Assembly (NCBI GenBank): GCA_027923505.1
Contig: BROI01000013.1
Span: forward strand, 248,001 to 312,000
Source: Mayamaea pseudoterrestris
Lineage: Eukaryota
DNA: 64,000 bases
Direction: 5' to 3'
Part shown: positions 1-64,000 of the stretch, piece after piece
How the letters are laid out: every line of letters starts with the position of its first letter
How positions within the stretch are numbered: position 1 is the first letter of the stretch
Made by a program: the position numbers and the translations under genes
The notes under the pieces: model-generated
Databases searched by the model: none
The model's input: the letters and a program-made list of their open reading frames with translations, nothing else
What the model was told of the DNA's origin: nothing

Positions 1-450
1 GATGCGTGTCTCATGCATTGCATGGTGACAGGCAAGTCATTGGAAGGAGTTTTGTCATTTGTCAACCAGACGCCTGTCGACTGGCATTGCAAACTCCAGG
101 CTACAGTCGAGACTGCGACCTTCGGATCGAATTCGGCGTAGCAAAGAGTGGAAACGGATATCAGCATTTCTCCGTGCGTCGCTCATGGCTATGGGCGTAC
201 CATTGGAAGTCTGCCTGGATGTACGACAACCAAGCAGTGATTACGCAATCTACAATCCCGAGTTCGACATTGTCCAAGCGACACAATGCGTTGGCCTACC
301 ATCGTGTTCGTTGGGCAGTTGCTGCGATATCAAGTTTGTGAAGTTGAGGAAAGGAGAACATTGCGGACGTACTTACGAAGTACCTGCCGTCGATGCCATT
401 GCTCAAGCCAGTATTGTTTTGGCGCGCGAACATCGTATGCGATTGTGAAG
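1..450 (+). mobile_element. Decayed Ty1/copia (CoDi-like) pol C-terminus, RNase H region, frameshifted
   Basis: Across shifting frames it reads W-H-C-K-L-Q-A-T-V-E-T-A-T-F-G-S / E-F, DNQAVITQSTIPSSTLSKRHNALAYHRVR and NIADVLTK. These are copia RNase H motifs, broken by several indels. Confidence 0.85.
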
Positions 451-483
451 GACAAGAATGCGGCTACGACGAGCAGCGTACCC

Positions 484-802
484 GAGGGGAGTGACAAGTC
501 GCAGAGCGGCGAAGTCAAGAGCCCGAACCCTAATTAGCTTGTGTCGAGTCCGCAGCTGTCGTATGTGACATGTGACTGAAGAAAGTGCGCAACCGTCGTG
601 TGGATGCGTTGTATGAATGGAACGACCAGTTACGACTGATGTAATGTGATTGAAAGAAACGGATTGATCGGATGATCTTCCGAGTGGTCGATGTAGAGAT
701 GTAGCGATAAGCTCACAATATAGAACTACTAGTTTGCGACGAGAGTGCAGTCGTATTCGTGTAGTGGCGAGCGCAAGACTATTCGACGAGCCATCTCCAT
801 CA
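484..802 (+). mobile_element. Polypurine tract and probable 3' LTR of the first copia element
   Basis: GAGGGGAG (484-491) is followed immediately by TGAC at 492. The end at TCA (802) is inferred only from TGA...TCA symmetry. Confidence 0.5.
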
Positions 803-885
803 AGAGCTGTACAGACCATGGCCAAGGACCCTGTATCGGAGCTTTTTGGAGGTAAGACGTTGACTGCGAAATCGTCAACGGTGTT

Positions 886-1455
886 AATCTTAATGGTACA
901 CGAGACAAAGGCATGATTATTCACCCTTCGGATGATCTGCAGCTTGATTTATATGCGGATGCTGATTTCGCTGGATTATGGAATGTGGAAGACATTGAAG
1001 ACCCCATTTGCGTCAAGAGTCGGACGGGGTATGTGGTTACGCTTGGAGGCGCTCCAATACTCTGGGCTTCAAAATTACAGTCAGAGATTTCGTTGAGTAC
1101 AACGGAAGCCGAGTATATAGCCTTGTCTCAGGGAATGCGCGAGTTGTTACCGATTCGCCGAATTGTCAAGTTGGTGGCTGATTCGTTTGGCATCGATAGG
1201 AACGAAGTTTCGAAAGTCTGTAAGGTTTGGGAAGACAATAATGCGGCGCTCTTATTAGCGAATTCTCCGTACCCGAACATGCGACCACGAACAAAGCACA
1301 TTGCAATTAAATATCATTGGTTTCGCGAGCATCTTGTTGCTGGTGAGATCGAGGCTGAGAAGATTGATACGACAGTACAGAAGGCAGATATCTTTACCAA
1401 GGCCCTTGGATTTGTGGAGTTCGAGCGCAAGCGCGAGTTGTTGGTTGGTTGGTAG
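886..1455 (+). mobile_element. Ty1/copia RT end plus intact RNase H (second element, 5'-truncated)
   Basis: LNGTRDKG-MII...LYADADFAG...SRTGYV...WASKLQSEISLSTTEAEYIALS...EDNNAA...RTKHIAIKYHWFRE...QKADIFTK. No integrase or RT core is present upstream. Confidence 0.93.
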
Positions 1456-1499
1456 TTTAGTGTTTTGTTCACGGTGGCAAGCTGCAGTTTCCTTTGCTT

Positions 1500-1720
1500 G
1501 AGAGGGAGAGTGAAACAAGATTGAAAAGTCGGCGAGAAAATGTTGGGTACCAGCGGGCTACGTGAACGGACTACGGACAGACGATGACTTCGGCGCGCCT
1601 CTCGTTTGAGGTGCGGCTGCTTTCGAGGCTCAGTTGCTGGATGCATGGACTCTGATAGTCTGTCGTTCTTTAACAGTATAAAGCATTAGTAGTTGCAATT
1701 GTATTTTGTGATTACATTCA
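1500..1720 (+). mobile_element. Polypurine tract and probable 3' LTR of the second copia element
   Basis: GAGAGGGAGAG (1500-1510) lies 45 bp after the pol stop and is followed by TGAA at 1511. The TTCA end at 1720 is tentative. Confidence 0.55.
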
Positions 1721-2901
1721 CTATTGGTAGGAAGTTGCCGAAAAGACAAAGGCCATTTTGTTGCTGCCGTAAGTGACATGGCTGCTGCGACTGTCTTCCA
1801 CAATATCAGAGGCCGCAATATGCTCAAATGTCAGCGCGGGTGACGAGAGGTTGGAGAAGAGTTCCCCACCTGCAGTCTCCAAAACGCTGGGATGAGAAAT
1901 AGTCATGGTGGATTGTTCGATCGCTCGGCAATGAGGACGCTTAAGTGTGAAGTCTACTAGTAGTGTGAAATGGAAATACGCCGGTCGTGTGAAAACCGCA
2001 CAAAGATTCCAGTACTCCGCTGCGACCACCATGGAAGATACTCCGTTGATGCGGCTGCATGACAGGGAGACAAAATGAGCGCCAGAGAGTACGTCATCAG
2101 AACATTCCGTGACACCATCGCATGAAAGTGCACCATCCACTGACGCAAATTCTGAATGCATTGCTCTTCTCCACGCGGCCCCTCAGCATCCAGGGACGCT
2201 GCTGCGTACACTCGTTGACGTCGTTATTCTGCATGTTTGTGTCAGCAAGGGGCCATGGCGAGTGCGTTCTGCAAGCAAATTCCCAAGGTGTGTCCTAAAT
2301 CTTTCGTCGTGAAATTTTGCCGCATCAACCACCTTGTTTTGTACTGCTCAAAGCAGTTCTCCATTGGCATGTTTTAGTCTTGATATGCTCTCTGCTAGGA
2401 TGCGAGTATTATGTAATACAGTTTTGACTGCTTTGTCGTTAGCACCACAATGCCCAGCTCACACTCCACGTGCAAACCAGCTGACAACATGTGAAAGTAT
2501 CCACCATCTGCCGCGATCAACTAGCATCCATAATAATCTGTACCTCCCGGTATTGCCGTGTTTGTCGAGTAGTAGTTGTCGCTACCATACTGCATCAGCA
2601 TAGGTCGTGCACACTTTCGTTGAAAGAACCGCGTGAATGGATCTTCGCCAGGCACCGCGCAAGGCAATTGTTGTCGTACCGGGAATGACGAAACGCGTCC
2701 ATCCGATGCTTGCCATGATGAAAGAGCCGTCCAGCGAGCAGCTTGCAAGTGGCGACAATCCACAGCAGAGCCAAAAGATAACGTATAGAGTAGTATCCTA
2801 CCATAGAATAAGAAAACAATATTCGTATCTTGTCCTTCTAGTTGTTTGCCCATTTGATCAACCGCCGCGGCCGCCGCCGCAGCATTAGCAGCAGCAGCAG
2901 C

Positions 2902-5184
2902 ATGCCAAACTTTGGAACGAAAAAGCAAAAGCAACGAACGAAGAAATCAGTTAAAACGACGTCTGCCCAAGCATCATCTTCAAAAGATCCATTCATGACA
3001 TGGGTTGATCGTCTAAGATTCGTTCCAGTTGCGAAAGAAGCCTTAGATCAAGAAGAAGCTGCAGCCGCAACAAACGATGACGAAACAATGAATGCTGCAA
3101 TGAATCAAGCCAACGAAGGGAACACAGTTTCCGTCAATGCCAACGACGAAACGACATCAAGACGTGATTCACTGTCCGTCGTTAGCTGGAACATGCTGGC
3201 CGAATCCTACTGCACGCCAAAGAGTCAGTCCAACCTTCCGCGCGAATATCGCAGCCAAGTCTTTGATCCAACGAGGCGACGCAAGCTCTTGTTCAAAACG
3301 TTGAACAAGTTTGTCATACGAAACAATGATGAATCAAAGACTTGCGACAGCAATTCTGACATGGACGATCCTGTAAATGCAGCAGCAGCTCACGTCATTT
3401 GTTTGCAGGAGGTGGACTTGTTCGACGTTAAGCAATACTTGGAGCGACACGGTTACATTGGTATTGAAACGCCTCGCACCAAGGGAGGCGGCGCGGGTGG
3501 ACGAGCCGATGCATGCACCTGCTTTGTTTATCAAAAGGAGTGGGAGATTGTCACGCATGAGCTGGTTCGATTGGATGACTTGGCGACGCTGGGAGTGCGG
3601 AATACTGCGACGAGAATGAATGATCGTGCAATAAATGGTTCATCACCGTCAGCAAGGAATGAAAGTAACGGCCAAAGCAACAATAACAGCAGCAACAACA
3701 ACCATAACAACAATCAACTGGAGGGACTGCAGCAAACCTTGTTGCGTCGCAACGTGGCCTTGCTCGTCCGCATACGCTCCATGCGAAACCCATGTCAAAC
3801 GTGTGTGATTGCCACGGCACACTTGTATTGGCATCCCGGCTACGAATACGTTAAATTGTGTCAGGCGCACTACGTGTTGATGCGAGCGAAAGCGTTTATG
3901 ACTGCAAATGACGAGCCGTTTATATTTTGTGGCGATTTGAATTCGCGGCCGCATGGAGCTGCTCACTCGTACTTGACCAAGGGAGTCATCAACGCCAAGC
4001 TGGTGGCGCCCTGGTACCATCAAGTACCCGTTGGAGAGGCGGCGCTGAGTCATGCTTGTGACGGAAGTTCGTACAACGAAAGTAATGCCGACGATGAAGA
4101 CGGAGGAGGCAGTGACTCGTCCAAGCAGCAGCAACACAATGTTGACGCACTGACCGAACGCATGGCGCGAGAATTATCCATTTACGACGACGACAGCCCA
4201 GACAACTCGCAACGAATGCAAGCTACCGTTAGATACTGCCTCGACAATACGCTCAACAAACTATGTCGCTGGCTCCGCATACTTGGACAGGATGCCGCGC
4301 TGGAGACGGATGTCGAGGAACGTTTGCGAACGCAACAAGCCGTCTACAGCATTTTCGATCGATGCAGAGAGGAGCGACGGACGCTGGTGACAACCTCGCG
4401 TCGCATGCTGTCGCGCCGTGACTGTCCACCGGGTGCGTACTGTCTCAGTCCAAAGCTGTTGAACAATTTGGAAGTGGCACTGGTGCATTTGCTGCTGACG
4501 CATGGAGTAATGCTTGAGCCAACCAAGTTCTTGTCGCGCTGCGTTGTTTGCAACGGATCCATTGTCGAGGTTCACGACGCGAGTGAAAAGAAGCGAATAC
4601 TGGATTCATATGATGCGCCGTCCAATCTGGTGGATGACCACATGGAGGTGTACGAATGCGACGGTTGTCGGCAAGGCTACTGGTGGTGTGATCAACCGAC
4701 CAGTTCGGCATCAAGAGTTAAGAATGCCGCGTCGAACATGTTTCAGCTTTGTCTTCGCGCCGGAGTACCATGCGCGGATGAATTGGGCATGTTTGACTTT
4801 GTGAACGTAAAAGCGGAGCGAGATCAAGGTTGGGATGCGAGTCGACCGGCTAGTGAAGTCCTCGAGCAACAGCTAATGGTTGTAGACTGGCTAAAAGATG
4901 AACGATTGGCATGCCCCATCCAATTAACTAGTGCCTATTCACAGCACGACAAGAGCAGTAAAAATGGTTTGACGGAGAGCATACCCTTTACAAATGTGAC
5001 AGACACCTTTGTTAACGTCCTTGACTATATTTTCTATAACGCGTCACTCACAGTGGTCGAGAAGCTTTCGATTCCAACAAGCTTTGCCGAACTCAACTCG
5101 AATAGTATTCCACAAGGACATTTACTTCCATCGGATATCTGGCCTAGTGATCATCTTGCAATCGGAGCCAGATTCATTTTGTAG
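2902..5184 (+). CDS. EEP-family (CCR4/Angel/nocturnin-like) nuclease/phosphatase with an inserted Mut7-C RNase and zinc-ribbon domain
   Basis: EEP motifs SWNMLA, CLQEVD, ATAHLYWHP, CGDLNSRP, LDYIFY and PSDHL. Between GDLN and LDYI lies YCLDNTLNKLCRWLRILGQD...FLSRCVVCNG...YECDGCRQGYW. First ATG at 2902; no intron needed. Confidence 0.88.
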   Translation: MPNFGTKKQKQRTKKSVKTTSAQASSSKDPFMTWVDRLRFVPVAKEALDQEEAAAATNDDETMNAAMNQANEGNTVSVNANDETTSRRDSLSVVSWNMLAESYCTPKSQSNLPREYRSQVFDPTRRRKLLFKTLNKFVIRNNDESKTCDSNSDMDDPVNAAAAHVICLQEVDLFDVKQYLERHGYIGIETPRTKGGGAGGRADACTCFVYQKEWEIVTHELVRLDDLATLGVRNTATRMNDRAINGSSPSARNESNGQSNNNSSNNNHNNNQLEGLQQTLLRRNVALLVRIRSMRNPCQTCVIATAHLYWHPGYEYVKLCQAHYVLMRAKAFMTANDEPFIFCGDLNSRPHGAAHSYLTKGVINAKLVAPWYHQVPVGEAALSHACDGSSYNESNADDEDGGGSDSSKQQQHNVDALTERMARELSIYDDDSPDNSQRMQATVRYCLDNTLNKLCRWLRILGQDAALETDVEERLRTQQAVYSIFDRCREERRTLVTTSRRMLSRRDCPPGAYCLSPKLLNNLEVALVHLLLTHGVMLEPTKFLSRCVVCNGSIVEVHDASEKKRILDSYDAPSNLVDDHMEVYECDGCRQGYWWCDQPTSSASRVKNAASNMFQLCLRAGVPCADELGMFDFVNVKAERDQGWDASRPASEVLEQQLMVVDWLKDERLACPIQLTSAYSQHDKSSKNGLTESIPFTNVTDTFVNVLDYIFYNASLTVVEKLSIPTSFAELNSNSIPQGHLLPSDIWPSDHLAIGARFIL

Positions 5185-5231
5185 ATTGAGAAGTGGTTGA
5201 AATTTTCATGTGACTTACGTAAAACACTGAA

Positions 5232-7617
5232 CTATGATGTAGCCATCGCGTTCCACTGAGCTGCATAAAGCGAATATTGGGGTCCACGAGCAAGTAGTTG
5301 GTTGTGCGTTCCAGATTCCATTGCAGCGCCATCCTTTAACACAACAATTCGATCGACGAACCGTCCTGTAGCCCATCGATTGGAGGCAATGACAATCGCA
5401 GCACCAGTTCGACGCAACTCTTGAAGCAAACGAGCTTCGTCAACCTCCGAAAAATGAGCTGTGGCGTCGTCGAGGAGCAGAATAGATCCAATCAGGCATT
5501 TATCTATGCTGTCGCCGCTGCTGGCAGAGTTATCATTGTCATATATCGCTTGTGCAAGTACTCTTGCCAGCAGTAGCTTCGACCACTCGACTGGCGAAAG
5601 CAGCACCGACCGTGGACGCAGTGAAGATGGTCGTAGATCCTCTTCAACCGCAGTAATAATCGTTGATAGTTTTGATGGAAGTCGGGGTATCAAGGATGCG
5701 TACAAGCCCGTGATTTTGAGTCCAAGTATCATCGCGTTGCGAGCTGCTTCAGGACTCCTTTTTAAACTGGTAGGTTCCAATATTTCTTCTATGGACATTC
5801 CGCTGAAAGCTTTTGATACAGCAGACAAGGTTTGAACATCGTTCAATAGCAAGCCTAACCGCCGGCGAAGTAGACGCTTGTCCCATTTACTTGTCTCTAC
5901 GCCACACACAATTGTCGTTCCTCTGACCCGAGTTGCTGATAACGCTTCGCGCGGTGGATCAACCATCGCTTCAGCCAATGTTGTCAGCAGCCGAGTCTTT
6001 CCGGAGCCTCCTTCGCCAAACAACACAACAATCTCGGAATTTTGAACGTCTAAGCTAACACCTCGTACAGCCCAAGCTCTTCTGGTTGTATGCGCGGCCC
6101 AAAGATCTTTTACGGTCAAACCTGCCAATGGGTTAATTGCTGCCTGCAGCTCTAAAGTACGCTGCGATTCCTTTTCGTGGTTTCTAGATTGAACTGCATT
6201 CCTAATTTTTGCAATGAATGTGGCGATATAGGCTTCGGCTTCTTTGGCGACGACTGCTGATGACAAGGCTTGTCAGCAGTTGATGAGTGTACAGCAGAAT
6301 AATTGAAACGTCAAGTAACGAGTCCCAGCGAATTCGTGTGGCGTCGGTGGACCCCAACGGAGCAATCCCTCCAAATGCAAATGCAATGACAGGCGCAAAA
6401 AGGAGCAATCCAGAAAGAATATTGTAGACAACAATTCGAATGAAGGAAGCACTGGATAGAGCATGAGCAAACTCGTGGTCTTGGGGTAGCATCAATCGCC
6501 ACCGCTCGAGACCTGATTCAATCGCAGACATTTCGCTGAGTGCACAAAGGCGCGTACCGCTGGAGCTACCAAGATCCTCCAAGCTTTCAGTGAGCCTGGA
6601 ATGCATATGAGCCGCCTCAACTTCTTCATTGTCGCTACTTGACGCGGGGAGAAATTTCTGCGTTTTCTCAATTCTCGGCGGCACGTACGGCCGCTACTCA
6701 TTACTCAAGCACCGCAAACTTGTAGCAACAATCACAGGATCATCCATCATCCGCTTGACCGATTGCATTAGCATTGAAAACTTGTTTCTTGTACAAGGTA
6801 TCTCTGGCGTTCACAAAAAGGTATGCTACACTGGCCGCAAGTGAAGCTCTTCAATACTCAGAATCGAAGTGATGAATAACGACCTTGGCGAGCGACTGAC
6901 GAATGGCGACGGTCATGGCAACCAGTGTTGCGAGGAAGCGAAAGCACAAAGGAACGAGACGCGAGACAAGAACTTTTCATTACTTGTAACGTAACCTGCT
7001 GCATATTTGTCGTCATTTGCTGATCAACTGGCGTGCCCATGTACAACCGCAGAAAGAGCGATCCGGTGTGCCTCATTCACAATGGATGTGGAAACGTCGT
7101 CACACAGAAGATTGACATAGCCTGCTTGAATAGCTCGCTCGTTTTGCTTGCGAGGAAAATAACCTTAAGTGCAAAAGGCAACCAGCCATTCATAGATGCA
7201 ACGATCATGTTAAACAAGGCAGGCTGGCTTCGAAAACAAGCTCGCTCCATGAAAAGGCAGGGCAAAATTTCCCGGCCGTGTCTCTCGCACAACAACCATT
7301 ATTCCACATGGGACCAGCAAGTCAAGAGCCGCCAGCATCCACCCAATCGTCCCACCTCTTCAGCTTATCATCCTTGGACAGAAGAGTAGTGCTTTTCCCA
7401 TTCCCACAGCAGCTGCATCAAATCCTTGAGAAGTTGTGGCATCGCGGCAATGCTTCGTCTTTGTCAGACTTTGAGGTTTGACAACAATGGATAATGAGTT
7501 GATTTTTGGTCTACTACCGCTCGCCCAACCAAACATTTTTGACATGAAACCTTTCAGTTGATCGTCATCTACCGCATTCAAAGGTCCAAGCTGTCGTCGA
7601 TGGGTGTTTCTTGTCAT
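5232..7617 (-). pseudogene. ABC transporter-like gene: intact degenerate NBD (5232-~6250), N-terminal/TM region broken by frameshifts
   Basis: Walker A GEGGSGKT, ILLLDDAT and C-terminal IVVLKDG..ESGTHNQLL are present. Hydrophobic segments are scattered over several frames between 6270 and 7617. This could be real decay or sequencing indels. Confidence 0.6.
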
Positions 7618-7701
7618 ACTCGATGCAGCAATTCTCTTCTAAGCGCGTACAACTGCGGAAATTGTCTTCCGAGTCGTGTTGCCCCATGTGTTTCTTGATG
7701 A

Positions 7702-8874
7702 TCATCTGTCAAAACCTGCTAGTGATGCGCTGAATCCCGTGTGCTCGGAGAAAAAGCGTCGCGTAGCATGTCGTATCGTTGTAAACCTGTCAGAGCTTCT
7801 GCGTCCATTTCGAGCAGACCAGATGACTTTCTTGTAGAACAGTGCGAGAAATTCGATCGTCGGCCGTGACCACTTCTCGGTCAGCCGCATTTCCCTGCAG
7901 TTCCGTTCGCGCGTTCCTTCTCGATGTGAGCAGTAGCGCCTTCCTTCGTATCGCGTTCGCAATCGTTGGTAGACTTCGCGTCAGTCCATCGTCTTCTTGA
8001 ACTGCTGTACTGCGAGTGATGCAGACGGAGTTCGACAGTGCGTGAGAAAGGTCCTGTATACAAACACATTCTTCTTTGCATACGCCTTGTGTTCTTTCGG
8101 TCCCTTCCTTCCTTCGGGTCATAATCGTCGTCAAAAGACTTCGTGGAAGTCATGCAATGTAGCGATGACTTTCAACTCGGAAATCCACTGTTTCCACGAG
8201 GAATCCAGCTTCATTTCTTTACAATCCCTCGCCGAGAACTTGATAGACTTCGTAAATTGGTCTGAATACTTCTCGTCGTCTTCGTCGTCGCCGAGGTCCA
8301 GTACGGATGTCGTTGGCTGCTTCGTCACGTCCACACTCGTCGGTGGCACCTTGTCGGCCGAGTCAGGCTTCGACTCGTTGCCTTCGTTCGTTAGCGTGGA
8401 GTCCTTGGATTCGTCCTTCTTGGATTCCGTTTCGCTTTCCTTCGCTGGAGTTTCGCTCCGCTTCCGCTGCCCACGCTCGCAATGTTGCGCTGCTTGGACT
8501 CGTTCCTTCGCTCGTGCTGTGACGAACGTCGCCAGCGTTTCCGGTGGTCAGTTGCGACCATGTCTTGATGTCCGGCGACTCTGCGCCAAATACCATTCGA
8601 TCGCGTTCGTGATCGTGCGTTGTTTCATCTTCGTTAGCGAGTGTTCGCTCGTTTCCTGCGTGACATTGTCGCCATCGTCAGTCGTCGTCGTTGTCGTCGT
8701 CGTGACGTTCCACTTCGTCGCGAAATCGTCGTACTCCATCTCGATCAGTTGCGTAAGCGATTCTACTCCGAGTTCGTCGAATAACTCCTTGAACTGAGGA
8801 TCTTGGAAAACGCCTACGTTCTCTTCGTAAACATGCGCAAACGCCGCGTCTTTCTGCGCGCGAGTTTCCGCCAT
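7702..8874 (-). mobile_element. Frameshifted gag-like ORF of an LTR retrotransposon (CoDi-like), 3'-truncated
   Basis: ATG at 8874 (MAETRAQKD...). Segment FTKSIKFSARDCKEMKLDSSWKQWISELKVIATLHDFHEVF-DDDYDP resembles diatom copia Gag from memory. It lies just downstream of an LTR-like sequence. Confidence 0.6.
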
Positions 8875-9015
8875 CGTTGTCGTCGTGACAATGTTCTTGC
8901 TATCACCTGCGGAACTTTCCGGGCCAAGAACCAACGTGCGTCCACGTTACTTCGTAAATCAATAGTACTCTTCGTCGATAAAGTCTCTATGCCGAGGCAA
9001 TGAGTCTCAAGACAG

Positions 9016-9339
9016 TGTTAATCTTGTAACTTGTAAATCAAATCGTTGCACCTTTCGCTTGTAGCTGTCCTTGGATGGCCAATCCAAGCTTGCAGTTGCT
9101 ACAATACGAGAGACGAATAAATCGCTTTCTTAACTCTTCAAGCTTAGTAAGTCTGCTTGTTTCTACTCTATATCGCACTAGTTTCAGCAATATACTTGTT
9201 GAATCGCTTCGAAGCCGTCGCTGCCACGCATCACGCGATCGTGAGGCTGTGGTGAGCCGCGAGTGCCGCTGTGTCACCCTATCGGACATTCGGTGTGACT
9301 TGCCCGATTTTCGCTGTTTTCGTTCGCATCCTGCAAACA
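9016..9339 (-). mobile_element. Probable 5' LTR (~324 bp)
   Basis: On the minus strand it starts TGTT(TGC) at 9339 and ends (TT)AACA at 9016. It is CpG-rich, abuts satellite sequence abruptly, and lies about 140 bp upstream of the gag-like ATG. Confidence 0.55.
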
Positions 9340-9598
9340 TTGCAGTATACTGAGACACCAGCTAGGCATACCATCTTGTAGCGCAGACTTATAATGATGT
9401 TGGCACCATTCTGGTCTGATTTGGGTGTATACCTGGCATGTTTTATGGGAAATTGAATGTCCAGGCATCTGTGGGCTGAGACTGGTGAGAACTTCTCACC
9501 AGTCACATTGGCAGTCTACTAAGGCACCCACCTGAAACACCATCTTGTAGCGCAGATGGCATAATGATGTGGCACTATTCTGGTGTGACTTTGGGTGT
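9340..9598 (-). repeat. About 1.5 diverged, inverted copies of the 169-bp satellite A
   Basis: CTGAGACACCAGC..ACCATCTTGTAGCGCAG..ATAATGATGTTGGCACCATTCTGG is the reverse complement of the A monomer. Confidence 0.9.
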
Positions 9599-10306
9599 AT
9601 GGAATGGACTTCATGCACCACGCTCTGGCCATGCTCTGGCCAATGCTCCAGGGAATGTGTTGAAGAAACTGCACCAGCTGACTGCCAAACACCAACCAGG
9701 CACCAACCACTTGCTGAAGGAGGCTCTGTGCATCAATGATCCATCAAACAGGCCAATGCTGTCCAGCCATGGTAGTGGAAGGGCGCCATGGCACGATATA
9801 GTCTATACTTCATTGTTTTATGAACCATAAAATGATGGGCCTAGCCATTGTTCCTGCTATATGCCACTTGCTCTGGCACCCACAAGCACATGGAATGATC
9901 CATTTTTGCGCATAAACCCAAAACATGTATGTTAGTGACTGTTCTACATCCCATGGAATGGATATCATGCACCAGGGTCTCTCCAAGCTCTGGCCAATGC
10001 TCCAGAGACTGTGTGGAAATGACACACCAAGTGACCATCAAAAACCAACCAGGCTCCAACCTTTTGCTGAAGAAGGCTCAGTGCATTAATGATCAGTCAA
10101 ACAGGCCATTGCTGTCCTGTCATGGTAGTGGAAGGGCGCCATGACTCATTATAGTTTCCATTTCCATTGTATTATGAAACATAAAATGATGGCCCAAGCC
10201 ATTGCTCCTGCTATATGCCACTTGCTCTGGCACCCACAAGCACATTGAATAATCTATTCTTGCGCACAAACAAAATAAATCATGTTATGTCTGTTCTACA
10301 TCCCAT
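9599..10306. repeat. Tandem repeat C, 354-bp unit, 2 diverged copies
   Basis: ATGGAATGGA..TCATGCACCA starts at 9599 and 9953. CATGGTAGTGGAAGGGCGCCATG and GCTATATGCCACTTGCTCTGGCACCCACAAGCACAT recur in both copies. Confidence 0.9.
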
Positions 10307-12302
10307 TTGGATCATCACAAAAATCCCAACTGAAACTTTGCTGTGTTTGGCAAATGGAACACCCTACTTGTTTCAGTCTCAGTCACACCACAGCCACTGC
10401 CAGAATTGCTGCTGTTTTCAAGTTCCATGCCTTGGACCTTGTCAAGCACCCTCTGCGGATTGCAGTAGCAGGTTCGGATTCTTGGTGGCCAGGTTGCATC
10501 ACTATACAAATCCCATCTGAAACTTTGATGTGGTGGAACCACTTGGAGGAACCTACTTGCTGTATTCACGAACAAACACTGGCTGACTGGCTTCCAAATT
10601 GGAAAATCTCAACCTTTGACTTTGTCAAACATCTTATCCTGATTGCCATGGCATGCTCAGAATCATGCTAGCAAAGTTGGATCATCTCATAAATCCCAAC
10701 TGAAACTTTGCTGTGTTTGGCACATGGAACACCTTACTTGTTTCAGTCTCAGTCACATCACAGCCACTGCCGGAATAGCTGCTGTTTTCAAATTTCCATG
10801 CCTTGGACCTTGTCAAGCGCCTTCTGCGGATTGCAGTAGCAGGTTCAGATTCTTGGTGGCCAGGTTGCATCACTATACAAATCCCATCTGAAACTTTGAT
10901 GTGGTGGAACCACTTGGAGCAACCTACTTGCTGTATTCACGAACAAACACTGGCTGACGGGTTTCCAATTTAAAGCATCTCAACCTTTGAATCTGTCAAA
11001 CATCTTATCCTGATTGCCATGGCATGCTCAGTATCATGCTAGCAAGGTTTGATCATCACATAAATCACAACTGAAACTTTGTTGCGTTTGGCACATGGAA
11101 CACCCTACTTGTTTCAGTCTCAGTCACATCACAGCCACTGCCGGAATTGCTGCTGTTTTCAAAGTTCCAAGTTTTGGACCTTGTCAAGCACCTACTGTGG
11201 ATTGCAGTAGCAGGTTCAGATTCTTGGTGGCCAGGTTGCATCACTATACAAATCCCATCTGAAATTTTGACATTGTGGAACCTACTTGCTGTATTCATGC
11301 ACAGCCACTGGCTGACTGGCTTCCAAATTGGAACATCTCAACATTTGACTTTGTCAAACATCTTATCCTGATTGCCATGGCATGCTCAGAATCATGCTAG
11401 CAAGGTTGGATCATCACATAAATCCCAAATGAAACTTTGCTGTGTTTGGCACATGGAATAGCCTACTTGTTTCAGTCTCAGTCACACCTCAGCCACAGCC
11501 AGAATTGCTGCTGTTTTAAAAGTTCCAAGCCTTGGACCTTGTCAAGCACCCTCTGCGGATTGCAGTAGCATGTTCAGATTCTTGCTGGCCAGGTTGCATC
11601 ACTGTACAAGTCCCATCTGAAACTTTGACATTGTGGAACCTACTTGCTGTATTCGCTAGCACTGCTGCTGGCTTCAAAGTGGACTTCTTTCAATTCTGTT
11701 AGGCGCTCAGAATCAGAAGGTTGGTATCTCAACTGAAACTTTGCTGTGTTTGGCACATGGAACACCCTACTTGTTTCAGTCTCAGTCACACCTCAGCCAC
11801 TGCCAGAATTGCTGCTGTTTTCAAAGTTCCAAGCCTTGGACCATGTCAAGCACCCTCTGCGGATTGCAGTAGCAGGTTCAAGATTCTTGGTGGCCAGGTT
11901 GCATCACTATACAAATCCCATCTGAAACTTTGACATTGTGGAACCTACTTGCAATATTTACGCATGAACACTGGCTGACTGGCTTCCAAATTGGAACATC
12001 TCAACCTTTGACTTTGTCAAACATCTAATCCTGATTGCCATGGCATGCTCAGAATCATGCTAGCAAGGTTGGATCATCACATAAATCCCAACTGAAACTT
12101 TGCTGTGTTTGGCACATGGAACACCCTACTTGTTTCAGTCTCAGTCACATCACAGCCATTGCCAGAATTGCTGCTGTTTTCAAAGTTCCAAGTTTTGGAC
12201 CTTGTCAAGCACTCTCTGCAGACTGCAGTAGCAGGTTCAGATTCTTGGTGGCCAGGTTACATCACTATACAAATCCCATCTGAAACTTTGACGTGGTAGA
12301 AC
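10307..12302. repeat. Satellite B block 1 (371-bp unit, with ~358-bp variants), about 5-6 copies
   Basis: Recurrent GATTGCCATGGCATGCTCAGAATCATGCTAGCAAGGTTGGATCATCACATAAATCCCAACTGAAACTTTGCTGTG. One unit near 11650-11730 is degraded. Confidence 0.95.
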
Positions 12303-15300
12303 ATGGTATGCTTTGCGGGTGTCTCAGGTAATGGCAATGTATTTGGTGACAACTTGTCACCAGTCTCAGCCAGCAGATGGTGTGACATTCAAACGCACCT
12401 ACAGCAAGCCTTGTAGGTGCCCATATCACACCAGAATGGTGTCAGCATCATTATTCAGGCTGCGCTACAAGATGGTAGGTATGGCGGGTGTCTCAGGGGA
12501 TGGCAATGTTTTTGGTGACAACTTGTCACCATTCTCAGCCGCAGATGCCGTGACATTCAAACGCACCTACAGCAAGCCCTGTAGGTGCCCAAAATACACC
12601 AGAATGGTGCCAACATCATTACAGGCTGTGCTACAAGATGGTAGGCTTGGCTGGTGTCTCAGGGGATGGCAATGTATTTGGTGACAACTTGTCACCAGTC
12701 TCAGCCCGCAGATGCCGTAAGTTTCAAACGCCCCTACAGCAAGCCCTGTAGGTGCCCAAATACACCAGAATGGTGCCAAAATCCTTATTCAGGCTGTGCT
12801 ACAAAAATGGTAGGCATGGCTGGTGTCTCAGGGGATGGCAATGTATTTGGTGACAACTTGTCACCAGTCTCAGCCCGCAGATGCCGTGACATTCAACCCC
12901 CCTACAGCAGGCCCTGTAGGTGCCTGAATTACACGAGAATGGTGCCAACATCATTATTCAGGCTGCGCTACAAGATGGTAGGCTTGGCTGGTGTCTCAGG
13001 GGATGACAATGTATTTGGTGACAACGTGTCACCAGTCTCAGCCCGCAGATGCCGTGACATTCAAACGCCCCTACAGCAGGCCCTGTAGGTGCCCAAATTA
13101 CACCAGAATGGTGCCAACATCATTATTCAGGCTGCGCTACAGGATGGTAGGCTTGGCTGGTGTCTCAGGGGATGGCAATGTATTTGGTGACAACTTGTCA
13201 CCAGTCTCAGCCCGCAGATGTCGTGACATTCAAAGCCCCTACAGCAAGCCCTGTAGATGCCCAACATACACCAGAATGGTGCCAACATCATGAATCAGGC
13301 TGCGCTACAAGATGGTAGGCTTGGCTGGTGTCTCAGGGGATGGCAATGTATTTGGTGACAACTTGTCACCAGTCTCAGCCCGCAGATGCCGTGACATTCA
13401 AACGCCCCTACAGCAGGCCCTGTAGGTGCCCAAATTACACCAGAATGGTGCCAACATCCTTATGCAGGCTGCGCTACAAGATGGTAGACTTGGCGGGTGT
13501 CTCAGGGGATGGCAATGTATTTGGTGACAACTTGTCACCAGTCTCAGCCCACAGATGCCGTGACATTCAAACGCCCCTACAGCAAGCCATGTAGGTGCCC
13601 AAACCACACAAAAATGGTGACAACATCATTATGTAGGCTGCGCTACAAGATGGTAGGCTTGGCGGGTGTCTCAGGGGATGGCAATGTATTTGGTGACAAC
13701 TTGTCACCAGTCTCAGCCCGCAGATGCCGTGACATTCAAACGCCCCTACAGCAAGCCCTGTAGGTGCCCATAATACACCAGAATGGTGCCAACATCCTTA
13801 TGCAGGCTGCGCTACAAGATGGTAGGCTTGGCTGGTGTCTCAGGGGATGGCAATGTATTTGGTGACAACTTGTCACCAGTCTCAGCCCGCAGATGCCGTG
13901 ACATTCAAACATCCCTACAGCAAGCCCTGTAGGTGCCCAAAATACACCAGAATGGTGCCAACATCATTATTCAGGCTGCGCTACAAGATGGTAGGCTTGG
14001 CGGGTGTCTCAGGGGATGGCAATGTATTTGGTGACAACTTGTCACCAGTCTCAGCCCACAGATGCCGTGACATTCAAACGCCCCTACAGCAAGCCATGTA
14101 GGTGCCCAAATCACACCAGAAATGGTGACAACATCATTATTATGGCTGCGCTACAAGATGGTAGGCTTAGCTGGTGTCTTAGGGGATGGCAATGTATTTG
14201 GTGACAACTTGTCACCAGTCTCAGCCCGCAGATGCCGTGACATTCAAACGCCCCTACAGCAAGCCCTGTAGGTGCCCATAATACACCAGAATGGTGCCAA
14301 CATCATTATTCAGGCTGCGCTACAAGATGGTAGGCTTGGCTGGTGTCTCAGGGGATGGCAATGTATTTGGTGACAACTTGTCACCAGTCTCAGCCCGCAG
14401 ATGCCGTGACATTCAAACACCCCTACAGCAAGCCCTGTAGGTGCCCAAAATACACCAGAATGGTGCCAACATCCTTATTCTGGCTGCGCTACAAGATGGT
14501 AAGCTTGGATGGTGTCTCAGGGGATGGCCATGTATTTGGTGACAACTTGTCACCAGTCTCAGCCCGCAGATGCCGTGACATTCAAACGCCCCTACAGCAA
14601 GCCCTGTAGGTGCCCAAAATACACCAGAATGGTGCCAACATCCTTATTCAGGCTGCGCTACAAGATGGTAGGCTTTACTGGTGTCTCAGGGGATGGCAAT
14701 GTATTTGGTGACAACTTGTCACCAGTCTCAGCCCGCAGATGCTGTGACATTCAAACGCCCCTACAGCAAGCCCTGTAGGTGCCCAAAATAAACGTTATGG
14801 TGACAACATCATTATTCAGGCTGCGCTACAAGATGGAGGCTTGGCTGGTGTCTCAGGGGATGGCAATGTAATTGGTGACAACTTGTCACCATTCTCAGCC
14901 CGCAGATGCCGTGACATTCAAACGCCCCTACAGCAAGCCCTGTAGGTGCCCAAAATACACCAGAATGGTGCCAACATTATTATTCAGGCTGCGCTACAAG
15001 ATGGTAGGCTTGGCTGGTGTCTCAGGGGATGGCAATGTATTTGGTGACAACTTGTCACCAGTCTCAGCCCGCAGATGCCGTGAGTTTCAAACGCCCCTAC
15101 AGCAAGCCCTGTAGGTGCCCAAAATACACCAGAATGGTGCCAACATCATTATTCAGGCTGCGCTACAAGATGGTAGGCTTGGCTGGTGTCTCAGGGGATG
15201 GCAATGTATTTGGTGACAACTTGTCACCAGTCTCAGCCCGCAGATGCTGTGACATTCAAACGCCCCTACAGCACGCCCTGTAGGTGCCCATAATACACCA

Positions 15301-18300
15301 ATATGGTGCCAACATCCTTATGCAGGCTGCGCTACAAGATGGTAGACTTGGCTGGTGTTTCAGGGGATGGCAATGTATTTGGTGACAACTTGTCACCAGT
15401 CTCAGCCCGCAGATGCCGTGACATTCAAACGCCCCTACAGCAAGACCTGTAGGTGCCCAAAATAAAACAGAATGGTGCCAACATCATTACTCAGGCTGCG
15501 CTACAAGATGGTAGGCTTAGCTGGTGTCTCAGGGGATGGCAATGTATTTGGTGACAACTTGTCACCAGTCTCAGCCCGCAGATGCTGTGACATTCAAACG
15601 CCCCTACAGCAAGCCCTGTAGGTGCCCATAATACACCAGAATGGTGCCAACATCCTTATGCAGGCTGCGCTACAAGATGGTAGGCTTGGCTGGTGTCTCA
15701 GGGGATGGCAATGTATTTGGTGACAACTTGTCACCAGTCTCAGCCCGCAGATGCCGTGACATTCAAACGCCCCTACAGCACGCCCTGTAGGTGCCCATAA
15801 TACACCAGAATGGTGCCAACATCCTTATTCAGGCTGCGCTACAAGATGGTAGACTTGGCTGGTGTCTCAGGGGATGGCAATGTATTTGGTGACAACTTGT
15901 CACCAGTCTCAGCCAGCAGATGCTGGAACATTCAAATGCCCCTACAGCAAGCCCTGTAGGGGCCCAAAATAGGGCCAACATCATTTCAGGCTGCTTGTGC
16001 AAGATGGTTGTTTCAGGGGATGGCAATGTATTTGGTGACAACTTGTCACCAGTCTCAGCCCGCAGATGCCGTGACATTCAAACGCCCCTACAGCAAGCCC
16101 TGTAGGTGCCCATAATACACCAGAATGGTGCCAACATCCTTATGCAGGCTGCGCTACAAGATGGTAGGCTTGGCTGGTGTCTCAGGGGATGGCAATGTAT
16201 TTGGTGACAACTTGTCACCAGTCTCAGCCCGCAGATGCCATGACATTCAAACACCTCTACAGCAAGCCCTGTAGGTGCCCATAATACATCAGAATGGTGC
16301 CAACATCCTTATTCAGGCTGCGCTACAAGATGGTAAGCTTGGATGGTGTCTCAGGGGATGGCAATGTATTTGGTGACAACTTGTCACCAGTCTCAGCCCG
16401 CAGATGCCGTGACATTCACACGCCCCTACAGCAAAACCTGTAGGTGCCCAAAATAAAACAGAATGGTGCCAACATCATTACTCAGGCTGCGCTACAAGAC
16501 GGTGGGCTTAGCTGGTGTCTCAGGGGATGGCAATGTATTTGGTGACAACTTGTCACCAGTCTCAGCCCGCAGATGCCGTGACATTCAAACGCCCCTACAG
16601 CAAGCCCTGTAGGTGCCCATAATACACCAGAATGGTGCCAACATCCTTATGCAGGCTGCGCTACAAGATGGTAGGCTTGGTTGGTGTCTCAGGGGATGGC
16701 AATGTATTTGGTGACAACTTGTCACCAGTCTCAGCCCCCAGATGCCGTGACATTCAAACGCCCCTACAGCAAGCCCTGTAGGTGCCCAAAATACACCAGA
16801 ATGGTGCCAACATCATTATGCAGGCTGCGCTACAAGATGGTAGGCTTGGCTGGTGTCTCAGGGGATGGCAATGTTTTTGGTGACAACTTGTCACCAGTCT
16901 CAGCCCACAGATGCCGTGACATTCAAACGCCCCTACAGCAAGCCATGTAGGTGCCCAAATCACACCAGAAATGGAGACAACATCATTATTCAGGCTGCGC
17001 TACAAGATGGTAGGCTTGGCGGGTGTCTCAGGGAATGGCATTGTATCTGGTGACAACTTTTCACCAGTCTCAGCCCGCAGATGCCGGGACATTCAAACGC
17101 ACCCACAGCAAGCCCTGTAGGTGCCCAAAATACACCGGAATGGTGCCATCATCATTATTCAGGCTGCGCTACAAGATGGTAGGCTTGGCTGGTGTCTCAG
17201 GGAATGGCAATGTAATTGGTGACAACTTGTCACCAGTCTCAGCCCGCAGATGCCGTGAGTTTCAAACGCCCCTACAGCAAGCCAGAATGGTGCCAAAATC
17301 CTTATTCAGGCTGAGCTACAAGATGGTAGGCTTGGCTGGTGTCTCAGGGGATGGCAATGTATTTAATGACAACTTGTCACCAGTCTCAGCCCGCAGATGC
17401 CATGACATTCAAACGCCCCTACAGCAAGCCCTGTAGGTGCCCATAATATACCAGAATGGTGCCAACATCCTTATGCAGGCTGCGCTACAAGATGGTAGGC
17501 TTGGCTGGTGTCTCAGGGGATGGCAATGTATTTGGTGACAACTTGTCACCAGTCTCAGCCCGCAGATGCCGTGACATTCACACGCCCCTACAGCAAGACC
17601 TGTAGGTGCCCAAAATAAAACAGAATGGTGCCAACATCATTATTCAGACTGCGCTACAAGATGGTGGGCTTAGCTGGTGTCTCAGGGGATGGCAATGTAT
17701 TTGGTGACAACTTGTCACCAGTCTCAGCCCGCAGATGCCGTGACATTCAAACGCCCCTACAGCAAGCCCTGTAGGTGCCCATAATACATTAGAATGGTGA
17801 CAACATCCTTATGCAGGCTGCGCTACAAGATGGTAGGCTTGGCTGGTGTCTCAGGGGATGGCAATGTATTTGGTGACAACTTGTCACCAGTCTCAGCCTG
17901 GCAGATGCTGACAGTCCGCACCCTACAGCAACCTGGTCCAATCCACACCAGAAATGGTGACAACATCTTATTCGGGCTGCGCTACAAATGTGCTGCGGGT
18001 GTCTCAGGGAATTGTATTTGGTGACAACTTGTCACCAGTCTCAACCACAGATGCCGGGACATTCAAACGCACCTACAGCAAGCCCACTTGTGGTGCCCAA
18101 AATCACCAGAATGTCTACATCAGCTGCGCTACAAGATGGTAGCTTGGCGGGTGTCTCAGGGGTTGGCAATGTATTTGGTGACAACTTGTCACTCCTGCCG
18201 GGACATTCATTCCCTCAGGCTCGCTTTGGTATTTTGACACTTTCTCCCCAATTTCAAACCCCTCATTGGACAACGTGCCTCTTTTCTACATGTATTGCGG

Positions 18301-21300
18301 TTCAGATCTTTGGACATCCTTATAACCGAATTGGTGCCAACATCGCACTGCGCTCTTACACTGCGCGTCGGGACTTGTGCGTGGTACGGTCGTCACTTTG
18401 CGTAAGAAGGCCCAAACTGGTACAAATATTTTCCTGGCAGTTTTGGACACTTGTCTCTCGCCGCCAGAAGCTCTGCCAAGCCCCGTTAATGACTTGTTAT
18501 GGCAATGTATTTGGTGACAACTTGTCACTCACCAGAGATGCCGTGACATTCAAACGCACCTACAGCAACCCTGTGGGTCCCTAACACATTCAATCCGTAT
18601 CGCTGCGCTACAAATGTGCTTGCGGGTGTCTCGTGGTTTTTGGTGACAACTTGTTCACCAGTCTCACCATGCCGTGACATTCAAACGCCCCTACAGCAAG
18701 CCCTGTGGTGCCCAAATACACGAATGGTGCCAACATCATTATTTAGCTGCGCTACAAATGGTAGGCTTGGCTGGTGTCTCAGGGAATGGCAATGTATTTG
18801 GTGACAACTTGTTCTCCATCTCGGGCATGCCGTGACTTTCAAACGCCCCTAACAACCTTCTGTGCCCAAAAACCAATTGGCATCTTTTTCAGCTGCGCTA
18901 CAAGATGTAGCTTGGCCGGTTCTCAGACCGTCTCAGCTGCAGATGCCGTGACATTCAAACGCACCTACAGCAACCGTGCCCCCAACCCCACATATGGTGA
19001 CAACATCATTTTTCAGGCTGCGCTACAAGATGGTAAGCTTGGCTGGTGTCTCAGGGGATGACAATGTTTTGTGACAACTTGTCACCTGTCTCCCCCCACA
19101 ACACGCCCGCCTCACGCTACTGGTAGACTTGGCGGGTGTCTAGTTTGGGGCACACATTCAAACGCCCCCAAACGTGCCCCCAACCAATGTACAACATCAG
19201 TGGCTGCCATTAAGGCGTGGCTTGGCGGTTCTTAATGTTTTGGTGACAACTTGTCACTCTCCTATATCAAACCGCCCAAGCACACATCTCCTTTCGCTGT
19301 CTTGTTTGCTTCCCGGGGGTCCCCCCCCAAACCCTGTCGTCCCCAATGAAACATAATTTGCTTGGCGGGTGTCTGGGATTGGCAATATTTTGACAACTTG
19401 TCCGTCTCGCCATCCGTGATTTCAAACGCCCACAGCAACCCTTAGGTCCCACCAGAATGGTGCCAACATATTTCAGGCTGCGCTACAAGATGGTAGCTTG
19501 GCGGGTTCTCAGGGGATGGCAATGTATTTGGTGACAACTTGTCACAGTCTCAGCCCACAGGGGAATTCCAACGCCCACAGCAGCCTGGGTGCCCAAATAC
19601 ACCCAGAAATGGGTGACAACATCTTTTCAGGCTGCGCTACAAGTAACTTGGCGGGTGTCTCAGGAATGCAATTATCTGTGGTGACAACTTGTCACCAGTC
19701 TCAGCTCCAGATCCGGACATTCACGCACCTACAGCAGGCCCTGTAGGTGCCCAAATTACACCAGAATGGTGCCTTCATCATTATTCAGGCTGCGCTACAA
19801 GATGGTAGGCTTGGCTGGTGTCTCAGGGGATGGCAATGTGTTTGGTGACAACTTGTCACCAGTCTCAGCCATCAGATGCGGTGACATTCAAACGCCCCTA
19901 CAGCAAGCCCTGTAGGTGCCCAAAATACACCAGAATGGTGCCAACATCCTTATTTAGGCTGCGCTACAAGATGGTAGGCTTGGCTGGTGTCTCAGGGATT
20001 GGCAATGTATTTGGTGACAACTTGTCACCAGTCTCAGCCCACAGATGCCATGACCTTCAAACGCCCCTAAAGCAAGCCCTGTAGGTGCCCAAATACACCA
20101 TAATGGTGCCACATCATTATTGGCGCTCAAGATGGTAGGCTTGACTGGTGTCTCAGGGGATGGCAATGTATTTGGTGACAACTTGTCACCAGTCTCAGCA
20201 AACAGATGCCGTGACATTCAAACGCCCTACAGCAAACCCTGTAGGAGCCCAAAATACACCAGAATGGTGCCAACATCATTATTCAAGCGGCGCTACAAGA
20301 TGGTAGGCTTGGCTGGTGTCTCAGGGGATGGCAATGTATTTGGTGACAACTTGTCACCAGTCTCAGCCCGCAGATGCTGTGACATTCAAATGCACCTACA
20401 GCAAGCCCTGTAGGTGCCCAAACCACACCAGAAATGGTGACAACATCATTATTCAGGCTTCGCTACAAGATGGTAGTCTTGGCTGGTGTCTCAGGGGATG
20501 GCAATGTATTTGGTGACAACTTGTCACCAGTCTCAGCCCGCAGATGCCGTGACATTCAAACGCCCCTACAGCAAGCCCTGTAGGTGCCCAAAATACACCA
20601 GAATGGTGCCAACATCATTATTCAGGCTGCGCTACAAGATGGTAGGCTTGGCTGGTGTCTCAGGGGATGGCAATGTATTTGGTGACAACTTGTCACCAGT
20701 CTCAGCCCGCAGATGCCGTGACATTCAAACGCCCCTACAGCAAGCCCTGTAGGTGCCCAAAATACACCAGAATGGTGCCAACATCATTATTCAGGCTGCG
20801 CTACAAGATGGTAGGCTTGGCTGGTGTCTCAGGGGATGGCAATGTATTTGGTGACAACTTGTCACCAGTCTCAGCCCGCAGATGCCGTGACATTCAAACG
20901 CCCCTACAGCAAGCCCTGTAGGTGCCCAAAATACACCAGAATGGTGCCAACATCATTTTTCAGGCTGCGCTACAAGATGGTAGGCTTGGCTTGTGTCTCA
21001 GGGGATGGAAATGTATTTGGTGACAACTTGTCACCAGTCTCAGCCCGCAGATGCCGTGACATTCAAACGCCCCTACAGCAAGCCCTGTAGGTGCCCAAAT
21101 TACACCAGAATGGTGCCAACATCATTATGTAGGCTGCGCTACAAGAGGGTAGGCTTGGCCGGTGTCTCAGGGCATGGCAATGTATTTGGTGACAACTTGT
21201 CACCAGTCTCAGCCCGCAGATGCCGTGACATTCAAACGCCCCTACAGCAAGCCCTGTAGGTGCCCAAAATACACCAGAATGGTGCCAACATCATTATTCA

Positions 21301-24300
21301 GGCTGCGCTACAAGATGGTAGGCTTGGCTGGTGTCTCAGGGCATGGCAATGTATTTGGTGACAACTTGTCACCAGTCTCAGCCCGCAGATGCCGTGACAT
21401 TCAAACCCCCTACAGCAAGCCCTGTAGGTGCCCAAAATACACCAGAATGGTGCCAACATCATTATTCAGGCTGCGCTACAAGATGGTAGGCTTGGCCGGT
21501 GTCTCAGGGGATGGCAATGTATTTGGTGACAACTTGTCACCAGTCTCAGCCCGCAGATGCTGTGACATTCAAACGCCCCTACAGCAAGCCCTGTAGGTGC
21601 CCAAAATACACCAGAATGGTGCCAACATCATTATTCAGGCTGCGCTACAAGATGGTAGGCTTGGCTGGTGTCTCAGGGGATGGCAATGTATTTGGTGACA
21701 ACTTGTCACCAGTCTCAGCCCGCAGATGCCGTGACATTCAAACACCCCTACAGCAAGCCCTGTAGGTGCCCAAATTACACCAGAATGGTGCCAACATCAT
21801 TATTCAGGCTGCGCTACAAGATGGTAGGCTTGGCTGGTGTCTCAGGGGATGGCAATGTATTTGGTGACAACTTGTCACCAGTCTCAGCCCGCAGATGCCG
21901 GGACATTCAAACGCACCTACAGCAAGCCCTGTAGGTGCCCAAATTACACCAGAAGGGTGCCAGCATCTTTTTACAGGCTGCGCTACAAGATGGTAGGCTT
22001 GGCGGGTGTCTCAGGGATTGGCAATGTATTTGGTGACAACTTGTCACCAGTCTCAGCCCACAGATACCATGACATTCAAACGCCCCTACAGCAAGCCATG
22101 TAGGTGCCCAAATCACACCAGAAATGGTGCCAACATCAGTATTCAGGCTGCGCTACAAGATGGTAGGCTTGGCTGGTGTCTCAGGGGATGGCAATGTATT
22201 TGGTGACAACTTGTCACCAGTCTCAGCCCGCAGATGCCGTGACATTCAAACGCCCCTACAGCAAGCCCTGTAGGTGCCCAAATTACACCAGAAATGGTGC
22301 CAACATCATTATTCAGGCTGCGCTACAAGATGGTAGGCTTGGCTGGTGTCTCAGGGGATGGCAATGTATTTGGTGACAACTTGTCACCAGTCTCAGCCCG
22401 CAGATGCCGTGACATTCAAACGCCCCTACAGCAAGCCCTGTAGGTGCCCAAAATACACCAGAATGGTGCCAACATCATTATTCAGGCTGCGCTACAAGAT
22501 GGTAAGCTTGGCTGGTGTCTCAGGGGATGGCAATGTATTTGGTGACAACTTGTCACCAGTCTCAGCCCGCAGATGCCGTGACATTCAAACGCCCCTACAG
22601 CAAGCCCTGTAGGTGCCCAAAATACACCAGAATGGTGCCAACATCATTATTCAGGCTGCGCTACAAGATGGTAGGCTTGGCTGGTGTCTCAGGGGATGGC
22701 AATGTATTTGGTGACAACTTGTCACCAGTCTCAGCCCGCAGATGCCGTGACATTCAAACGCCCCTACAGCAAGCCCTGTAGGTGCCCAAAATACACCAGA
22801 ATGGTGCCAACATCATTATTCAGGCTGCGCTACAAGATGGTAGGCTTGGCTGGTGTCTCAGGGGATGGCAATGTATTTGGTGACAACTTGTCACCAGTCT
22901 CAGCCCGCAGATGCCGTGACATTCAAACGCCCCTACAGCAAGCCCTGTAGGTGCCCAAATCACACCAGAAATGGTGCCAACATCAGTATTCAGGCTGCGC
23001 TACAAGATGGTATGCTTGGCTGTTGTCTCAGCGGATGGCAATGTAATTGGTGACAACTTGTCACCAGTCTCAGCCCGCAGATGCCGTGACATTCAAACGC
23101 ACCTACAGCAAGCCTTATAGGTGCCCAAACCACACCAGAAATGGTGACAACATCATTATTCAGGCTGCGCTACAAGATGGTAGGCTTGGCGGGCGTCTCA
23201 GGGAATGGCAATGTATTTGGTGACAACTTGTCACCAGTCTCAGCCCGCAGATGCCGGGACATTCAAACGCCCCTACAGCAAGCCCTGTAGGTGCCCAAAA
23301 TACACCAGAATGGTTCCGACATCATTATTCAGGCTGCGCTACAAAATGGTAGGCTTGGCGGGTGTCTCAGGTATTGGCAATGTATTTGGTGACAACTTGT
23401 CACCAGTCTCATCCCGCAGATGCCGTGACGTTCAACCGCCCCTACAGCAAGACCTGTAGGTGCCCAAAATACACCAGAATGGTGCCAACATCATTATTCA
23501 GGCTGCGCTACAAGATGGTAGGCTTGGCTGGTGTCTCAGGGGATGGCAATGTATTTGGTGACAACTTGTCACCAGTCTCAGCCCGCAGATGCCGTGACAT
23601 TCAAACGCCCCTACAGCAAGCCCTGTAGGTGCCCAAATTACACCAGAATGGTGCCAACATCATTATTCAGGCTGCGCTACAAGATGGTAAGCTTGGCTGG
23701 TGTCTCAGGGGATGGCAATGTATTTGGTGACAACTTGTCACCAGTCTCAGCCCGCAGATGCCGTGACATTCAAACGCCCCTACAGCAAGCCCTGTAGGTG
23801 CCCAAAATACACCAGAATGGTGCCAACATCATTATTCAGGCTGCGCTACAAGATGGTAAGCTTGGCTGGTGTCTCAGGGGATGGCAATGTATTTGGTGAC
23901 AACTTGTCACCAGTCTCAGCCCGCAGATGCCGTGACATTCAAACGCCCCTACAGCAAGCCCTGTAGGTGCCCAAAATACACCAGAATGGTGCCAACATCA
24001 TTATTCAGGCTGCGCTACAAGATGGTAGGCTTGGCTGGTGTCTCAGGGATGGCAATGTATTTGGTGACAACTTGTCACCAGTCTCAGCCCGCAGATGCCG
24101 TGACATTCAAACGCCCCTACAGCAAGCCCTGTAGGTGCCCAAAATACACCAGAATGGTGCCAACATCATTATTCAGGCTGCGCTACAAGATGGTAGGCTT
24201 GGCTGGTGTCTCAGGGGATGGCAATGTATTTGGTGACAACTTGTCACCAGTCTCAGCCCGCAGATGCCGTGACATTCAAACGCCCCTACAGCAAGCCCTG

Positions 24301-27300
24301 TAGGTGCCCAAAATACACCAGAATGGTGCCAACATCATTATTCAGGCTGCGCTACAAGATGGTAGGCTTGGCTGGTGTCTCAGGGGATGGCAATGTATTT
24401 GGTGACAACTTGTCACCAGTCTCAGCCCGCAGATGCCGTGACATTCAAACGCCCCTACAGCAAGCCCTGTAGGTGCCCAAAATACACCAGAATGGTGCCA
24501 ACATCATTATTCAGGCTGCGCTACAAGATGGTAGGCTTGGCTGGTGTCTCAGGGGATGGCAATGTATTTGGTGACAACTTGTCACCAGTCTCAGCCCGCA
24601 GATGCCGTGACATTCAAAGCCCCTACAGCAAGCCCTGTCGGTGCCCAAATTACACCAGAATGGTGCCAACATCCTTATTCAGGCTGCGCTACAAGATGGT
24701 AGGCTTTACTGGTGTCTCAGGGGATGGCAATGTATTTGGTGACAACTTGTCACCAGTCTCAGCCCGCAGATGCCGTGACATTCAAACGCCCCTACAGCAA
24801 GCCCTGTAGGTGCCCAAAATACACCAGAATGGTGCCAACATCATTATTCAGGCTGCGCTACAAGATGGTAGGCTTGGCTGGTGTCTCAGGGGATGGCAAT
24901 GTATTTGGTGACAACTTGTCACCAGTCTCAGCCCGCAGATGCCGTGACATTCAAACGCCCCTACAGCAAGCCCTGTAGGTGCCCAAAATACACCAGAATG
25001 GTGCCAACATCATTATACAGGCTGTGCTACAAGATAGTAGGCTTGGCTGGTGTATCCGTGGATGGCAATGTATTTGGTGACAACTTGTCACCAGTCTCAG
25101 CCCGCAGATGCCGTGACATTCAAAGCCCATACAGCAAGCCATGTAGGTGCCCAAAATACACCAGAATGGTGCCAACATCATTATTCAGGCTGCGCTACAA
25201 GATGGTAGGCTTGGCTGGTGTCTCAGGGGATGGCAATGTATTTGGTGACAACTTGTCACCAGTCTCAGCCCGCAGATGCCGTGACATTCAAACGCCCCTA
25301 CAGCAGGCCCTGTAGGTGCCCAAATTACACCAGAATGGTGCCAACATCATTATTCAGGCTGCGCTACAGGATGGTAGGCTTGGCTGGTGTCTCAGGGGAT
25401 GGCAATGTATTTGGTGACAACTTGTCACCAGTCTCAGCCCGCAGATGTCGTGACATTCAAACGCCCCTACAGCAAGCCCTGTAGGTGCCCAAAATACACC
25501 AGAATGGTGCCAACATCATTATTCAGGCTGCGCTACAAGATGGTAGGCTTGGCTGGTGTCTCAGGGGATGGCAATGTATTTGGTGACAACTTGTCACCAG
25601 TCTCAGCCCGCAGATGCCGTGACATTCAAACGCCCCTACAGCAGGCCCTGTAGGTGCCCAAAATACACCAGGATGGTGCCAACATCATTATTTAGGCTGC
25701 GCTACAAGATGGTAGGCTTGGCTGGTGTCTCAGGTTATGGCAATGTATTTGGTGACAACTTGTCACCAGTCTCAGCCAGCAGATGGCGTGACATTCAAAC
25801 GCCCCTACAGCAAGCCCTGTAGGTGCCCAAAATACACCAGAATGGTGCCAACATCATTATTCAGGCTGCGCTACAAGATGGTAAGCTTGGCTGGTGTCTC
25901 AGGGGATGGCAATGTATTTGGTGACAACTTGTCACCAGTCTCAGCCCGCAGATGCCGTGACATTCAACCCCCCTACAGCAGGCCCTGTAGGTGCCTGAAT
26001 TACACGAGAATGGTGCCAACATCATTGTTCATGCTGCGCCACAAGATGGTAGGCTAGGCTGGTGTCTCAGGGGATGACAATGTATTTGGTGACAACGTGT
26101 CACCAGTCTCAGCCCGCAGAAGCCGTGACATTCAACCCCCCTACAGCAGGCCCTGTAGGTGCCCAAATTACACCAGAATGGTGCCAACATCATTATTCAT
26201 GCTGCGCTACAAGATGGTAGGCTTGGCTGGTGTCTCAGGGGATGGCAATGTATTTGGTGACAACTTGTCACCAGTCTCAGCCCGCAGATGTTGTGACATT
26301 CAAAGCCACTACAGCAAGCTCTGTAGATGCCCAACATACACCAGAATGGTGCCAACATCATTATTCAGGCTGCGCTACAAGTTGGTAAGCTTGGATGGTG
26401 TCTCAGGGGATGGCAATGTATTTGGTGACAACTTGTCACCAGTCTCAGCCCGCAGATGCCGTGATTCAAACGCCCTACAGCAGGTTGCAAATTACACCAG
26501 AATGGTGCCAACATATTATTCAGGCTGCGCCACAAGGCTGGTGTCCTCATGACAATGTATTTGGTGACAACGTGTCACCAGTCTCAGCCCGCAGAAGCCG
26601 TGACATTCAACCCCCCTACAGCAGGCCCTGTAGGTGCCCAAATTACACCAGAATGGTGCCAACATCATTATTCAGGCTGCGCTACAGGATGGTAGGCTTG
26701 GCTGGTGTCTCAGGGGATGGCAATGTATTTGGTGACAACTTGTCACCATGCCCGCAGATGCTAGCCATTGACCCCTCTACAGCAGCCCTGTGGTGCGAAT
26801 TACACGAGAATGGTGCCAACATCATTATTCAGGCTGCGCTACAAGATGGTAGGCTTGGCTGGTGTATCCATGGATGGCAATGTATTTGGTGACAACTTGT
26901 CACCAGTCTCAGCCCGCAGATGCCGTGACATTCAACCCCCCTACAGCAGGCCCTGTAGGTGCCCAAATTACACCAGAATGGTGTCAACATCATTATTCAG
27001 GCTGCGCTACAAGTTGGTAAGCTTGGATGGTGTCTCAGGGGATGGCAATGTATTTGGTGACAACTTGTCACCAGTCTCAGCCCGCAGATGCCGTGACATT
27101 CAAAGCCCCTGCAGCAAGCCCTGTAGATGCCCAACATACACCAGAATGATGCCAACATCATGAATCAGGCTGCGCTACAAGATGGTAGGCTTGGCTGGTG
27201 TCTCAGGGGATGGCAATGTATTTGGTGACAACTTGTCACCAGTCTCAGCCAGCAGATACCATGACATTCAAACGCCCCTACAGCAAGCCCTGTAGGTGCC

Positions 27301-27422
27301 CAAAATACACCAGAATGGTGCCAACATCATTATTCAGGCTTTGCTACGAGATGGTAGTCTTGGCTTGTGTCTCAGGGGATGGCAATGTATTTGGTGACAA
27401 CTTGTCACCAGTCTCAGCCCGC
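12303..27422. repeat. Satellite A main array (169-bp unit), about 89 copies by length
   Basis: Monomer GGTGTCTCAGGGGATGGCAATGTATTTGGTGACAACTTGTCACCAGTCTCAGCCCGCAGATGCCGTGACATTCAAACGCCCCTACAGCAAGCCCTGTAGG... The ORF track repeats every 169 bp (20486, 20655, 20824, 20993). Confidence 0.98.
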
Positions 27423-30400
27423 TGAAAATCTCAACCTTTGACTTTGTCAAACATCTTATCCTGATTGCCATGGCATGCTCAGAATTATGCTAGCAAGGTT
27501 GGATCATCTTTTAACTCCCAACTGAAACGTTGCTGTGTTTAGAACATGGAACACCCTACTTGTTTCAGTCTCAATCACATCACAGCCACTGCTGGAATTG
27601 CTGCTGTTTTCAAAGTTCCAAGTTTTGTACCTTGTCAAGCACCTACTGCGGATTGCAGTAGCAGGTTCAGATTCTTGGTGGCCAGGTTGCATCACTATAC
27701 TAGTCCCATCTGAAACTTTGACATTGTGGAACCTACTTGCTGTATTCACGCACAGCCACTGGCTGACGGGTTTCCAAATTTGAACATCTCAACCTTTGAC
27801 TTTGTCAAACATCTTATCCTGATTGCCATGGCATGCTCAGAATCATGCTAGCAAGGTTGGATCATCACATAAATCCCAACTGAAACTTTGCTGTGTTTGG
27901 CACATGGAACACCCTACTTGTTTCAGTCTCAGTCACACCACAGCCACTGCCAGAATTGCTGCTGTTTTTCAAAGTTCCAAGTTTTGGACCTTGTCAAGCA
28001 CCTTCTGCGGATTGCAGTAGCAGGTTCAGATTCTTGGTGGCCAGGTTGCATCTCACTATACAAATCCCATCTGAAACTTTGACATGGTGGAACCACTTGG
28101 AGGACCTTACTTGCTATATTTATGCATAGCCACTGGCTGACAGGTTTCCAATTTGGAACATCTCAACATTTAACTTCATCAAACATCTTATCCTGATTGC
28201 CATGGCATGCTCAGAATCATGCTAGCAAGGTTGGATCCTCACATAAATCCCAACTGAAACTTTGCTGTTTTTTGCACATGTAACACCCTACTTGTTTCAG
28301 TCTCAGTCACACCTCAGCCACTGCCAGAATTGCTGCTGTTTTTCAAAGTTCCAAGCCGTGGACCTTTTCAAGCACCCTCTGCGGATTGCAGTAGCAGGTT
28401 CAGATTCTTAATGGCCAGGTTGCTTCACTATTCAAGTCCCATCTGAAACTTTGACGTGGTGGAACCACTTGGAGGAACCAACTTGCTATATTCACCCATG
28501 ACCACTGGCTGACTGGCTTCCAAATTTGAACATCTCAACCCTTGATTTTGTCAAACAGCTTATCCTGATTGCCATGGCATGCTCAGAATCATGCTAGCAA
28601 GGTTGGATCCTCACATAAATCCCAACTGAAACTTTGCTGTGTTTGGCACATGTAACACCCTACTTGTTTCAGTCTCAGTCACACCTCAGCCACTGCCAGA
28701 ATTGTTTATAGTTCCAAGCCTTGCACCTTGTCAAGTACCCTCTGCGGATTGCAGTAGCAGGTTCAGATTCTTGCTGGCCAGGTTGCATCACTATACAAGT
28801 CCCACCTGAAACTTTGACTTGACGGAACCACTTGGAGGAACCTACTTGCTATATTTACGCATGACCACTGGCTGACGGGCTTCCAAAATGGAACAACTCA
28901 ACCTTTGACTTTGTCAAACATCTAATCCTGATTGTCATGGCATGCTCAGAATCATGCTAGCAAGGTTGGATCATCACATAAAACCCAACTGAAACTTTGC
29001 TGTGTCTGGCACATGGATCACCTTACTTGTTTCAGTCTCAGCCACACCTCAGCCACTGCCAGAATTGCTGCTGTTTTCAAAGTTCCAAGTTTTGGACCTT
29101 GTCAAGCACCTTCTGCGGATTGCAGTAGCAGGTTCAGATTCTTGGTGGCCAGGTTGCATCACTATTCCAGTCTCATCTGAAACTTTGATGTGGTGGAACC
29201 ACATGGAGGAACCTACTTGCTAAATTTACGCATGAACACTGGCTGACTGGCTTCCAAATTGGAACATCTCAACCTTTGACATTGTCAAACATCTAATCCT
29301 GATTGCCATAGCATGCTCAGAATCATGCTAGCAAGGTTGGATCATCACATAAATCCCCACTGAAACTTTGCTGTATTTGGCACATGGAACACCCTACTTG
29401 TTTCAGTCTTAGTCGCCCCTCAGCCACTGCCAGAATTTTTTAAAGTTCCAATCTTTGGACCTTGTCAAGTACCCTCTGCGAATTGGAGTAGCAGGTTCAG
29501 ATTCTTGGTGGCCAGGTTGCATCACTATACAAGTCCCATCTGAAACTTTGAAGTGGTGGAACCACGTAAAGGAACCTACTTGCTATATTTATGCATGACC
29601 ACTGGCTGACTGGCTTCCAAATTAGAACATCTCCACCTTTGACTTTGTCAAACATCTAATCCTGATTGCCATGGCATGCTCAGAATCATGCTAGCAAGGT
29701 TGGATCATCACATAAATCCCAACTGAAACTTTGCTGTGTTTGGCACATGGAACACCCTACTTGTTTCAGTCTCAGTCACACCTCAGCCACTGCCAAAACT
29801 GCTGCTGTGTTCAAAGTTCCAAGCCTTGGACCTTGTGAAGCACCCTCTGCGGATTGCAGTAGCAGGTTCAGATTCTTGGTGGCCAGGTTGCATCACTATA
29901 CAAATCCCATCTGAAACTTTGATGTGGTGGAACCACTTGGAGGACCTTACTTGCTATATTCACCCATGAACACTGGCTGACTGGCTTCCAAATTGGAACA
30001 TCTCAACCTTTGACTTTGTCAAACATCTAATCCTGATTGCCATGGCATGCTCAGAATCATGCTAGCAAGGTTGGATCATCACATAAATCCCCACTGAAAC
30101 TTTGCTGTGTTTGGCACATGGAACACCCTACTTGTTACAGTCTCAGTCACACCTCAGCCACTGCCAGAATAGCTGCTGTTTTCAAAGTTCCAAGCCTTGG
30201 AACCTGTCAAGCACCTTCTGCAGATTGCAGTAGCAGGTTCAGATTCTTGGTGGCCAGGTTGCATCACTATACAAGTCCCATCTGAAACTTTGATGTGGTG
30301 GAACCACTTAAAGTAACCAACTTGCTATATTTACGCATGACCACTGGCTGACTGACTTCCAAATTGGAACATCTCAACCTTTGACTTTGTCAAACATCTT

Positions 30401-30916
30401 ATTCTGATTGCCATGGCATGCTCAGAATCATGCTAGCAAGGTTGGATCATCACATAAATCCCAACTGAAACTTTGCTGTGTTTGGCACATGGAACACCCT
30501 ACTTGTTTCAGTCTCAGTCACACCTCAGCCACTGCCAGAATTGCTGCTGTTTTCAAAGTTCCAAGCCTTGGACCCTGTCAAGCACCTTCTGGGGATTGCA
30601 GTAGCATGTTCAACACGTGGTGCAGTTCATACAATCATGAAACTTTGCGTGGTGGAACCACTTCGAACCTACTTGCTTTCAGATGCAATTACTGTCTGCC
30701 ACTTGTCAACCATCTATCTGATTGTGCATGCTCAGAATATTTAGCAAGGTTGGATCATCACATAAATCCCAACTGACTTGCTGTGTTGCACATGAACACC
30801 TACTTTTTCAGTCTCAGTCACCTCTCCTCAGCCACTGCCAGAATTGCTGCTGTTTTTCAAAGTTCCAAGCTTGACCTGTCAAGCACCTTCGATGCTAGGT
30901 TCAGATTCTTGCTGGC
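27423..30916. repeat. Satellite B block 2, about 9-10 copies
   Basis: Same 371-bp monomer; ORF track spacing 29666, 30037, 30408. Confidence 0.95.
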
Positions 30917-30919
30917 CCT

Positions 30920-32800
30920 TAGGTGCAAATCACCAGAATGGCAACTCAGTATTGCTGCGCTACAGATGTAGCTTGGCTGGTGTCTCAGGGATGCAACTGT
31001 ATTTGGTGACAACTTCACCAGTCTCAAGTGATTAAACCCCTACAGCAAGCCTGTAGGTGCCGCAAATACACAATGGTGCCAACATCATTATTCAGGCTGC
31101 GCTACAAGATGGTAGGCTTGGCTGGTGTCTCAGGGTATGGCAATGTATTTGGTGACAACTTGTCACTCAGCCACCCGCAGATGCCGTGACATTCAAACGC
31201 CCCTACAGCAAGCCCTGTAGGTGCCCAAATTACACCAGAATGGTGCCAACATCATTATTCAGGCTGCGCTACAGGATGGTAGGCTTGGCTGGTGTCTCAG
31301 GGGATGGCAATGTATTTGGTGACAACTTGTCACCAGTCTCAGCCCGCAGATGCCGTGACATTCAACCCCCCTACAGCAAGCCCTGTAGGTGCCTAAATTA
31401 CACCAGAATGGTGTCAACATCATTATTCAGGCTGCGCTACAAGTTGGTAAGCTTGGATGGTGTCTCAGGGGATGGCAATGTATTTGGTGACAACTTGTCA
31501 CCAGTCTCAGCCCGCAGATGCCGTGACATTCAACCCCCCTACAGCAGGCCCTGTAGGTGCCTGAATTACACGAGAATGGTGCCAACATCATTATTCAGGC
31601 TGCGCTACAAGATGGTAGGCTTGGCTGGTGTCTCAGGGGATGGCAATGTATTTGGTGACAACTTGTCACCAGTCTCAGCCCGCAGATGCCGTGACATTCA
31701 AAGCCCCTGCAGCAAGCCCTGAAGATGCCCAACATACACCAGAATGGTGCCAACATCATTATTCAGGCTGCGCTACAAGATGGTAGGCTTTCTATGTATT
31801 TGGTGACAACTTGTCACCAGTCTCGCCCGCAGATGTCGTGACATTCGCCCCTACAGCAAGCCCTGTAGGTGCCCAAACAGGGACAGAAGGTGCCACATCA
31901 TTATTCAGCTGCTTTACTGATGTGTCTCAGGGGATGGCAATGTGACTTGTCACCAGTCTCAGCCCGCAGATGCCGTGACATTCAAATGCCCCTACAGCAG
32001 GCCCTGTAGGTGCCCCAAATTACACCAGAATGGTGCCAACATCATTATTCAGGCTGCGCTACAAGTATGGTAAGCTTGGCTGGTGTCTCAGGGGATGGCA
32101 ATGTATTTGGTGACAACTTGTCACCAGTCTCAGCCCCAGATGCCGTGACATTCAACCCCCTACAGCAGGCCCTGTAGGTGCCCGAATTACACCAGAATGG
32201 TGCCAACATCATTATTCAGGCTGCCGCAAGATGGTAGCTTGGCTGGTGTCTCAGGGGATGGCAATGTGTTGGTGACAACTTGTCACCAGTCTCAGCACAG
32301 ATGCCGTGACATTCAACCCGCTACAGCAGGCCCTGTAGGTGCCCAAATTACAGCCAGAATGGTGCCAACATCATTATTCAGGCTGCGCTACAGTATGGTA
32401 GCTGGTCTGTGTCTCAGGGGATGGCAATGTATTTGCTGACAGCTTGTCACCAGTCTCAGCCCGCAAATGCCGTGACATTCAGACACACCTACAGCAGGCC
32501 CTGTAGATGCCCAAATTACACCAGAATGGTGCCAACATCATTATTCAGGCTGCGCTACAAGATGGTAGGCTTGGCTGGTGTCTCAGGGGATGGCAATGTA
32601 TTTGGTGACAACTTGTCACCAGTCTCAGCCCGCTGAAAATCTCAACCTTGACGTCACGCAGATGCCAGTGACATTCAGCTTGCAGGGCCGGGTGCCACAT
32701 ACACCAGAATGGTGCCAACAATTCATGGATGGTGGCCTTGGCTTTGTCTCAGATGGCAATATATTTGGTGACAACTTGTCACCAGTCTTCAGCCGCAGAC
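30920..32800. repeat. Satellite A second array, about 10 copies, noisy
   Basis: 169-bp monomers with many indels, ending in the same A-to-B junction as seen at 27422. Confidence 0.9.
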
Positions 32801-32809
32801 CTGCCAAAT

Positions 32810-35800
32810 TAACCTCTCAGCCTTGACTTTCCCTCTTATCCTGATTGCCATGGCATGCTCAGAATCATGCCAACAGGTTGATCATCATAAATCCCAACTG
32901 AAACTTTGCTACGTGTGTTGGCACATGGAACACCCTACTTGTTTCAGTCTCACGCCAGCAGATAGCGCTTCAAAGTTCCAAGCCCTACAGCACCTTGTGG
33001 TTGCCAAGTAGCAGCAGAATCGGTGGCCAAGTGCATCATATACAGACCCATCTGCTTTGAGTGGCTTGGATGGAATGTACTTGGTGCATTACGCTCACCA
33101 CTGCTGACGGGTTTCCAAATTTGAACAGCTCAACCTTTGACTTTGTCAAACATCTTATCCTGATTGCCATGGCATGCTCAGAATCATGCTAGCAAGGTTG
33201 GATCATCTTTACTATCCCAACTGAAACGTTGCTGTGTTTAGAACATGGAACACCCTACTTGTTTCAGTCTCAATCACATCACAGCCACTGCTGGAATTGC
33301 TGCTGTTTTCAAAGTTCCAAGTTTTGTACCTTGTCAAGCACCTACTGCGGATTGCAGTAGCAGGTTCAGATTCTTAATGGCCAGGTTGCATCACTATACT
33401 AATCCCATCTGAAACTTTGACATTGTGGAACCTACTTGCTGTATTCACGCACAGCCACTGGCTGACGGGTTTCCAAATTTGAACATCTCAACCTTTGACT
33501 TTGTCAAACATCTTATCCTGATTGCCATGGCATGCTCAGAATCATGCTAGCAAGGTTGGATCATCACATAAATCCCAACTGAAACTTTGCTGTGTTTGGC
33601 ACATGGAACACCCTACTTGTTTCAGTCTCAGTCACACCACAGCCACTGCCAGAATTGCTGCTGTTTTTCAAAGTTCCAAGTTTTGGACCTTGTCAAGCAC
33701 CTTCTGTGGATTGCAGTAGCAGGTTCAGATTCATGGTGGCCAGGTTGCATCTCACTATACAAATCCCATCTGAAACTTTGACATGGTGGAACCACTTGGA
33801 GGAACCAACTTGCTATATTTACGCATAGCCACTGGCTGACAGGTTTCCAATTTGGAACATCTCAACATTTAACTTCATTAAACATCTTATCCTGATTGCC
33901 ATGGCATGCTCAGAATCATGCTAGCAAGGTTGGATCCTCACATAAATCCCAACTGAAACTTTGCTGTTTTTTGCACATGTAACACCCTACTTGTTTCAGT
34001 CTCAGTCACACCTCAGCCACTGCCAGAATTGCTGCTGTTTTTCAAAGTTCCAAGCCTTGGACCTTGTGAAGCACCCTCTGCGGATTGCAGTAGCAGGTTC
34101 AGATTCTTGGTGGCCAGGTTGCATCACTATACAAGTCCCATCTGAAACTTTGATGTGGTGGAACCACTTGGAGTAACCAACTTGCTATATTTACGCATGA
34201 CCACTGGCTGACTGACTTCCAAATTGGAACATCTCAACCTTTGACTTTGTCAAACATCTTATCCTGATTGCCATGGCATGCTCAGAATCATGCTAGCAAG
34301 GTTGGATCATCACATAAATCCCAACTGAAACTTTGCTGTGTTTGGCACATGGAACACCCTACATGTGTCAGTCTCAGTCACACCTCAGCCACTGCCAGAA
34401 TTGCTGCTGTTTTCAAAGTTCCAAGCCTTGGACCCTGTCAAGCACCTTCTGCGGATTGCAGTAGCATGTTCAGATTCTTGGTGGCCAGGTTGCATCACTA
34501 TACAAGTCCCATCTGAAACTTTGACGTGGTGGAACCACTTGGAGGAACCTACTTGCTATATTTACAAATGAACACTGGCTGACTGGCTTCCAAATTGGAA
34601 CATCTCAACCTTTGACTTTGTCAACCATCTAATCCTGATTGCCATGGCATGCTCAGAATCATGCTAGCAAGGTTGGATCATCACATAAATCCCAACTGAA
34701 CCTTTGCTGTGTTTGGCACATGGAACACCCTACTTGTTTCAGTCTCAGTCGCACCTCAGCCACTGCCAGAATTGCTGCTGTTTTCAAAGTTCCAAGCCTT
34801 GTACCTTGTCAAGCACCTTCTGCGGATTGCAGTAGCAGGTTCAGATTCTTGCTGGCCAGGTTGCATCACTATACAAGTCCCATCTGAAACTTTGACGTGG
34901 TGGAACCACTTGGAGGAACCTACTTGCTATATTTACGCTTAACCATTGGCTGACTGACTATCAAATTGGAACATCTCAACCTTTGACTTTGTCAAATATC
35001 TTATTCTGATTGCCATGGCATGCTCAGAATCATGCTAGCAAGGTTGGATCATCACCTAAATCCCAACTGAAACTTTGCTGTGTTTGGCACATGGAACACC
35101 CTACTTGTTTCAGTCTCAGTCACACCTCAGCCACTGCCAGAATTGCTGCTGTTTTCAAAGTTCTAAGCCTTGGAACCTGTCAAGCACCTTCTGGGGATTG
35201 CAGTAGCATGTTCAAATTCTTGGTGGCCAGGTTGCATCACTATACAAGTCCCATCTGAAACTTTGACGTGGTGGAACCACTTGGAGGAACCTACTTGCTA
35301 TATTTACGCTTAACCATTGGCTGACTGACTTCCAAATTGGAACATCTCAACCTTTGACTTTGTCAAATATCTTATTCTGATTGCCATGGCATGCTCAGAA
35401 TCATGCTAGCAAGGTTGGATCATCACATAAATCCCAACTGAAACTTTGCTGTGTTTGGCACATGGAACACCCTACTTGTTTCAGTCTCAGTCACACCACA
35501 GCCACTGCCAGAATTGCTGCTGTTTTCAAAGTTCCAAGCCTTGAAACCTGTCAAGCACCTTCTGCGGATTGCAGTAGCATGTTCAGATTCTTGGTGGCCA
35601 GGTTGCATCACTATACAATACCCATCTGAAACGTTGACGTGGTGGAACCACTTGGAGGAACCAACTTGCTATATTTATGCATTGCCACTGGCTGACGGGC
35701 TTCCAAATTGAAACATCTCAACCTTTGACTTTGTCAAACATCTTATCCTGATTGCCATGGCATGCTCAGAATCATGCTAGCAAGGTTGGATCATCACATA

Positions 35801-36512
35801 AAACCCAACTGAAACATTGCTGTGTTTGGGCGCATGGAACACCGTACTTGTTTCAGTCTGAATTGCTGCTGTTTTCAAAGTTCCAAGCCTTGGACCTTGT
35901 CAAGCACCCTCTTCGGATTGCAGTAGCAGGTTCAGATTCTTAATGGCCAGGTTGCTTCACTATTCAAGTCCCATCTGAAACTTTGACGTAGTGGAACCAC
36001 TTGGAGGAACCAACTTGCTATATTCACCCATGACCACTGGCTGACTGGCTTCCAAATTTGAACACCTCAACCTTTGATTTTGTCAAACAGCTTATCCTGA
36101 TTGCCATGGCATGCTCAGAATCATGCTAGCAAGGTTGGATCATCACATAAATTCCAACTGAAACTTTGCTGTGATTGGCACATGGAACACCCTACATGTT
36201 TCAGTCTCAGTTGCACCTCAGCCACTGCCAGAATTGTTTAAAGTTCCAAGCCTTGCATTTTGTCAAGTACCCTCTGCGGATTGCAGTAGCAGGTTCAGAT
36301 TCTTGGTGGCCAGGTTGCATCACTATACAAGTCCCATCTGAAACTTTGACGTGACGGAACCACTTGGAGGAACCTACTTGCTATATTTATGCATGACCAC
36401 TGGATGACTGGCTTCCAAATTAGAAAATCTCAACCTTTGACTTTGTCAAACATCTTATCCTGATTGCCATGGCATGCTCAGAATCATGCTAGCAAGGTTG
36501 GATCATCACATG
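32810..36512. repeat. Satellite B block 3, about 10 copies
   Basis: ORF track spacing of exactly 371 (34268, 34639, 35010, 35381, 35752). Confidence 0.95.
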
Positions 36513-36634
36513 CACCAACTTGAGACTTTACCAGATACCATCATTAACACACCAAGCCCAATGGTCCTGGCTCTTCATTCTGTTGCACAAAGTCAACTGC
36601 AGTCACTCAAGTCCAGAACTTCATTAGATAATAT

Positions 36635-36945
36635 CAGCAAAAATGGATGGAAATGGACTACAGGGTGTATTGTTAGGGTGCCAGACTGCAGCACCATGAG
36701 GATGGTTACTCTTTGGACATCTGCCCTCCCATATATTCTGGCTACCAGTAAGCTTCAGATGAGGTAGCTGTGCCAATCTCATAGCAGACTAGTCCCAAAG
36801 CATAGCCAGCAAAAAATGGATGGAAATGGACTACAGGGTGTATTGTTAGGGTGCCAGACTGCAGCACCATGAGGATGGTTACGCTTTGGACATCTACCCT
36901 CCCATAGATTCCAGGCTACAGGTGAGCTTCAGATGAGGTACAGCT
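36635..36945. repeat. Tandem repeat D, 173-bp period, about 1.8 copies
   Basis: ATGGATGGAAATGGACTACAGGGTGTATTGTTAGGGTGCCAGACTGCAGCACCATGAGGATGGTTAC starts at 36643 and 36816. Confidence 0.9.
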
Positions 36946-37201
36946 ACAGTAGTTCTTTATAGGATAACTAACTGACTGCAACGCGGTCGGCAGCTGTTTC
37001 GTAAATGACTCTGATAAACAGTACTATGAGCGCACAGGTCGGATCTTGAGTTTTCACTCGTACACAACCTCCTCGACGCACCACGCATTGCTGCCGATGA
37101 AACTGCCGCACCGTCGAAATGCTTCCCTGCTGCTCGCTCTCTCGTTTCTGAAAGTACGAGATCCGCTGTGAGCGCGCCTCATCCGACAAAGATTCACGAG
37201 G

Positions 37202-38605
37202 ATGATCATGATGCGAGTATCTCCATCGCTCCTGGCCGGACGCTCCATCAATTTTGCAAGCTTGCGTAGCCTGTCAACCTTTTTTATCAACCCTTCGGAA
37301 CGTGCTGCATCGGATGGCCGCCAAGCAAGAGTCCGACCGATCAAGCCGCTTGACAACCATGATGGCAATCAGAACAAAGCGAAAGCCGTGTTCTACGTAC
37401 CCAAGGCTGATCGACATGAGCGCGGACCATTCCTCGTGGAGTATGTCCTTGGAGAAACAAGACTCCAGCGGGTCGACCGACTTTCACCCAGCCGTGAATT
37501 AAACTTTACGCCGATTCAATGGGAGAAACACAAATCGCCGTACAGAAAACTCCGGCATCTCCTCAACATGCTTCGAAGCAGTCCTCTCCAGCGCTTGCTG
37601 TTTCCTGACCTGTTCATTGTCACGGCTGTCTCGGTCGGGGTGACTTACTACAATACATTTGTTGCCTGCAGCGAAACGCTGGCTCACATGTCAGCCGAAG
37701 GTTTCGCTGGAGCTACCACGGCGATTGCAATACTTGCCGGCTTTCGCTTGAACGCCAGCTACGGTCGCTACGAGGAGTGCCGCATCTTTTGGGGGGATAC
37801 GAATAATACGATTCGCGACTTGGCAGGTATGTAAAATGAACTGCAACGCTGATGGTTTTACGTAAAAATGGACACTCCTCTCACTCCTTGATGTCTTTTT
37901 GCAATTGTCGTTGTAGGTCAAACCATGATGTGGATGAAGCAAGCCGATCAGCGTACACGCATGCTCAAACTCTGCAAGGCTTATCCAGTCGCACTCATGT
38001 TTCATTTAAATCGCAAAGGATGCCATCACAATATCAAGCGATATATCCCAGAGTCGCCTAGCTTTGACGAGCGCGTTCAAGCTGAATTTGAGGCGGAGCT
38101 TCAAGACATTTACTCGGATGGCAAGGATCAGTCTGACTATGACCGCTTTTGCGAAATCAAATACCAAGGCGGCAATACTCCGCTAGAAGTAATTACTTGC
38201 ATGCGCGAAACAATCGCCAGCAATGTCGATATGGGCGTCGATGCAGTCTATGTGAGGGAGTTGGATGAGCAAGTGCAGCGACTCTGCGCTGCCTTTGGAG
38301 CGAGTGAGCGCGTCTTGAGAACGCCACTGCCGACGGGGTTTACGCGGCACTCATCGCGATTGTTGGCGCTGTGGTCGAGTACGCTGCCCTTTGCCTTGTA
38401 TCCAGCCATGGGGCCGTATTTGACGCTTCCGTTCGCGCTTGTCACGTCGTATGCCGTTTTGGGCATTGAAGACCTTGGAGTGCAGCTGGAAGAACCTTTC
38501 AACATACTACCTCTTCGACAGTACAGCGACGGCATGTTCAATGACGTGACTCGTATTGAAACAAGTTACAACAAATATGTTGTTGCCAAGGATGGGAAGC
38601 AATAG
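37202..38605 (+). CDS. Bestrophin-family (UPF0187/VCCN-like) anion channel; intron 37827-37916
   Basis: GFRLNASYGRYEECRIFWG, ERVLRTPLPTGFTRH and GIEDLGVQLEEPF motifs. A GT..AG intron joins the two ORFs in frame (LAG-QTMMW). Confidence 0.92.
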
Positions 38606-38829
38606 TGGGCAAGCCATTCATCTAGTAGGCGAACGAGCAGACTTGGTAGGATATCAATTGGAATAGGTCAGCCACGAGTGACTGACTTGATAAGAAACCT
38701 CGGTGCAGCTACGGTACATAAGTTGACAAACATGTAAGCTGTACTCTCTGATTATACTCTATATTACAATATCACAACAAACAGAGGACTTCGATCAAAC
38801 GATAATTTGCAAATGACTCATCGTGGCCA

Positions 38830-39972
38830 CTAGTAAAAGTTCCAGGCTCCAGTCGTCCACTTGCGCGTATTGAGGCAGTTGTATAGGTAGAGTGTCTCGG
38901 AGTATTTGGGATGGTGGGTAATACTGACGCAGGTATTCTTGTCCCAGACAGCATTGATCTCAAAGTGACTGCCCCAAGCGGCGGTTCCATTCTGCGCTCG
39001 GTAGAGCTGGCGCTCGTTGTTGGTGTTGCAATCGTCGATGATGATTGGTTCCGTCTCATCGTCAGGTACAGTCAAACAAAGGTTGGAATTGCTGACCTTG
39101 ATTTGAAAGTTACTGCTTGTAACGTAGTTGAGCTCCCACTCGGTGACCGCCGAATCAATGTCGCAGTTGGTAATGTAGACGCGGCGACCAGCGCTGCACC
39201 TGTCACCGTTGCATCTCACGCACCACTTGCGCTCAAAGGACTCCTCCTGCCACATGTAACCCTGCTGCCAGTAAATCTTGAGAGCAAACGTCTTGCCACT
39301 ATGGTTCTCGTGGTCAGTGTTTTGTGGAGGGATGGACTGCTGCTCGAAGGGATCAATGCAATAGTCATTAGCCGTCGAGTCGGAAGTGCCGCCACTGCAG
39401 CCAGGGACAGATTCGCGGGCAACGCGCTGGTAGCACACCAAGCCCGGCTGGCAATCATCGTCCGAGTCGCAATCGCCTTGGCATTTTCCGAGCGGAAAGG
39501 CAGAGCTTGGGTTCTTGTTGTTTCCTTTGGTGGAAACCTGTGGAAGGTTGCCGGATGACGTGCCTCCACCGCTTGTACCTCCACTTGTGCCTCCATTGCT
39601 GCTGCTGCTCTTTGGATCATAGCAAAAGTCGGTCCCTGAATACTTGGAAGCTCCGCTGCAACCAGGGACTGCTTGCGTTCCGCTTCGTTGGAAGCACTTC
39701 AAGCCGGTCGCGCATTCGCTGTCAGAATCACAGTCTCCTTGGCAAACTCCGAGTGGAAAACTTGATGCAGGACTCTTGTTGTTCCCCTTGACGACAAGGG
39801 CCGTCGCCAGCAAACGATTCGTTGCAGACGACAATGGTCGGCTGCGAATCGAAGATTCCTCCATGGCATTTTCTGTCTTGCTTCCACTTGCAGATCCAAG
39901 GAACAGGACGGCCATGCAGGCAGCAGCCGCGACAACGGCAACGGTGAGCGCCAAGAGAGATGAAGTCTTCAT
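38830..39972 (-). CDS. Frustulin-like cell-wall protein: signal peptide, two acidic Cys-rich domains, Trp-rich/ricin-B-like C-terminus
   Basis: Hydrophobic N-terminus, two LG.CQGDCDSD..C..GL.C.QR....VPGCSG......D.C repeats separated by a Gly/Ser linker, then YWQQGYMWQEE...KW. Confidence 0.88.
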   Translation of the reverse strand: MKTSSLLALTVAVVAAAACMAVLFLGSASGSKTENAMEESSIRSRPLSSATNRLLATALVVKGNNKSPASSFPLGVCQGDCDSDSECATGLKCFQRSGTQAVPGCSGASKYSGTDFCYDPKSSSSNGGTSGGTSGGGTSSGNLPQVSTKGNNKNPSSAFPLGKCQGDCDSDDDCQPGLVCYQRVARESVPGCSGGTSDSTANDYCIDPFEQQSIPPQNTDHENHSGKTFALKIYWQQGYMWQEESFERKWCVRCNGDRCSAGRRVYITNCDIDSAVTEWELNYVTSSNFQIKVSNSNLCLTVPDDETEPIIIDDCNTNNERQLYRAQNGTAAWGSHFEINAVWDKNTCVSITHHPKYSETLYLYNCLNTRKWTTGAWNFY

Positions 39973-40945
39973 TTCGATGGTGGTGGCAAAAAATGTGAGC
40001 CTCGTTTATGGATGAACAACGAAAAAATGAGTGAGCAAAGCAATGCGGTGCAATACATGTGCGCGTGGCGACCTCGCGTTTTTCGAAATGGGGTTGGCTT
40101 TGCGTTTCGGAAGTTCCTTCCCGAGCTGTTGAATGACTGGCTAGCTACCGTTGCGCTAAGTAAACGCGAGCCAGTCCATGTCAATTAGAAGATTAGTCAC
40201 ACTGAATGCCTTACGCACGATTGAAGTTTTCAAGATGCCAGAAGTTCGTCATTCCGGCAAAAGAGGGTAGCTAACTCCTTTGCAATTGCGGCGCCAATAG
40301 CGTCGTTTTAGCAATCCATACTCCTGCACGACACGATAGCGCATCAACTGCGTTCCTTATTTGGAAATGCATTGGCAAAGTTGGCGTCTTTCGAATCCCC
40401 TAAATATAGGTGCGGCGACACTCACGTTTAGGAGTGGTTCAGTGTTCAAAACCAATCGATCATAATGAGTGCGTTTGCCTTCAATGCAAGTGCTCTCATC
40501 TCAGGCGGTTACTCTTGTCCGAACGGCACAGCGTCATGTGTGCTACCGTTGCACGTCGACGTACAATCATGTGCATTAAATTCGTCCACGCTGCAGATTA
40601 AAGTCGTCTCCTTCGCGGTAGACTCTAACGTCAATCAAATAACAGTAAAAGTACCAGCACTCCATCATTGAGGCTTTTAGCTGCTCGACCCTGGAGCCAG
40701 TCGTGATAAGTTGCATGTAGTAGCCTTGCTTCTGGCGTCGGCTAGCTTTGATTCGGTCGGAGCTGCATCCGGAGCTTCGAAAAATTGACCTCGCCGAGAT
40801 TTCACTCCTGTTGCTCCCTAGAGGCTTACCGGCCATTTAACGGCTGGCTCATTTATTTGCTATTGCCTTTTGAACTTGCGGTAGTGAAAGAGACAATGCG
40901 GCTCGTGCGTGTTTATGAGTGACGTGTCAAGCTTTGACGATGGCC

Positions 40946-40973
40946 AAGATTCGAAAGATTCATCGTGCACGTG
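40946..40973. promoter_or_regulatory. Two DAGATTCR motifs and a CACGTG box upstream of PiT copy 1
   Basis: AAGATTCG 40946-40953, AAGATTCA 40955-40962 and CACGTG 40968-40973, about 100 bp before the ATG. Confidence 0.55.
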
Positions 40974-41059
40974 GTTGAGTCCTTCAGCCGGATACCTCGT
41001 CGCGGAACGCCACTCATTCTTCACAAATTGTTGTGCACTCTCTGACACCGATCTTCATC

Positions 41060-42820
41060 ATGGCTGCTCCCGATACTTCCTACCTTTGGATTGCCGTCAT
41101 TGGCGGGATATTTGGGTTCTTCTACGGATTCTTGATTGGAGCTAACGATGTTGCCAACGCATTTGCCTCGTCCGTTTCTGCCAAGTCGCTCACGCTAAAA
41201 CAAGCCGTCCTTTGCGCCGCCGTCTTTGAATTTACGGGGGCCTTCTTCTTGGGTGCCTCGGTGACTTCTACCGTTCGCTCTAAACTCTTTGATGTTGAGT
41301 TGTACGCCGACGAGCCATATGTGCTCATGTTCGGCATGTTTACGTCCCTCCTCTCGGTAAGTTTTGACTTCCAAGTCGTGTATGTTCTCGGCGCCTCTAC
41401 CATGCGCCATGCATACGCGCGCGGAAGCTAGAATCAAATTTTAGCTAACCCATGAATCTTTCGCACTTGCCATAGGCCAACTTGATGTTATTCATTGCCA
41501 CCTACTTTGGAATGCCCGTCTCAACAACGCACGATATTGTTGGTTGCATCCTCGGTTTCACGATTGCCGCCAAGGGATTTGGGTCGGTCGACTGGGACGT
41601 GATTGTTAAGATTATTATTTCGTGGCTGGCCTCGCCCTTGATTAGTGGAGCCTTTGGTGCCATTATTTTTGGTCTCGTCAAGTACTGTGTCATGAAGGCT
41701 AAGAATCCGTACCAACGCGCCTACTATTCCTTTCCAGTGGTGTTAATTGTCGGTGTCGGGTAAGTCACGCGCATGGATTCGATACTGTTAATTCAATGCG
41801 CATCTGAGACTAACCCTGCATTCCATTTTCAGTATTAACCTTTTCTACGTACTCTACAAGGGTGCCGCCAACTTCAAGGATTTCCAAGAAAAAGTTGACG
41901 TCAAGTGGGTTTTGCCAACTTCGCTTGGGGCTGGCGCTGTCTGTGGTCTCATTTGGATCTTTATAATTGGTCCCTGCGCCCGCAAGCGTGTCGAAGCTCA
42001 CTTTGTAGAGCGCGATGCCGCTTTGGAGAAGGCTGAAGTTGACAAGGCGGATGCTGAGGCTGTCAAGGCTGAGGCTGCCCTGGAGGAGGAGGACGACACC
42101 AAGCAGGAGCCGAGTGTTGCCGTCGAAGGAGAGGAGGGTGTTGGCGGCGAGGATCCAGCCGTGCCAGAGCAATCGCAGTCTACCGGCAACAACTGGCGCA
42201 AGAAGATGCCGTGGGAGCAGGACTTGCATGCTCAATCCATGCACGAATCACCGCGTGCTGCGGAGATTTGGGATGAGCAAGAAACGTTTGATGAGAATGC
42301 CGAAGGCCTTTTTAGTTACATTCAAGTCTTTACCGCGTGCCTCAACTCTTTTGCCCATGGAGCAAATGACGTTGCCAACACGATTGCTCCCATGAGCGCC
42401 GTTATTCAAATCTACCAGAGTGGCGTTGTTGACAAGGATGCCACTGTTCAAAAGTGGGTCTTGGCGTTTGGAGGCATTTCAATTGTTCTCGGCCTTGCGC
42501 TGTACGGATACCGAGTCATGAAGTCCCTTGGGTACAAGCTTACCAAGCTGTCCCCTTCCCGCGGTGCATCGGCTGAGCTAGGAGCCTCCTTGTGCGTAGT
42601 AACTGCTTCCTTCATGGGCATTCCAGTTTCTTCAACGCAGTGCATTGTCGGTGCCGTCACTGGTGTTGGTTTGCTAGGAGGCCGCAAGGGTATTCAGTGG
42701 CTTTTCCTCCTCAAGGTTTGCTGCAGCTGGGTCATGTTATTCTTCTGTTGCGTCCTCTTTTCTGCTGGACTGTTCTCCTTTGCGGCTTACTCGCCTGATT
42801 TGAACCCGAATGCTGCCTAA
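41060..42820 (+). CDS. PiT/PHO4 (SLC20) inorganic phosphate transporter, copy 1; introns 41357-41475 and 41760-41832
   Basis: Two GANDVAN signatures, PVSTTH and PVSSTQ. GT-AG introns restore the frame. Confidence 0.95.
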
Positions 42821-43336
42821 GCAAGAAACATGCTCTCTTATCACATGACTGAATAGCGCATTGGCTTTTTCAAAATTAATAATGTAAGGTCTTCTTGTTA
42901 TTTACTCCTTGCTGATTACTCGTAGCTTTGTTTGTATCAACAGCGAGAATGTCTGGCGAGATGCGAACGCATCGGTGCCGGCAGAAGTAATCGAAGCTTC
43001 TCATGAGCAAACTAGCACTAGCATTTATTGATTACCGTAGCGAGGACTTCCCAAAGCATTTTTTAAAGCAGTAATGGCGGCGCATTGATGGTCTATCGGC
43101 ATGTCCATGGCCGAGATGTTGCTTCGTTGTCGGCTATCCAATGAAATTCGTTCGTCGTAATGAAAACTGCAAGATTGTACTATCTCGCTTATAGCTCATA
43201 AATAAAACCAACGGCTCTTCAACCGTCATGCGTAGGTTGTGCATCGCATTTCCTCTCGTTGCATTGCGAACAGGTGCGAGGTATCCCAGAAAGCTTTGCG
43301 ACGATGTTCCGTATCGATGTCATCCCCGTCGTAATC

Positions 43337-43438
43337 AAGATTCATGGGGCCCGCATCCATTATGGCCACTCCGTGATGAAGATTCATGTGACGGCTGGCA
43401 GAGTCGGCAGCCACCTGATCCAGTCAAGCGGAGATTCA
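43337..43438. promoter_or_regulatory. Three DAGATTCA motifs upstream of PiT copy 2
   Basis: AAGATTCATG at 43337, AAGATTCATG at 43379 and GAGATTCATG at 43431. Confidence 0.6.
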
Positions 43439-43546
43439 TGCGCAAAATTGTTGAAGAAAGCTCGCGACATCCATTCAATCATCACATTATAAAAAGGTCA
43501 GATCCTGATCAGTTGTTGGCTTTATCGGCTTCATTCTGTCTGCATC

Positions 43547-45293
43547 ATGAGCGCTCCAAACACCACCTACCTTTGGATCGCTATCCTTGGCGGTATCTTT
43601 GGCTTCTTCTATGGCTTCTTGATTGGGGCCAACGACGTGGCGAACGCCTTCGCGTCCTCCGTTTCCGCCAGGTCTCTCACCTTGAAGCAAGCGGTTTTGG
43701 TTGCCTCCATTTGCGAGTTTACTGGCGCGTTCTTTTTGGGTGCCTCGGTTACTTCCACTGTCAGGTCCAAGCTGTTTGACGTTGAGCTGTATGCCGATGA
43801 GCCATATGTCCTCATGTTTGGCATGTTTACATCCCTTCTCTCGGTGAGTGACGTGAATGAATTGGATTTTATAATGTTTCGAGGTCTTCGGAACGGTACG
43901 ACTCACACGATCACTCTTTCCTTTGTTGTAGGCCAACCTCATGTTGTTCATTGCAACGTACTTTGGAATGCCAGTCTCCACCACACACGACGTTGTCGGA
44001 TGCATCTTGGGATTCACCATTTCCGCCAAAGGCTTTCACTCTGTGGATTGGAGCGTCATTAAGAAGATTATCATCTCATGGATCGCGTCTCCATTGTTGA
44101 GTGGCGCGTTTGCGGCCATTATCTTTGGAGCCATCAAGTATTTGGTCATGCGCGCCAAGAACCCCTACCAACGCGCCTACTACACGTTTCCAGTGATTCT
44201 AACGATTGGAATTGGGTAAGTTTGTTTAACGTCGTAGCCTTCGTGAATGCCCTTGTCAATGCACACTCACACGGATCTGCGCTCCGCTTTTAGAATTGAC
44301 CTCTTTTACATCTTGTACAAGGGCACATCCAACTTCAAGGAGTTTCAAGAAAAGGTGTCTCTAAAGTGGGTGTTGCCGACCTCATTTGGTGTCGGAGCAT
44401 TTTGTGGTCTTGTTTGGATCTTCATCCTTGGTCCCTTTGCGCGCAAGCGCGTCGAGGCTCAGTTTGCCGCAAGGGATGCTGCGATTGTACAAGCTGAGAC
44501 TGACAAGGCGGACGCTGAAGCCGACAAAGCGGAAGCTGCTATCAAGGCAGAAGCGGCGGTCAATAGCTCGGAAGACGATGATGAAGATAGTCCCAAGCGA
44601 GAGCAGAGTGTTGCGGTCGAGGGCGAGGGAGTTGGTGGAGAGGATCCGGTGCTGGAGCAAGCTCCAAAGTGGTACAAGAACATGCCCTGGGACCAGGATT
44701 TGCATGCCCAGTCCATGCACGAGTCTCCACGTGCGGCCGAGATTTGGGATGAACAGGAAAACTTTGATGAGAACGCCGAAGGTCTCTTTAACTACATTCA
44801 AGTGTTCACGGCCTGCTTAAACTCGTTTGCGCATGGTGCCAACGACGTGGCGAATACGATTGCCCCTATGAGTGCGGTCATTGAAATTTACCAAACTGGG
44901 GCTGTCAATGCTGATGCCACCGTCCAGAAGTGGGTATTGGCGTTTGGCGGTATTGCAATCATTCTTGGCCTCGCCTTGTATGGATACAGGGTTATGAAGT
45001 CCCTTGGGTACAAGCTTACCAAGCTGTCTCCGTCCCGCGGTGCATCGGCTGAACTAGGAGCGTCTTTGACGGTTGTTACTGCCTCCTTTTTGGGCATTCC
45101 AATCTCCTCGACGCAGTGCATTGTAGGAGCTGTCACTGGAGTTGGCATGTTTGGTGGTAAAGGAGGCATCCAGTGGCTTTTCCTCCTCAAAGTCTGCTGC
45201 AGTTGGGCCGTCTTATTTATCTGCTGTGTGCTTCTGTCTGCCGGAGTCTTCTCGTTTGCTGCATACTCTCCTGATTTGAACCCAAACGCGTAA
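43547..45293 (+). CDS. PiT/PHO4 (SLC20) phosphate transporter, copy 2; introns 43844-43931 and 44216-44293
   Basis: Same motifs and same intron positions as copy 1; tandem paralogue. Confidence 0.95.
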
Positions 45294-45672
45294 GGAGCGA
45301 GTGCATTGCGTCGATGTTTACTTGAGATTCGCTAGACAAAGTTGCATGTGGCCTATTAGATCTCGTTTAGTTTGTATTAGATATAAATTATTAAGTCTGA
45401 CGTAGCCAACTTAAAGCAAACGAGTCTGACGTAGCTGATTTAAATTAAACGAGCTTTTATGTAGCGCTTCATGGATAGGCATTGCCGCGTTTGGATGTCT
45501 GGTTCCAGCGAGCGTCAGCGTTTAACGTACTTCGCCTGCAATTTATGTATGACGTAGCAGGCGCGGCCGAAAAAATATCCATCATCAAGAGGCGGAAGCG
45601 CTTCTGATGCATTTGTTTCTCGAGCGATTATCGATTTGTTGTGAGCCTCGACTCGATTGCACCATGCCTGGT

Positions 45673-47459
45673 TCAACTCGTTCTCTTGCCACACCAGAAC
45701 GTTAACGCTGCCAAGCTGACGCAGAGAAATGCCGAAGCTACATAGACATGAAAGCGAGCCGGGTCAGGAAACAGAAACCCGATGGCGAAGGAGGCAAGAG
45801 TGAAGAAAGCGTTCATGGCGCTCTGGACTGCGCCAACTTTGACTCTCGCGCCGTCGGCGACCTGCTCCTGTTGCATTTGAGTCACGGCTATATCGACAAT
45901 CCATAAGCCAATGCGACTGGCGCAAACACCAGCAATCAAAAGAGAGAGCGAAACATCGCTGTCTATTTGAACTGCGCAGTACGCCAAACCAAGGCAGATG
46001 GCCTCGCAAACGACGCTGCACAAGCCAGTAGTCACCAACCCCAAACGCTTCGCCATGAAAGAGTACGCGCACGTACCCAAGAGACCAATCGCTGAAGCAA
46101 TACCGCGAAGTACACCGATGGCGGGCAATTGCAGCTGGCGGTAGAGAAGGTACGCCGTCATGATGCCGTTGCCAAATGTCAGGCTGGATCAACAGTGTGC
46201 GCGAGTGAGAACGTTCAGTGAGCGTCCGCAGTAAAGATTAGTATTTATTAAGTCGGCTGCTCACGAACGACTCACCCATTGCAATACAAGACAGCAAGCG
46301 AGAAGCCATAGAGGGCAGTAGGTTGTTGCATATAGAGTCGCAGCTCCGGGCTGGTAAACCTATCTAGCCATGTCCTTTGGCTAGACGAGTCTGTTTGATC
46401 ATTGCCGTGCTTGCGATGCTCATGCTCAACCACTTTGTCTGACAAGGCAGGTACTAGAGTGTAGATTCTGGACGTGCGAATGTATTCCGCAACAAGTGCG
46501 AGTGTGTTGAGTCCACCAATAAACAAGCATCCCCATTCCAGACCGTTCGCCGTCATTCGTTGTGAGTTGCTCACTGATGTGATCAAGGGAAGCAGCAAAC
46601 CTGCTAGTGCTGGGCCAACGACTTTACAGCTCAAGTCAATCTGCTTCATCGTAACATTCATCGTTGACAATTGCGCTGAGAATGCGACGTTTTGCGTAGA
46701 GCATCCATGGTCGCTGTTGTCATGTACTGCTTCATCGCCTGATTGAGCAACTGCCTCTGCCGACGCTCGACACATATTGACCACCCAGTCACGTTCCATG
46801 GCGATGGTAAAGGCTTGGTCCAAAACGGTCACAACAGATCCAAAGAAATGAATCAGAACGAGCAGTGCAAGCTGATTGGTGTCGAACGTAACATTCGCAA
46901 AAGTCGAGCCGGTACTGCTGGCGTCCTCAAACTTCGCTCCAGCTGCTTGATGCGAGTCGGATGCATCCGCTCTACTCGACAATAACATGAAGCAGCAAGC
47001 AGTCGTCATCCATACCGCGACCATCTCTAAACCAATGAGTATTCGTGCAGCGCGCAATCGATTCGTGTCCACATGATCCAACCACGTTCCAAGTTTCGGA
47101 CAAGCCACAACGACGGCTAGTTGAGTTGCAAAACCGTAAGTTGAAACTAGTACTATGCTTTGATAGTTGACAACGGCTGCGAGAAAGATTGTCAGGCTAA
47201 ATTGCCAGGCAAACTCGGAGAATTGATTAAAAGCGTGCGAAACGTAGAGGAGGTGTCGGGCGCACTGGCATGCCTTGGCAGAAGTAGAGACTGACCGATC
47301 TGGCGCATTTGTTTTGCCATTTTTCTCTTTATTTTCCAAGGCTTTGCTTTCGCTGCCGTTTTCGGGCAGTAGCGCCTTGACATGGGACGAGTTATCTGGC
47401 AGCAGTGATTGGATGAGCTCAATTTCATCCTCTTCCGCGCAGTCGTTGACTGCCTGCAT
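45673..47459 (-). CDS. Ferroportin (SLC40/IREG)-family metal exporter; intron 46184-46275
   Basis: LYVSHAFNQFSEFAWQF, IAMERDWV, MKQIDLSCKVVGP, LTFGNGIMTAYL, SRIGLWIVDIAVTQMQQE and PDPARF. Confidence 0.92.
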
Positions 47460-47669
47460 CGTCTTGCTCCATTCGAGCGCGCAGAACCAACGAAAAGATC
47501 CTCAATCTCGTCGTTTGCTACTTCGGCACTGAATACATGGCTAGAAGGGAGCACCAAGACTATCCCCAATGGTGCAAAAGTGCAAGCCTCGAGATGACCA
47601 TCATGGTCGAAACCTCACCGCTGCGATACTCAACTGTGCTCAAAAACGTTGTGATTGGCTCATCATGAC

Positions 47670-48025
47670 TCAACTGTGCTCCATATAGTGTGGCAATAAC
47701 TTTGATTTTCAACGGACGTTGACTGTGGTTCAAACAGTACTGCCAATAACTTTGATTTTCAACGTACGTCGACTGTGGCGCAAATAGTACTGCCAATAAC
47801 TTTGATTTTCAACGGACATTGACTGTGGTTCAAACAGTACTGCCAATAACTTTGATTTTCAACGTACGATGACTGTCGTTCAAACAGTTCTGCCAATAAC
47901 TTTGATTTTCAACGTACGTTAACTGTGGCACTAACAGTACTGACAATGACTTTGAAAAATCACTGACACTATGGCTCGAACAGTAATGCCAATTACTGTG
48001 ATTTTCAACATACGCTGACTTCGGT
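47670..48025. repeat. 50-bp minisatellite, about 7 copies
   Basis: CAATAACTTTGATTTTCAACG recurs at 47694, 47744, 47794, 47844 and 47894, with degenerate copies at 47944 and ~47990. Confidence 0.95.
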
Positions 48026-49223
48026 CTGATTAGATGAATCGTACGTGGTCGTGCGTGGGGCGCGTTTCGGACGAAGTTGGATGCGATCACCACCATGACG
48101 TAATCCACACATCATCTCAAAGCAATTGTCACCCTGCCACCCCATAGTACGATGCATCCTCACAAAGCCTCCGAGCAAAGTGTTTTAAATTAACCGGTTC
48201 TCACTCTTCAGCGTCGGTGTCTTCGAAACCCACCATGGACGCTCAAATGCAGCTGCTGTTGTCGATTCCCTGCAGTGGTTTGAATGCTCATGAATTTTGC
48301 TCATCCATCAGTTGTTAGTGAATATGAGAAAATGAGATATTAGAGCTGCTACTTTCGTTTCGGTATAAGTATGTCGCCGCAAAAAGACTCTTTTCATGCT
48401 CATGTGCGATCAAAATAGCTGCCGTCAACTTTCACTTTTTGTCGGAACAACGAACCAAGCCGAATCATTACCATTGCAATCACTACTTGCCGTCCCAAGC
48501 TTCGTGCATTGACGATTCCCTTTTGAGCGTTACGTTACAAAATCATGATGTAGCTACGCCGTCCGACAAGAGTTTGCATACAGCACGGCACGCAGTAAGT
48601 GACTTTGAGCTCAGCCGTTCAAGACTCCATCAGTCACTTTTTCGCAACTATAAGAGCAAACGATTTCCAAAATCATGCACTTAAATCTCGTCGAATTGCT
48701 CAAGGGGTTTGCGCAATTGATGATGGCGCGATCGACCGTCTGCTAGTTATAGTGGTACAGGTTTCGGTGCACCAGCAAAATGCTTGCGGGCTCAGGCTAG
48801 TTTCTGTCGCCAGCAGTCGCCTCTAATTCAAAACAATCCAATGTACACATAGACCCACCAAGCCATTGCTACGGAGGGAAACTTTTACGTTCAGAACAAC
48901 GAATGCCTGCCGACACGGGACGTTCTACTCTCAACGATCGCCCGAGCGATTACTATTAGCTCTTTATTTCGAAAATGAGTTGCCGGCTTCGTCGCCGTTC
49001 TGCATTGCCAGGAGCAACTTCGACAAGGACCGTTGACGACACTATAAGATCATTGGGTTCTGGTGGTTGATGTCACGTCTGTCGTCGGGACATACTGCAC
49101 CTTCATCACTGTCGCCGATGGCGGCAATTGACTACGCATGACATCAACAGGTGCATAGAGATAAAATATAGAGTATCAAGCTTCTAGTCGTTACAAGTAG
49201 GAAATGTATAACGCTTCTAATCG

Positions 49224-50096
49224 TTACAGGTAAGGTTGTACAATTGGCGACGGCATGACGTGCTGGCGCTTATGTGCAAACGCTGCTTCCTCCGCGCTGG
49301 ATGCGTCCTCGGAATATTGGCGCTTTTGACTATGTTTGGATATGCGCCAAACAAAACCAATATCGTCCAAAAGCTCCTTGCGGGCATCCGATAAGTCGCC
49401 CTTGGCGTGTGCAGCTCGCTGATTATTGACCCAATACCCGAGTCCATCCTGCTTGTACGACTTTGGAACATTACAGTCGCCCACTTTTTCGCGATAGTGC
49501 ATCAAGCAATGCAGCTTCTCCAACCACTTTCCCTCCAATTTGCCGCCTCGAGTAGCTTCCGATGTTTTGTTGCTGTTGGCTAGAACCCACGTAAATTGGA
49601 GCGAGTCCAACTTTTCCACGCGCTCTTGTGACAGCCGGTTCTTCTTCCATAAGATTCGCTGCATCGACACCCAATTTCCAAGCTCCTGGTCGTCCTTGTA
49701 GCTCTTGGGAACCTTTGAAAAAAGTTGTAGAGCAGGCGGAAATTGAATCAGGTATACAAATATACGCAGCATTGAACAAAGAGGTGGAGTCTACAAGCGA
49801 CAACGTACCAGAGTATTACCATGCTGAGCCTTGTAAAAGACGAGCCGCTGAAACTTTTCATTGAAAGCTCGCTCATTTCGTTCCTCCTGCGACTCCCAGT
49901 CAAAGCCAATGCTGGAGAGTCGTTGGCGTTTGGGGTCGTCCAGTTGATGGACCAGCCGCGACCGCTGCTTGCCAACCCATTGGCCCAAGGCAGGATCGTC
50001 CTTGTAGTACTGCGGAACTCGGCAATGACCATGCTTGTCGCGGTAGGCGATGAGTGCATTTAAGAGTTCTTCGTAGGAGCGACCGAATCCTGGCAT
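49224..50096 (-). CDS. Helicase-associated (HA) repeat protein with three HA domains; intron 49713-49808
   Basis: Three repeats of L..Y....G...VP..Y.....LG.WV..QR......L..(I/L).F.W. The intron joins HGNTL-VPKSY. Confidence 0.9.
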
Positions 50097-50522
50097 GTTT
50101 GTGATTAATGGATAGGTAAGTGAGATGCGGGCTTTGCAAGGTGCGAGGTGCGAGCGTCGCCTGATCAGATAATTTTCAGTCGCTTAGGCTAAAACTTCTC
50201 GCCGTTTGTATCAATACATCGGAACAAGAAGCAACAGACGACCGATTATGATGATCGCAGATTGCTGCGATGCCTGCTATGTTGTCACTGCAAGAGTTTA
50301 GGCGACACGAACGCTGCCATGGTGATTGGCATCAGTCGTCGTCGGCATTTGCATGAAAGGCCGAGGTTAGTACCGGACCGACGCGTCAGACGAGCTATCC
50401 GTCATGAGGCAGTGGCAGCACATATATTATACTGCCGCTGACTCGTATCGTACTCGTAAACGTAGCAAACCTATGATGGCTCTTCAGATGCTACGTATAC
50501 AAAAATGTATTTAACATTATGG

Positions 50523-52007
50523 TTAATCGTCTGCAAAGAACTTTAACTTGCCTCGCACCGAGTCGATTGCAACCGTCCTCAAAAATTCCTTCTTCTCCTG
50601 CTCCGTCAGCATGCTGTACAGGTAGGTTAACCGAGGAACGGAAACAGTCGCCAACTTGACAAACGTATTGTAGTGAACCCACGTATAGAGCGCCAAAAGA
50701 AACTGACAATCCATACGATCCATGACGCCGCCATGGCCCGGAATGATTGAATCAAAATCCTTAATGCCATACGCTCGCTTCATGGCCGACGCCAGAAAGC
50801 CACCAAAGGGAGCCACAAGACTTGCAAACAATGCCAACCAAAGGGCATGTATTTGTATTGGAATGAACTTTAGCGTCAACTCAAAGTGATGAAACGTGTG
50901 GCTGGGCTCGCCCGAGACGCATCGCGTCAATGCACCTTCGTCGACTGGCGACGATTCCGTAGCATCCTTGACCATGCATATTTCAACTACATTGGGAATC
51001 ATGCGGACAACACTGCGTGGAAACGGTTCAAAAATTTGGGATGGGAAGTGTGCCTGCGCCTCGATGAAAATAGCATCGGGTTCGCACTCGAGAACTTCAT
51101 TGCGAAAGTTATTGGTGGAGCAAGTCATCCACGTGAACTGTGACAAGTAGCGAGACAAGTACCACGCAGTGATCATGGTAAATATCCAGCCGCCAATGAA
51201 GCCTTCCCATGTTTTATTTGGACTGAATCGAATGAAGGGCCGTTGAATGAACTTGCGGCCATATGTCATGCCAGAGACGTATGCCATAATGTCGTTGGTA
51301 AAGACGAGACAGCACGGCATGACAAACCAAATGAGTCCATTGAAGATGTTATGAAAGATATACTTTAGTTGTCCCACTGTCAGCAGGATCACAAGAACGG
51401 TCCAGCAGAGTTGGTTCATTTGAAACTTGATATGACCAGTTTGTAGAGTCGTAATTGTCAGAACAAATGTGAAGCTGTATAGAATAAACGATATGGTCGG
51501 CAAGTACTTCAAATACCAGAGCAAGTAGTGCAGTTCATGGTTACTTTGACTGAGGTCGGAGAAGAAGTCGGAGTGCGTATAAAACATTGCTGTCATGAAC
51601 CAGCACCATTGCGTCGTTCGAAAGAGAGGAATCTTGTTCTTGACCCGATCAAAGTAGATGTTGTATCGGACTCGAACAAGTTCTCGAAAGAGTAGCAGTT
51701 CAATGATTGTCACCAGAAAGGAAATGTATACATGGCCAAGATAGACAAATCCGGCAAAGATTCCAAACATGCAGACAGCAAAGACTGCTCGCTGCAGAAT
51801 CTTTGTCAATCTCGATTCATCTTTTCGTACTGCCGCAGCATCCTTTCTCGCAGGTGCTGGGCTGCTGAATTCTTCTGTTGTAGCTTGTTCGTCATCACTT
51901 GAAAGTTCGCCCGATGCTTGTGACGATGGTGGAGCTCGATGATGGCTGTCTTCTGCCGTCGTTTCTCCTTCGCTACCTTCCCTGCGATTGCGAAGGCCTA
52001 AGTTCAT
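50523..52007 (-). CDS. CDS1: Phosphatidate cytidylyltransferase (CDP-diacylglycerol synthase)
   Basis: SPNKTWEGFIGG and KRAYGIKDFDSIIPGHGGVMDRMDCQ signature, with multiple TM segments. Confidence 0.95.
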   Translation of the reverse strand: MNLGLRNRREGSEGETTAEDSHHRAPPSSQASGELSSDDEQATTEEFSSPAPARKDAAAVRKDESRLTKILQRAVFAVCMFGIFAGFVYLGHVYISFLVTIIELLLFRELVRVRYNIYFDRVKNKIPLFRTTQWCWFMTAMFYTHSDFFSDLSQSNHELHYLLWYLKYLPTISFILYSFTFVLTITTLQTGHIKFQMNQLCWTVLVILLTVGQLKYIFHNIFNGLIWFVMPCCLVFTNDIMAYVSGMTYGRKFIQRPFIRFSPNKTWEGFIGGWIFTMITAWYLSRYLSQFTWMTCSTNNFRNEVLECEPDAIFIEAQAHFPSQIFEPFPRSVVRMIPNVVEICMVKDATESSPVDEGALTRCVSGEPSHTFHHFELTLKFIPIQIHALWLALFASLVAPFGGFLASAMKRAYGIKDFDSIIPGHGGVMDRMDCQFLLALYTWVHYNTFVKLATVSVPRLTYLYSMLTEQEKKEFLRTVAIDSVRGKLKFFADD

Positions 52008-52298
52008 GATGGTGAGCCGATATTTGTGTAAACCGTAGGTAAGGCAGCTTCGAGGTGGCTACTCTATAAAATATGCATAACAACTCGCGGGTATTTAGAT
52101 TTTTCGCGATCAAGATAGCGTTGGAGGTGTGACGACTGTCAAAACCAAATCTCCATGGTGAATCGGACGTTCTTCCACACGACTCGCAGCGGTACAAGAA
52201 ACGTCGTACCGGTAGTTAAGTCGACTATGGGTAGCGGTACGTAGCATGCTGAGAAACTGTTGACCGCTCACCATGTATGCTAATTGTTAACCTTACGT

Positions 52299-53722
52299 CT
52301 ATATTAGAACTGGCATATACACTGGTTCACCCACACAGGAAGCCTCCTTCGTCAAGGCCTGGCAAAGAGCGTCAATCTGAGACACTTGACAAGGCTCCGT
52401 CAAAATGACTGCTGAATGCCCCGCGTTTGACAAGCTCTTGACCATTACTTCGTGTTTCTTAGCAAGCTCCGCAACTGTCACTTGAATACCATCGCTTTCG
52501 TTGACTGGAACACGAATGTAAAAGGCCGCCTGGTAGTCCTGGTCCAATTCCAAATTGTTAGTTTGCTTTGAAAACAATGGATTGGCTCGTCCAAATGCCA
52601 CGCGCAGAATATCCGCAACGACAGAGTTGGCCGTTGGAAAGCGACCAGCACCTGGGCCAGCGTAGCTTGTCAACCCCATGTTCTCTGAATCAATGGCAAC
52701 GGCATTGCCGGCACCGGAAATGTTAGCCAGCATGTGCGTACGAGGAACCATGGTGGGTGTCACATGCACAAAGAGTTTGCCTCCTTGAGAGCAAGATGCT
52801 GTTCCGACAAGTTTGATATTCGAGTGGATGGAACGAGCAAACTCGATATCCGCCTGCTGCAGCTTGGAGATGCCCTTGCATGGAATGTGAGACTCGGAAA
52901 CCGTCTGTCCAAATGCAAGTTTGGCAAGCAAGGCAATCTTGGCGCGGACCTGCGTGGTAGCAAAAGAAGTAGCGCATGAGACACATTATAAACTGTGCGT
53001 ACATGCGATAAACAAAATGAGCTTACATCATGTCCTTCCACGTCGGCAGTAGGATCCGCTTCGGCGTAGCCGAGATCCTGAGCTTCCTGCAGCACGGCTC
53101 CATAGTCAGCCCCTTCCTCCATTTTGCAGAGCATGTAGTTCGTCGTACCATTCATGATACCAGACACACTACGGATTGTGTCACCGGCGTAGCACGATTG
53201 CAATGCATGAATGATTGGGATTCCGCCGCAAACTGCCGCTTCCATGGCGATGCTTGTCGACGTTGATTCTGCGGCCTTGACAATTTCATCCAGATCCGCC
53301 GCAAGCAACGTCTTATTGGCAGTCACTACCGCTTTCTTTTGTGCAAGCGCTTCCAAAACTACAGTCTTGGCAAGAGTTGTTCCGCCCATGCCCTCAACAA
53401 CACAGTCAATGTTTGTGTCTTGGAGAATGGCGTTTGGATCCGTGACAAACTCGCACTCGGTTTCATCAATCTTGAAGTCGCGAGGCTTGTCAAGCGAGCG
53501 GACGCAAATCTTTGTAATAACAATGCTGCTCGATGCATGCTTCTTGATCAACTCGTAAACTCCTCCACCGACCGTTCCCTGTGCAGTGTGCAGACGAGAG
53601 ACGAGAAAGAAGTGTGCAAGAATGAGTGAATGTATGACTGCGTCAAGACAAATCGTACCCCATGTTTCTATTTAAGCTATACTTACGGCACCAAACATGC
53701 CAATGCGAAAAGGGGATGCCAT
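52299..53722 (-). CDS. Monofunctional homoserine dehydrogenase; introns 53579-53686 and 52950-53026
   Basis: Spliced MASPFRIGMFGA-GTVGGG (Rossmann fold), VVTANK, EAAVCGGIPII, GIMNGTTNYML, GYAEADPTADVEGHD-VRAK and GPGAGRFPTANSV. Confidence 0.95.
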
Positions 53723-54030
53723 AATGAAAGACTAGTTGGTTTAACAAGGACGAATGCTCAAATAATGCCGACGAAAGTGGAAACGGATGTGATGAGAGGA
53801 AACGGCGCGCCTTGTCACGCGTCGCACCATCACATCATATCAGCTACGTGCCGCGTATGGAATGCTATGCGCTGAATGTCTATTAATACGTGCAAGCGAA
53901 CATCATGATAGTAACACTCGGAAAGTAAAAAGGTTTTTATATGCATTGTCTCAATAGGGAGGACAAGGTCGCGGAAGGAGCGAAATAAAACGCGTTTCGA
54001 ATTGGAATGGCATTAGACTCAAGCAGCAAT

Positions 54031-55985
54031 TCATTCCAGCGCTTGTTGCACCAGCGACCCATCGGTAAGTTGGATCGCCGTCCGATTGGCAAGCACTTGA
54101 TACGAGCCCCAGTGGTATGGAATGCAGTACTGTCTTGCTCCTGGGTGTTGACCCAAACATTTGGCTCGGTCGGACGTGCGCGGATGAATGCCACTTCGAT
54201 GTTCGTCAAGATCGAATGGCACCTTTGGTACATGTATATATTCTTCCTTTTTCTTTTGAGTCATGTAAAACGCAGTCTTTCCTTTGCAGCACCAATCGCT
54301 ATAAGTATCGTAGCAACGCATCTCTGTCGCTTCTGGATCAAGTTCGCAGTAAGGCTTGGCAATCTTCCGCTCGCTTTTTGGTCGCGCAAACTGCATGCTC
54401 ATTGGCATTGTTTGTGTAAAACTACTGGGCCGACCAACAATGACAGCATCCGCATGGCTCAACAAAATCATGTCCACCAGTGACATTTCCCAGCCGTGCA
54501 AGCATTCCTCGCCTTCATTCAACACTGCCGTCTTTTCGCCAAACATGATGCCTCGCCCTTCTTCCGGACGTCGCTGCTGAACGTGCAGAACATCCATAAC
54601 GTTTACCAATCTTTCGCGCAGCATGTCAATCATGCGTTCCGTGTCAGTGGCAACAAAAAGTACTGGATTTTCTGAGGAAACTGCCATGTTTTTGACTTGT
54701 AAAACCAAATTATCGACCCAGATTGCTTCATTTTGTATCGCCCTCCCCTTGAAAACGAAATCACCTCCTTCTCCATTTCCGGCTCGAATATGAACTCCAA
54801 TGACTGTTTTATCGCGAAAATACAACTCGCGAAACTTTTCGACATGTGGCGAGAATCGAAATCGCTCCATGAGATCCTTGTAGAATGCAACATCCATGGC
54901 AGCCTTGTCAAAGCCGCAGTGGCGATTGTCGCATCCGTTCGTTTCGTCGGATGGCCAACGCGTCAAAGGATTCATCTTTTTAACGTTGTTGCCTGTGCGT
55001 GCAAATGATGTGCTGAAAATGAGGTGATACTTGAACAACAAAGGGACAAACGCGTTGCAGTGCGACTGTCGGAGCAGTCAACACTTATTACAGACTTACT
55101 GATTCGCAAATAATTGCCCGTATCCGTGACATTGGCAAGCGTGTGCTCTCGTTGCGGTCCAAAGAGATAGTAAAACACTTCCAAGTCTCCGCAAAAGCCC
55201 CAAAAGCTTCGCAAACCAAGGTTCAATCGTTGCGCTACATAGTTGGCATCACTCAACCGGCCCAATCGATGGCCCAAACCACAGCAAGCATGGTAATCGA
55301 CGGATGATTTCATAGAGTTTGTCGCAGGATTTGGTAGATCCGTATAGTCGAGTGGAACCGCATCGGGAAGTGGTGTGGAATGGTTCAGTGCCAATGCAAA
55401 GGAGCTCACCTTGGCGTCAGCCTCAATACTTCGCCTTGACTTGTTTGTTACTTGCTGTTGAGCTAATCGTAAATTGTTGGACTCATGCTCGTCGTCTTGA
55501 AGCAGCGCTGCACTGTTTTGCTGCTCCATCGCCTTGTCGTTGCCGTCATTTCGTTGCTCATCAGTAGTGTCTCGGACCGCCAGCAGTTCCCGATCGCCTC
55601 GTTGCCGCAACAGCGTTTGCTTTTCAGACTGCAGTAGTTGTAGAGACTCTTTCATTTGCTCGTGTTGTCTCTGTAGATTGTTTAAGCTCTCTTGTAACTG
55701 GGCAACCTGTGGTGCGAGTGCAGCCTTGTCTGGCTGCTGCTGCTGCGCTGAAGCGAATCGATTCGTGTCTCCATTGGCGGCCACTCGATCAATATGATGT
55801 ATTAAAGAGACATTGCAAACCATGGCAATGACTACCAATGAAAGAAATACGAGTTGTCGGCTTGTAAAGATGGAAAGGCGAGACGAAGGTGAAACCGATG
55901 CATGCTGCTGTCGGGAGTGATGTTGCTGATGGTCGCTGAAGGAAGGCCGCTGCTTGCGAATGGTCGGTGACAAAGCTAACACCAT
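54031..55985 (-). CDS. Type II membrane glycosyltransferase, fucosyltransferase-like (NodZ/FUT8-type motifs); intron 54993-55099
   Basis: Single N-terminal TM helix, coiled-coil stem, CGLGHRL, IGVHIRAGN, LFVATD and DMILLSHAD...SSFT. Confidence 0.72.
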
Positions 55986-56400
55986 ATTCAGTATTCTTTT
56001 AACTTGTAACTAGTATGTCGCATCAATAACTGCGCATGTTTTAATGAGTTGAAGAAGGGAGCGTCGTCGAGACTTGCAACAAGGCGCAAACTGCTTGGAA
56101 GAAAAATCGGACGAGCCAACCACGCGTGACAGTACCGTTACGACTTGATGACGTTTGTAGCGAGAGTCACAGGATGACCGAGGTGCGAGATCCGATGGCA
56201 TTATAGCTGTAGCTGCTGATCACTGGAAACCTCAGCGGCACGATCAACACTTTGAGGCGCGCTGTACTTATTGAAATATTTATTTGAGGCGATTGTGCGA
56301 TTGCCAGCTTAAGTGGTCGAAAGGAAGGAAGGTTGTTCGCCGCAGTAGCAGCAGCAATCATTCATCCTCCATTCAAACACTCATCGCTTTAACAGCAGTT

Positions 56401-59400
56401 ATGACTTCATCTTGGAAATCGTCCGAGCTCTTTGACATTAAGCTTCTCCTCAGCTGTTTGTCGTTCATCAAGGACTCGGAGTTATCGTCGGATCAACTTC
56501 ACACGCTCATTCAGAGCGTTGAGCCAGTGGAATATCCGTCTCAATCAGATATTATGACGATGAACTGCAAGACACTGCCGGCCTTGTACATTTTGATGAA
56601 GGGTCGGGTCTCCGTTCAACGCGAGGGAGAGGATCCGACTGTCATAATGGCAGGACAATCGTTTGGCGAGCAATTACTGACCCTGGGTGAAGGTACCAAG
56701 CGTCACGAGACGGTTGATGCCCCGTTTACTGTCACGGCTTTGGTGCAACCTCGCGACGGCATTGACGCTGTCCTTTGCGGCAGATTAACGCTCGACTCGT
56801 TTCGCAAGGTATTTGACGTTGACGAGGTGAAGAAGGTGACGGGTGATGTCATTACGGCGAGAACTAAACGGGGAAAGAAGGGAGACCTGAACAATGCTTC
56901 ATCCTCGTCGATTGGGGACGTGACGGATGAGGAAGATGCTGCTATCAAGCCAAAGGCAAGGGCGAAGAAGAAAAAGTCGGATATTTCCATTTCAAAGGTG
57001 AAAAAGACTGACAAGTCGGATCAAGGCTTACCGACAAAGACGAGAAAGTCATCGAAAACCGAGAATGATTTATCGTCTCCAAAGCGAAAAAATTCAGGGA
57101 AATCAGACGGTGGTGAATCGTCGCCTATAAGATCGAGCAAATCTCCTACCAAGGAAAAGGCACGGAAGCGGTCGTCAAAGCTTGAAGGGCCCATCGCTGC
57201 GCCAGTGCTCGAAGAATGTGAATCCGCGCCTAGCGAGACTCCAGCAATGGAGGAAAAGGCACGGAAACGCTCGTCCAAGATTGACAAGTCCAATGTAGCA
57301 ATATCTGTCGACGATCCCATGCCATCAGGAGCGTCATCGTCTCGCGAATCAGATTCAATTAATAACAGCAAACGCCTGTCGGGTATGACAAAAGCACCAT
57401 CCGAAATTACTGGCAGTGCAGATGTGAATTCGACGAGTAATGTCGCCAAGGCAACGACTACTAGAAGAAGCTCTCGAAACTCGCTGGATCCGACGGAAGC
57501 TGCGATGATTCGAAAGATTCAAACAGACGCGCATGACAATTCCATGGCGCTGGATGATTTGATGGAAGATTCAGACACTGACGAGATTGAGATTGAACTA
57601 GACGAGGTAGAAACTCGGAAGCCGCTTGTGGGCGCGACGAGAGCTAGCACTTCGGCAAACCGCCAAGAGTCGCTGAAATTGAGTGGTCAATCGCCACGGC
57701 AATCATCACTTGCAGCGGACGCTGTACATTGTAAAGTAGCTGGAGAGCACTCATTATCTGCCGTTGACGCGATCGAAGCTCCACGCAACGGACTAGCGTC
57801 GGCGGAAGAACAATCTCAGTCAATGTCCTGGGACAACGACAACGAGCCGGAGCTTTCACTTCAAGATCTTATGAACTCGCATCAGCTTGAAAAAGAGAGA
57901 TTTCCAACATCGCCAGTTCGTGCACGCCAAGAGGGAGCAAATTTGTCCAAAACGAAGATGGCTTACTTGGGTGCTATATCGGGCAATTCGACGTCATCGC
58001 CAGTGAAAGTAAGACCCGACGGAGGTCGAAGCAGCTCATTTTCATTGTCGACCGCTAAACCATACACCACAGTAGCTGCGGCTAAGGTTAATAACAAGGA
58101 TTCGCAGATGAACATGTCCAAGTCTAAACTTGCCTATCTGGATGCGATTTCTCAGAAGTCTCCTATGCCCAGCCCAAAAAGCTCTCCTATAAAAGAACTG
58201 CTCGATGTATCGAAAACAAAGCTAATGTATTTGGATGCAGCAACTCGTCGACCGGCGCTGGGAAGCTCAAGCTCATTGGAACTTGACATTGACTTGGAGG
58301 CTTCCATTTCGCAATTCGAGAGCTCCAACGACGATGACATGGTGACACCCATCGTCGAGAACAATGTAAAGCAGCCACTTCGGAGACCAAAGCAAGGTTC
58401 TTTGAAGGTCTTGCCCACATACATGGCTACTGCTGATGGGCAGGGCTCTGATACATTTCCTAAATCGCAGTCACTCAGAAGGCCACGGGCTGCGTCGTGG
58501 AAAGGAAGCACAGGTACACCAAATCCATATCTTGCTAGCAAGCCGGCTCTGGGTCGCGATCGTGCAGAAGATGAATTGATGGAAAATGAGGCGGATGATT
58601 CTTTGTCGTCTGCAGTTAATTCTGTCGGAAGACTCAGACAAGGATCATGGACGCTCGCACAGAGCGGTCCGGTAACGTCGAAGCCTCAAAACGTAAGAAA
58701 ATTGAGACAGGATTCTCTCAAGGCATTTCAAGGCAAGGATGCCTCGCCAACTTTAGAAAGTCAAGAAAAGTTGGCGCCATCGTACCATCAAAATTCCCTG
58801 CAGCGTAGCGAAATTGCTGATAGCAAAGGTCGATCAACAGTAAACGAAAAAATAGGTGATATTGTTGACAATTCCAACGTTGCAAATCATCGATGCGAGC
58901 TAAATGAAACCGTTGATGCAGAACAAATGTTTGAAACTGAAGCTGAAAGCGACAGCCTATCAGCTACGGCATCGGCGAAAAAACCACTCAATGTCCGGAA
59001 ATTGAGGCAAGACTCATTAAAAGCTTTCCAAGGGAAGAAGTCGTCGTCATCATCAGAAATTTTGCGCAGATCGAAGCAAAAGTCTTTGACTAGCGAGGAC
59101 GAGTCGGGTCTGGAAGGTGAAAAAAGTACTGACCAGAGAGGTACGAATTCGCTACTTGCTCGTAAGCCTCCTTCGCATCCACATGACCTGGCGCAGATTC
59201 CGGCTGAAGACCTCCAGCAACAGCACGTAGCAGAAGGCATTTTTTCGACAGAACCGAGCAGGACGATCATGAATAAAGAGCAAAATGGTAACGATGGTAC
59301 TGTTGTCACTGTCGGGAACGATCCGAGGTCCTCGATTTCGTCGACGGTATCCGATGATGAGACTCTGCCAGTGTCTAGTTTAAAGAGAAAGAAAAAGAAA

Positions 59401-62080
59401 GGAGTTAAAGTGTCATTCCAGCCTGGTTTTGCTACTTTTGTTGACGAACCACAAAAATATGACTCCGACGAAGGATCTGTCGACTCAGCACTTCACGATG
59501 ATCAGATGGAGGAATACAAAATCGAAACTGTTGCGTCTACTTCGCCAAGCGAGGCGACCGCCAACCTCCAGCCGAAACAATCTGCGCCACCAAAGTTGCC
59601 AAGCGAGAAAGGCGCCAAAAAGAAAGATAAAAAAGATAAAAAGACAAAAGACAGCAAGAGTTCAAAGCGTAAGGGTCGACAGAGCTCAACGGAGTTTGGT
59701 TTAAAGCCCCGCGAATTGGCAAAGGAAGCAGCCCTTGCGGATCCTGGCTCAGTTCCACGTCGTCCGCCAGCCAACGTTTTTCAGAAGTCCATAAGCGTCT
59801 CGGACGACTACAAAGCTCCTGTTTTTGAAAAATCGGACAAGTCGCGGAAAACGATATCGAAAGCGTTGTCATCGGTGTATGCTTTCCAGCATTTAGAAAA
59901 GAAGGACAAGAAAAAGCTGGTGTCTGCATTTGAGCCCAAGCACTATGGTTCAGGAACTGAGTTCCTAAAGCCCGGCGAGGTCGACGAATTCTTTTACGTA
60001 GTTGACGATGGAACTGTTGCCGTCCACATTGACGGAAAGGAGGCACGGGAGTACCATGGAGGCGATTCGTTTGGTGCGTCAAATCTGGTGCATAGTATGC
60101 CTAACAGAAGCAAGTCAATGCGGGCGAAGAGCTCTGTCAACCTTTTTCGAGTAGATCAGGCCACCTACCGCAGCATTCTTCAACTTGAAACACTTAAACT
60201 TAACTCAATCAAGCGCAAGCTATTGGACAGCGTCAAACTTTTCGAGAAAGTCTCCGATAAAAACAAGCAAAAGCTGGCCGACGTCATTAAACCTCAAGTA
60301 TATGTAAAGGGCGAGACGATTGTAAAACAAGAAGACTACGGAAATGTCTTCTTCATTATCGAAGATGGAAAGGTCCGATGCGAGGATCCCGAGCTAGGCA
60401 AGGGCACTGGGCGAACTATCGAACGCGGCGGATACTTTGGAGAGACTGGCATTGTAAAAGGTGATTCTAAGCCGATGAACATCATAGCCAAGACTGACGT
60501 CGCGGTCTATTCAGTCGACAGGCAGCTTTTTGAAACAATTCTTGGACCGACGAGACATGTGATTATGTCCGAAGTCGATGCACGAGTGCTATCTGGTATC
60601 ACTTGCCTTCAGTTTAGTGTCACAAAGAGGCTCAAGACGGAGCAAATAAACGATTTGCTCGCGAAGATTGAAGATCACCACTTTGCCAAGGGCCAAACAA
60701 TCCTTGATTCCGGTGTCGAAATACCAGCTGCACTGTATTTTGTTCGCAAGGGTGAGGCAAACAGTCTAAAGGGTCGCATGCTTTCGGTTCTCGGTCCAGG
60801 GTCAGTCTTTGGGACGGATCTTTTTGAAAGCGCTAAGGATGAGAAATGCACCGTTGGTCACACTGCTTACAAGGTAGTCGCTACCGAACGCACAATATGC
60901 GGTGTACTCCGAATTGAAGAGTGGTACGCCGTCAAAAAGAAGTATTTTAAAGTGAAAGCAGACTTGCATGGCTCTGACTCAGAAATCAAACACGAAGAAG
61001 ATCTAAAGCGCCGAAATTTTGAGTTTGCTAACTTGGTCAAGAACGTGTTACTAGGCGAAGGTAAGTTTGAATTGAAGGTCGCTGCGAATGCTTGAATCTA
61101 GACACAAACTCATCAATCATGCCTCTATTATAGGCCAATTCGGGCAAGTCTGGATGGTTCATGACAAAACAGAATCGCCTGTGCAACCTTATGCACTGAA
61201 GATTCAGTCAAAGTTTCAACTGCTGGAGGAGGGTCAAGCGGAGGCATGCATCCGTGAAAAGGAGGCGCTGGCAGCAATGTTCCATCCCAATGTGATTAAA
61301 CTCTACGCCACCTTTCAAGACGACGATTTCGTATACATGCTTTTGCAGCTTCTACAAGGAGGCGAGCTATTTAACTTAATTCATCCGATTGATGCCGATC
61401 TTTCGGTGAACGGATTGCCGGAAGAAAAGGCTCGATTCTATTCTTTTTGCATAGCCGACGCTTTGGCGCATGTGCATTCCAAGTGCTATGTGTACAGGGA
61501 TATGAAGCCAGAAAACGTCTTGATTGATAGCTTCGGCTACCCGTGCCTCATCGATTTTGGATTTGCAAAAAAGATGGTTGAAGAGAAAACGTTTACACTC
61601 TGTGGAACTCCAGGCTATCTATGTCCCGAACAATGCCTCTCCCTTGGCCATTCTTACGCAGCCGATCATTGGAGCTTTGGAGTCCTCGTCTACGAGATGC
61701 TCTGCGGCGAGAGTCCCTTTTTCTTCTATGGCATTGACACTTCGGAGCTTTACCGATCCATTGTTCAGGACGACTTTCCACCACTACCAAGTGCAACTGC
61801 AGCTGCCGTCTCACTTATTGATGGACTTCTCGCCAAGGATCCGAACCATCGACTCGGTTCATTGGCAAACGGCGAGAGTGATATTATAAGTCATCCGTGG
61901 TTTCAAGGTCTTGATGTGTTTGAGATGCGAAAGAAGAATCTAAAGGCGCCTTGGATCCCGGATATCAAGGATCCTTTCGATGCGTCTCACTTCGAAGACT
62001 GGAGCGACTTGCAAGACAAGACGTCGCAGAAGTTTTTGCGGCTGAGCGAAGCAGAGTCAGTCATTTTTAAGAACTTCTAG
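56401..62080 (+). CDS. Cyclic-nucleotide-dependent (PKG-like) Ser/Thr kinase with an extra N-terminal cNMP domain and a very long linker; intron 61061-61133
   Basis: cNMP-binding folds (SFGE, SFGA, YFGE, VFGT) and kinase motifs GEG-QFGQV, YALK, YRDMKPEN, DFG and GTPGYLCPE. Confidence 0.9.
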
Positions 62081-62494
62081 ATCTGCTTGTCATTTCACAT
62101 CCTATATCGTGAGTTTTTGCTTCGTAGCCCAAGGCTGGACTTGGTCCATGACACCGACGTACTGTAGAAGAATATTAGTTTGCATATCAGGAGTTTCATA
62201 GTTCTGTAATCCCGCTTCTTCAGAGGCAATTTACAATCGAGGTGTATGTTACTGGCCCCAGTTGATTAACTAGAGCATGCCTTATTGAAACGTCACTGAC
62301 AGTCGCACCGAAACACAACGCACGAATTGGATGACCATTCTCACTCTCTGGCCTACAGTCCTTTTGGCAAGAAAGGAAAGATCGATGACCGCGCGCGACT
62401 CTTGTGAAGCAACTTCACCATCACTTTCAACTTGCCAGTAAGCTTCGACAAGCAGTGTCTTCGTCGGCATCATAGCAAGAAAAACGATCATACC

Positions 62495-64000
62495 ATGGCG
62501 TCTGGATCAAACTTTAGTGCGAACGAATTATTCGATCTAAAACATCTGTTAAAATGCGTGAGTTTTATGCGCGACCTTTCGCCCAAGCAGTTGGAGGAAC
62601 TCGTCGCCAGCGTCGAATGCGTCGACTATGCCTCGGGCGACAGAATTATAGAGATTGGCAAGGATACAGTACCGGCGCTTTACATGGTTCGTAACGGTTA
62701 CGTCTGGCTGAGACGTGAAGGCGAAGATCCTGTCAAGCTATTGAATGGTTGTCACTTTGGAGAAGACTTGTTGGATGCCGCGCAAGGTTTGGATGACTCG
62801 GTTATGCTTCCTGGTCCATACAATATCACTGCCGAAAACAATATACCTTCCATGCCTGTACAATTTGCTCGATTGACGCTCATGGCCTGTCGAAAAGTAT
62901 TCAATATTGATAAGGTCGACAAGAGCGATAGCATGTACATTCGGCGCAAGAATAAAAATCGAAACCCTTTCGAAGAATCCTCGAGTAGAACGACCACCAG
63001 CAGCTCCCGGAAAACATCGACCTTGAGATCCTCGGCTGTGGAAGATGATGACGATGATGAAGACGAGCGCAAGGCAAAGCTCAAGAAGGAAAAGAAGAAG
63101 AAAAAGGATCATGACTCTTCCAAAAAGAGTAAGAAGCGAGAGTCGAGTAAATTAAAGGTGCCAGAAAGCGAAGAGTCGGTAACGTCGACCGAGCATCTAT
63201 CTATACGTCAGGAAGCAGCGCCTCCTGTAAAAGCTGAGAGTCATCCGGAGAACCATCAGTTCATATTAAACGACCTGGCAGGCGAGTCGGACCCAGAGCC
63301 AGTATTTGAAGCCGAACCTGAGCCGGAGGAGCCCCCAGCTCCTCGGCAAAGTTTTGCCGATATCCGCAAAAAACTCCAAGAACGCTCAAAGGACCAGCCC
63401 AGTCCGTTGGTATTCAACAAGTCGCCAGCTAGGTCGTCACGTGTGCTTAAATCGCCCGAACCGGCAAAGGAAATAACCGTGGACTTCTCTTCGTTTCATT
63501 TAAATGCTCCCGATGTGGTGGAGACACCAAAAGAGTCAAGACGAGGTGTATCGCGCACTTCGTCTAGCGAGAAGAAGCATCGCAGCTCGGGTGAACGGCG
63601 AACGAGCGCCCACGACAAGAAGGATCGAGGCGATCGGAAACAGCGGGAAGATGAATCCAAAGGAAAGCGCGAAAAGAAGCATCGCGACGAGGACTCTAAA
63701 GAAAAGAGCGAGAGAAGGCCTAAGGACGAAAGTTCAAGAGATAAGGAGAGGAAGCACCGCGACGATGACCCGAAGACGCCCAGGAAAAAGCCTGTCGACA
63801 AGCATTTGCACAAGGCAAGGCAGGGCTTTGACGATAGAAGCAAAAAGACTCGAAAGGAAGCAAAGCTTGAACCTCGAGAGGAGAAGCCATCGCGTCCGCC
63901 TCCAAATGTCTTTCAAAAGCCACTTCCTCTCCAGCTCGAGTATCAGGCACCACAATTTCCGAAAACGCAGGACGATGAAAAAACCATTACGCGAGCTCTG
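62495..64000 (+). CDS. 5' part of a tandem paralogue of the cNMP-dependent kinase; runs off the window and is not in the ORF track
   Basis: MASGSNFSANELFDLKHLLKCVSF...PALYMVRNG...REGEDP..HFGE matches the neighbour's N-terminal domain. It ends in frame with RPPPNVFQK...YQAPQFPK, matching RPPANVFQK...YKAPVFEK. Confidence 0.85.
   Translation, partial: MASGSNFSANELFDLKHLLKCVSFMRDLSPKQLEELVASVECVDYASGDRIIEIGKDTVPALYMVRNGYVWLRREGEDPVKLLNGCHFGEDLLDAAQGLDDSVMLPGPYNITAENNIPSMPVQFARLTLMACRKVFNIDKVDKSDSMYIRRKNKNRNPFEESSSRTTTSSSRKTSTLRSSAVEDDDDDEDERKAKLKKEKKKKKDHDSSKKSKKRESSKLKVPESEESVTSTEHLSIRQEAAPPVKAESHPENHQFILNDLAGESDPEPVFEAEPEPEEPPAPRQSFADIRKKLQERSKDQPSPLVFNKSPARSSRVLKSPEPAKEITVDFSSFHLNAPDVVETPKESRRGVSRTSSSEKKHRSSGERRTSAHDKKDRGDRKQREDESKGKREKKHRDEDSKEKSERRPKDESSRDKERKHRDDDPKTPRKKPVDKHLHKARQGFDDRSKKTRKEAKLEPREEKPSRPPPNVFQKPLPLQLEYQAPQFPKTQDDEKTITRAL

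What the first reader, a model, noticed from the sequence alone, without database searches (positions are those of the whole stretch)
2902..5184. Mut7-C (PIN-like, Zn-ribbon) domain inserted inside a CCR4/Angel-like EEP nuclease
Seen: the EEP catalytic motifs are complete but split, with a Mut7-C-like module (~4225-4760; LDNTLNKLCRWLRILG, CVVC...CDGC, YW) sitting between GDLN and LDYI/SDH. Established: eukaryotic Mut7-C normally follows a DEDD exonuclease (MUT-7/EXD3, small-RNA and transposon silencing), and EEP proteins of this class are deadenylases or 2',3'-cyclic phosphatases. Inference: this is a distinct RNA 3'-end-processing enzyme, possibly for small RNAs. The usual LLTRD motif reads LVTTS, so the insert may bind RNA rather than cut it.
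Basis: partly seen in the sequence, partly recalled or inferred. Interest (0 to 1): 0.7.

Follow-up and report, generated by a model that had tools for sequence, protein, structure and literature searches.

The report
Diatom CCR4-like enzyme carrying Mut7-C insert
A real, conserved gene of diatoms and related algae encodes a CCR4-type RNA-end enzyme with a zinc-bound RNA-gripping domain, otherwise known from the worm silencing nuclease MUT-7, plugged into a surface loop; it looks like an unstudied branch of RNA 3'-end trimmers.

Summary
Observation confirmed. Window 2902-5184 (+) is one open frame of 760 aa. A Pfam Mut7-C domain (E 4e-19) sits between the GDLN and LDY/SDH parts of a CCR4-clan EEP domain. 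An AlphaFold model (pLDDT 81, pTM 0.82) closes the two EEP parts into one fold (Z 32-34 to CNOT6L, nocturnin, PDE12, ANGEL2). The architecture is a family: 77 of 120 listed homologues carry both Pfams, including transcript-derived proteins. It reaches beyond diatoms to Mallomonas and many unnamed eukaryotes. The insert is the most constrained part (dN/dS 0.03 versus 0.22 for the EEP core, from two genomic copies). The genome has separate CCR4, PDE12 and nocturnin genes, and this is its only Mut7-C found. The EEP scores closest to plant CCR4-4 (HESPERIN-like) and CCR4, but the tree leaves its sister open. Best reading: a Mg-dependent 3'-5' RNA trimmer whose non-catalytic Mut7-C arm grips RNA, converging on MUT-7/EXD3 with a different catalytic fold (0.55). 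Corrections: LxTTS is the family norm, MUT-7 also lacks that Asp, and 'PIN-like' is doubtful. Nothing ties it to small RNAs specifically. Databases auto-annotate it; I found no paper describing it.

The parts
2902..5184 (+). Whole gene, single open frame, 760 aa (P0001): EEP-N / Mut7-C / EEP-C
2920..2955 (+). Basic N-terminal patch (aa7-18), possible nuclear signal; weak inference
   Evidence: 40 of 55 aligned rows with a start Met and W motif have 4 or more K/R in 8 residues; no control run
3001..3027 (+). Conserved WVD..F.P segment (aa34-42) that precedes and packs on the EEP domain
   Evidence: W34 in 60 of 69 rows; structural alignments to CNOT6L, PDE12 and ANGEL2 start at aa30-33
3163..4014 (+). 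EEP domain, N-terminal part (aa88-371): N97, E170, H307-x-x-W310-x-P312 / K318 / Q321, D345, N347; includes an Asn-rich variable loop aa229-274
4015..4227 (+). Low-confidence, variable linker (aa372-442)
   Evidence: 13% mean identity to homologues; pLDDT under 50 at aa376-404; GD-to-D448 distance 31-175 aa across 28 fusion rows
4228..4521 (+). Mut7-C N-terminal subdomain (aa443-540), receiver/TOPRIM-like; D448, R459, D464, E491, R493, T497, S499, R505
   Evidence: Pfam; profile hit to MUT-7 CTD 8Q66, E 3.8e-6; receiver-domain matches Z 6.2-7.0; 63.6% mean identity
4522..4767 (+). Mut7-C Cys4 zinc-finger subdomain and closing helix (aa541-622): C547, C550, C586, C589, W594
   Evidence: each Cys in 68 of 69 close rows and 20 of 20 distant rows; Zn binding inferred from 8Q66 (PMC11347159)
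4768..4917 (+). Helical return segment (aa623-672) leading back into the EEP fold
4918..5181 (+). EEP domain, C-terminal part (aa673-760): LxSAY, FTN (N698), LDY (D708), PSDH (D750, H751)

Best explanation
The protein is a member of a separate branch of the CCR4 clan of EEP hydrolases, widespread in diatoms and other algae. The two EEP parts fold into one active site. SHOWN by model and conservation: intact fold and full catalytic set N97, E170, D345, N347, D708, D750, H751. INFERRED from CCR4, HESPERIN and PDE12: it removes nucleotides 3'-to-5' from single-stranded RNA ends, Mg-dependently, probably oligo/poly(A). The Mut7-C domain is inserted into the variable loop after the GDxNS helix (SHOWN). 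It works as a non-catalytic, zinc-stabilised, basic arm that holds the RNA upstream of the 3' end and so raises affinity, rate or substrate choice (INFERRED from MUT-7/EXD3). The same helper domain has thus been joined to two unrelated nuclease folds: DEDDy in MUT-7, EEP here. Bulk mRNA deadenylation is probably left to the separate CCR4 gene, so a specialised substrate is likelier. My rough split, with no data: structured stable RNAs 40%, selected mRNA tails 35%, small RNAs 25%.
For: Catalytic set: N97, E170, H307, D345, N347, D708, D750 and H751 each kept in 20 of 20 distant fusion rows. In 69 close rows H307, D345, N347, D708, D750, H751 are invariant, N97 is in 64 and E170 in 67, the rest gaps. 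Model pLDDT 81, pTM 0.82 aligns over 277-309 residues to CNOT6L, nocturnin, PDE12 and ANGEL2 at Z 32-34, rmsd 2.1-2.9. A profile of fusion EEP columns only ranks insert-less proteins: plant CCR4-4-type 279-288 bits, own CCR4 270, fungal CCR4 235, own PDE12 186, weak Angel-like 123, nocturnins 120-122. The W-x-P...K..Q signature is shared with CNOT6L, yeast CCR4 and CCR4-4; PDE12 has R for K. HESPERIN needs E114, D287, D346, H385 (PMC9063446), which match E170, D345, D708, H751 by motif. MUT7-C raises RNA affinity 6-8 fold and speeds degradation in MUT-7 and EXD3, binding weakly alone (PMC11347159). In the insert, R459 and R493 are kept in 20 of 20 distant rows, R505 in 19, and 453 is always K/R, while E472 and E473 vary (10 and 5 of 20). 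Insert dN/dS 0.03 (3 N, 28 S) versus EEP core 0.22 (23 N, 28 S), Fisher p 0.0012. Separate CCR4 (L005, E 4.5e-46 to CNOT6), PDE12 (L009, E 5.6e-42) and nocturnin (L010, E 3.8e-28) genes exist.
Against: No biochemistry exists. The shared catalytic set does not fix the reaction: nocturnin has it yet is an NADP(H) phosphatase (PMC9063446 passage), and ANGEL2 is a cyclic phosphatase. Foldseek ranked ANGEL2 first (E 4.9e-16 versus 5.3e-15 for CNOT6L), and the single-sequence search ranked PDE12 first. The tree does not resolve the sister group. AU tests did not reject a union with CCR4-4-like (p 0.30), CCR4 (0.14), PDE12 (0.07) or the weak Angel-like L008 (0.45), and only marginally with nocturnin (0.047). 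A reciprocal search with plant CCR4-4 ranked the own CCR4 (L005) above this gene, partly because the insert splits the match. That the insert is more conserved than the catalytic domain could also mean catalysis or a tight partner.
Confidence: 0.55

Rival explanations
1. It is an ANGEL-like RNA end-healing phosphatase. The EEP site removes 2',3'-cyclic or 3' phosphates from cleaved RNAs (tRNA halves, rRNA fragments), and Mut7-C grips the RNA.
For: Foldseek top hits are ANGEL2. The AU test does not reject a union with L008, whose best PDB hit is ANGEL2. No convincing Angel gene was seen among the 14 EEP matches in the genome; L008 is weak (E 1.7e-12, one stretch).
Against: The fusion profile scores CNOT6L, CCR4 and PDE12 above ANGEL2 (220-211 versus 206 bits, a small gap) and L008 far below CCR4-4 (123 versus 288 bits). 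W310 is invariant, where ANGEL has Tyr (recalled, not seen in a call).
Confidence: 0.17
2. The EEP is a 3'-5' RNase, but the insert mainly docks a partner protein or localises the enzyme, as MUT-7's CTD binds MUT-8, rather than binding RNA.
For: [quoted passage not shown] The insert is the most constrained part. Most diatom homologues add a conserved Cys-rich tail (82 of 97), hinting at further interfaces.
Against: In MUT-7 the partner surface is a nematode-specific insertion between the Cys pairs. Here that gap is only 35 residues (C550-C586) and variable in sequence.
Confidence: 0.12
3. A two-site cut-and-trim enzyme: Mut7-C is itself a metal-dependent endonuclease, and the EEP then trims or heals the new 3' end.
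For: D448, E468 and E473 are in 69 of 69 close rows and D464 in 68; D448 is in 19 of 20 distant rows; dN/dS is 0.03. Archaeal Mut7-C has been predicted to be an active RNase (PMC4075521 passage).
Against: S499 (20 of 20) stands where prokaryotic forms are recalled to have Asp. E472 and E473 are not kept in distant rows. Only the first acidic residue is conserved family-wide (PMC5499597). Isolated MUT-7 and EXD3 CTDs served as negative controls in RNase assays.
Confidence: 0.09
4. It is a nocturnin-like metabolite phosphatase (NADP(H) or similar), with the insert regulatory.
For: Structural Z to nocturnin (33.5) is tied with CNOT6L (33.9).
Against: The genome has its own nocturnin, L010. It gives the lowest profile scores, AU p 0.047, and the HLKA motif of L010 and P0285 is absent.
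Confidence: 0.05
5. Artefact: the insert is an intron, a mobile insertion, or a fused gene model.
For: No RNA data for this organism could be examined.
Against: Continuous frame in both genomic copies with strong purifying selection in the insert. The same architecture occurs in transcript-derived proteins: MMETSP P0090 and P0229, and a TRINITY ORF P0218. The EEP cannot be completed without the part after the insert.
Confidence: 0.01

Closest known systems
Plant CCR4-4 / AtHESPERIN-type EEP deadenylase (CCR4-4 = HESPERIN is recalled; primer-encoded motifs in PMC9063446, read by eye, fit P0290/P0291)
   Same: Highest-scoring insert-less relatives (279-288 bits, 33-34% identity on core columns); same H-x-x-W-x-P...VK..Q motif and catalytic residues; no LRR.
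   Different: No Mut7-C (GD-to-FTN distance 49-61 aa). It forms its own supported clade (97/97) that excludes the fusion rows; sister status is not shown.
CCR4 / CNOT6 / CNOT6L deadenylases
   Same: Fold (Z 33.9, rmsd 2.8, 309 residues); best PDB profile hit; same signature motif.
   Different: No LRR detected by Pfam; about 250-residue insert where CNOT6L has a loop of about 24 residues (chain 278-302); the genome has a separate CCR4, L005.
MUT-7 / EXD3 / Nibbler (DEDDy exonuclease + MUT7-C)
   Same: Homologous Mut7-C with Cys4 zinc finger (E 3.8e-6 to 8Q66; Z 7.6, rmsd 4.1, 152 aligned), lacking the Asp of the recalled TRD motif.
   Different: Catalytic domain is EEP, not DEDDy. Mut7-C is inserted inside the catalytic domain rather than appended at the C-terminus. 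It lacks the long nematode insertion between the Cys pairs.
ANGEL1/2 2',3'-cyclic phosphatases and PDE12
   Same: Same clan and fold (Z 32.2-32.3). PDE12 shares HLYWHP with P0001.
   Different: Lower profile scores; a separate PDE12 exists in the genome; neither has Mut7-C.
Oomycete Mut7 (tRNA-editing domain + DEDDy + Mut7-C; PMC5499597)
   Same: A stramenopile protein bearing Mut7-C.
   Different: Different catalytic domain. In this genome the tRNA_edit + DEDDy protein (L028) shows no Mut7-C; its orthology to the oomycete protein was not tested.

Membership tests
CCR4 clan of EEP hydrolases | EEP fold closest to CNOT6L/PDE12/ANGEL/NOCT | tested here: met
   Z 32-34 for these four, next 25.3; Foldseek ranks 1-16
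CCR4 clan of EEP hydrolases | Catalytic N, E, D-x-N, D, D-H residues | tested here: met
CCR4 proper (CNOT6/Ccr4) | Orthology to CCR4; LRR for CAF1 binding in animals and fungi | tested here: not met
   No LRR (the own CCR4 L005 shows none either). L005 is the genome's CCR4 and groups with fungal CCR4, not with the fusion rows. A sister relation is not rejected.
CCR4-4 / HESPERIN group | Nests in, or is sister to, the CCR4-4 clade | tested here: inconclusive
   Best profile score; not nested; sisterhood not rejected, p 0.30
ANGEL | Nests with Angel; Angel-specific active-site residues | tested here: inconclusive
   No reliable Angel sequence in the tree; union with weak L008 not rejected; lower profile score
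PDE12 | Orthology to PDE12 | tested here: not met
   L009 is the genome's PDE12 (E 5.6e-42) versus E 5e-10 for P0001; sisterhood p 0.07
Nocturnin | Orthology and HLKA motif | tested here: not met
Deadenylases (activity) | Mg-dependent poly(A) shortening | not testable with these tools
   needs an assay
Mut7-C domain (PF01927) | Pfam match above cut-off | tested here: met
   69.5 bits versus 23.3
Mut7-C domain (PF01927) | Four zinc cysteines and first-strand Asp | tested here: met
   C547, C550, C586, C589 and D448
Mut7-C domain (PF01927) | Fold like MUT-7 CTD (8Q66) | tested here: met
   Profile E 3.8e-6; structure Z 7.6, under the tool's caution line of 8, so supporting only
MUT-7/EXD3 family | DEDDy exonuclease domain (PF01612) before Mut7-C | tested here: not met
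   No PF01612 in P0001 at E up to 1
PIN-domain nucleases | PIN fold with 3-4 acidic active-site residues | tested here: inconclusive
   No PIN title in the 50 rows shown for the whole model; the single-domain model failed; only D448 is near-invariant family-wide

The most novel reading that the evidence does not exclude
This family is an ancient, undescribed RNA 3'-end enzyme of algae and protists that took over the Mut7-C arm. In diatoms, whose tRNA_edit-DEDDy protein lacks Mut7-C, it does MUT-7's job of trimming silencing small RNAs or their precursors with EEP chemistry. The unusually constrained Mut7-C may keep a cutting activity of its own, giving a cut-and-trim enzyme.
Probability: 0.2. 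Interest if true: 0.8.

Novelty: new variant of a known kind. Interest (0 to 1): 0.52.

Why it matters
Surveys describe eukaryotic Mut7-C as a C-terminal appendage of DEDDy exonucleases. Here it is inserted inside an unrelated nuclease fold and is more constrained than the catalytic domain. That gives an independent test of the 2024 proposal that MUT7-C's conserved role is RNA binding for a neighbouring nuclease. It also adds a branch to the CCR4 clan, beside CCR4, PDE12, Angel, nocturnin and CCR4-4, in a major phytoplankton group with genetic tools. Members of this clan have repeatedly shown unexpected chemistry, so the assay is open. It is a new arrangement of two known domains, already auto-labelled in databases, not a new kind of system.

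Tried and rejected
Expression: no RNA holder was listed for the gene. The four runs laid were contigs of unrecorded library type that also covered intergenic DNA and repeats and showed no joint inside the gene; they say nothing on splicing. Single-sequence AlphaFold of the insert failed (pLDDT 42) and was not searched. No prokaryotic Mut7-C was obtained (plasmid tblastn with P0216 gave no match), so the LLTRD motif and the origin of the insert are untested. A word-based search with the distant alignment A2 returned only 12 proteins and no further named taxa with both domains. The ESM Atlas put both P0001 and P0226 with one EEP/Mut7-C cluster (120 members, commonest Bacillariophyta) and had no structure. 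NCBIfam gave nothing above cut-off for 4 proteins. Earlier scan findings: none. The family's Cys-rich tail was not found in the window or the C9 locus nor in the genome with one 38-aa query (not proof of absence). P0003 was dropped as an independent homologue: it is letter for letter the C9 copy, though it is one of the 69 rows of A1. Neighbouring genes (Copia end, ABC-type gene) were rejected as functional context because this is a eukaryote. Complex prediction was not used. Literature searches for the architecture: 'Mut7-C'+'PIN', 'Mut7-C' (10 papers), Mut-7C/Mut7C/COG1656/DUF82/PF01927, EXD3/MUT-7 with stramenopile terms, CCR4+Angel+nocturnin+PDE12+phylogenetic. No listing pointed to an EEP-Mut7-C fusion. 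'EEP' occurs 0 times in the main text of PMC5499597, PMC11347159 and PMC4075521. Subscription journals are not covered.
Full report
THE OBSERVATION. Window 2902-5184 (+) is one open frame of 760 aa, P0001. Pfam finds Mut7-C at aa444-595 (E 4.3e-19) and Exo_endo_phos at aa161-356 (E 3.4e-10). The order is EEP-N (SWN 95, QE 169, HLYWHP 307, GDLNS 344), a variable linker, Mut7-C (LDNTL 447 to YWW 593 plus a helix to about 622), then EEP-C (FTN 696, LDYIF 707, PSDH 748). The window lies on contig C13 of G000, a 30.6-Mb eukaryotic genome that is a diatom by its homologues. A second copy lies on C9 in a 4.9-kb block that is 90% identical and includes part of the neighbouring ABC-type gene.

IT IS A TRANSLATED, CONSERVED ARCHITECTURE. 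The word-based search gave 139 hits and listed 120. Of these, 77 carry both Pfams (two of them are this genome's own copies), 24 Mut7-C only, 18 EEP only and 1 neither. The single-domain rows look like fragments: all 19 without Mut7-C still contain the RWLR start of the insert, and all 24 Mut7-C-only rows keep an EEP motif. Named members include Fistulifera, Amphora, Fragilaria, Attheya, Cyclotella, Stephanocyclus, Skeletonema, Conticribra and Thalassiosira. A profile search of 1.84 billion representatives listed 150. I scanned 29 of them that looked two-part and long: 27 had both domains and 2 had EEP only. One of those two, P0205, seems to have lost the insert and degraded the HLYW motif. 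Of 20 distant representatives looked up first, two had organism names: Mallomonas annulata and the euglenid Ploeotia vitrea; ten more look-ups named no further fusion taxon. The Ploeotia ORF carries an extra DUF4291 and groups with the Mallomonas-type rows (88/88), so prey contamination or transfer is possible and a range outside stramenopiles is unproven. Transcript-derived proteins P0090, P0229 and P0218 contain the insert, so it is not spliced out in those species. Between the two genomic copies the insert has 3 non-synonymous and 28 synonymous differences (dN/dS 0.03), the EEP core 23 and 28 (0.22), and loops 0.34; Fisher p 0.0012. This rests on one pair of sequences. Across the 69-row alignment A1 (near-full-length rows picked from the 120, including P0003) mean identity to P0001 is 61-64% in the insert, 46-56% in EEP segments and 13% in the linker.

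STRUCTURE. AlphaFold2 with A1 gave pLDDT 81 and pTM 0.82, with both domains mostly above 90. The two EEP parts close into one domain that aligns with CNOT6L, nocturnin, PDE12 and ANGEL2 at Z 32-34, tied; Foldseek agrees. The insert replaces a loop of about 24 residues in CNOT6L, between the helix after GDxNS and the LxSAY strand. The insertion point is the same in all 28 fusion rows aligned, with flexible spacing. The insert matches the MUT-7 CTD 8Q66 (Z 7.6, weak alone; profile E 3.8e-6), and its first subdomain matches receiver domains. That is what Busetto et al. report for MUT-7 CTD-N, where they found no PIN similarity (PMC11347159; I read parts 3 and 6 of 9, section 28 and passages).

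WHICH EEP. The genome gives 14 EEP matches. Among them L005 is CCR4, L009 PDE12 and L010 nocturnin by PDB hits; L008 is weakly Angel-like and L007 unclear. So the fusion is an additional enzyme. The nearest insert-less hit, P0280 from the jakobid Stygiella, led to plant 'CCR4 homolog 4' proteins. A profile of the fusion EEP columns scored 14 insert-less rows: CCR4-4-type plants 279-288 bits, L005 270, other CCR4-4-like 207-253, fungal CCR4 235, L009 186, L007 181, ngl2 157, L008 123, nocturnins 120-122. Trees used 262 EEP columns with the insert left out. With 42 of 45 rows (L013, L018, P0284 dropped) the fusion rows formed a clade at SH-aLRT 88 / bootstrap 61. With 35 rows (seven more dropped for speed) under LG+C20 they were one side of a branch at 88/84, with the long-branched L007 inside. 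One origin is plausible, not proven. The sister is open: AU p 0.30 (CCR4-4-like) and 0.14 (CCR4) with L007 held outside, and 0.07 (PDE12), 0.45 (L008) and 0.047 (nocturnin) with L007 free. No authentic Angel sequence was in the tree.

IS THE INSERT CATALYTIC. Family-wide constants are D448 (19 of 20 distant rows), R459, R493, T497, S499, four Cys and W594 (20 of 20); other acidic residues are fixed in diatoms but not beyond. MUT-7 likewise has no Asp at the TTS position. Matelska et al. note that only the first acidic residue is conserved (PMC5499597, passages). In MUT-7 and EXD3 the CTD binds RNA weakly, raises affinity 6-8 fold and speeds degradation. An RNA-gripping arm is therefore the likeliest role, but the very strong constraint keeps a catalytic or partner-binding role open.

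LINK TO SILENCING. The Pfam search of the genome finds Mut7-C only in the two copies of this gene (a lower bound, exon by exon). None of the seven PF01612 matches has Mut7-C in its frame. One of them, L028, has tRNA_edit + DEDDy, the layout of oomycete Mut7 in PMC5499597, but ends in a different, unassigned domain. Piwi-domain genes exist. This allows, but does not show, that the fusion replaces MUT-7. Nothing found singles out small RNAs.

MECHANISM, STEPWISE. Shown: one protein, a reconstituted EEP fold, a full catalytic set, a zinc-type Mut7-C in a surface loop, and purifying selection. Inferred from relatives: Mg-dependent 3'-5' hydrolysis at the EEP site, and RNA binding by Mut7-C. Guessed: the substrate class, and a nuclear location from a basic N-terminus (40 of 55 rows, no control).

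WHAT IS KNOWN. JGI pipelines label members 'Ccr4 / uncharacterized protein with PIN domain', and the ESM Atlas has an automatic cluster name for the pair, so the architecture is in databases. The 2017 PIN survey lists eukaryotic Mut7-C with RNase D-type domains. Its supplement, cut when stored, has a Phaeodactylum row labelled Mut7-C alone at residues 383-575 and no Exo_endo_phos hit for my terms; the unseen part could bear on novelty. Other papers: PMC4075521 passages, PMC6284557 passages, PMC9063446 part 1 of 6 and passages; the rest were search listings only. The searches named under Tried and rejected found no description of the fusion. That HESPERIN is CCR4-4, the ANGEL Tyr and the prokaryotic LLTRD motif are recalled.

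VERDICT. Real; a new domain arrangement defining an apparently unstudied branch of the CCR4 clan; works like MUT-7 in design but is not a member of that family. Novelty: new variant of a known kind. Interest 0.52.

Noticed in passing
homologues, e.g. last 40 residues of P0006 and P0007; absent after window 5184: 82 of 97 proteins with PSDH carry a conserved C-terminal H-x3-C-x-CGC-x-P...SLFEMAELRK tail, possibly a second zinc site plus helix, with no Pfam match. Both copies in G000 lack it.
   Followed up: partly
L028:1-2898 (+) (G000 C5): 966-aa frame with tRNA_edit + DEDDy exonuclease, resembling oomycete Mut7 but ending in an unassigned domain of about 285 aa instead of Mut7-C.
   Followed up: partly
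window 12303-27422, with flanks 10307-11646 and 27424-36511: 15-kb satellite of a 169-bp unit (about 89 copies) flanked by 371-bp arrays. The same 169-bp repeat lies near the C9 copy of the gene, and depth is extreme at 9243-9500 in run X1. Possibly centromeric or subtelomeric.
   Followed up: no
window 1723-6555 versus L033:1-4796: Duplicated block on C9, 90% identical, dS about 0.21, while CCR4, PDE12 and nocturnin each gave one match; suggests a segmental duplication or a retained divergent haplotype.
   Followed up: partly
window 1-1520: Looks like the end of a Copia-type LTR retrotransposon (RT/RNase H-like frame 856-1455, purine-rich tract near 1500). Read by eye; Pfam gave no real hit.
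   Followed up: no
window 7593-9053: Multi-copy element of about 1.5 kb: depth roughly 50 times the single-copy level in run X1; no Pfam hit for frame 7973-8794.
   Followed up: no
window 5232-6272 (-): ABC-type ATPase frame (PF00005, E 1e-6) ending 48 bases from the stop of the finding, tail to tail.
   Followed up: no
window 37172-62080: Ordinary genes by Pfam: bestrophin, ricin-type lectin domain protein (38830-40005), two PHO4 phosphate transporters, ferroportin, CTP transferase, homoserine dehydrogenase, NodZ-like, cNMP-binding protein followed by a kinase frame.
   Followed up: no
P0218; P0205: The Ploeotia member has an N-terminal DUF4291; P0205 is a relative that appears to have lost the insert and the HLYW motif but kept a Cys-rich tail.
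   Followed up: no

Follow-up and report, generated by a model that had tools for sequence, protein, structure and literature searches.

Within the 64,000-nucleotide window, the whole stretch of Mayamaea pseudoterrestris DNA that we analysed, Tandem Repeats Finder (TRF) and self-BLAST delimit a gene-free tandem-repeat block of 27.6 kb, from 9,337 to ~36,950, flanked by two genes in divergent orientation, their 5' ends facing it. From left to right its repeats run in the order inverted diverged A relic, C, B, A, B, A island, B, D, almost to the base as the original prediction had given it (inverted old A, C, B, a 15-kb A, B, A, B, D). The features of the locus are as follows:

2842-5184, protein with Mut7-C and endonuclease/exonuclease/phosphatase domains (Pfam)
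5232-6266, weak ABC-ATPase match (Pfam)
8548..8946, minus strand, left neighbour ORF, CpG-rich; its ATG at ~8874 faces the domain and probably marks a gene 5' end
9337..9595, minus strand, old A relic (A' subfamily), ~1.5 monomers, 75-77% identical to A (BLAST)
9599..10304, plus strand, repeat C, 2 copies of 354 bp, 83% identical (TRF, BLAST)
10307..12302, plus strand, B array 1, 371-bp unit, ~5.4 copies (TRF, BLAST)
12303..27420, plus strand, main A array, 169-bp monomer, 89.4 copies, 15.1 kb (TRF, BLAST)
17900..19900, plus strand, degenerate deletion-rich patch in the A array, perhaps an assembly seam, perhaps an old decayed core
18192..18499, plus strand, non-satellite insert of 308 bp, unique in the window (BLAST matches only itself)
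24231..24249, no strand assigned, example copy of a 19-bp perfect palindrome, TGGTGACAA-C-TTGTCACCA
27410..27440, plus strand, A-to-B junction at which ...CAGCCCGCTGA abuts AAATCTCAACC..., recurring at ~32628-32645 (pairwise alignment)
27424..30870, plus strand, B array 2, ~9.3 copies (TRF, BLAST)
30915..32794, plus strand, A island, ~11 monomers, identity 0.88-0.95 to consensus, with deletions (TRF, BLAST)
32801..36529, plus strand, B array 3, ~10 copies (TRF, BLAST)
36635-36766 and 36807-36940, plus strand, repeat D at the right domain edge, two ~172-bp copies, 93% identical
37202..38605, plus strand, right neighbour, bestrophin-family gene with two exons (Pfam PF25539 on both ORFs)

The left neighbour has a CpG o/e of 1.8-2.0 at 8501-9000 and a Pfam match that is sub-threshold only. 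On the other side, the bestrophin gene also turns its 5' end towards the domain; an RNA-like contig joins 37824 to 37915 across its intron, and the RNA-like contigs that skip this intron start at 37098-37150. These starts, together with the bestrophin ORF from 37202, bear out the abrupt return to genes at 37 kb that had been claimed. The retrotransposon debris claimed on the left did not survive inspection. We found ordinary genes there instead, and no reverse transcriptase, integrase, RNase H or gag domain in any of the 23 ORFs scanned against Pfam (from 56 stop-to-stop ORFs of at least 70 aa in positions 1-9400); the 11 scanned right-flank ORFs likewise contained none of these domains. With no LTR or LINE domains in the scanned flank ORFs, the locus does not show the retrotransposon-rich surroundings of a (peri)centromere such as those of oomycetes.

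The block has the build of satellite DNA, with head-to-tail units of ~100-400 bp in many-kb arrays and a unit without gene, structured-RNA or TE content, as judged by Rfam, a tRNA scan, a Pfam search with one array ORF, and phmmer. Over the full 64 kb, no Rfam family reached gathering score and no tRNA was found. A, B, C and D showed no cross-homology to one another by BLAST, in which C, unrelated to A and B, matched only itself and its sister copy. Near-identical segmental duplications (at least 93%) are absent inside the block except for in-register array shifts. Mean GC is 0.490 in the domain and 0.489 in the flanks (A 51.5%, B 44.8%) and the A period is 169 bp, in agreement with the roughly 50% GC and 169-bp monomer expected from the outset.

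Mean monomer-to-monomer identity in A is flat, at 0.941-0.950 for lags 1-12, and has no peak up to lag 38; we found no higher-order repeat. A 338-bp "dimer" called by TRF was rejected as a higher-order repeat because of this flat lag identity. The most homogeneous stretch of the main array lies at 20.5-24.9 kb, and its edges and the island are more diverged. Every consensus-identical monomer (8 of the 83 full-length ones) falls between 20499 and 24725, a core homogeneity that consensus polishing of a long-read assembly could exaggerate. Folding of whole monomers as DNA was no better than that of shuffles (z = -0.34 for A, 0.08 for B and 1.27 for C), and these values lend no support to non-B DNA or global dyad symmetry at the level of the entire monomer.

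The 19-bp palindrome occurs in nearly every A monomer and is its most conserved part, with a variant rate of 0.64% vs. a median of 3.7% across 19-bp windows, a conservation equalled by 0 of 5000 column permutations. The 25-nt A box gave 91 matches at up to 2 mismatches, compared to 0 expected from 100 shuffles, indicating that the repeat array is not due to chance. When the old A relic was aligned to the A consensus, the palindrome proved to be retained as GGTGAGAAGTTCTCACC, its symmetry preserved by a compensatory double change (C>G/G>C), a covariation that consists of one single event. To judge from these comparisons, the palindrome is under constraint. Its role would most plausibly be that of a hairpin- or cruciform-forming element, or of a dimer-binding element, that aids repeat spread or packaging.

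The three B arrays differ mutually by about 10%. Full-length matches in B array 1 are 74-89% identical to the reference copy, and the last ~1 kb of B array 3 is a 349-bp variant with a separate TRF entry. B also matches itself at half its period (offset ~185 bp, 65-76% identity), and the 371-bp unit is an ancient dimer of ~185-bp subunits. Both A blocks stop at one monomer phase, 41. Since the A-to-B breakpoint is found twice, at 27.42 and 32.63 kb, composite blocks have been duplicated, and the two junction copies diverged after this duplication. We propose that unequal exchange and local amplification built up the block layer by layer. Its rims would retain old short repeats, with D at the right end and, at the left end, C and the inverted A' relic; the 371-bp B arrays, from an old dimer of ~185-bp units, would form the next layer, with the young 169-bp A array, perhaps still homogenising, within B. 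A later block duplication of a composite A-B piece would then have produced the arrangement B-[A-B]-[A-B].

All of these layers are depleted in CpG. CpG o/e is 0.36 in A and 0.30 in the A island; 0.16, 0.13 and 0.17 in B arrays 1, 2 and 3; 0.15 in old A plus C; and 0.04 in the D region (36530-36950); the flanks have values of 1.19 and 1.08. In the interval from 9 to 37 kb, 28 of 28 one-kb windows have a CpG o/e of 0.12-0.66, and outside this interval 36 of 36 are at or above 0.81; the independent units behind these counts number just four or five (A, A', B, C, D), so that their statistical weight falls short of what 28 windows would imply, and CpG depletion in repeats partly mirrors few founder sequences. 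The switch is sharp at both edges (~9.3 kb and ~36.97 kb), each within ~250 bp. TpG/CpA o/e is 1.48-1.74 in the block vs. 1.16-1.19 in the flanks, and in 82 aligned A monomers the transition rate is 4.7% at CpG positions (30/636 cells) vs. 1.3% at non-CpG C/G positions (87/6532), a 3.5-fold excess. We interpret the CpG depletion as the footprint of long-term, putative cytosine methylation. Methylated CpGs would decay to TpG/CpA, which would leave the oldest layers the most CpG-poor. The original prediction had offered a centromere or a heterochromatic knob; the depletion of all 28 windows and the sharp switches at both edges favour its heterochromatin half, and the centromere half is left as a rival.

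To gauge the abundance of the repeats, we used two public DNA-like sequencing runs from two studies, X1 and X2, and summed the word depth of their contigs in bins to the right of the main A array, covering the A island, B and the flanking gene side. Mean depth in single-copy bins (37109-42000) was 36.5 (X1) and 114.3 (X2), compared to ~1,880 and ~24,300 in B bins and ~199,000 and ~1,730,000 in A-island bins. A depth is thus 10^3-10^4 times that of the flanks in X1 and X2, a figure usable as an order of magnitude alone: summed contig depth is not copy number, depth depends on the placement of multi-fitting contigs, and the two runs differ three- to four-fold. The window itself contains only ~100 A and ~25 B monomers.

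Relatives of A were also found by phmmer, which gave three matches when the A ORF was searched over 1.84 billion representatives. One, P0122, is a hypothetical protein from a 917,834-bp contig of Mayamaea pseudoterrestris; another, P0121, has no more than "src" as its recorded source. Each translates A-family monomers, and the window encodes neither, the best identities there being ~80% (P0121) and 66.7% over 54 aa (P0122), the latter in the old A relic. The third match, P0123 (1190 aa, 29% identity), translates an unrelated tandem repeat and was dropped as an A relative. A protein search with P0122 returned only itself, an exact pattern scan for the A box in JGI metagenome contigs found 0 loci, and a pattern search from the A-family ORF alignment gave 229 pattern matches, 0 of them confirmed by tblastn. 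In both X1 (16, 18 and 20 contigs) and X2 (43, 54 and 26 contigs), A-like contigs bear A'-type loose ends. The high A depth and the two A-family ORFs outside the window indicate that A is a major, multi-locus satellite. We conclude that A is a monomer of the major satellite family of this genome, a family with variant subfamilies (A') and far more DNA elsewhere.

Two further runs, X3 and X4, are RNA-like by behaviour, in that their contigs jump over introns and do not extend across intergenic DNA. They hold few A-like contigs, with a summed depth of 0-43 per bin and loose ends that enter unlike sequence, and their cover on B is essentially nil (0-0.22). We conclude neither transcription nor silence from either observation.

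Taken as a whole, the block is best explained, with a probability of about 55%, as non-coding satellite DNA that forms a silent, cytosine-methylated heterochromatic island, both the methylation and the heterochromatin being deduced from base composition and repeat structure; a kinetochore role belongs to the centromere reading, its main rival. It could also be that the satellites are real and that the 15-kb length, the nesting or the placement stems from collapsed or mis-joined long-read overlaps. The patch at 17.9-19.9 kb misses 55-125 bases per 500 bp vs. the consensus, compared to 0-3 in 18 of the 26 other main-array bins, and its 308-bp insert, crossed by a 198-aa ORF with no Pfam match, is not CpG-depleted (CpG o/e 0.92, 17 CpG). 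Patch and CpG-normal insert have the look of a poorly polished join, and their resemblance to an assembly seam makes the array length unreliable. According to the genome report (PMC9724779), the Mayamaea assembly, to which the window may owe its sequence, merged two assemblies, with a Nanopore N50 of 8.6 kb, shorter than the A array, and the A read depth is far above what ~100 monomers explain. Moreover, X1 and X2 contigs fitting from 36571 rightwards continue to the left into unlike, CpG-rich sequence. This sequence is absent from the window, and for that reason we rejected the idea that the loose end is a simple satellite-free allele joining both flanks. However, A, B and the boundary between D and the gene are found on contigs assembled independently in the two studies that yielded X1 and X2 (a 983-letter X1 contig spans 36853-37835, from D into the bestrophin gene), the CpG switches coincide exactly with repeat edges, the A-to-B junction has diverged since its duplication, and the B arrays show mutual differences of ~10%, which collapse would not produce. 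We consider such an artefact improbable. An origin as a subtelomeric or transposon-derived tandem array, such as the internal repeats of a mobile element, appears very improbable. TE parts commonly give rise to satellites, the palindrome could be the relic of a terminal or hairpin element, and the visible left flank is just 9.3 kb of a contig of 922,795 bp, but the block is flanked by ordinary genes, no RT, integrase or transposase domains occur in the scanned ORFs, Rfam and tRNA matches are lacking, and the window contains no TTAGGG array (one twelve-mer with a mismatch, equalled in 13 of 100 shuffles).

The block, or its A core, may alternatively be a satellite-type regional centromere of its chromosome, a candidacy that we regard as possible yet doubtful. 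CENH3 nucleosomes would then sit on the 169-bp monomers, the older B, C and D repeats would be the pericentromere, and the palindrome would be a CENP-B-box-like or non-B-DNA element. Compatible with this are the nucleosome-sized monomers (169, 2x185, 2x177 and 172 bp), the layered age structure with the youngest, most homogeneous array innermost, the gene-free, interstitial position, flanked by genes to the left and right in a window devoid of telomere repeats, the constrained palindromic box, and the great abundance of A, variants of which occur at other loci, including one on a second contig of ~0.92 Mb. Each of these features, however, equally fits non-centromeric satellites, and even a nucleosome-sized monomer with a homogenised core and older flanking layers is a centromere-type trait that is not centromere-specific. 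The A array also lacks a higher-order repeat. The only ChIP-defined diatom centromeres, those of Phaeodactylum, are short, low-GC and repeat-free, and T. pseudonana has similar low-GC regions about once per scaffold (10.1101/096016); Mayamaea groups with Phaeodactylum (BP 93; PMC9724779). The block, in contrast, consists wholly of tandem repeats and has a flank-like GC of 0.490. Where a Phaeodactylum-type centromere has at least 500 bp below 33% GC, together with clustered 100-bp windows of no more than 32%, the lowest 500-bp window here is at 41.6%, and the only such 100-bp window among 1279 lies at 45351, outside the block, whose own 100-bp minimum is 35%. Clear low-GC peaks were seen in only 8 of the homoeologous chromosome pairs of F. 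solaris (10.1101/2021.11.10.468027), suggesting that the low-GC rule is not universal. A more specific version, which we hold to be more doubtful still, is that this close ally of Phaeodactylum swapped a short, AT-rich, sequence-independent centromere for the satellite type, with one A-family array per chromosome, A and A' chromosome-specific, a CENP-B-box-like or cruciform-forming palindrome, and a pericentromere of methylated older satellites.

A heterochromatic satellite island shares features with several known systems. Satellite centromeres of plants and animals are exemplified by the ~178-bp repeat of Arabidopsis and the ~171-bp human alpha satellite. Like these, the block is gene-free and has a nucleosome-sized monomer, head-to-tail arrays tens of kb in length, a homogeneous core with older diverged outer layers, a short conserved box in the monomer and family variants at other loci; unlike these, its GC equals that of the flanks, its A array is only ~15 kb as assembled, and it is without higher-order repeats, which are typical of primates and not obligatory for satellite centromeres. 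Among non-centromeric heterochromatic satellites are the 180-bp knobs of maize and the subtelomeric satellites of green algae. Both these and the two satellite families described for the oomycete Phytophthora parasitica (PMC7290008) are, like A, abundant, nucleosome-sized, multi-locus tandem families, silence in the present case being probable. The block differs from them in being interstitial between active genes, with razor-sharp CpG-decay borders, in a genome that would be compact, to judge from the Mayamaea assembly of ~30 Mb (PMC9724779).

Among diatoms, the centromeres of Phaeodactylum tricornutum, which lie in a small pennate-diatom genome, are likewise intergenic, whereas they comprise at least 500 bp of low-GC (<33%), repeat-free DNA (10.1101/096016). 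The putative centromeres of Fistulifera solaris, a naviculoid diatom, are also intergenic, and are untranscribed; unlike the block they measure 1.4-2 kb, have 36-42% GC, and "none ... contain highly repeated elements" (10.1101/2021.11.10.468027). Also comparable are the methylated transposon islands of diatoms (PMC9998398), in which repeats appear to be targeted by cytosine methylation and silenced, as CpG decay suggests here; the target at our locus is, by contrast, satellite DNA without coding capacity. Full-text literature searches gave no report of a satellite organisation of this kind in diatoms, in keeping with the original prediction, to which no such description was known. Diatom genomes are, to our knowledge, usually pictured with transposons and essentially no satellites. 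In the repeat table of the Mayamaea report (PMC9724779, Table S3), the satellite entry reads "Satellites 0", and 2.26 Mb count as "Unclassified".

In this block a major satellite family with nucleosome-sized units forms an island that has sharp borders, is apparently methylated and lies between active genes. It would thereby lend itself, as a natural system, to the study of heterochromatin boundaries and of how methylation is targeted in a stramenopile with a compact genome, and it warns that such arrays may be under-represented in long-read diatom assemblies. It also allows a cheap, concrete check on whether every diatom centromere follows the low-GC pattern of Phaeodactylum, a question that bears on the design of diatom artificial chromosomes.

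The block was mapped with Tandem Repeats Finder and by searching the window for representative units with BLAST, which reproduced the originally described repeat order of inverted old A, C, B, A, B, A, B, D:

9337-9595, minus strand: inverted A-like relic (old A), 75-77% identity by BLAST
9599-10304: C, 2 x 354 bp, copies 83% identical
10307-12302: first B array, 371-bp unit
12303-27420: main A array, 169 bp, 89.4 copies
27424-30870: second B array
30915-32794: A island, ~11 copies
32801-36529: third B array
36635-36940: D, two ~172-bp copies, 93% identical

BLAST of the units against the window found A, B, C, and D to be mutually dissimilar. It also revealed half-period matches within the B unit, at a ~185-bp offset and 65-76% identity; judging by its sequence, the 371-bp unit is an ancient dimer. 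We extracted 83 full-length A monomers, 53 of them exactly 169 bp long. Their mean pairwise identity was 0.941-0.950 at lags 1-12 with no peak to lag 38, a flat profile indicating that the A array is monomeric and ruling out the 338-bp Tandem Repeats Finder period as a higher-order repeat. The domain had a mean GC content of 0.490, the same as that of the flanks (0.489), with A at 51.5% and B at 44.8%.

CpG observed/expected ratios were 1.19 and 1.08 in the flanks. Within the block, the main A array had a ratio of 0.36 and the island 0.30; the three B arrays ranged from 0.13 to 0.17, old A and C combined had 0.15, and D had 0.04. Behind these figures stand no more than four or five repeat units that are independent of each other. 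The decay was stronger in B, C, and D, apparently the older layers, than in A. At 1-kb resolution, the ratio was 0.12-0.66 in all 28 windows at 9-37 kb and at least 0.81 in all 36 outside; in 250-bp steps, it fell from 1.19 to 0.13 over 9.0-9.75 kb at the left edge and rose from 0.28 to 1.28 at 37.0 kb at the right. TpG/CpA ratios were 1.48-1.74 in the block versus 1.16-1.19 in the flanks. Across 82 aligned A monomers, transitions affected 4.7% of cells (30/636) at the eight CpG positions and 1.3% (87/6532) at the remaining C/G positions. Loss of CpG together with gain of TpG/CpA is the classical scar of 5-methylcytosine deamination, and this footprint points to methylation of the block.

Within the A consensus lies a perfect 9+1+9 palindrome, TGGTGACAA-C-TTGTCACCA, along with two shorter dyads. 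No other 19-bp window of A varies as little as the palindrome (0.64% variant cells vs. a median of 3.7%), and none of 5000 column permutations yielded a window as invariant. In the old A relic, which is only ~76% identical overall, a mirrored pair of substitutions, C>G / G>C, keeps the palindrome perfect as GGTGAGAAGTTCTCACC; this covariation amounts to one event. Whole A, B, and C monomers folded no better than shuffles (z = -0.34, 0.08, and 1.27, respectively), indicating that the constraint is confined to this box and is not a general non-B-DNA property.

Identity to the A consensus peaks midway along the right half of the main array, and all eight consensus-identical monomers lie within 20499-24725; identity drops to 0.92-0.96 at the array ends and 0.88-0.95 in the island. 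The A-to-B breakpoint ...CAGCCCGCTGA|AAATCTCAACC... is common to 27.42 kb and 32.63 kb, and the end phase of the monomer is identical for both A blocks; the two B-to-A junctions are unlike each other. The simplest history would be an expansion of A within a B array followed by duplication of a composite A|B segment, yielding B-[A-B]-[A-B]; C, D, and the inverted old A would form the oldest rims.

We also considered whether this architecture is mainly an assembly artefact. The A array carries many small deletions at 17.9-19.9 kb (55-125 bases missing per 500 bp; 0-3 in most other A-array bins), and a 308-bp piece in this patch (18192-18499) is unique in the window and not CpG depleted (ratio 0.92). 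Patch and piece resemble a chimera or a join left with poor polishing; alternatively, the piece may have inserted very recently into an old core. The named Mayamaea assembly was built from Nanopore reads with an N50 of 8.6 kb and combined two assemblies (PMC9724779); if the window derives from comparable data, the reads were too short to bridge a 15-kb array, and the length given here is a minimum. Contigs from two DNA-like sequencing runs (X1 and X2) that fit rightwards from 36571 extend leftwards into an unlike, CpG-rich sequence (251 letters in X1) that was not found in the window; this alternative junction would place D-like sequence beside unique DNA elsewhere or reflect a haplotype-specific B/D join. 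Run contigs independently support the satellites, the gene models, and the D-to-gene boundary (X1 contig, 36853-37835), and we regard a largely artefactual block as improbable.

To look beyond the window, we compared a translated A-array ORF with 5.8 billion protein clusters and recovered two relatives, P0121 (208 aa) and P0122 (107 aa), the latter being 'hypothetical protein MPSEU_000710100 [Mayamaea pseudoterrestris]' on a 917,834-bp contig. An exhaustive phmmer search added a single match, the translation of an unrelated repeat. Both relatives are translated A-family monomers that the window does not encode: P0122 best matches the old A relic (66.7% over 54 aa), and the best window match of P0121 reaches ~80% at most. 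The public annotation of this species lists the translation of a repeat of the A' variant subfamily as a protein-coding gene, and MPSEU_000710100 is probably a spurious gene model within a satellite array.

For abundance, Logan contigs of four runs were placed on 30700-42000. X1 and X2, which come from two studies, cover intergenic DNA and therefore behave as DNA runs. Mean summed contig depth, which is not copy number and varies with the placement of multi-fitting contigs, was 36.5 (X1) and 114.3 (X2) in single-copy bins (37109-42000), ~199,000 and ~1,730,000 in five A-island bins, and ~1,880 and ~24,300 in ten B bins. A depth exceeds the single-copy level by three to four orders of magnitude, and the ~100 A monomers in the window account for only about two of these; the B excess is far smaller, at ~50-210x single copy for ~25 monomers in the window. 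Loose ends of A-like contigs lead into the A' variant (16, 18, and 20 contigs in X1; 43, 54, and 26 in X2). Together with the depth excess, this indicates that A is a major satellite family with subfamilies, either multi-locus or grossly under-assembled. Repeats of the named assembly are tabulated as 'Satellites 0' and 2.26 Mb 'Unclassified' (PMC9724779, Table S3); A-type arrays would be hidden within the latter class.

A transposon-derived or subtelomeric block seems very unlikely. Retrotransposon debris had been proposed on the left, a claim that did not hold up: none of the 23 ORFs scanned with Pfam, from 56 of at least 70 aa in 1-9400, had a retroelement domain, and no telomere array was found in the window. 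The left flank instead holds a Mut7-C/EEP-domain gene, an ABC-ATPase-like ORF, and a CpG-rich minus-strand ORF. The first is a 780-aa ORF (2842-5184) with an endonuclease/exonuclease/phosphatase domain, which may have prompted the reading as LINE-like debris, and a Mut7-C RNase domain. The minus-strand ORF starts at ~8874, pointing toward the block; positions 8251-9000, abutting the decayed satellite edge, have a CpG ratio of 1.5-2.0 and read as a CpG-island-like 5' region of this ORF, which gave only a sub-threshold Pfam hit. The bestrophin gene on the right begins at 37202, in agreement with the abrupt return to genes originally described at 37 kb, so that the block occupies divergent intergenic space.

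The eukaryotic flank genes encode bestrophin, two PHO4 phosphate transporters, ferroportin, CDP-diacylglycerol synthase, a cNMP-binding protein, and a protein kinase. Among the best 120 of 942 relatives of the synthase, all ten organism-named ones are from diatoms, with identities of, for instance, 58% for Nitzschia inconspicua and 54-59% for Seminavis robusta, which bears out the original assignment to a diatom. The synthase of the window itself is encoded on a 922,795-bp contig. Two adjacent ORFs at 41912-45293 may be a tandem gene duplicate, since each contains the C-terminal part of a PHO4 domain (E 3e-56 and 1e-56); just upstream of them, introns at 41355/41475 and 41758/41832 are skipped by contigs from RNA-like runs. 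At 56284-62080, a 1603-aa ORF bearing three cyclic-nucleotide-binding domains is directly followed by a 330-aa protein-kinase ORF that overlaps its end; the two may belong to a single cGMP/cAMP-dependent kinase gene interrupted by an intron or frame change. A 380-aa minus-strand ORF (38830-39972), covered by RNA-like contigs, weakly matches the ricin-B-type beta-trefoil lectins (E 1e-6) and also the CDtoxinA family (E 2.9e-5). The genic right flank further carries a 50-bp tandem repeat at 47694-47955 (5.2 copies, 88% matches).

We conclude from these sequence features that the block is somewhat more probably (roughly 0.55) a methylated heterochromatic satellite island than anything else. No Rfam family reached its gathering score and no tRNA gene was found in the 64-kb window. 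That the block is a centromere or pericentromere is a tentative alternative, favored by nucleosomal unit sizes, the age layering of the repeats, the gene-free interstitial location, a major family whose variants recur on at least one further contig of ~0.92 Mb, and a constrained box in each A monomer. However, each of these features would suit non-centromeric heterochromatic satellites as well, hence our preference for a satellite island. The block also lacks an AT-rich core, and the Phaeodactylum-type low-GC signature is missing: only 1 of 1279 100-bp windows, lying outside the block, has a GC content of ≤32%, and the lowest 500-bp value in the window is 41.6%. Published work on diatoms also weighs against a centromere: ChIP-defined Phaeodactylum centromeres are low in GC and 'lack repeats', and Thalassiosira pseudonana has similar low-GC regions, about one to a scaffold (10.1101/096016); the putative centromeres of Fistulifera span 1.4-2 kb at 36-42% GC (10.1101/2021.11.10.468027); and Mayamaea groups with Phaeodactylum (PMC9724779).

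In full-text searches of a limited literature set, neither a satellite-type centromere nor a characterised satellite family was found reported for any diatom. Satellite heterochromatin is familiar as a kind; from diatoms it appears not to have been described. The block makes the question of whether all diatom centromeres are of the low-GC type directly testable.
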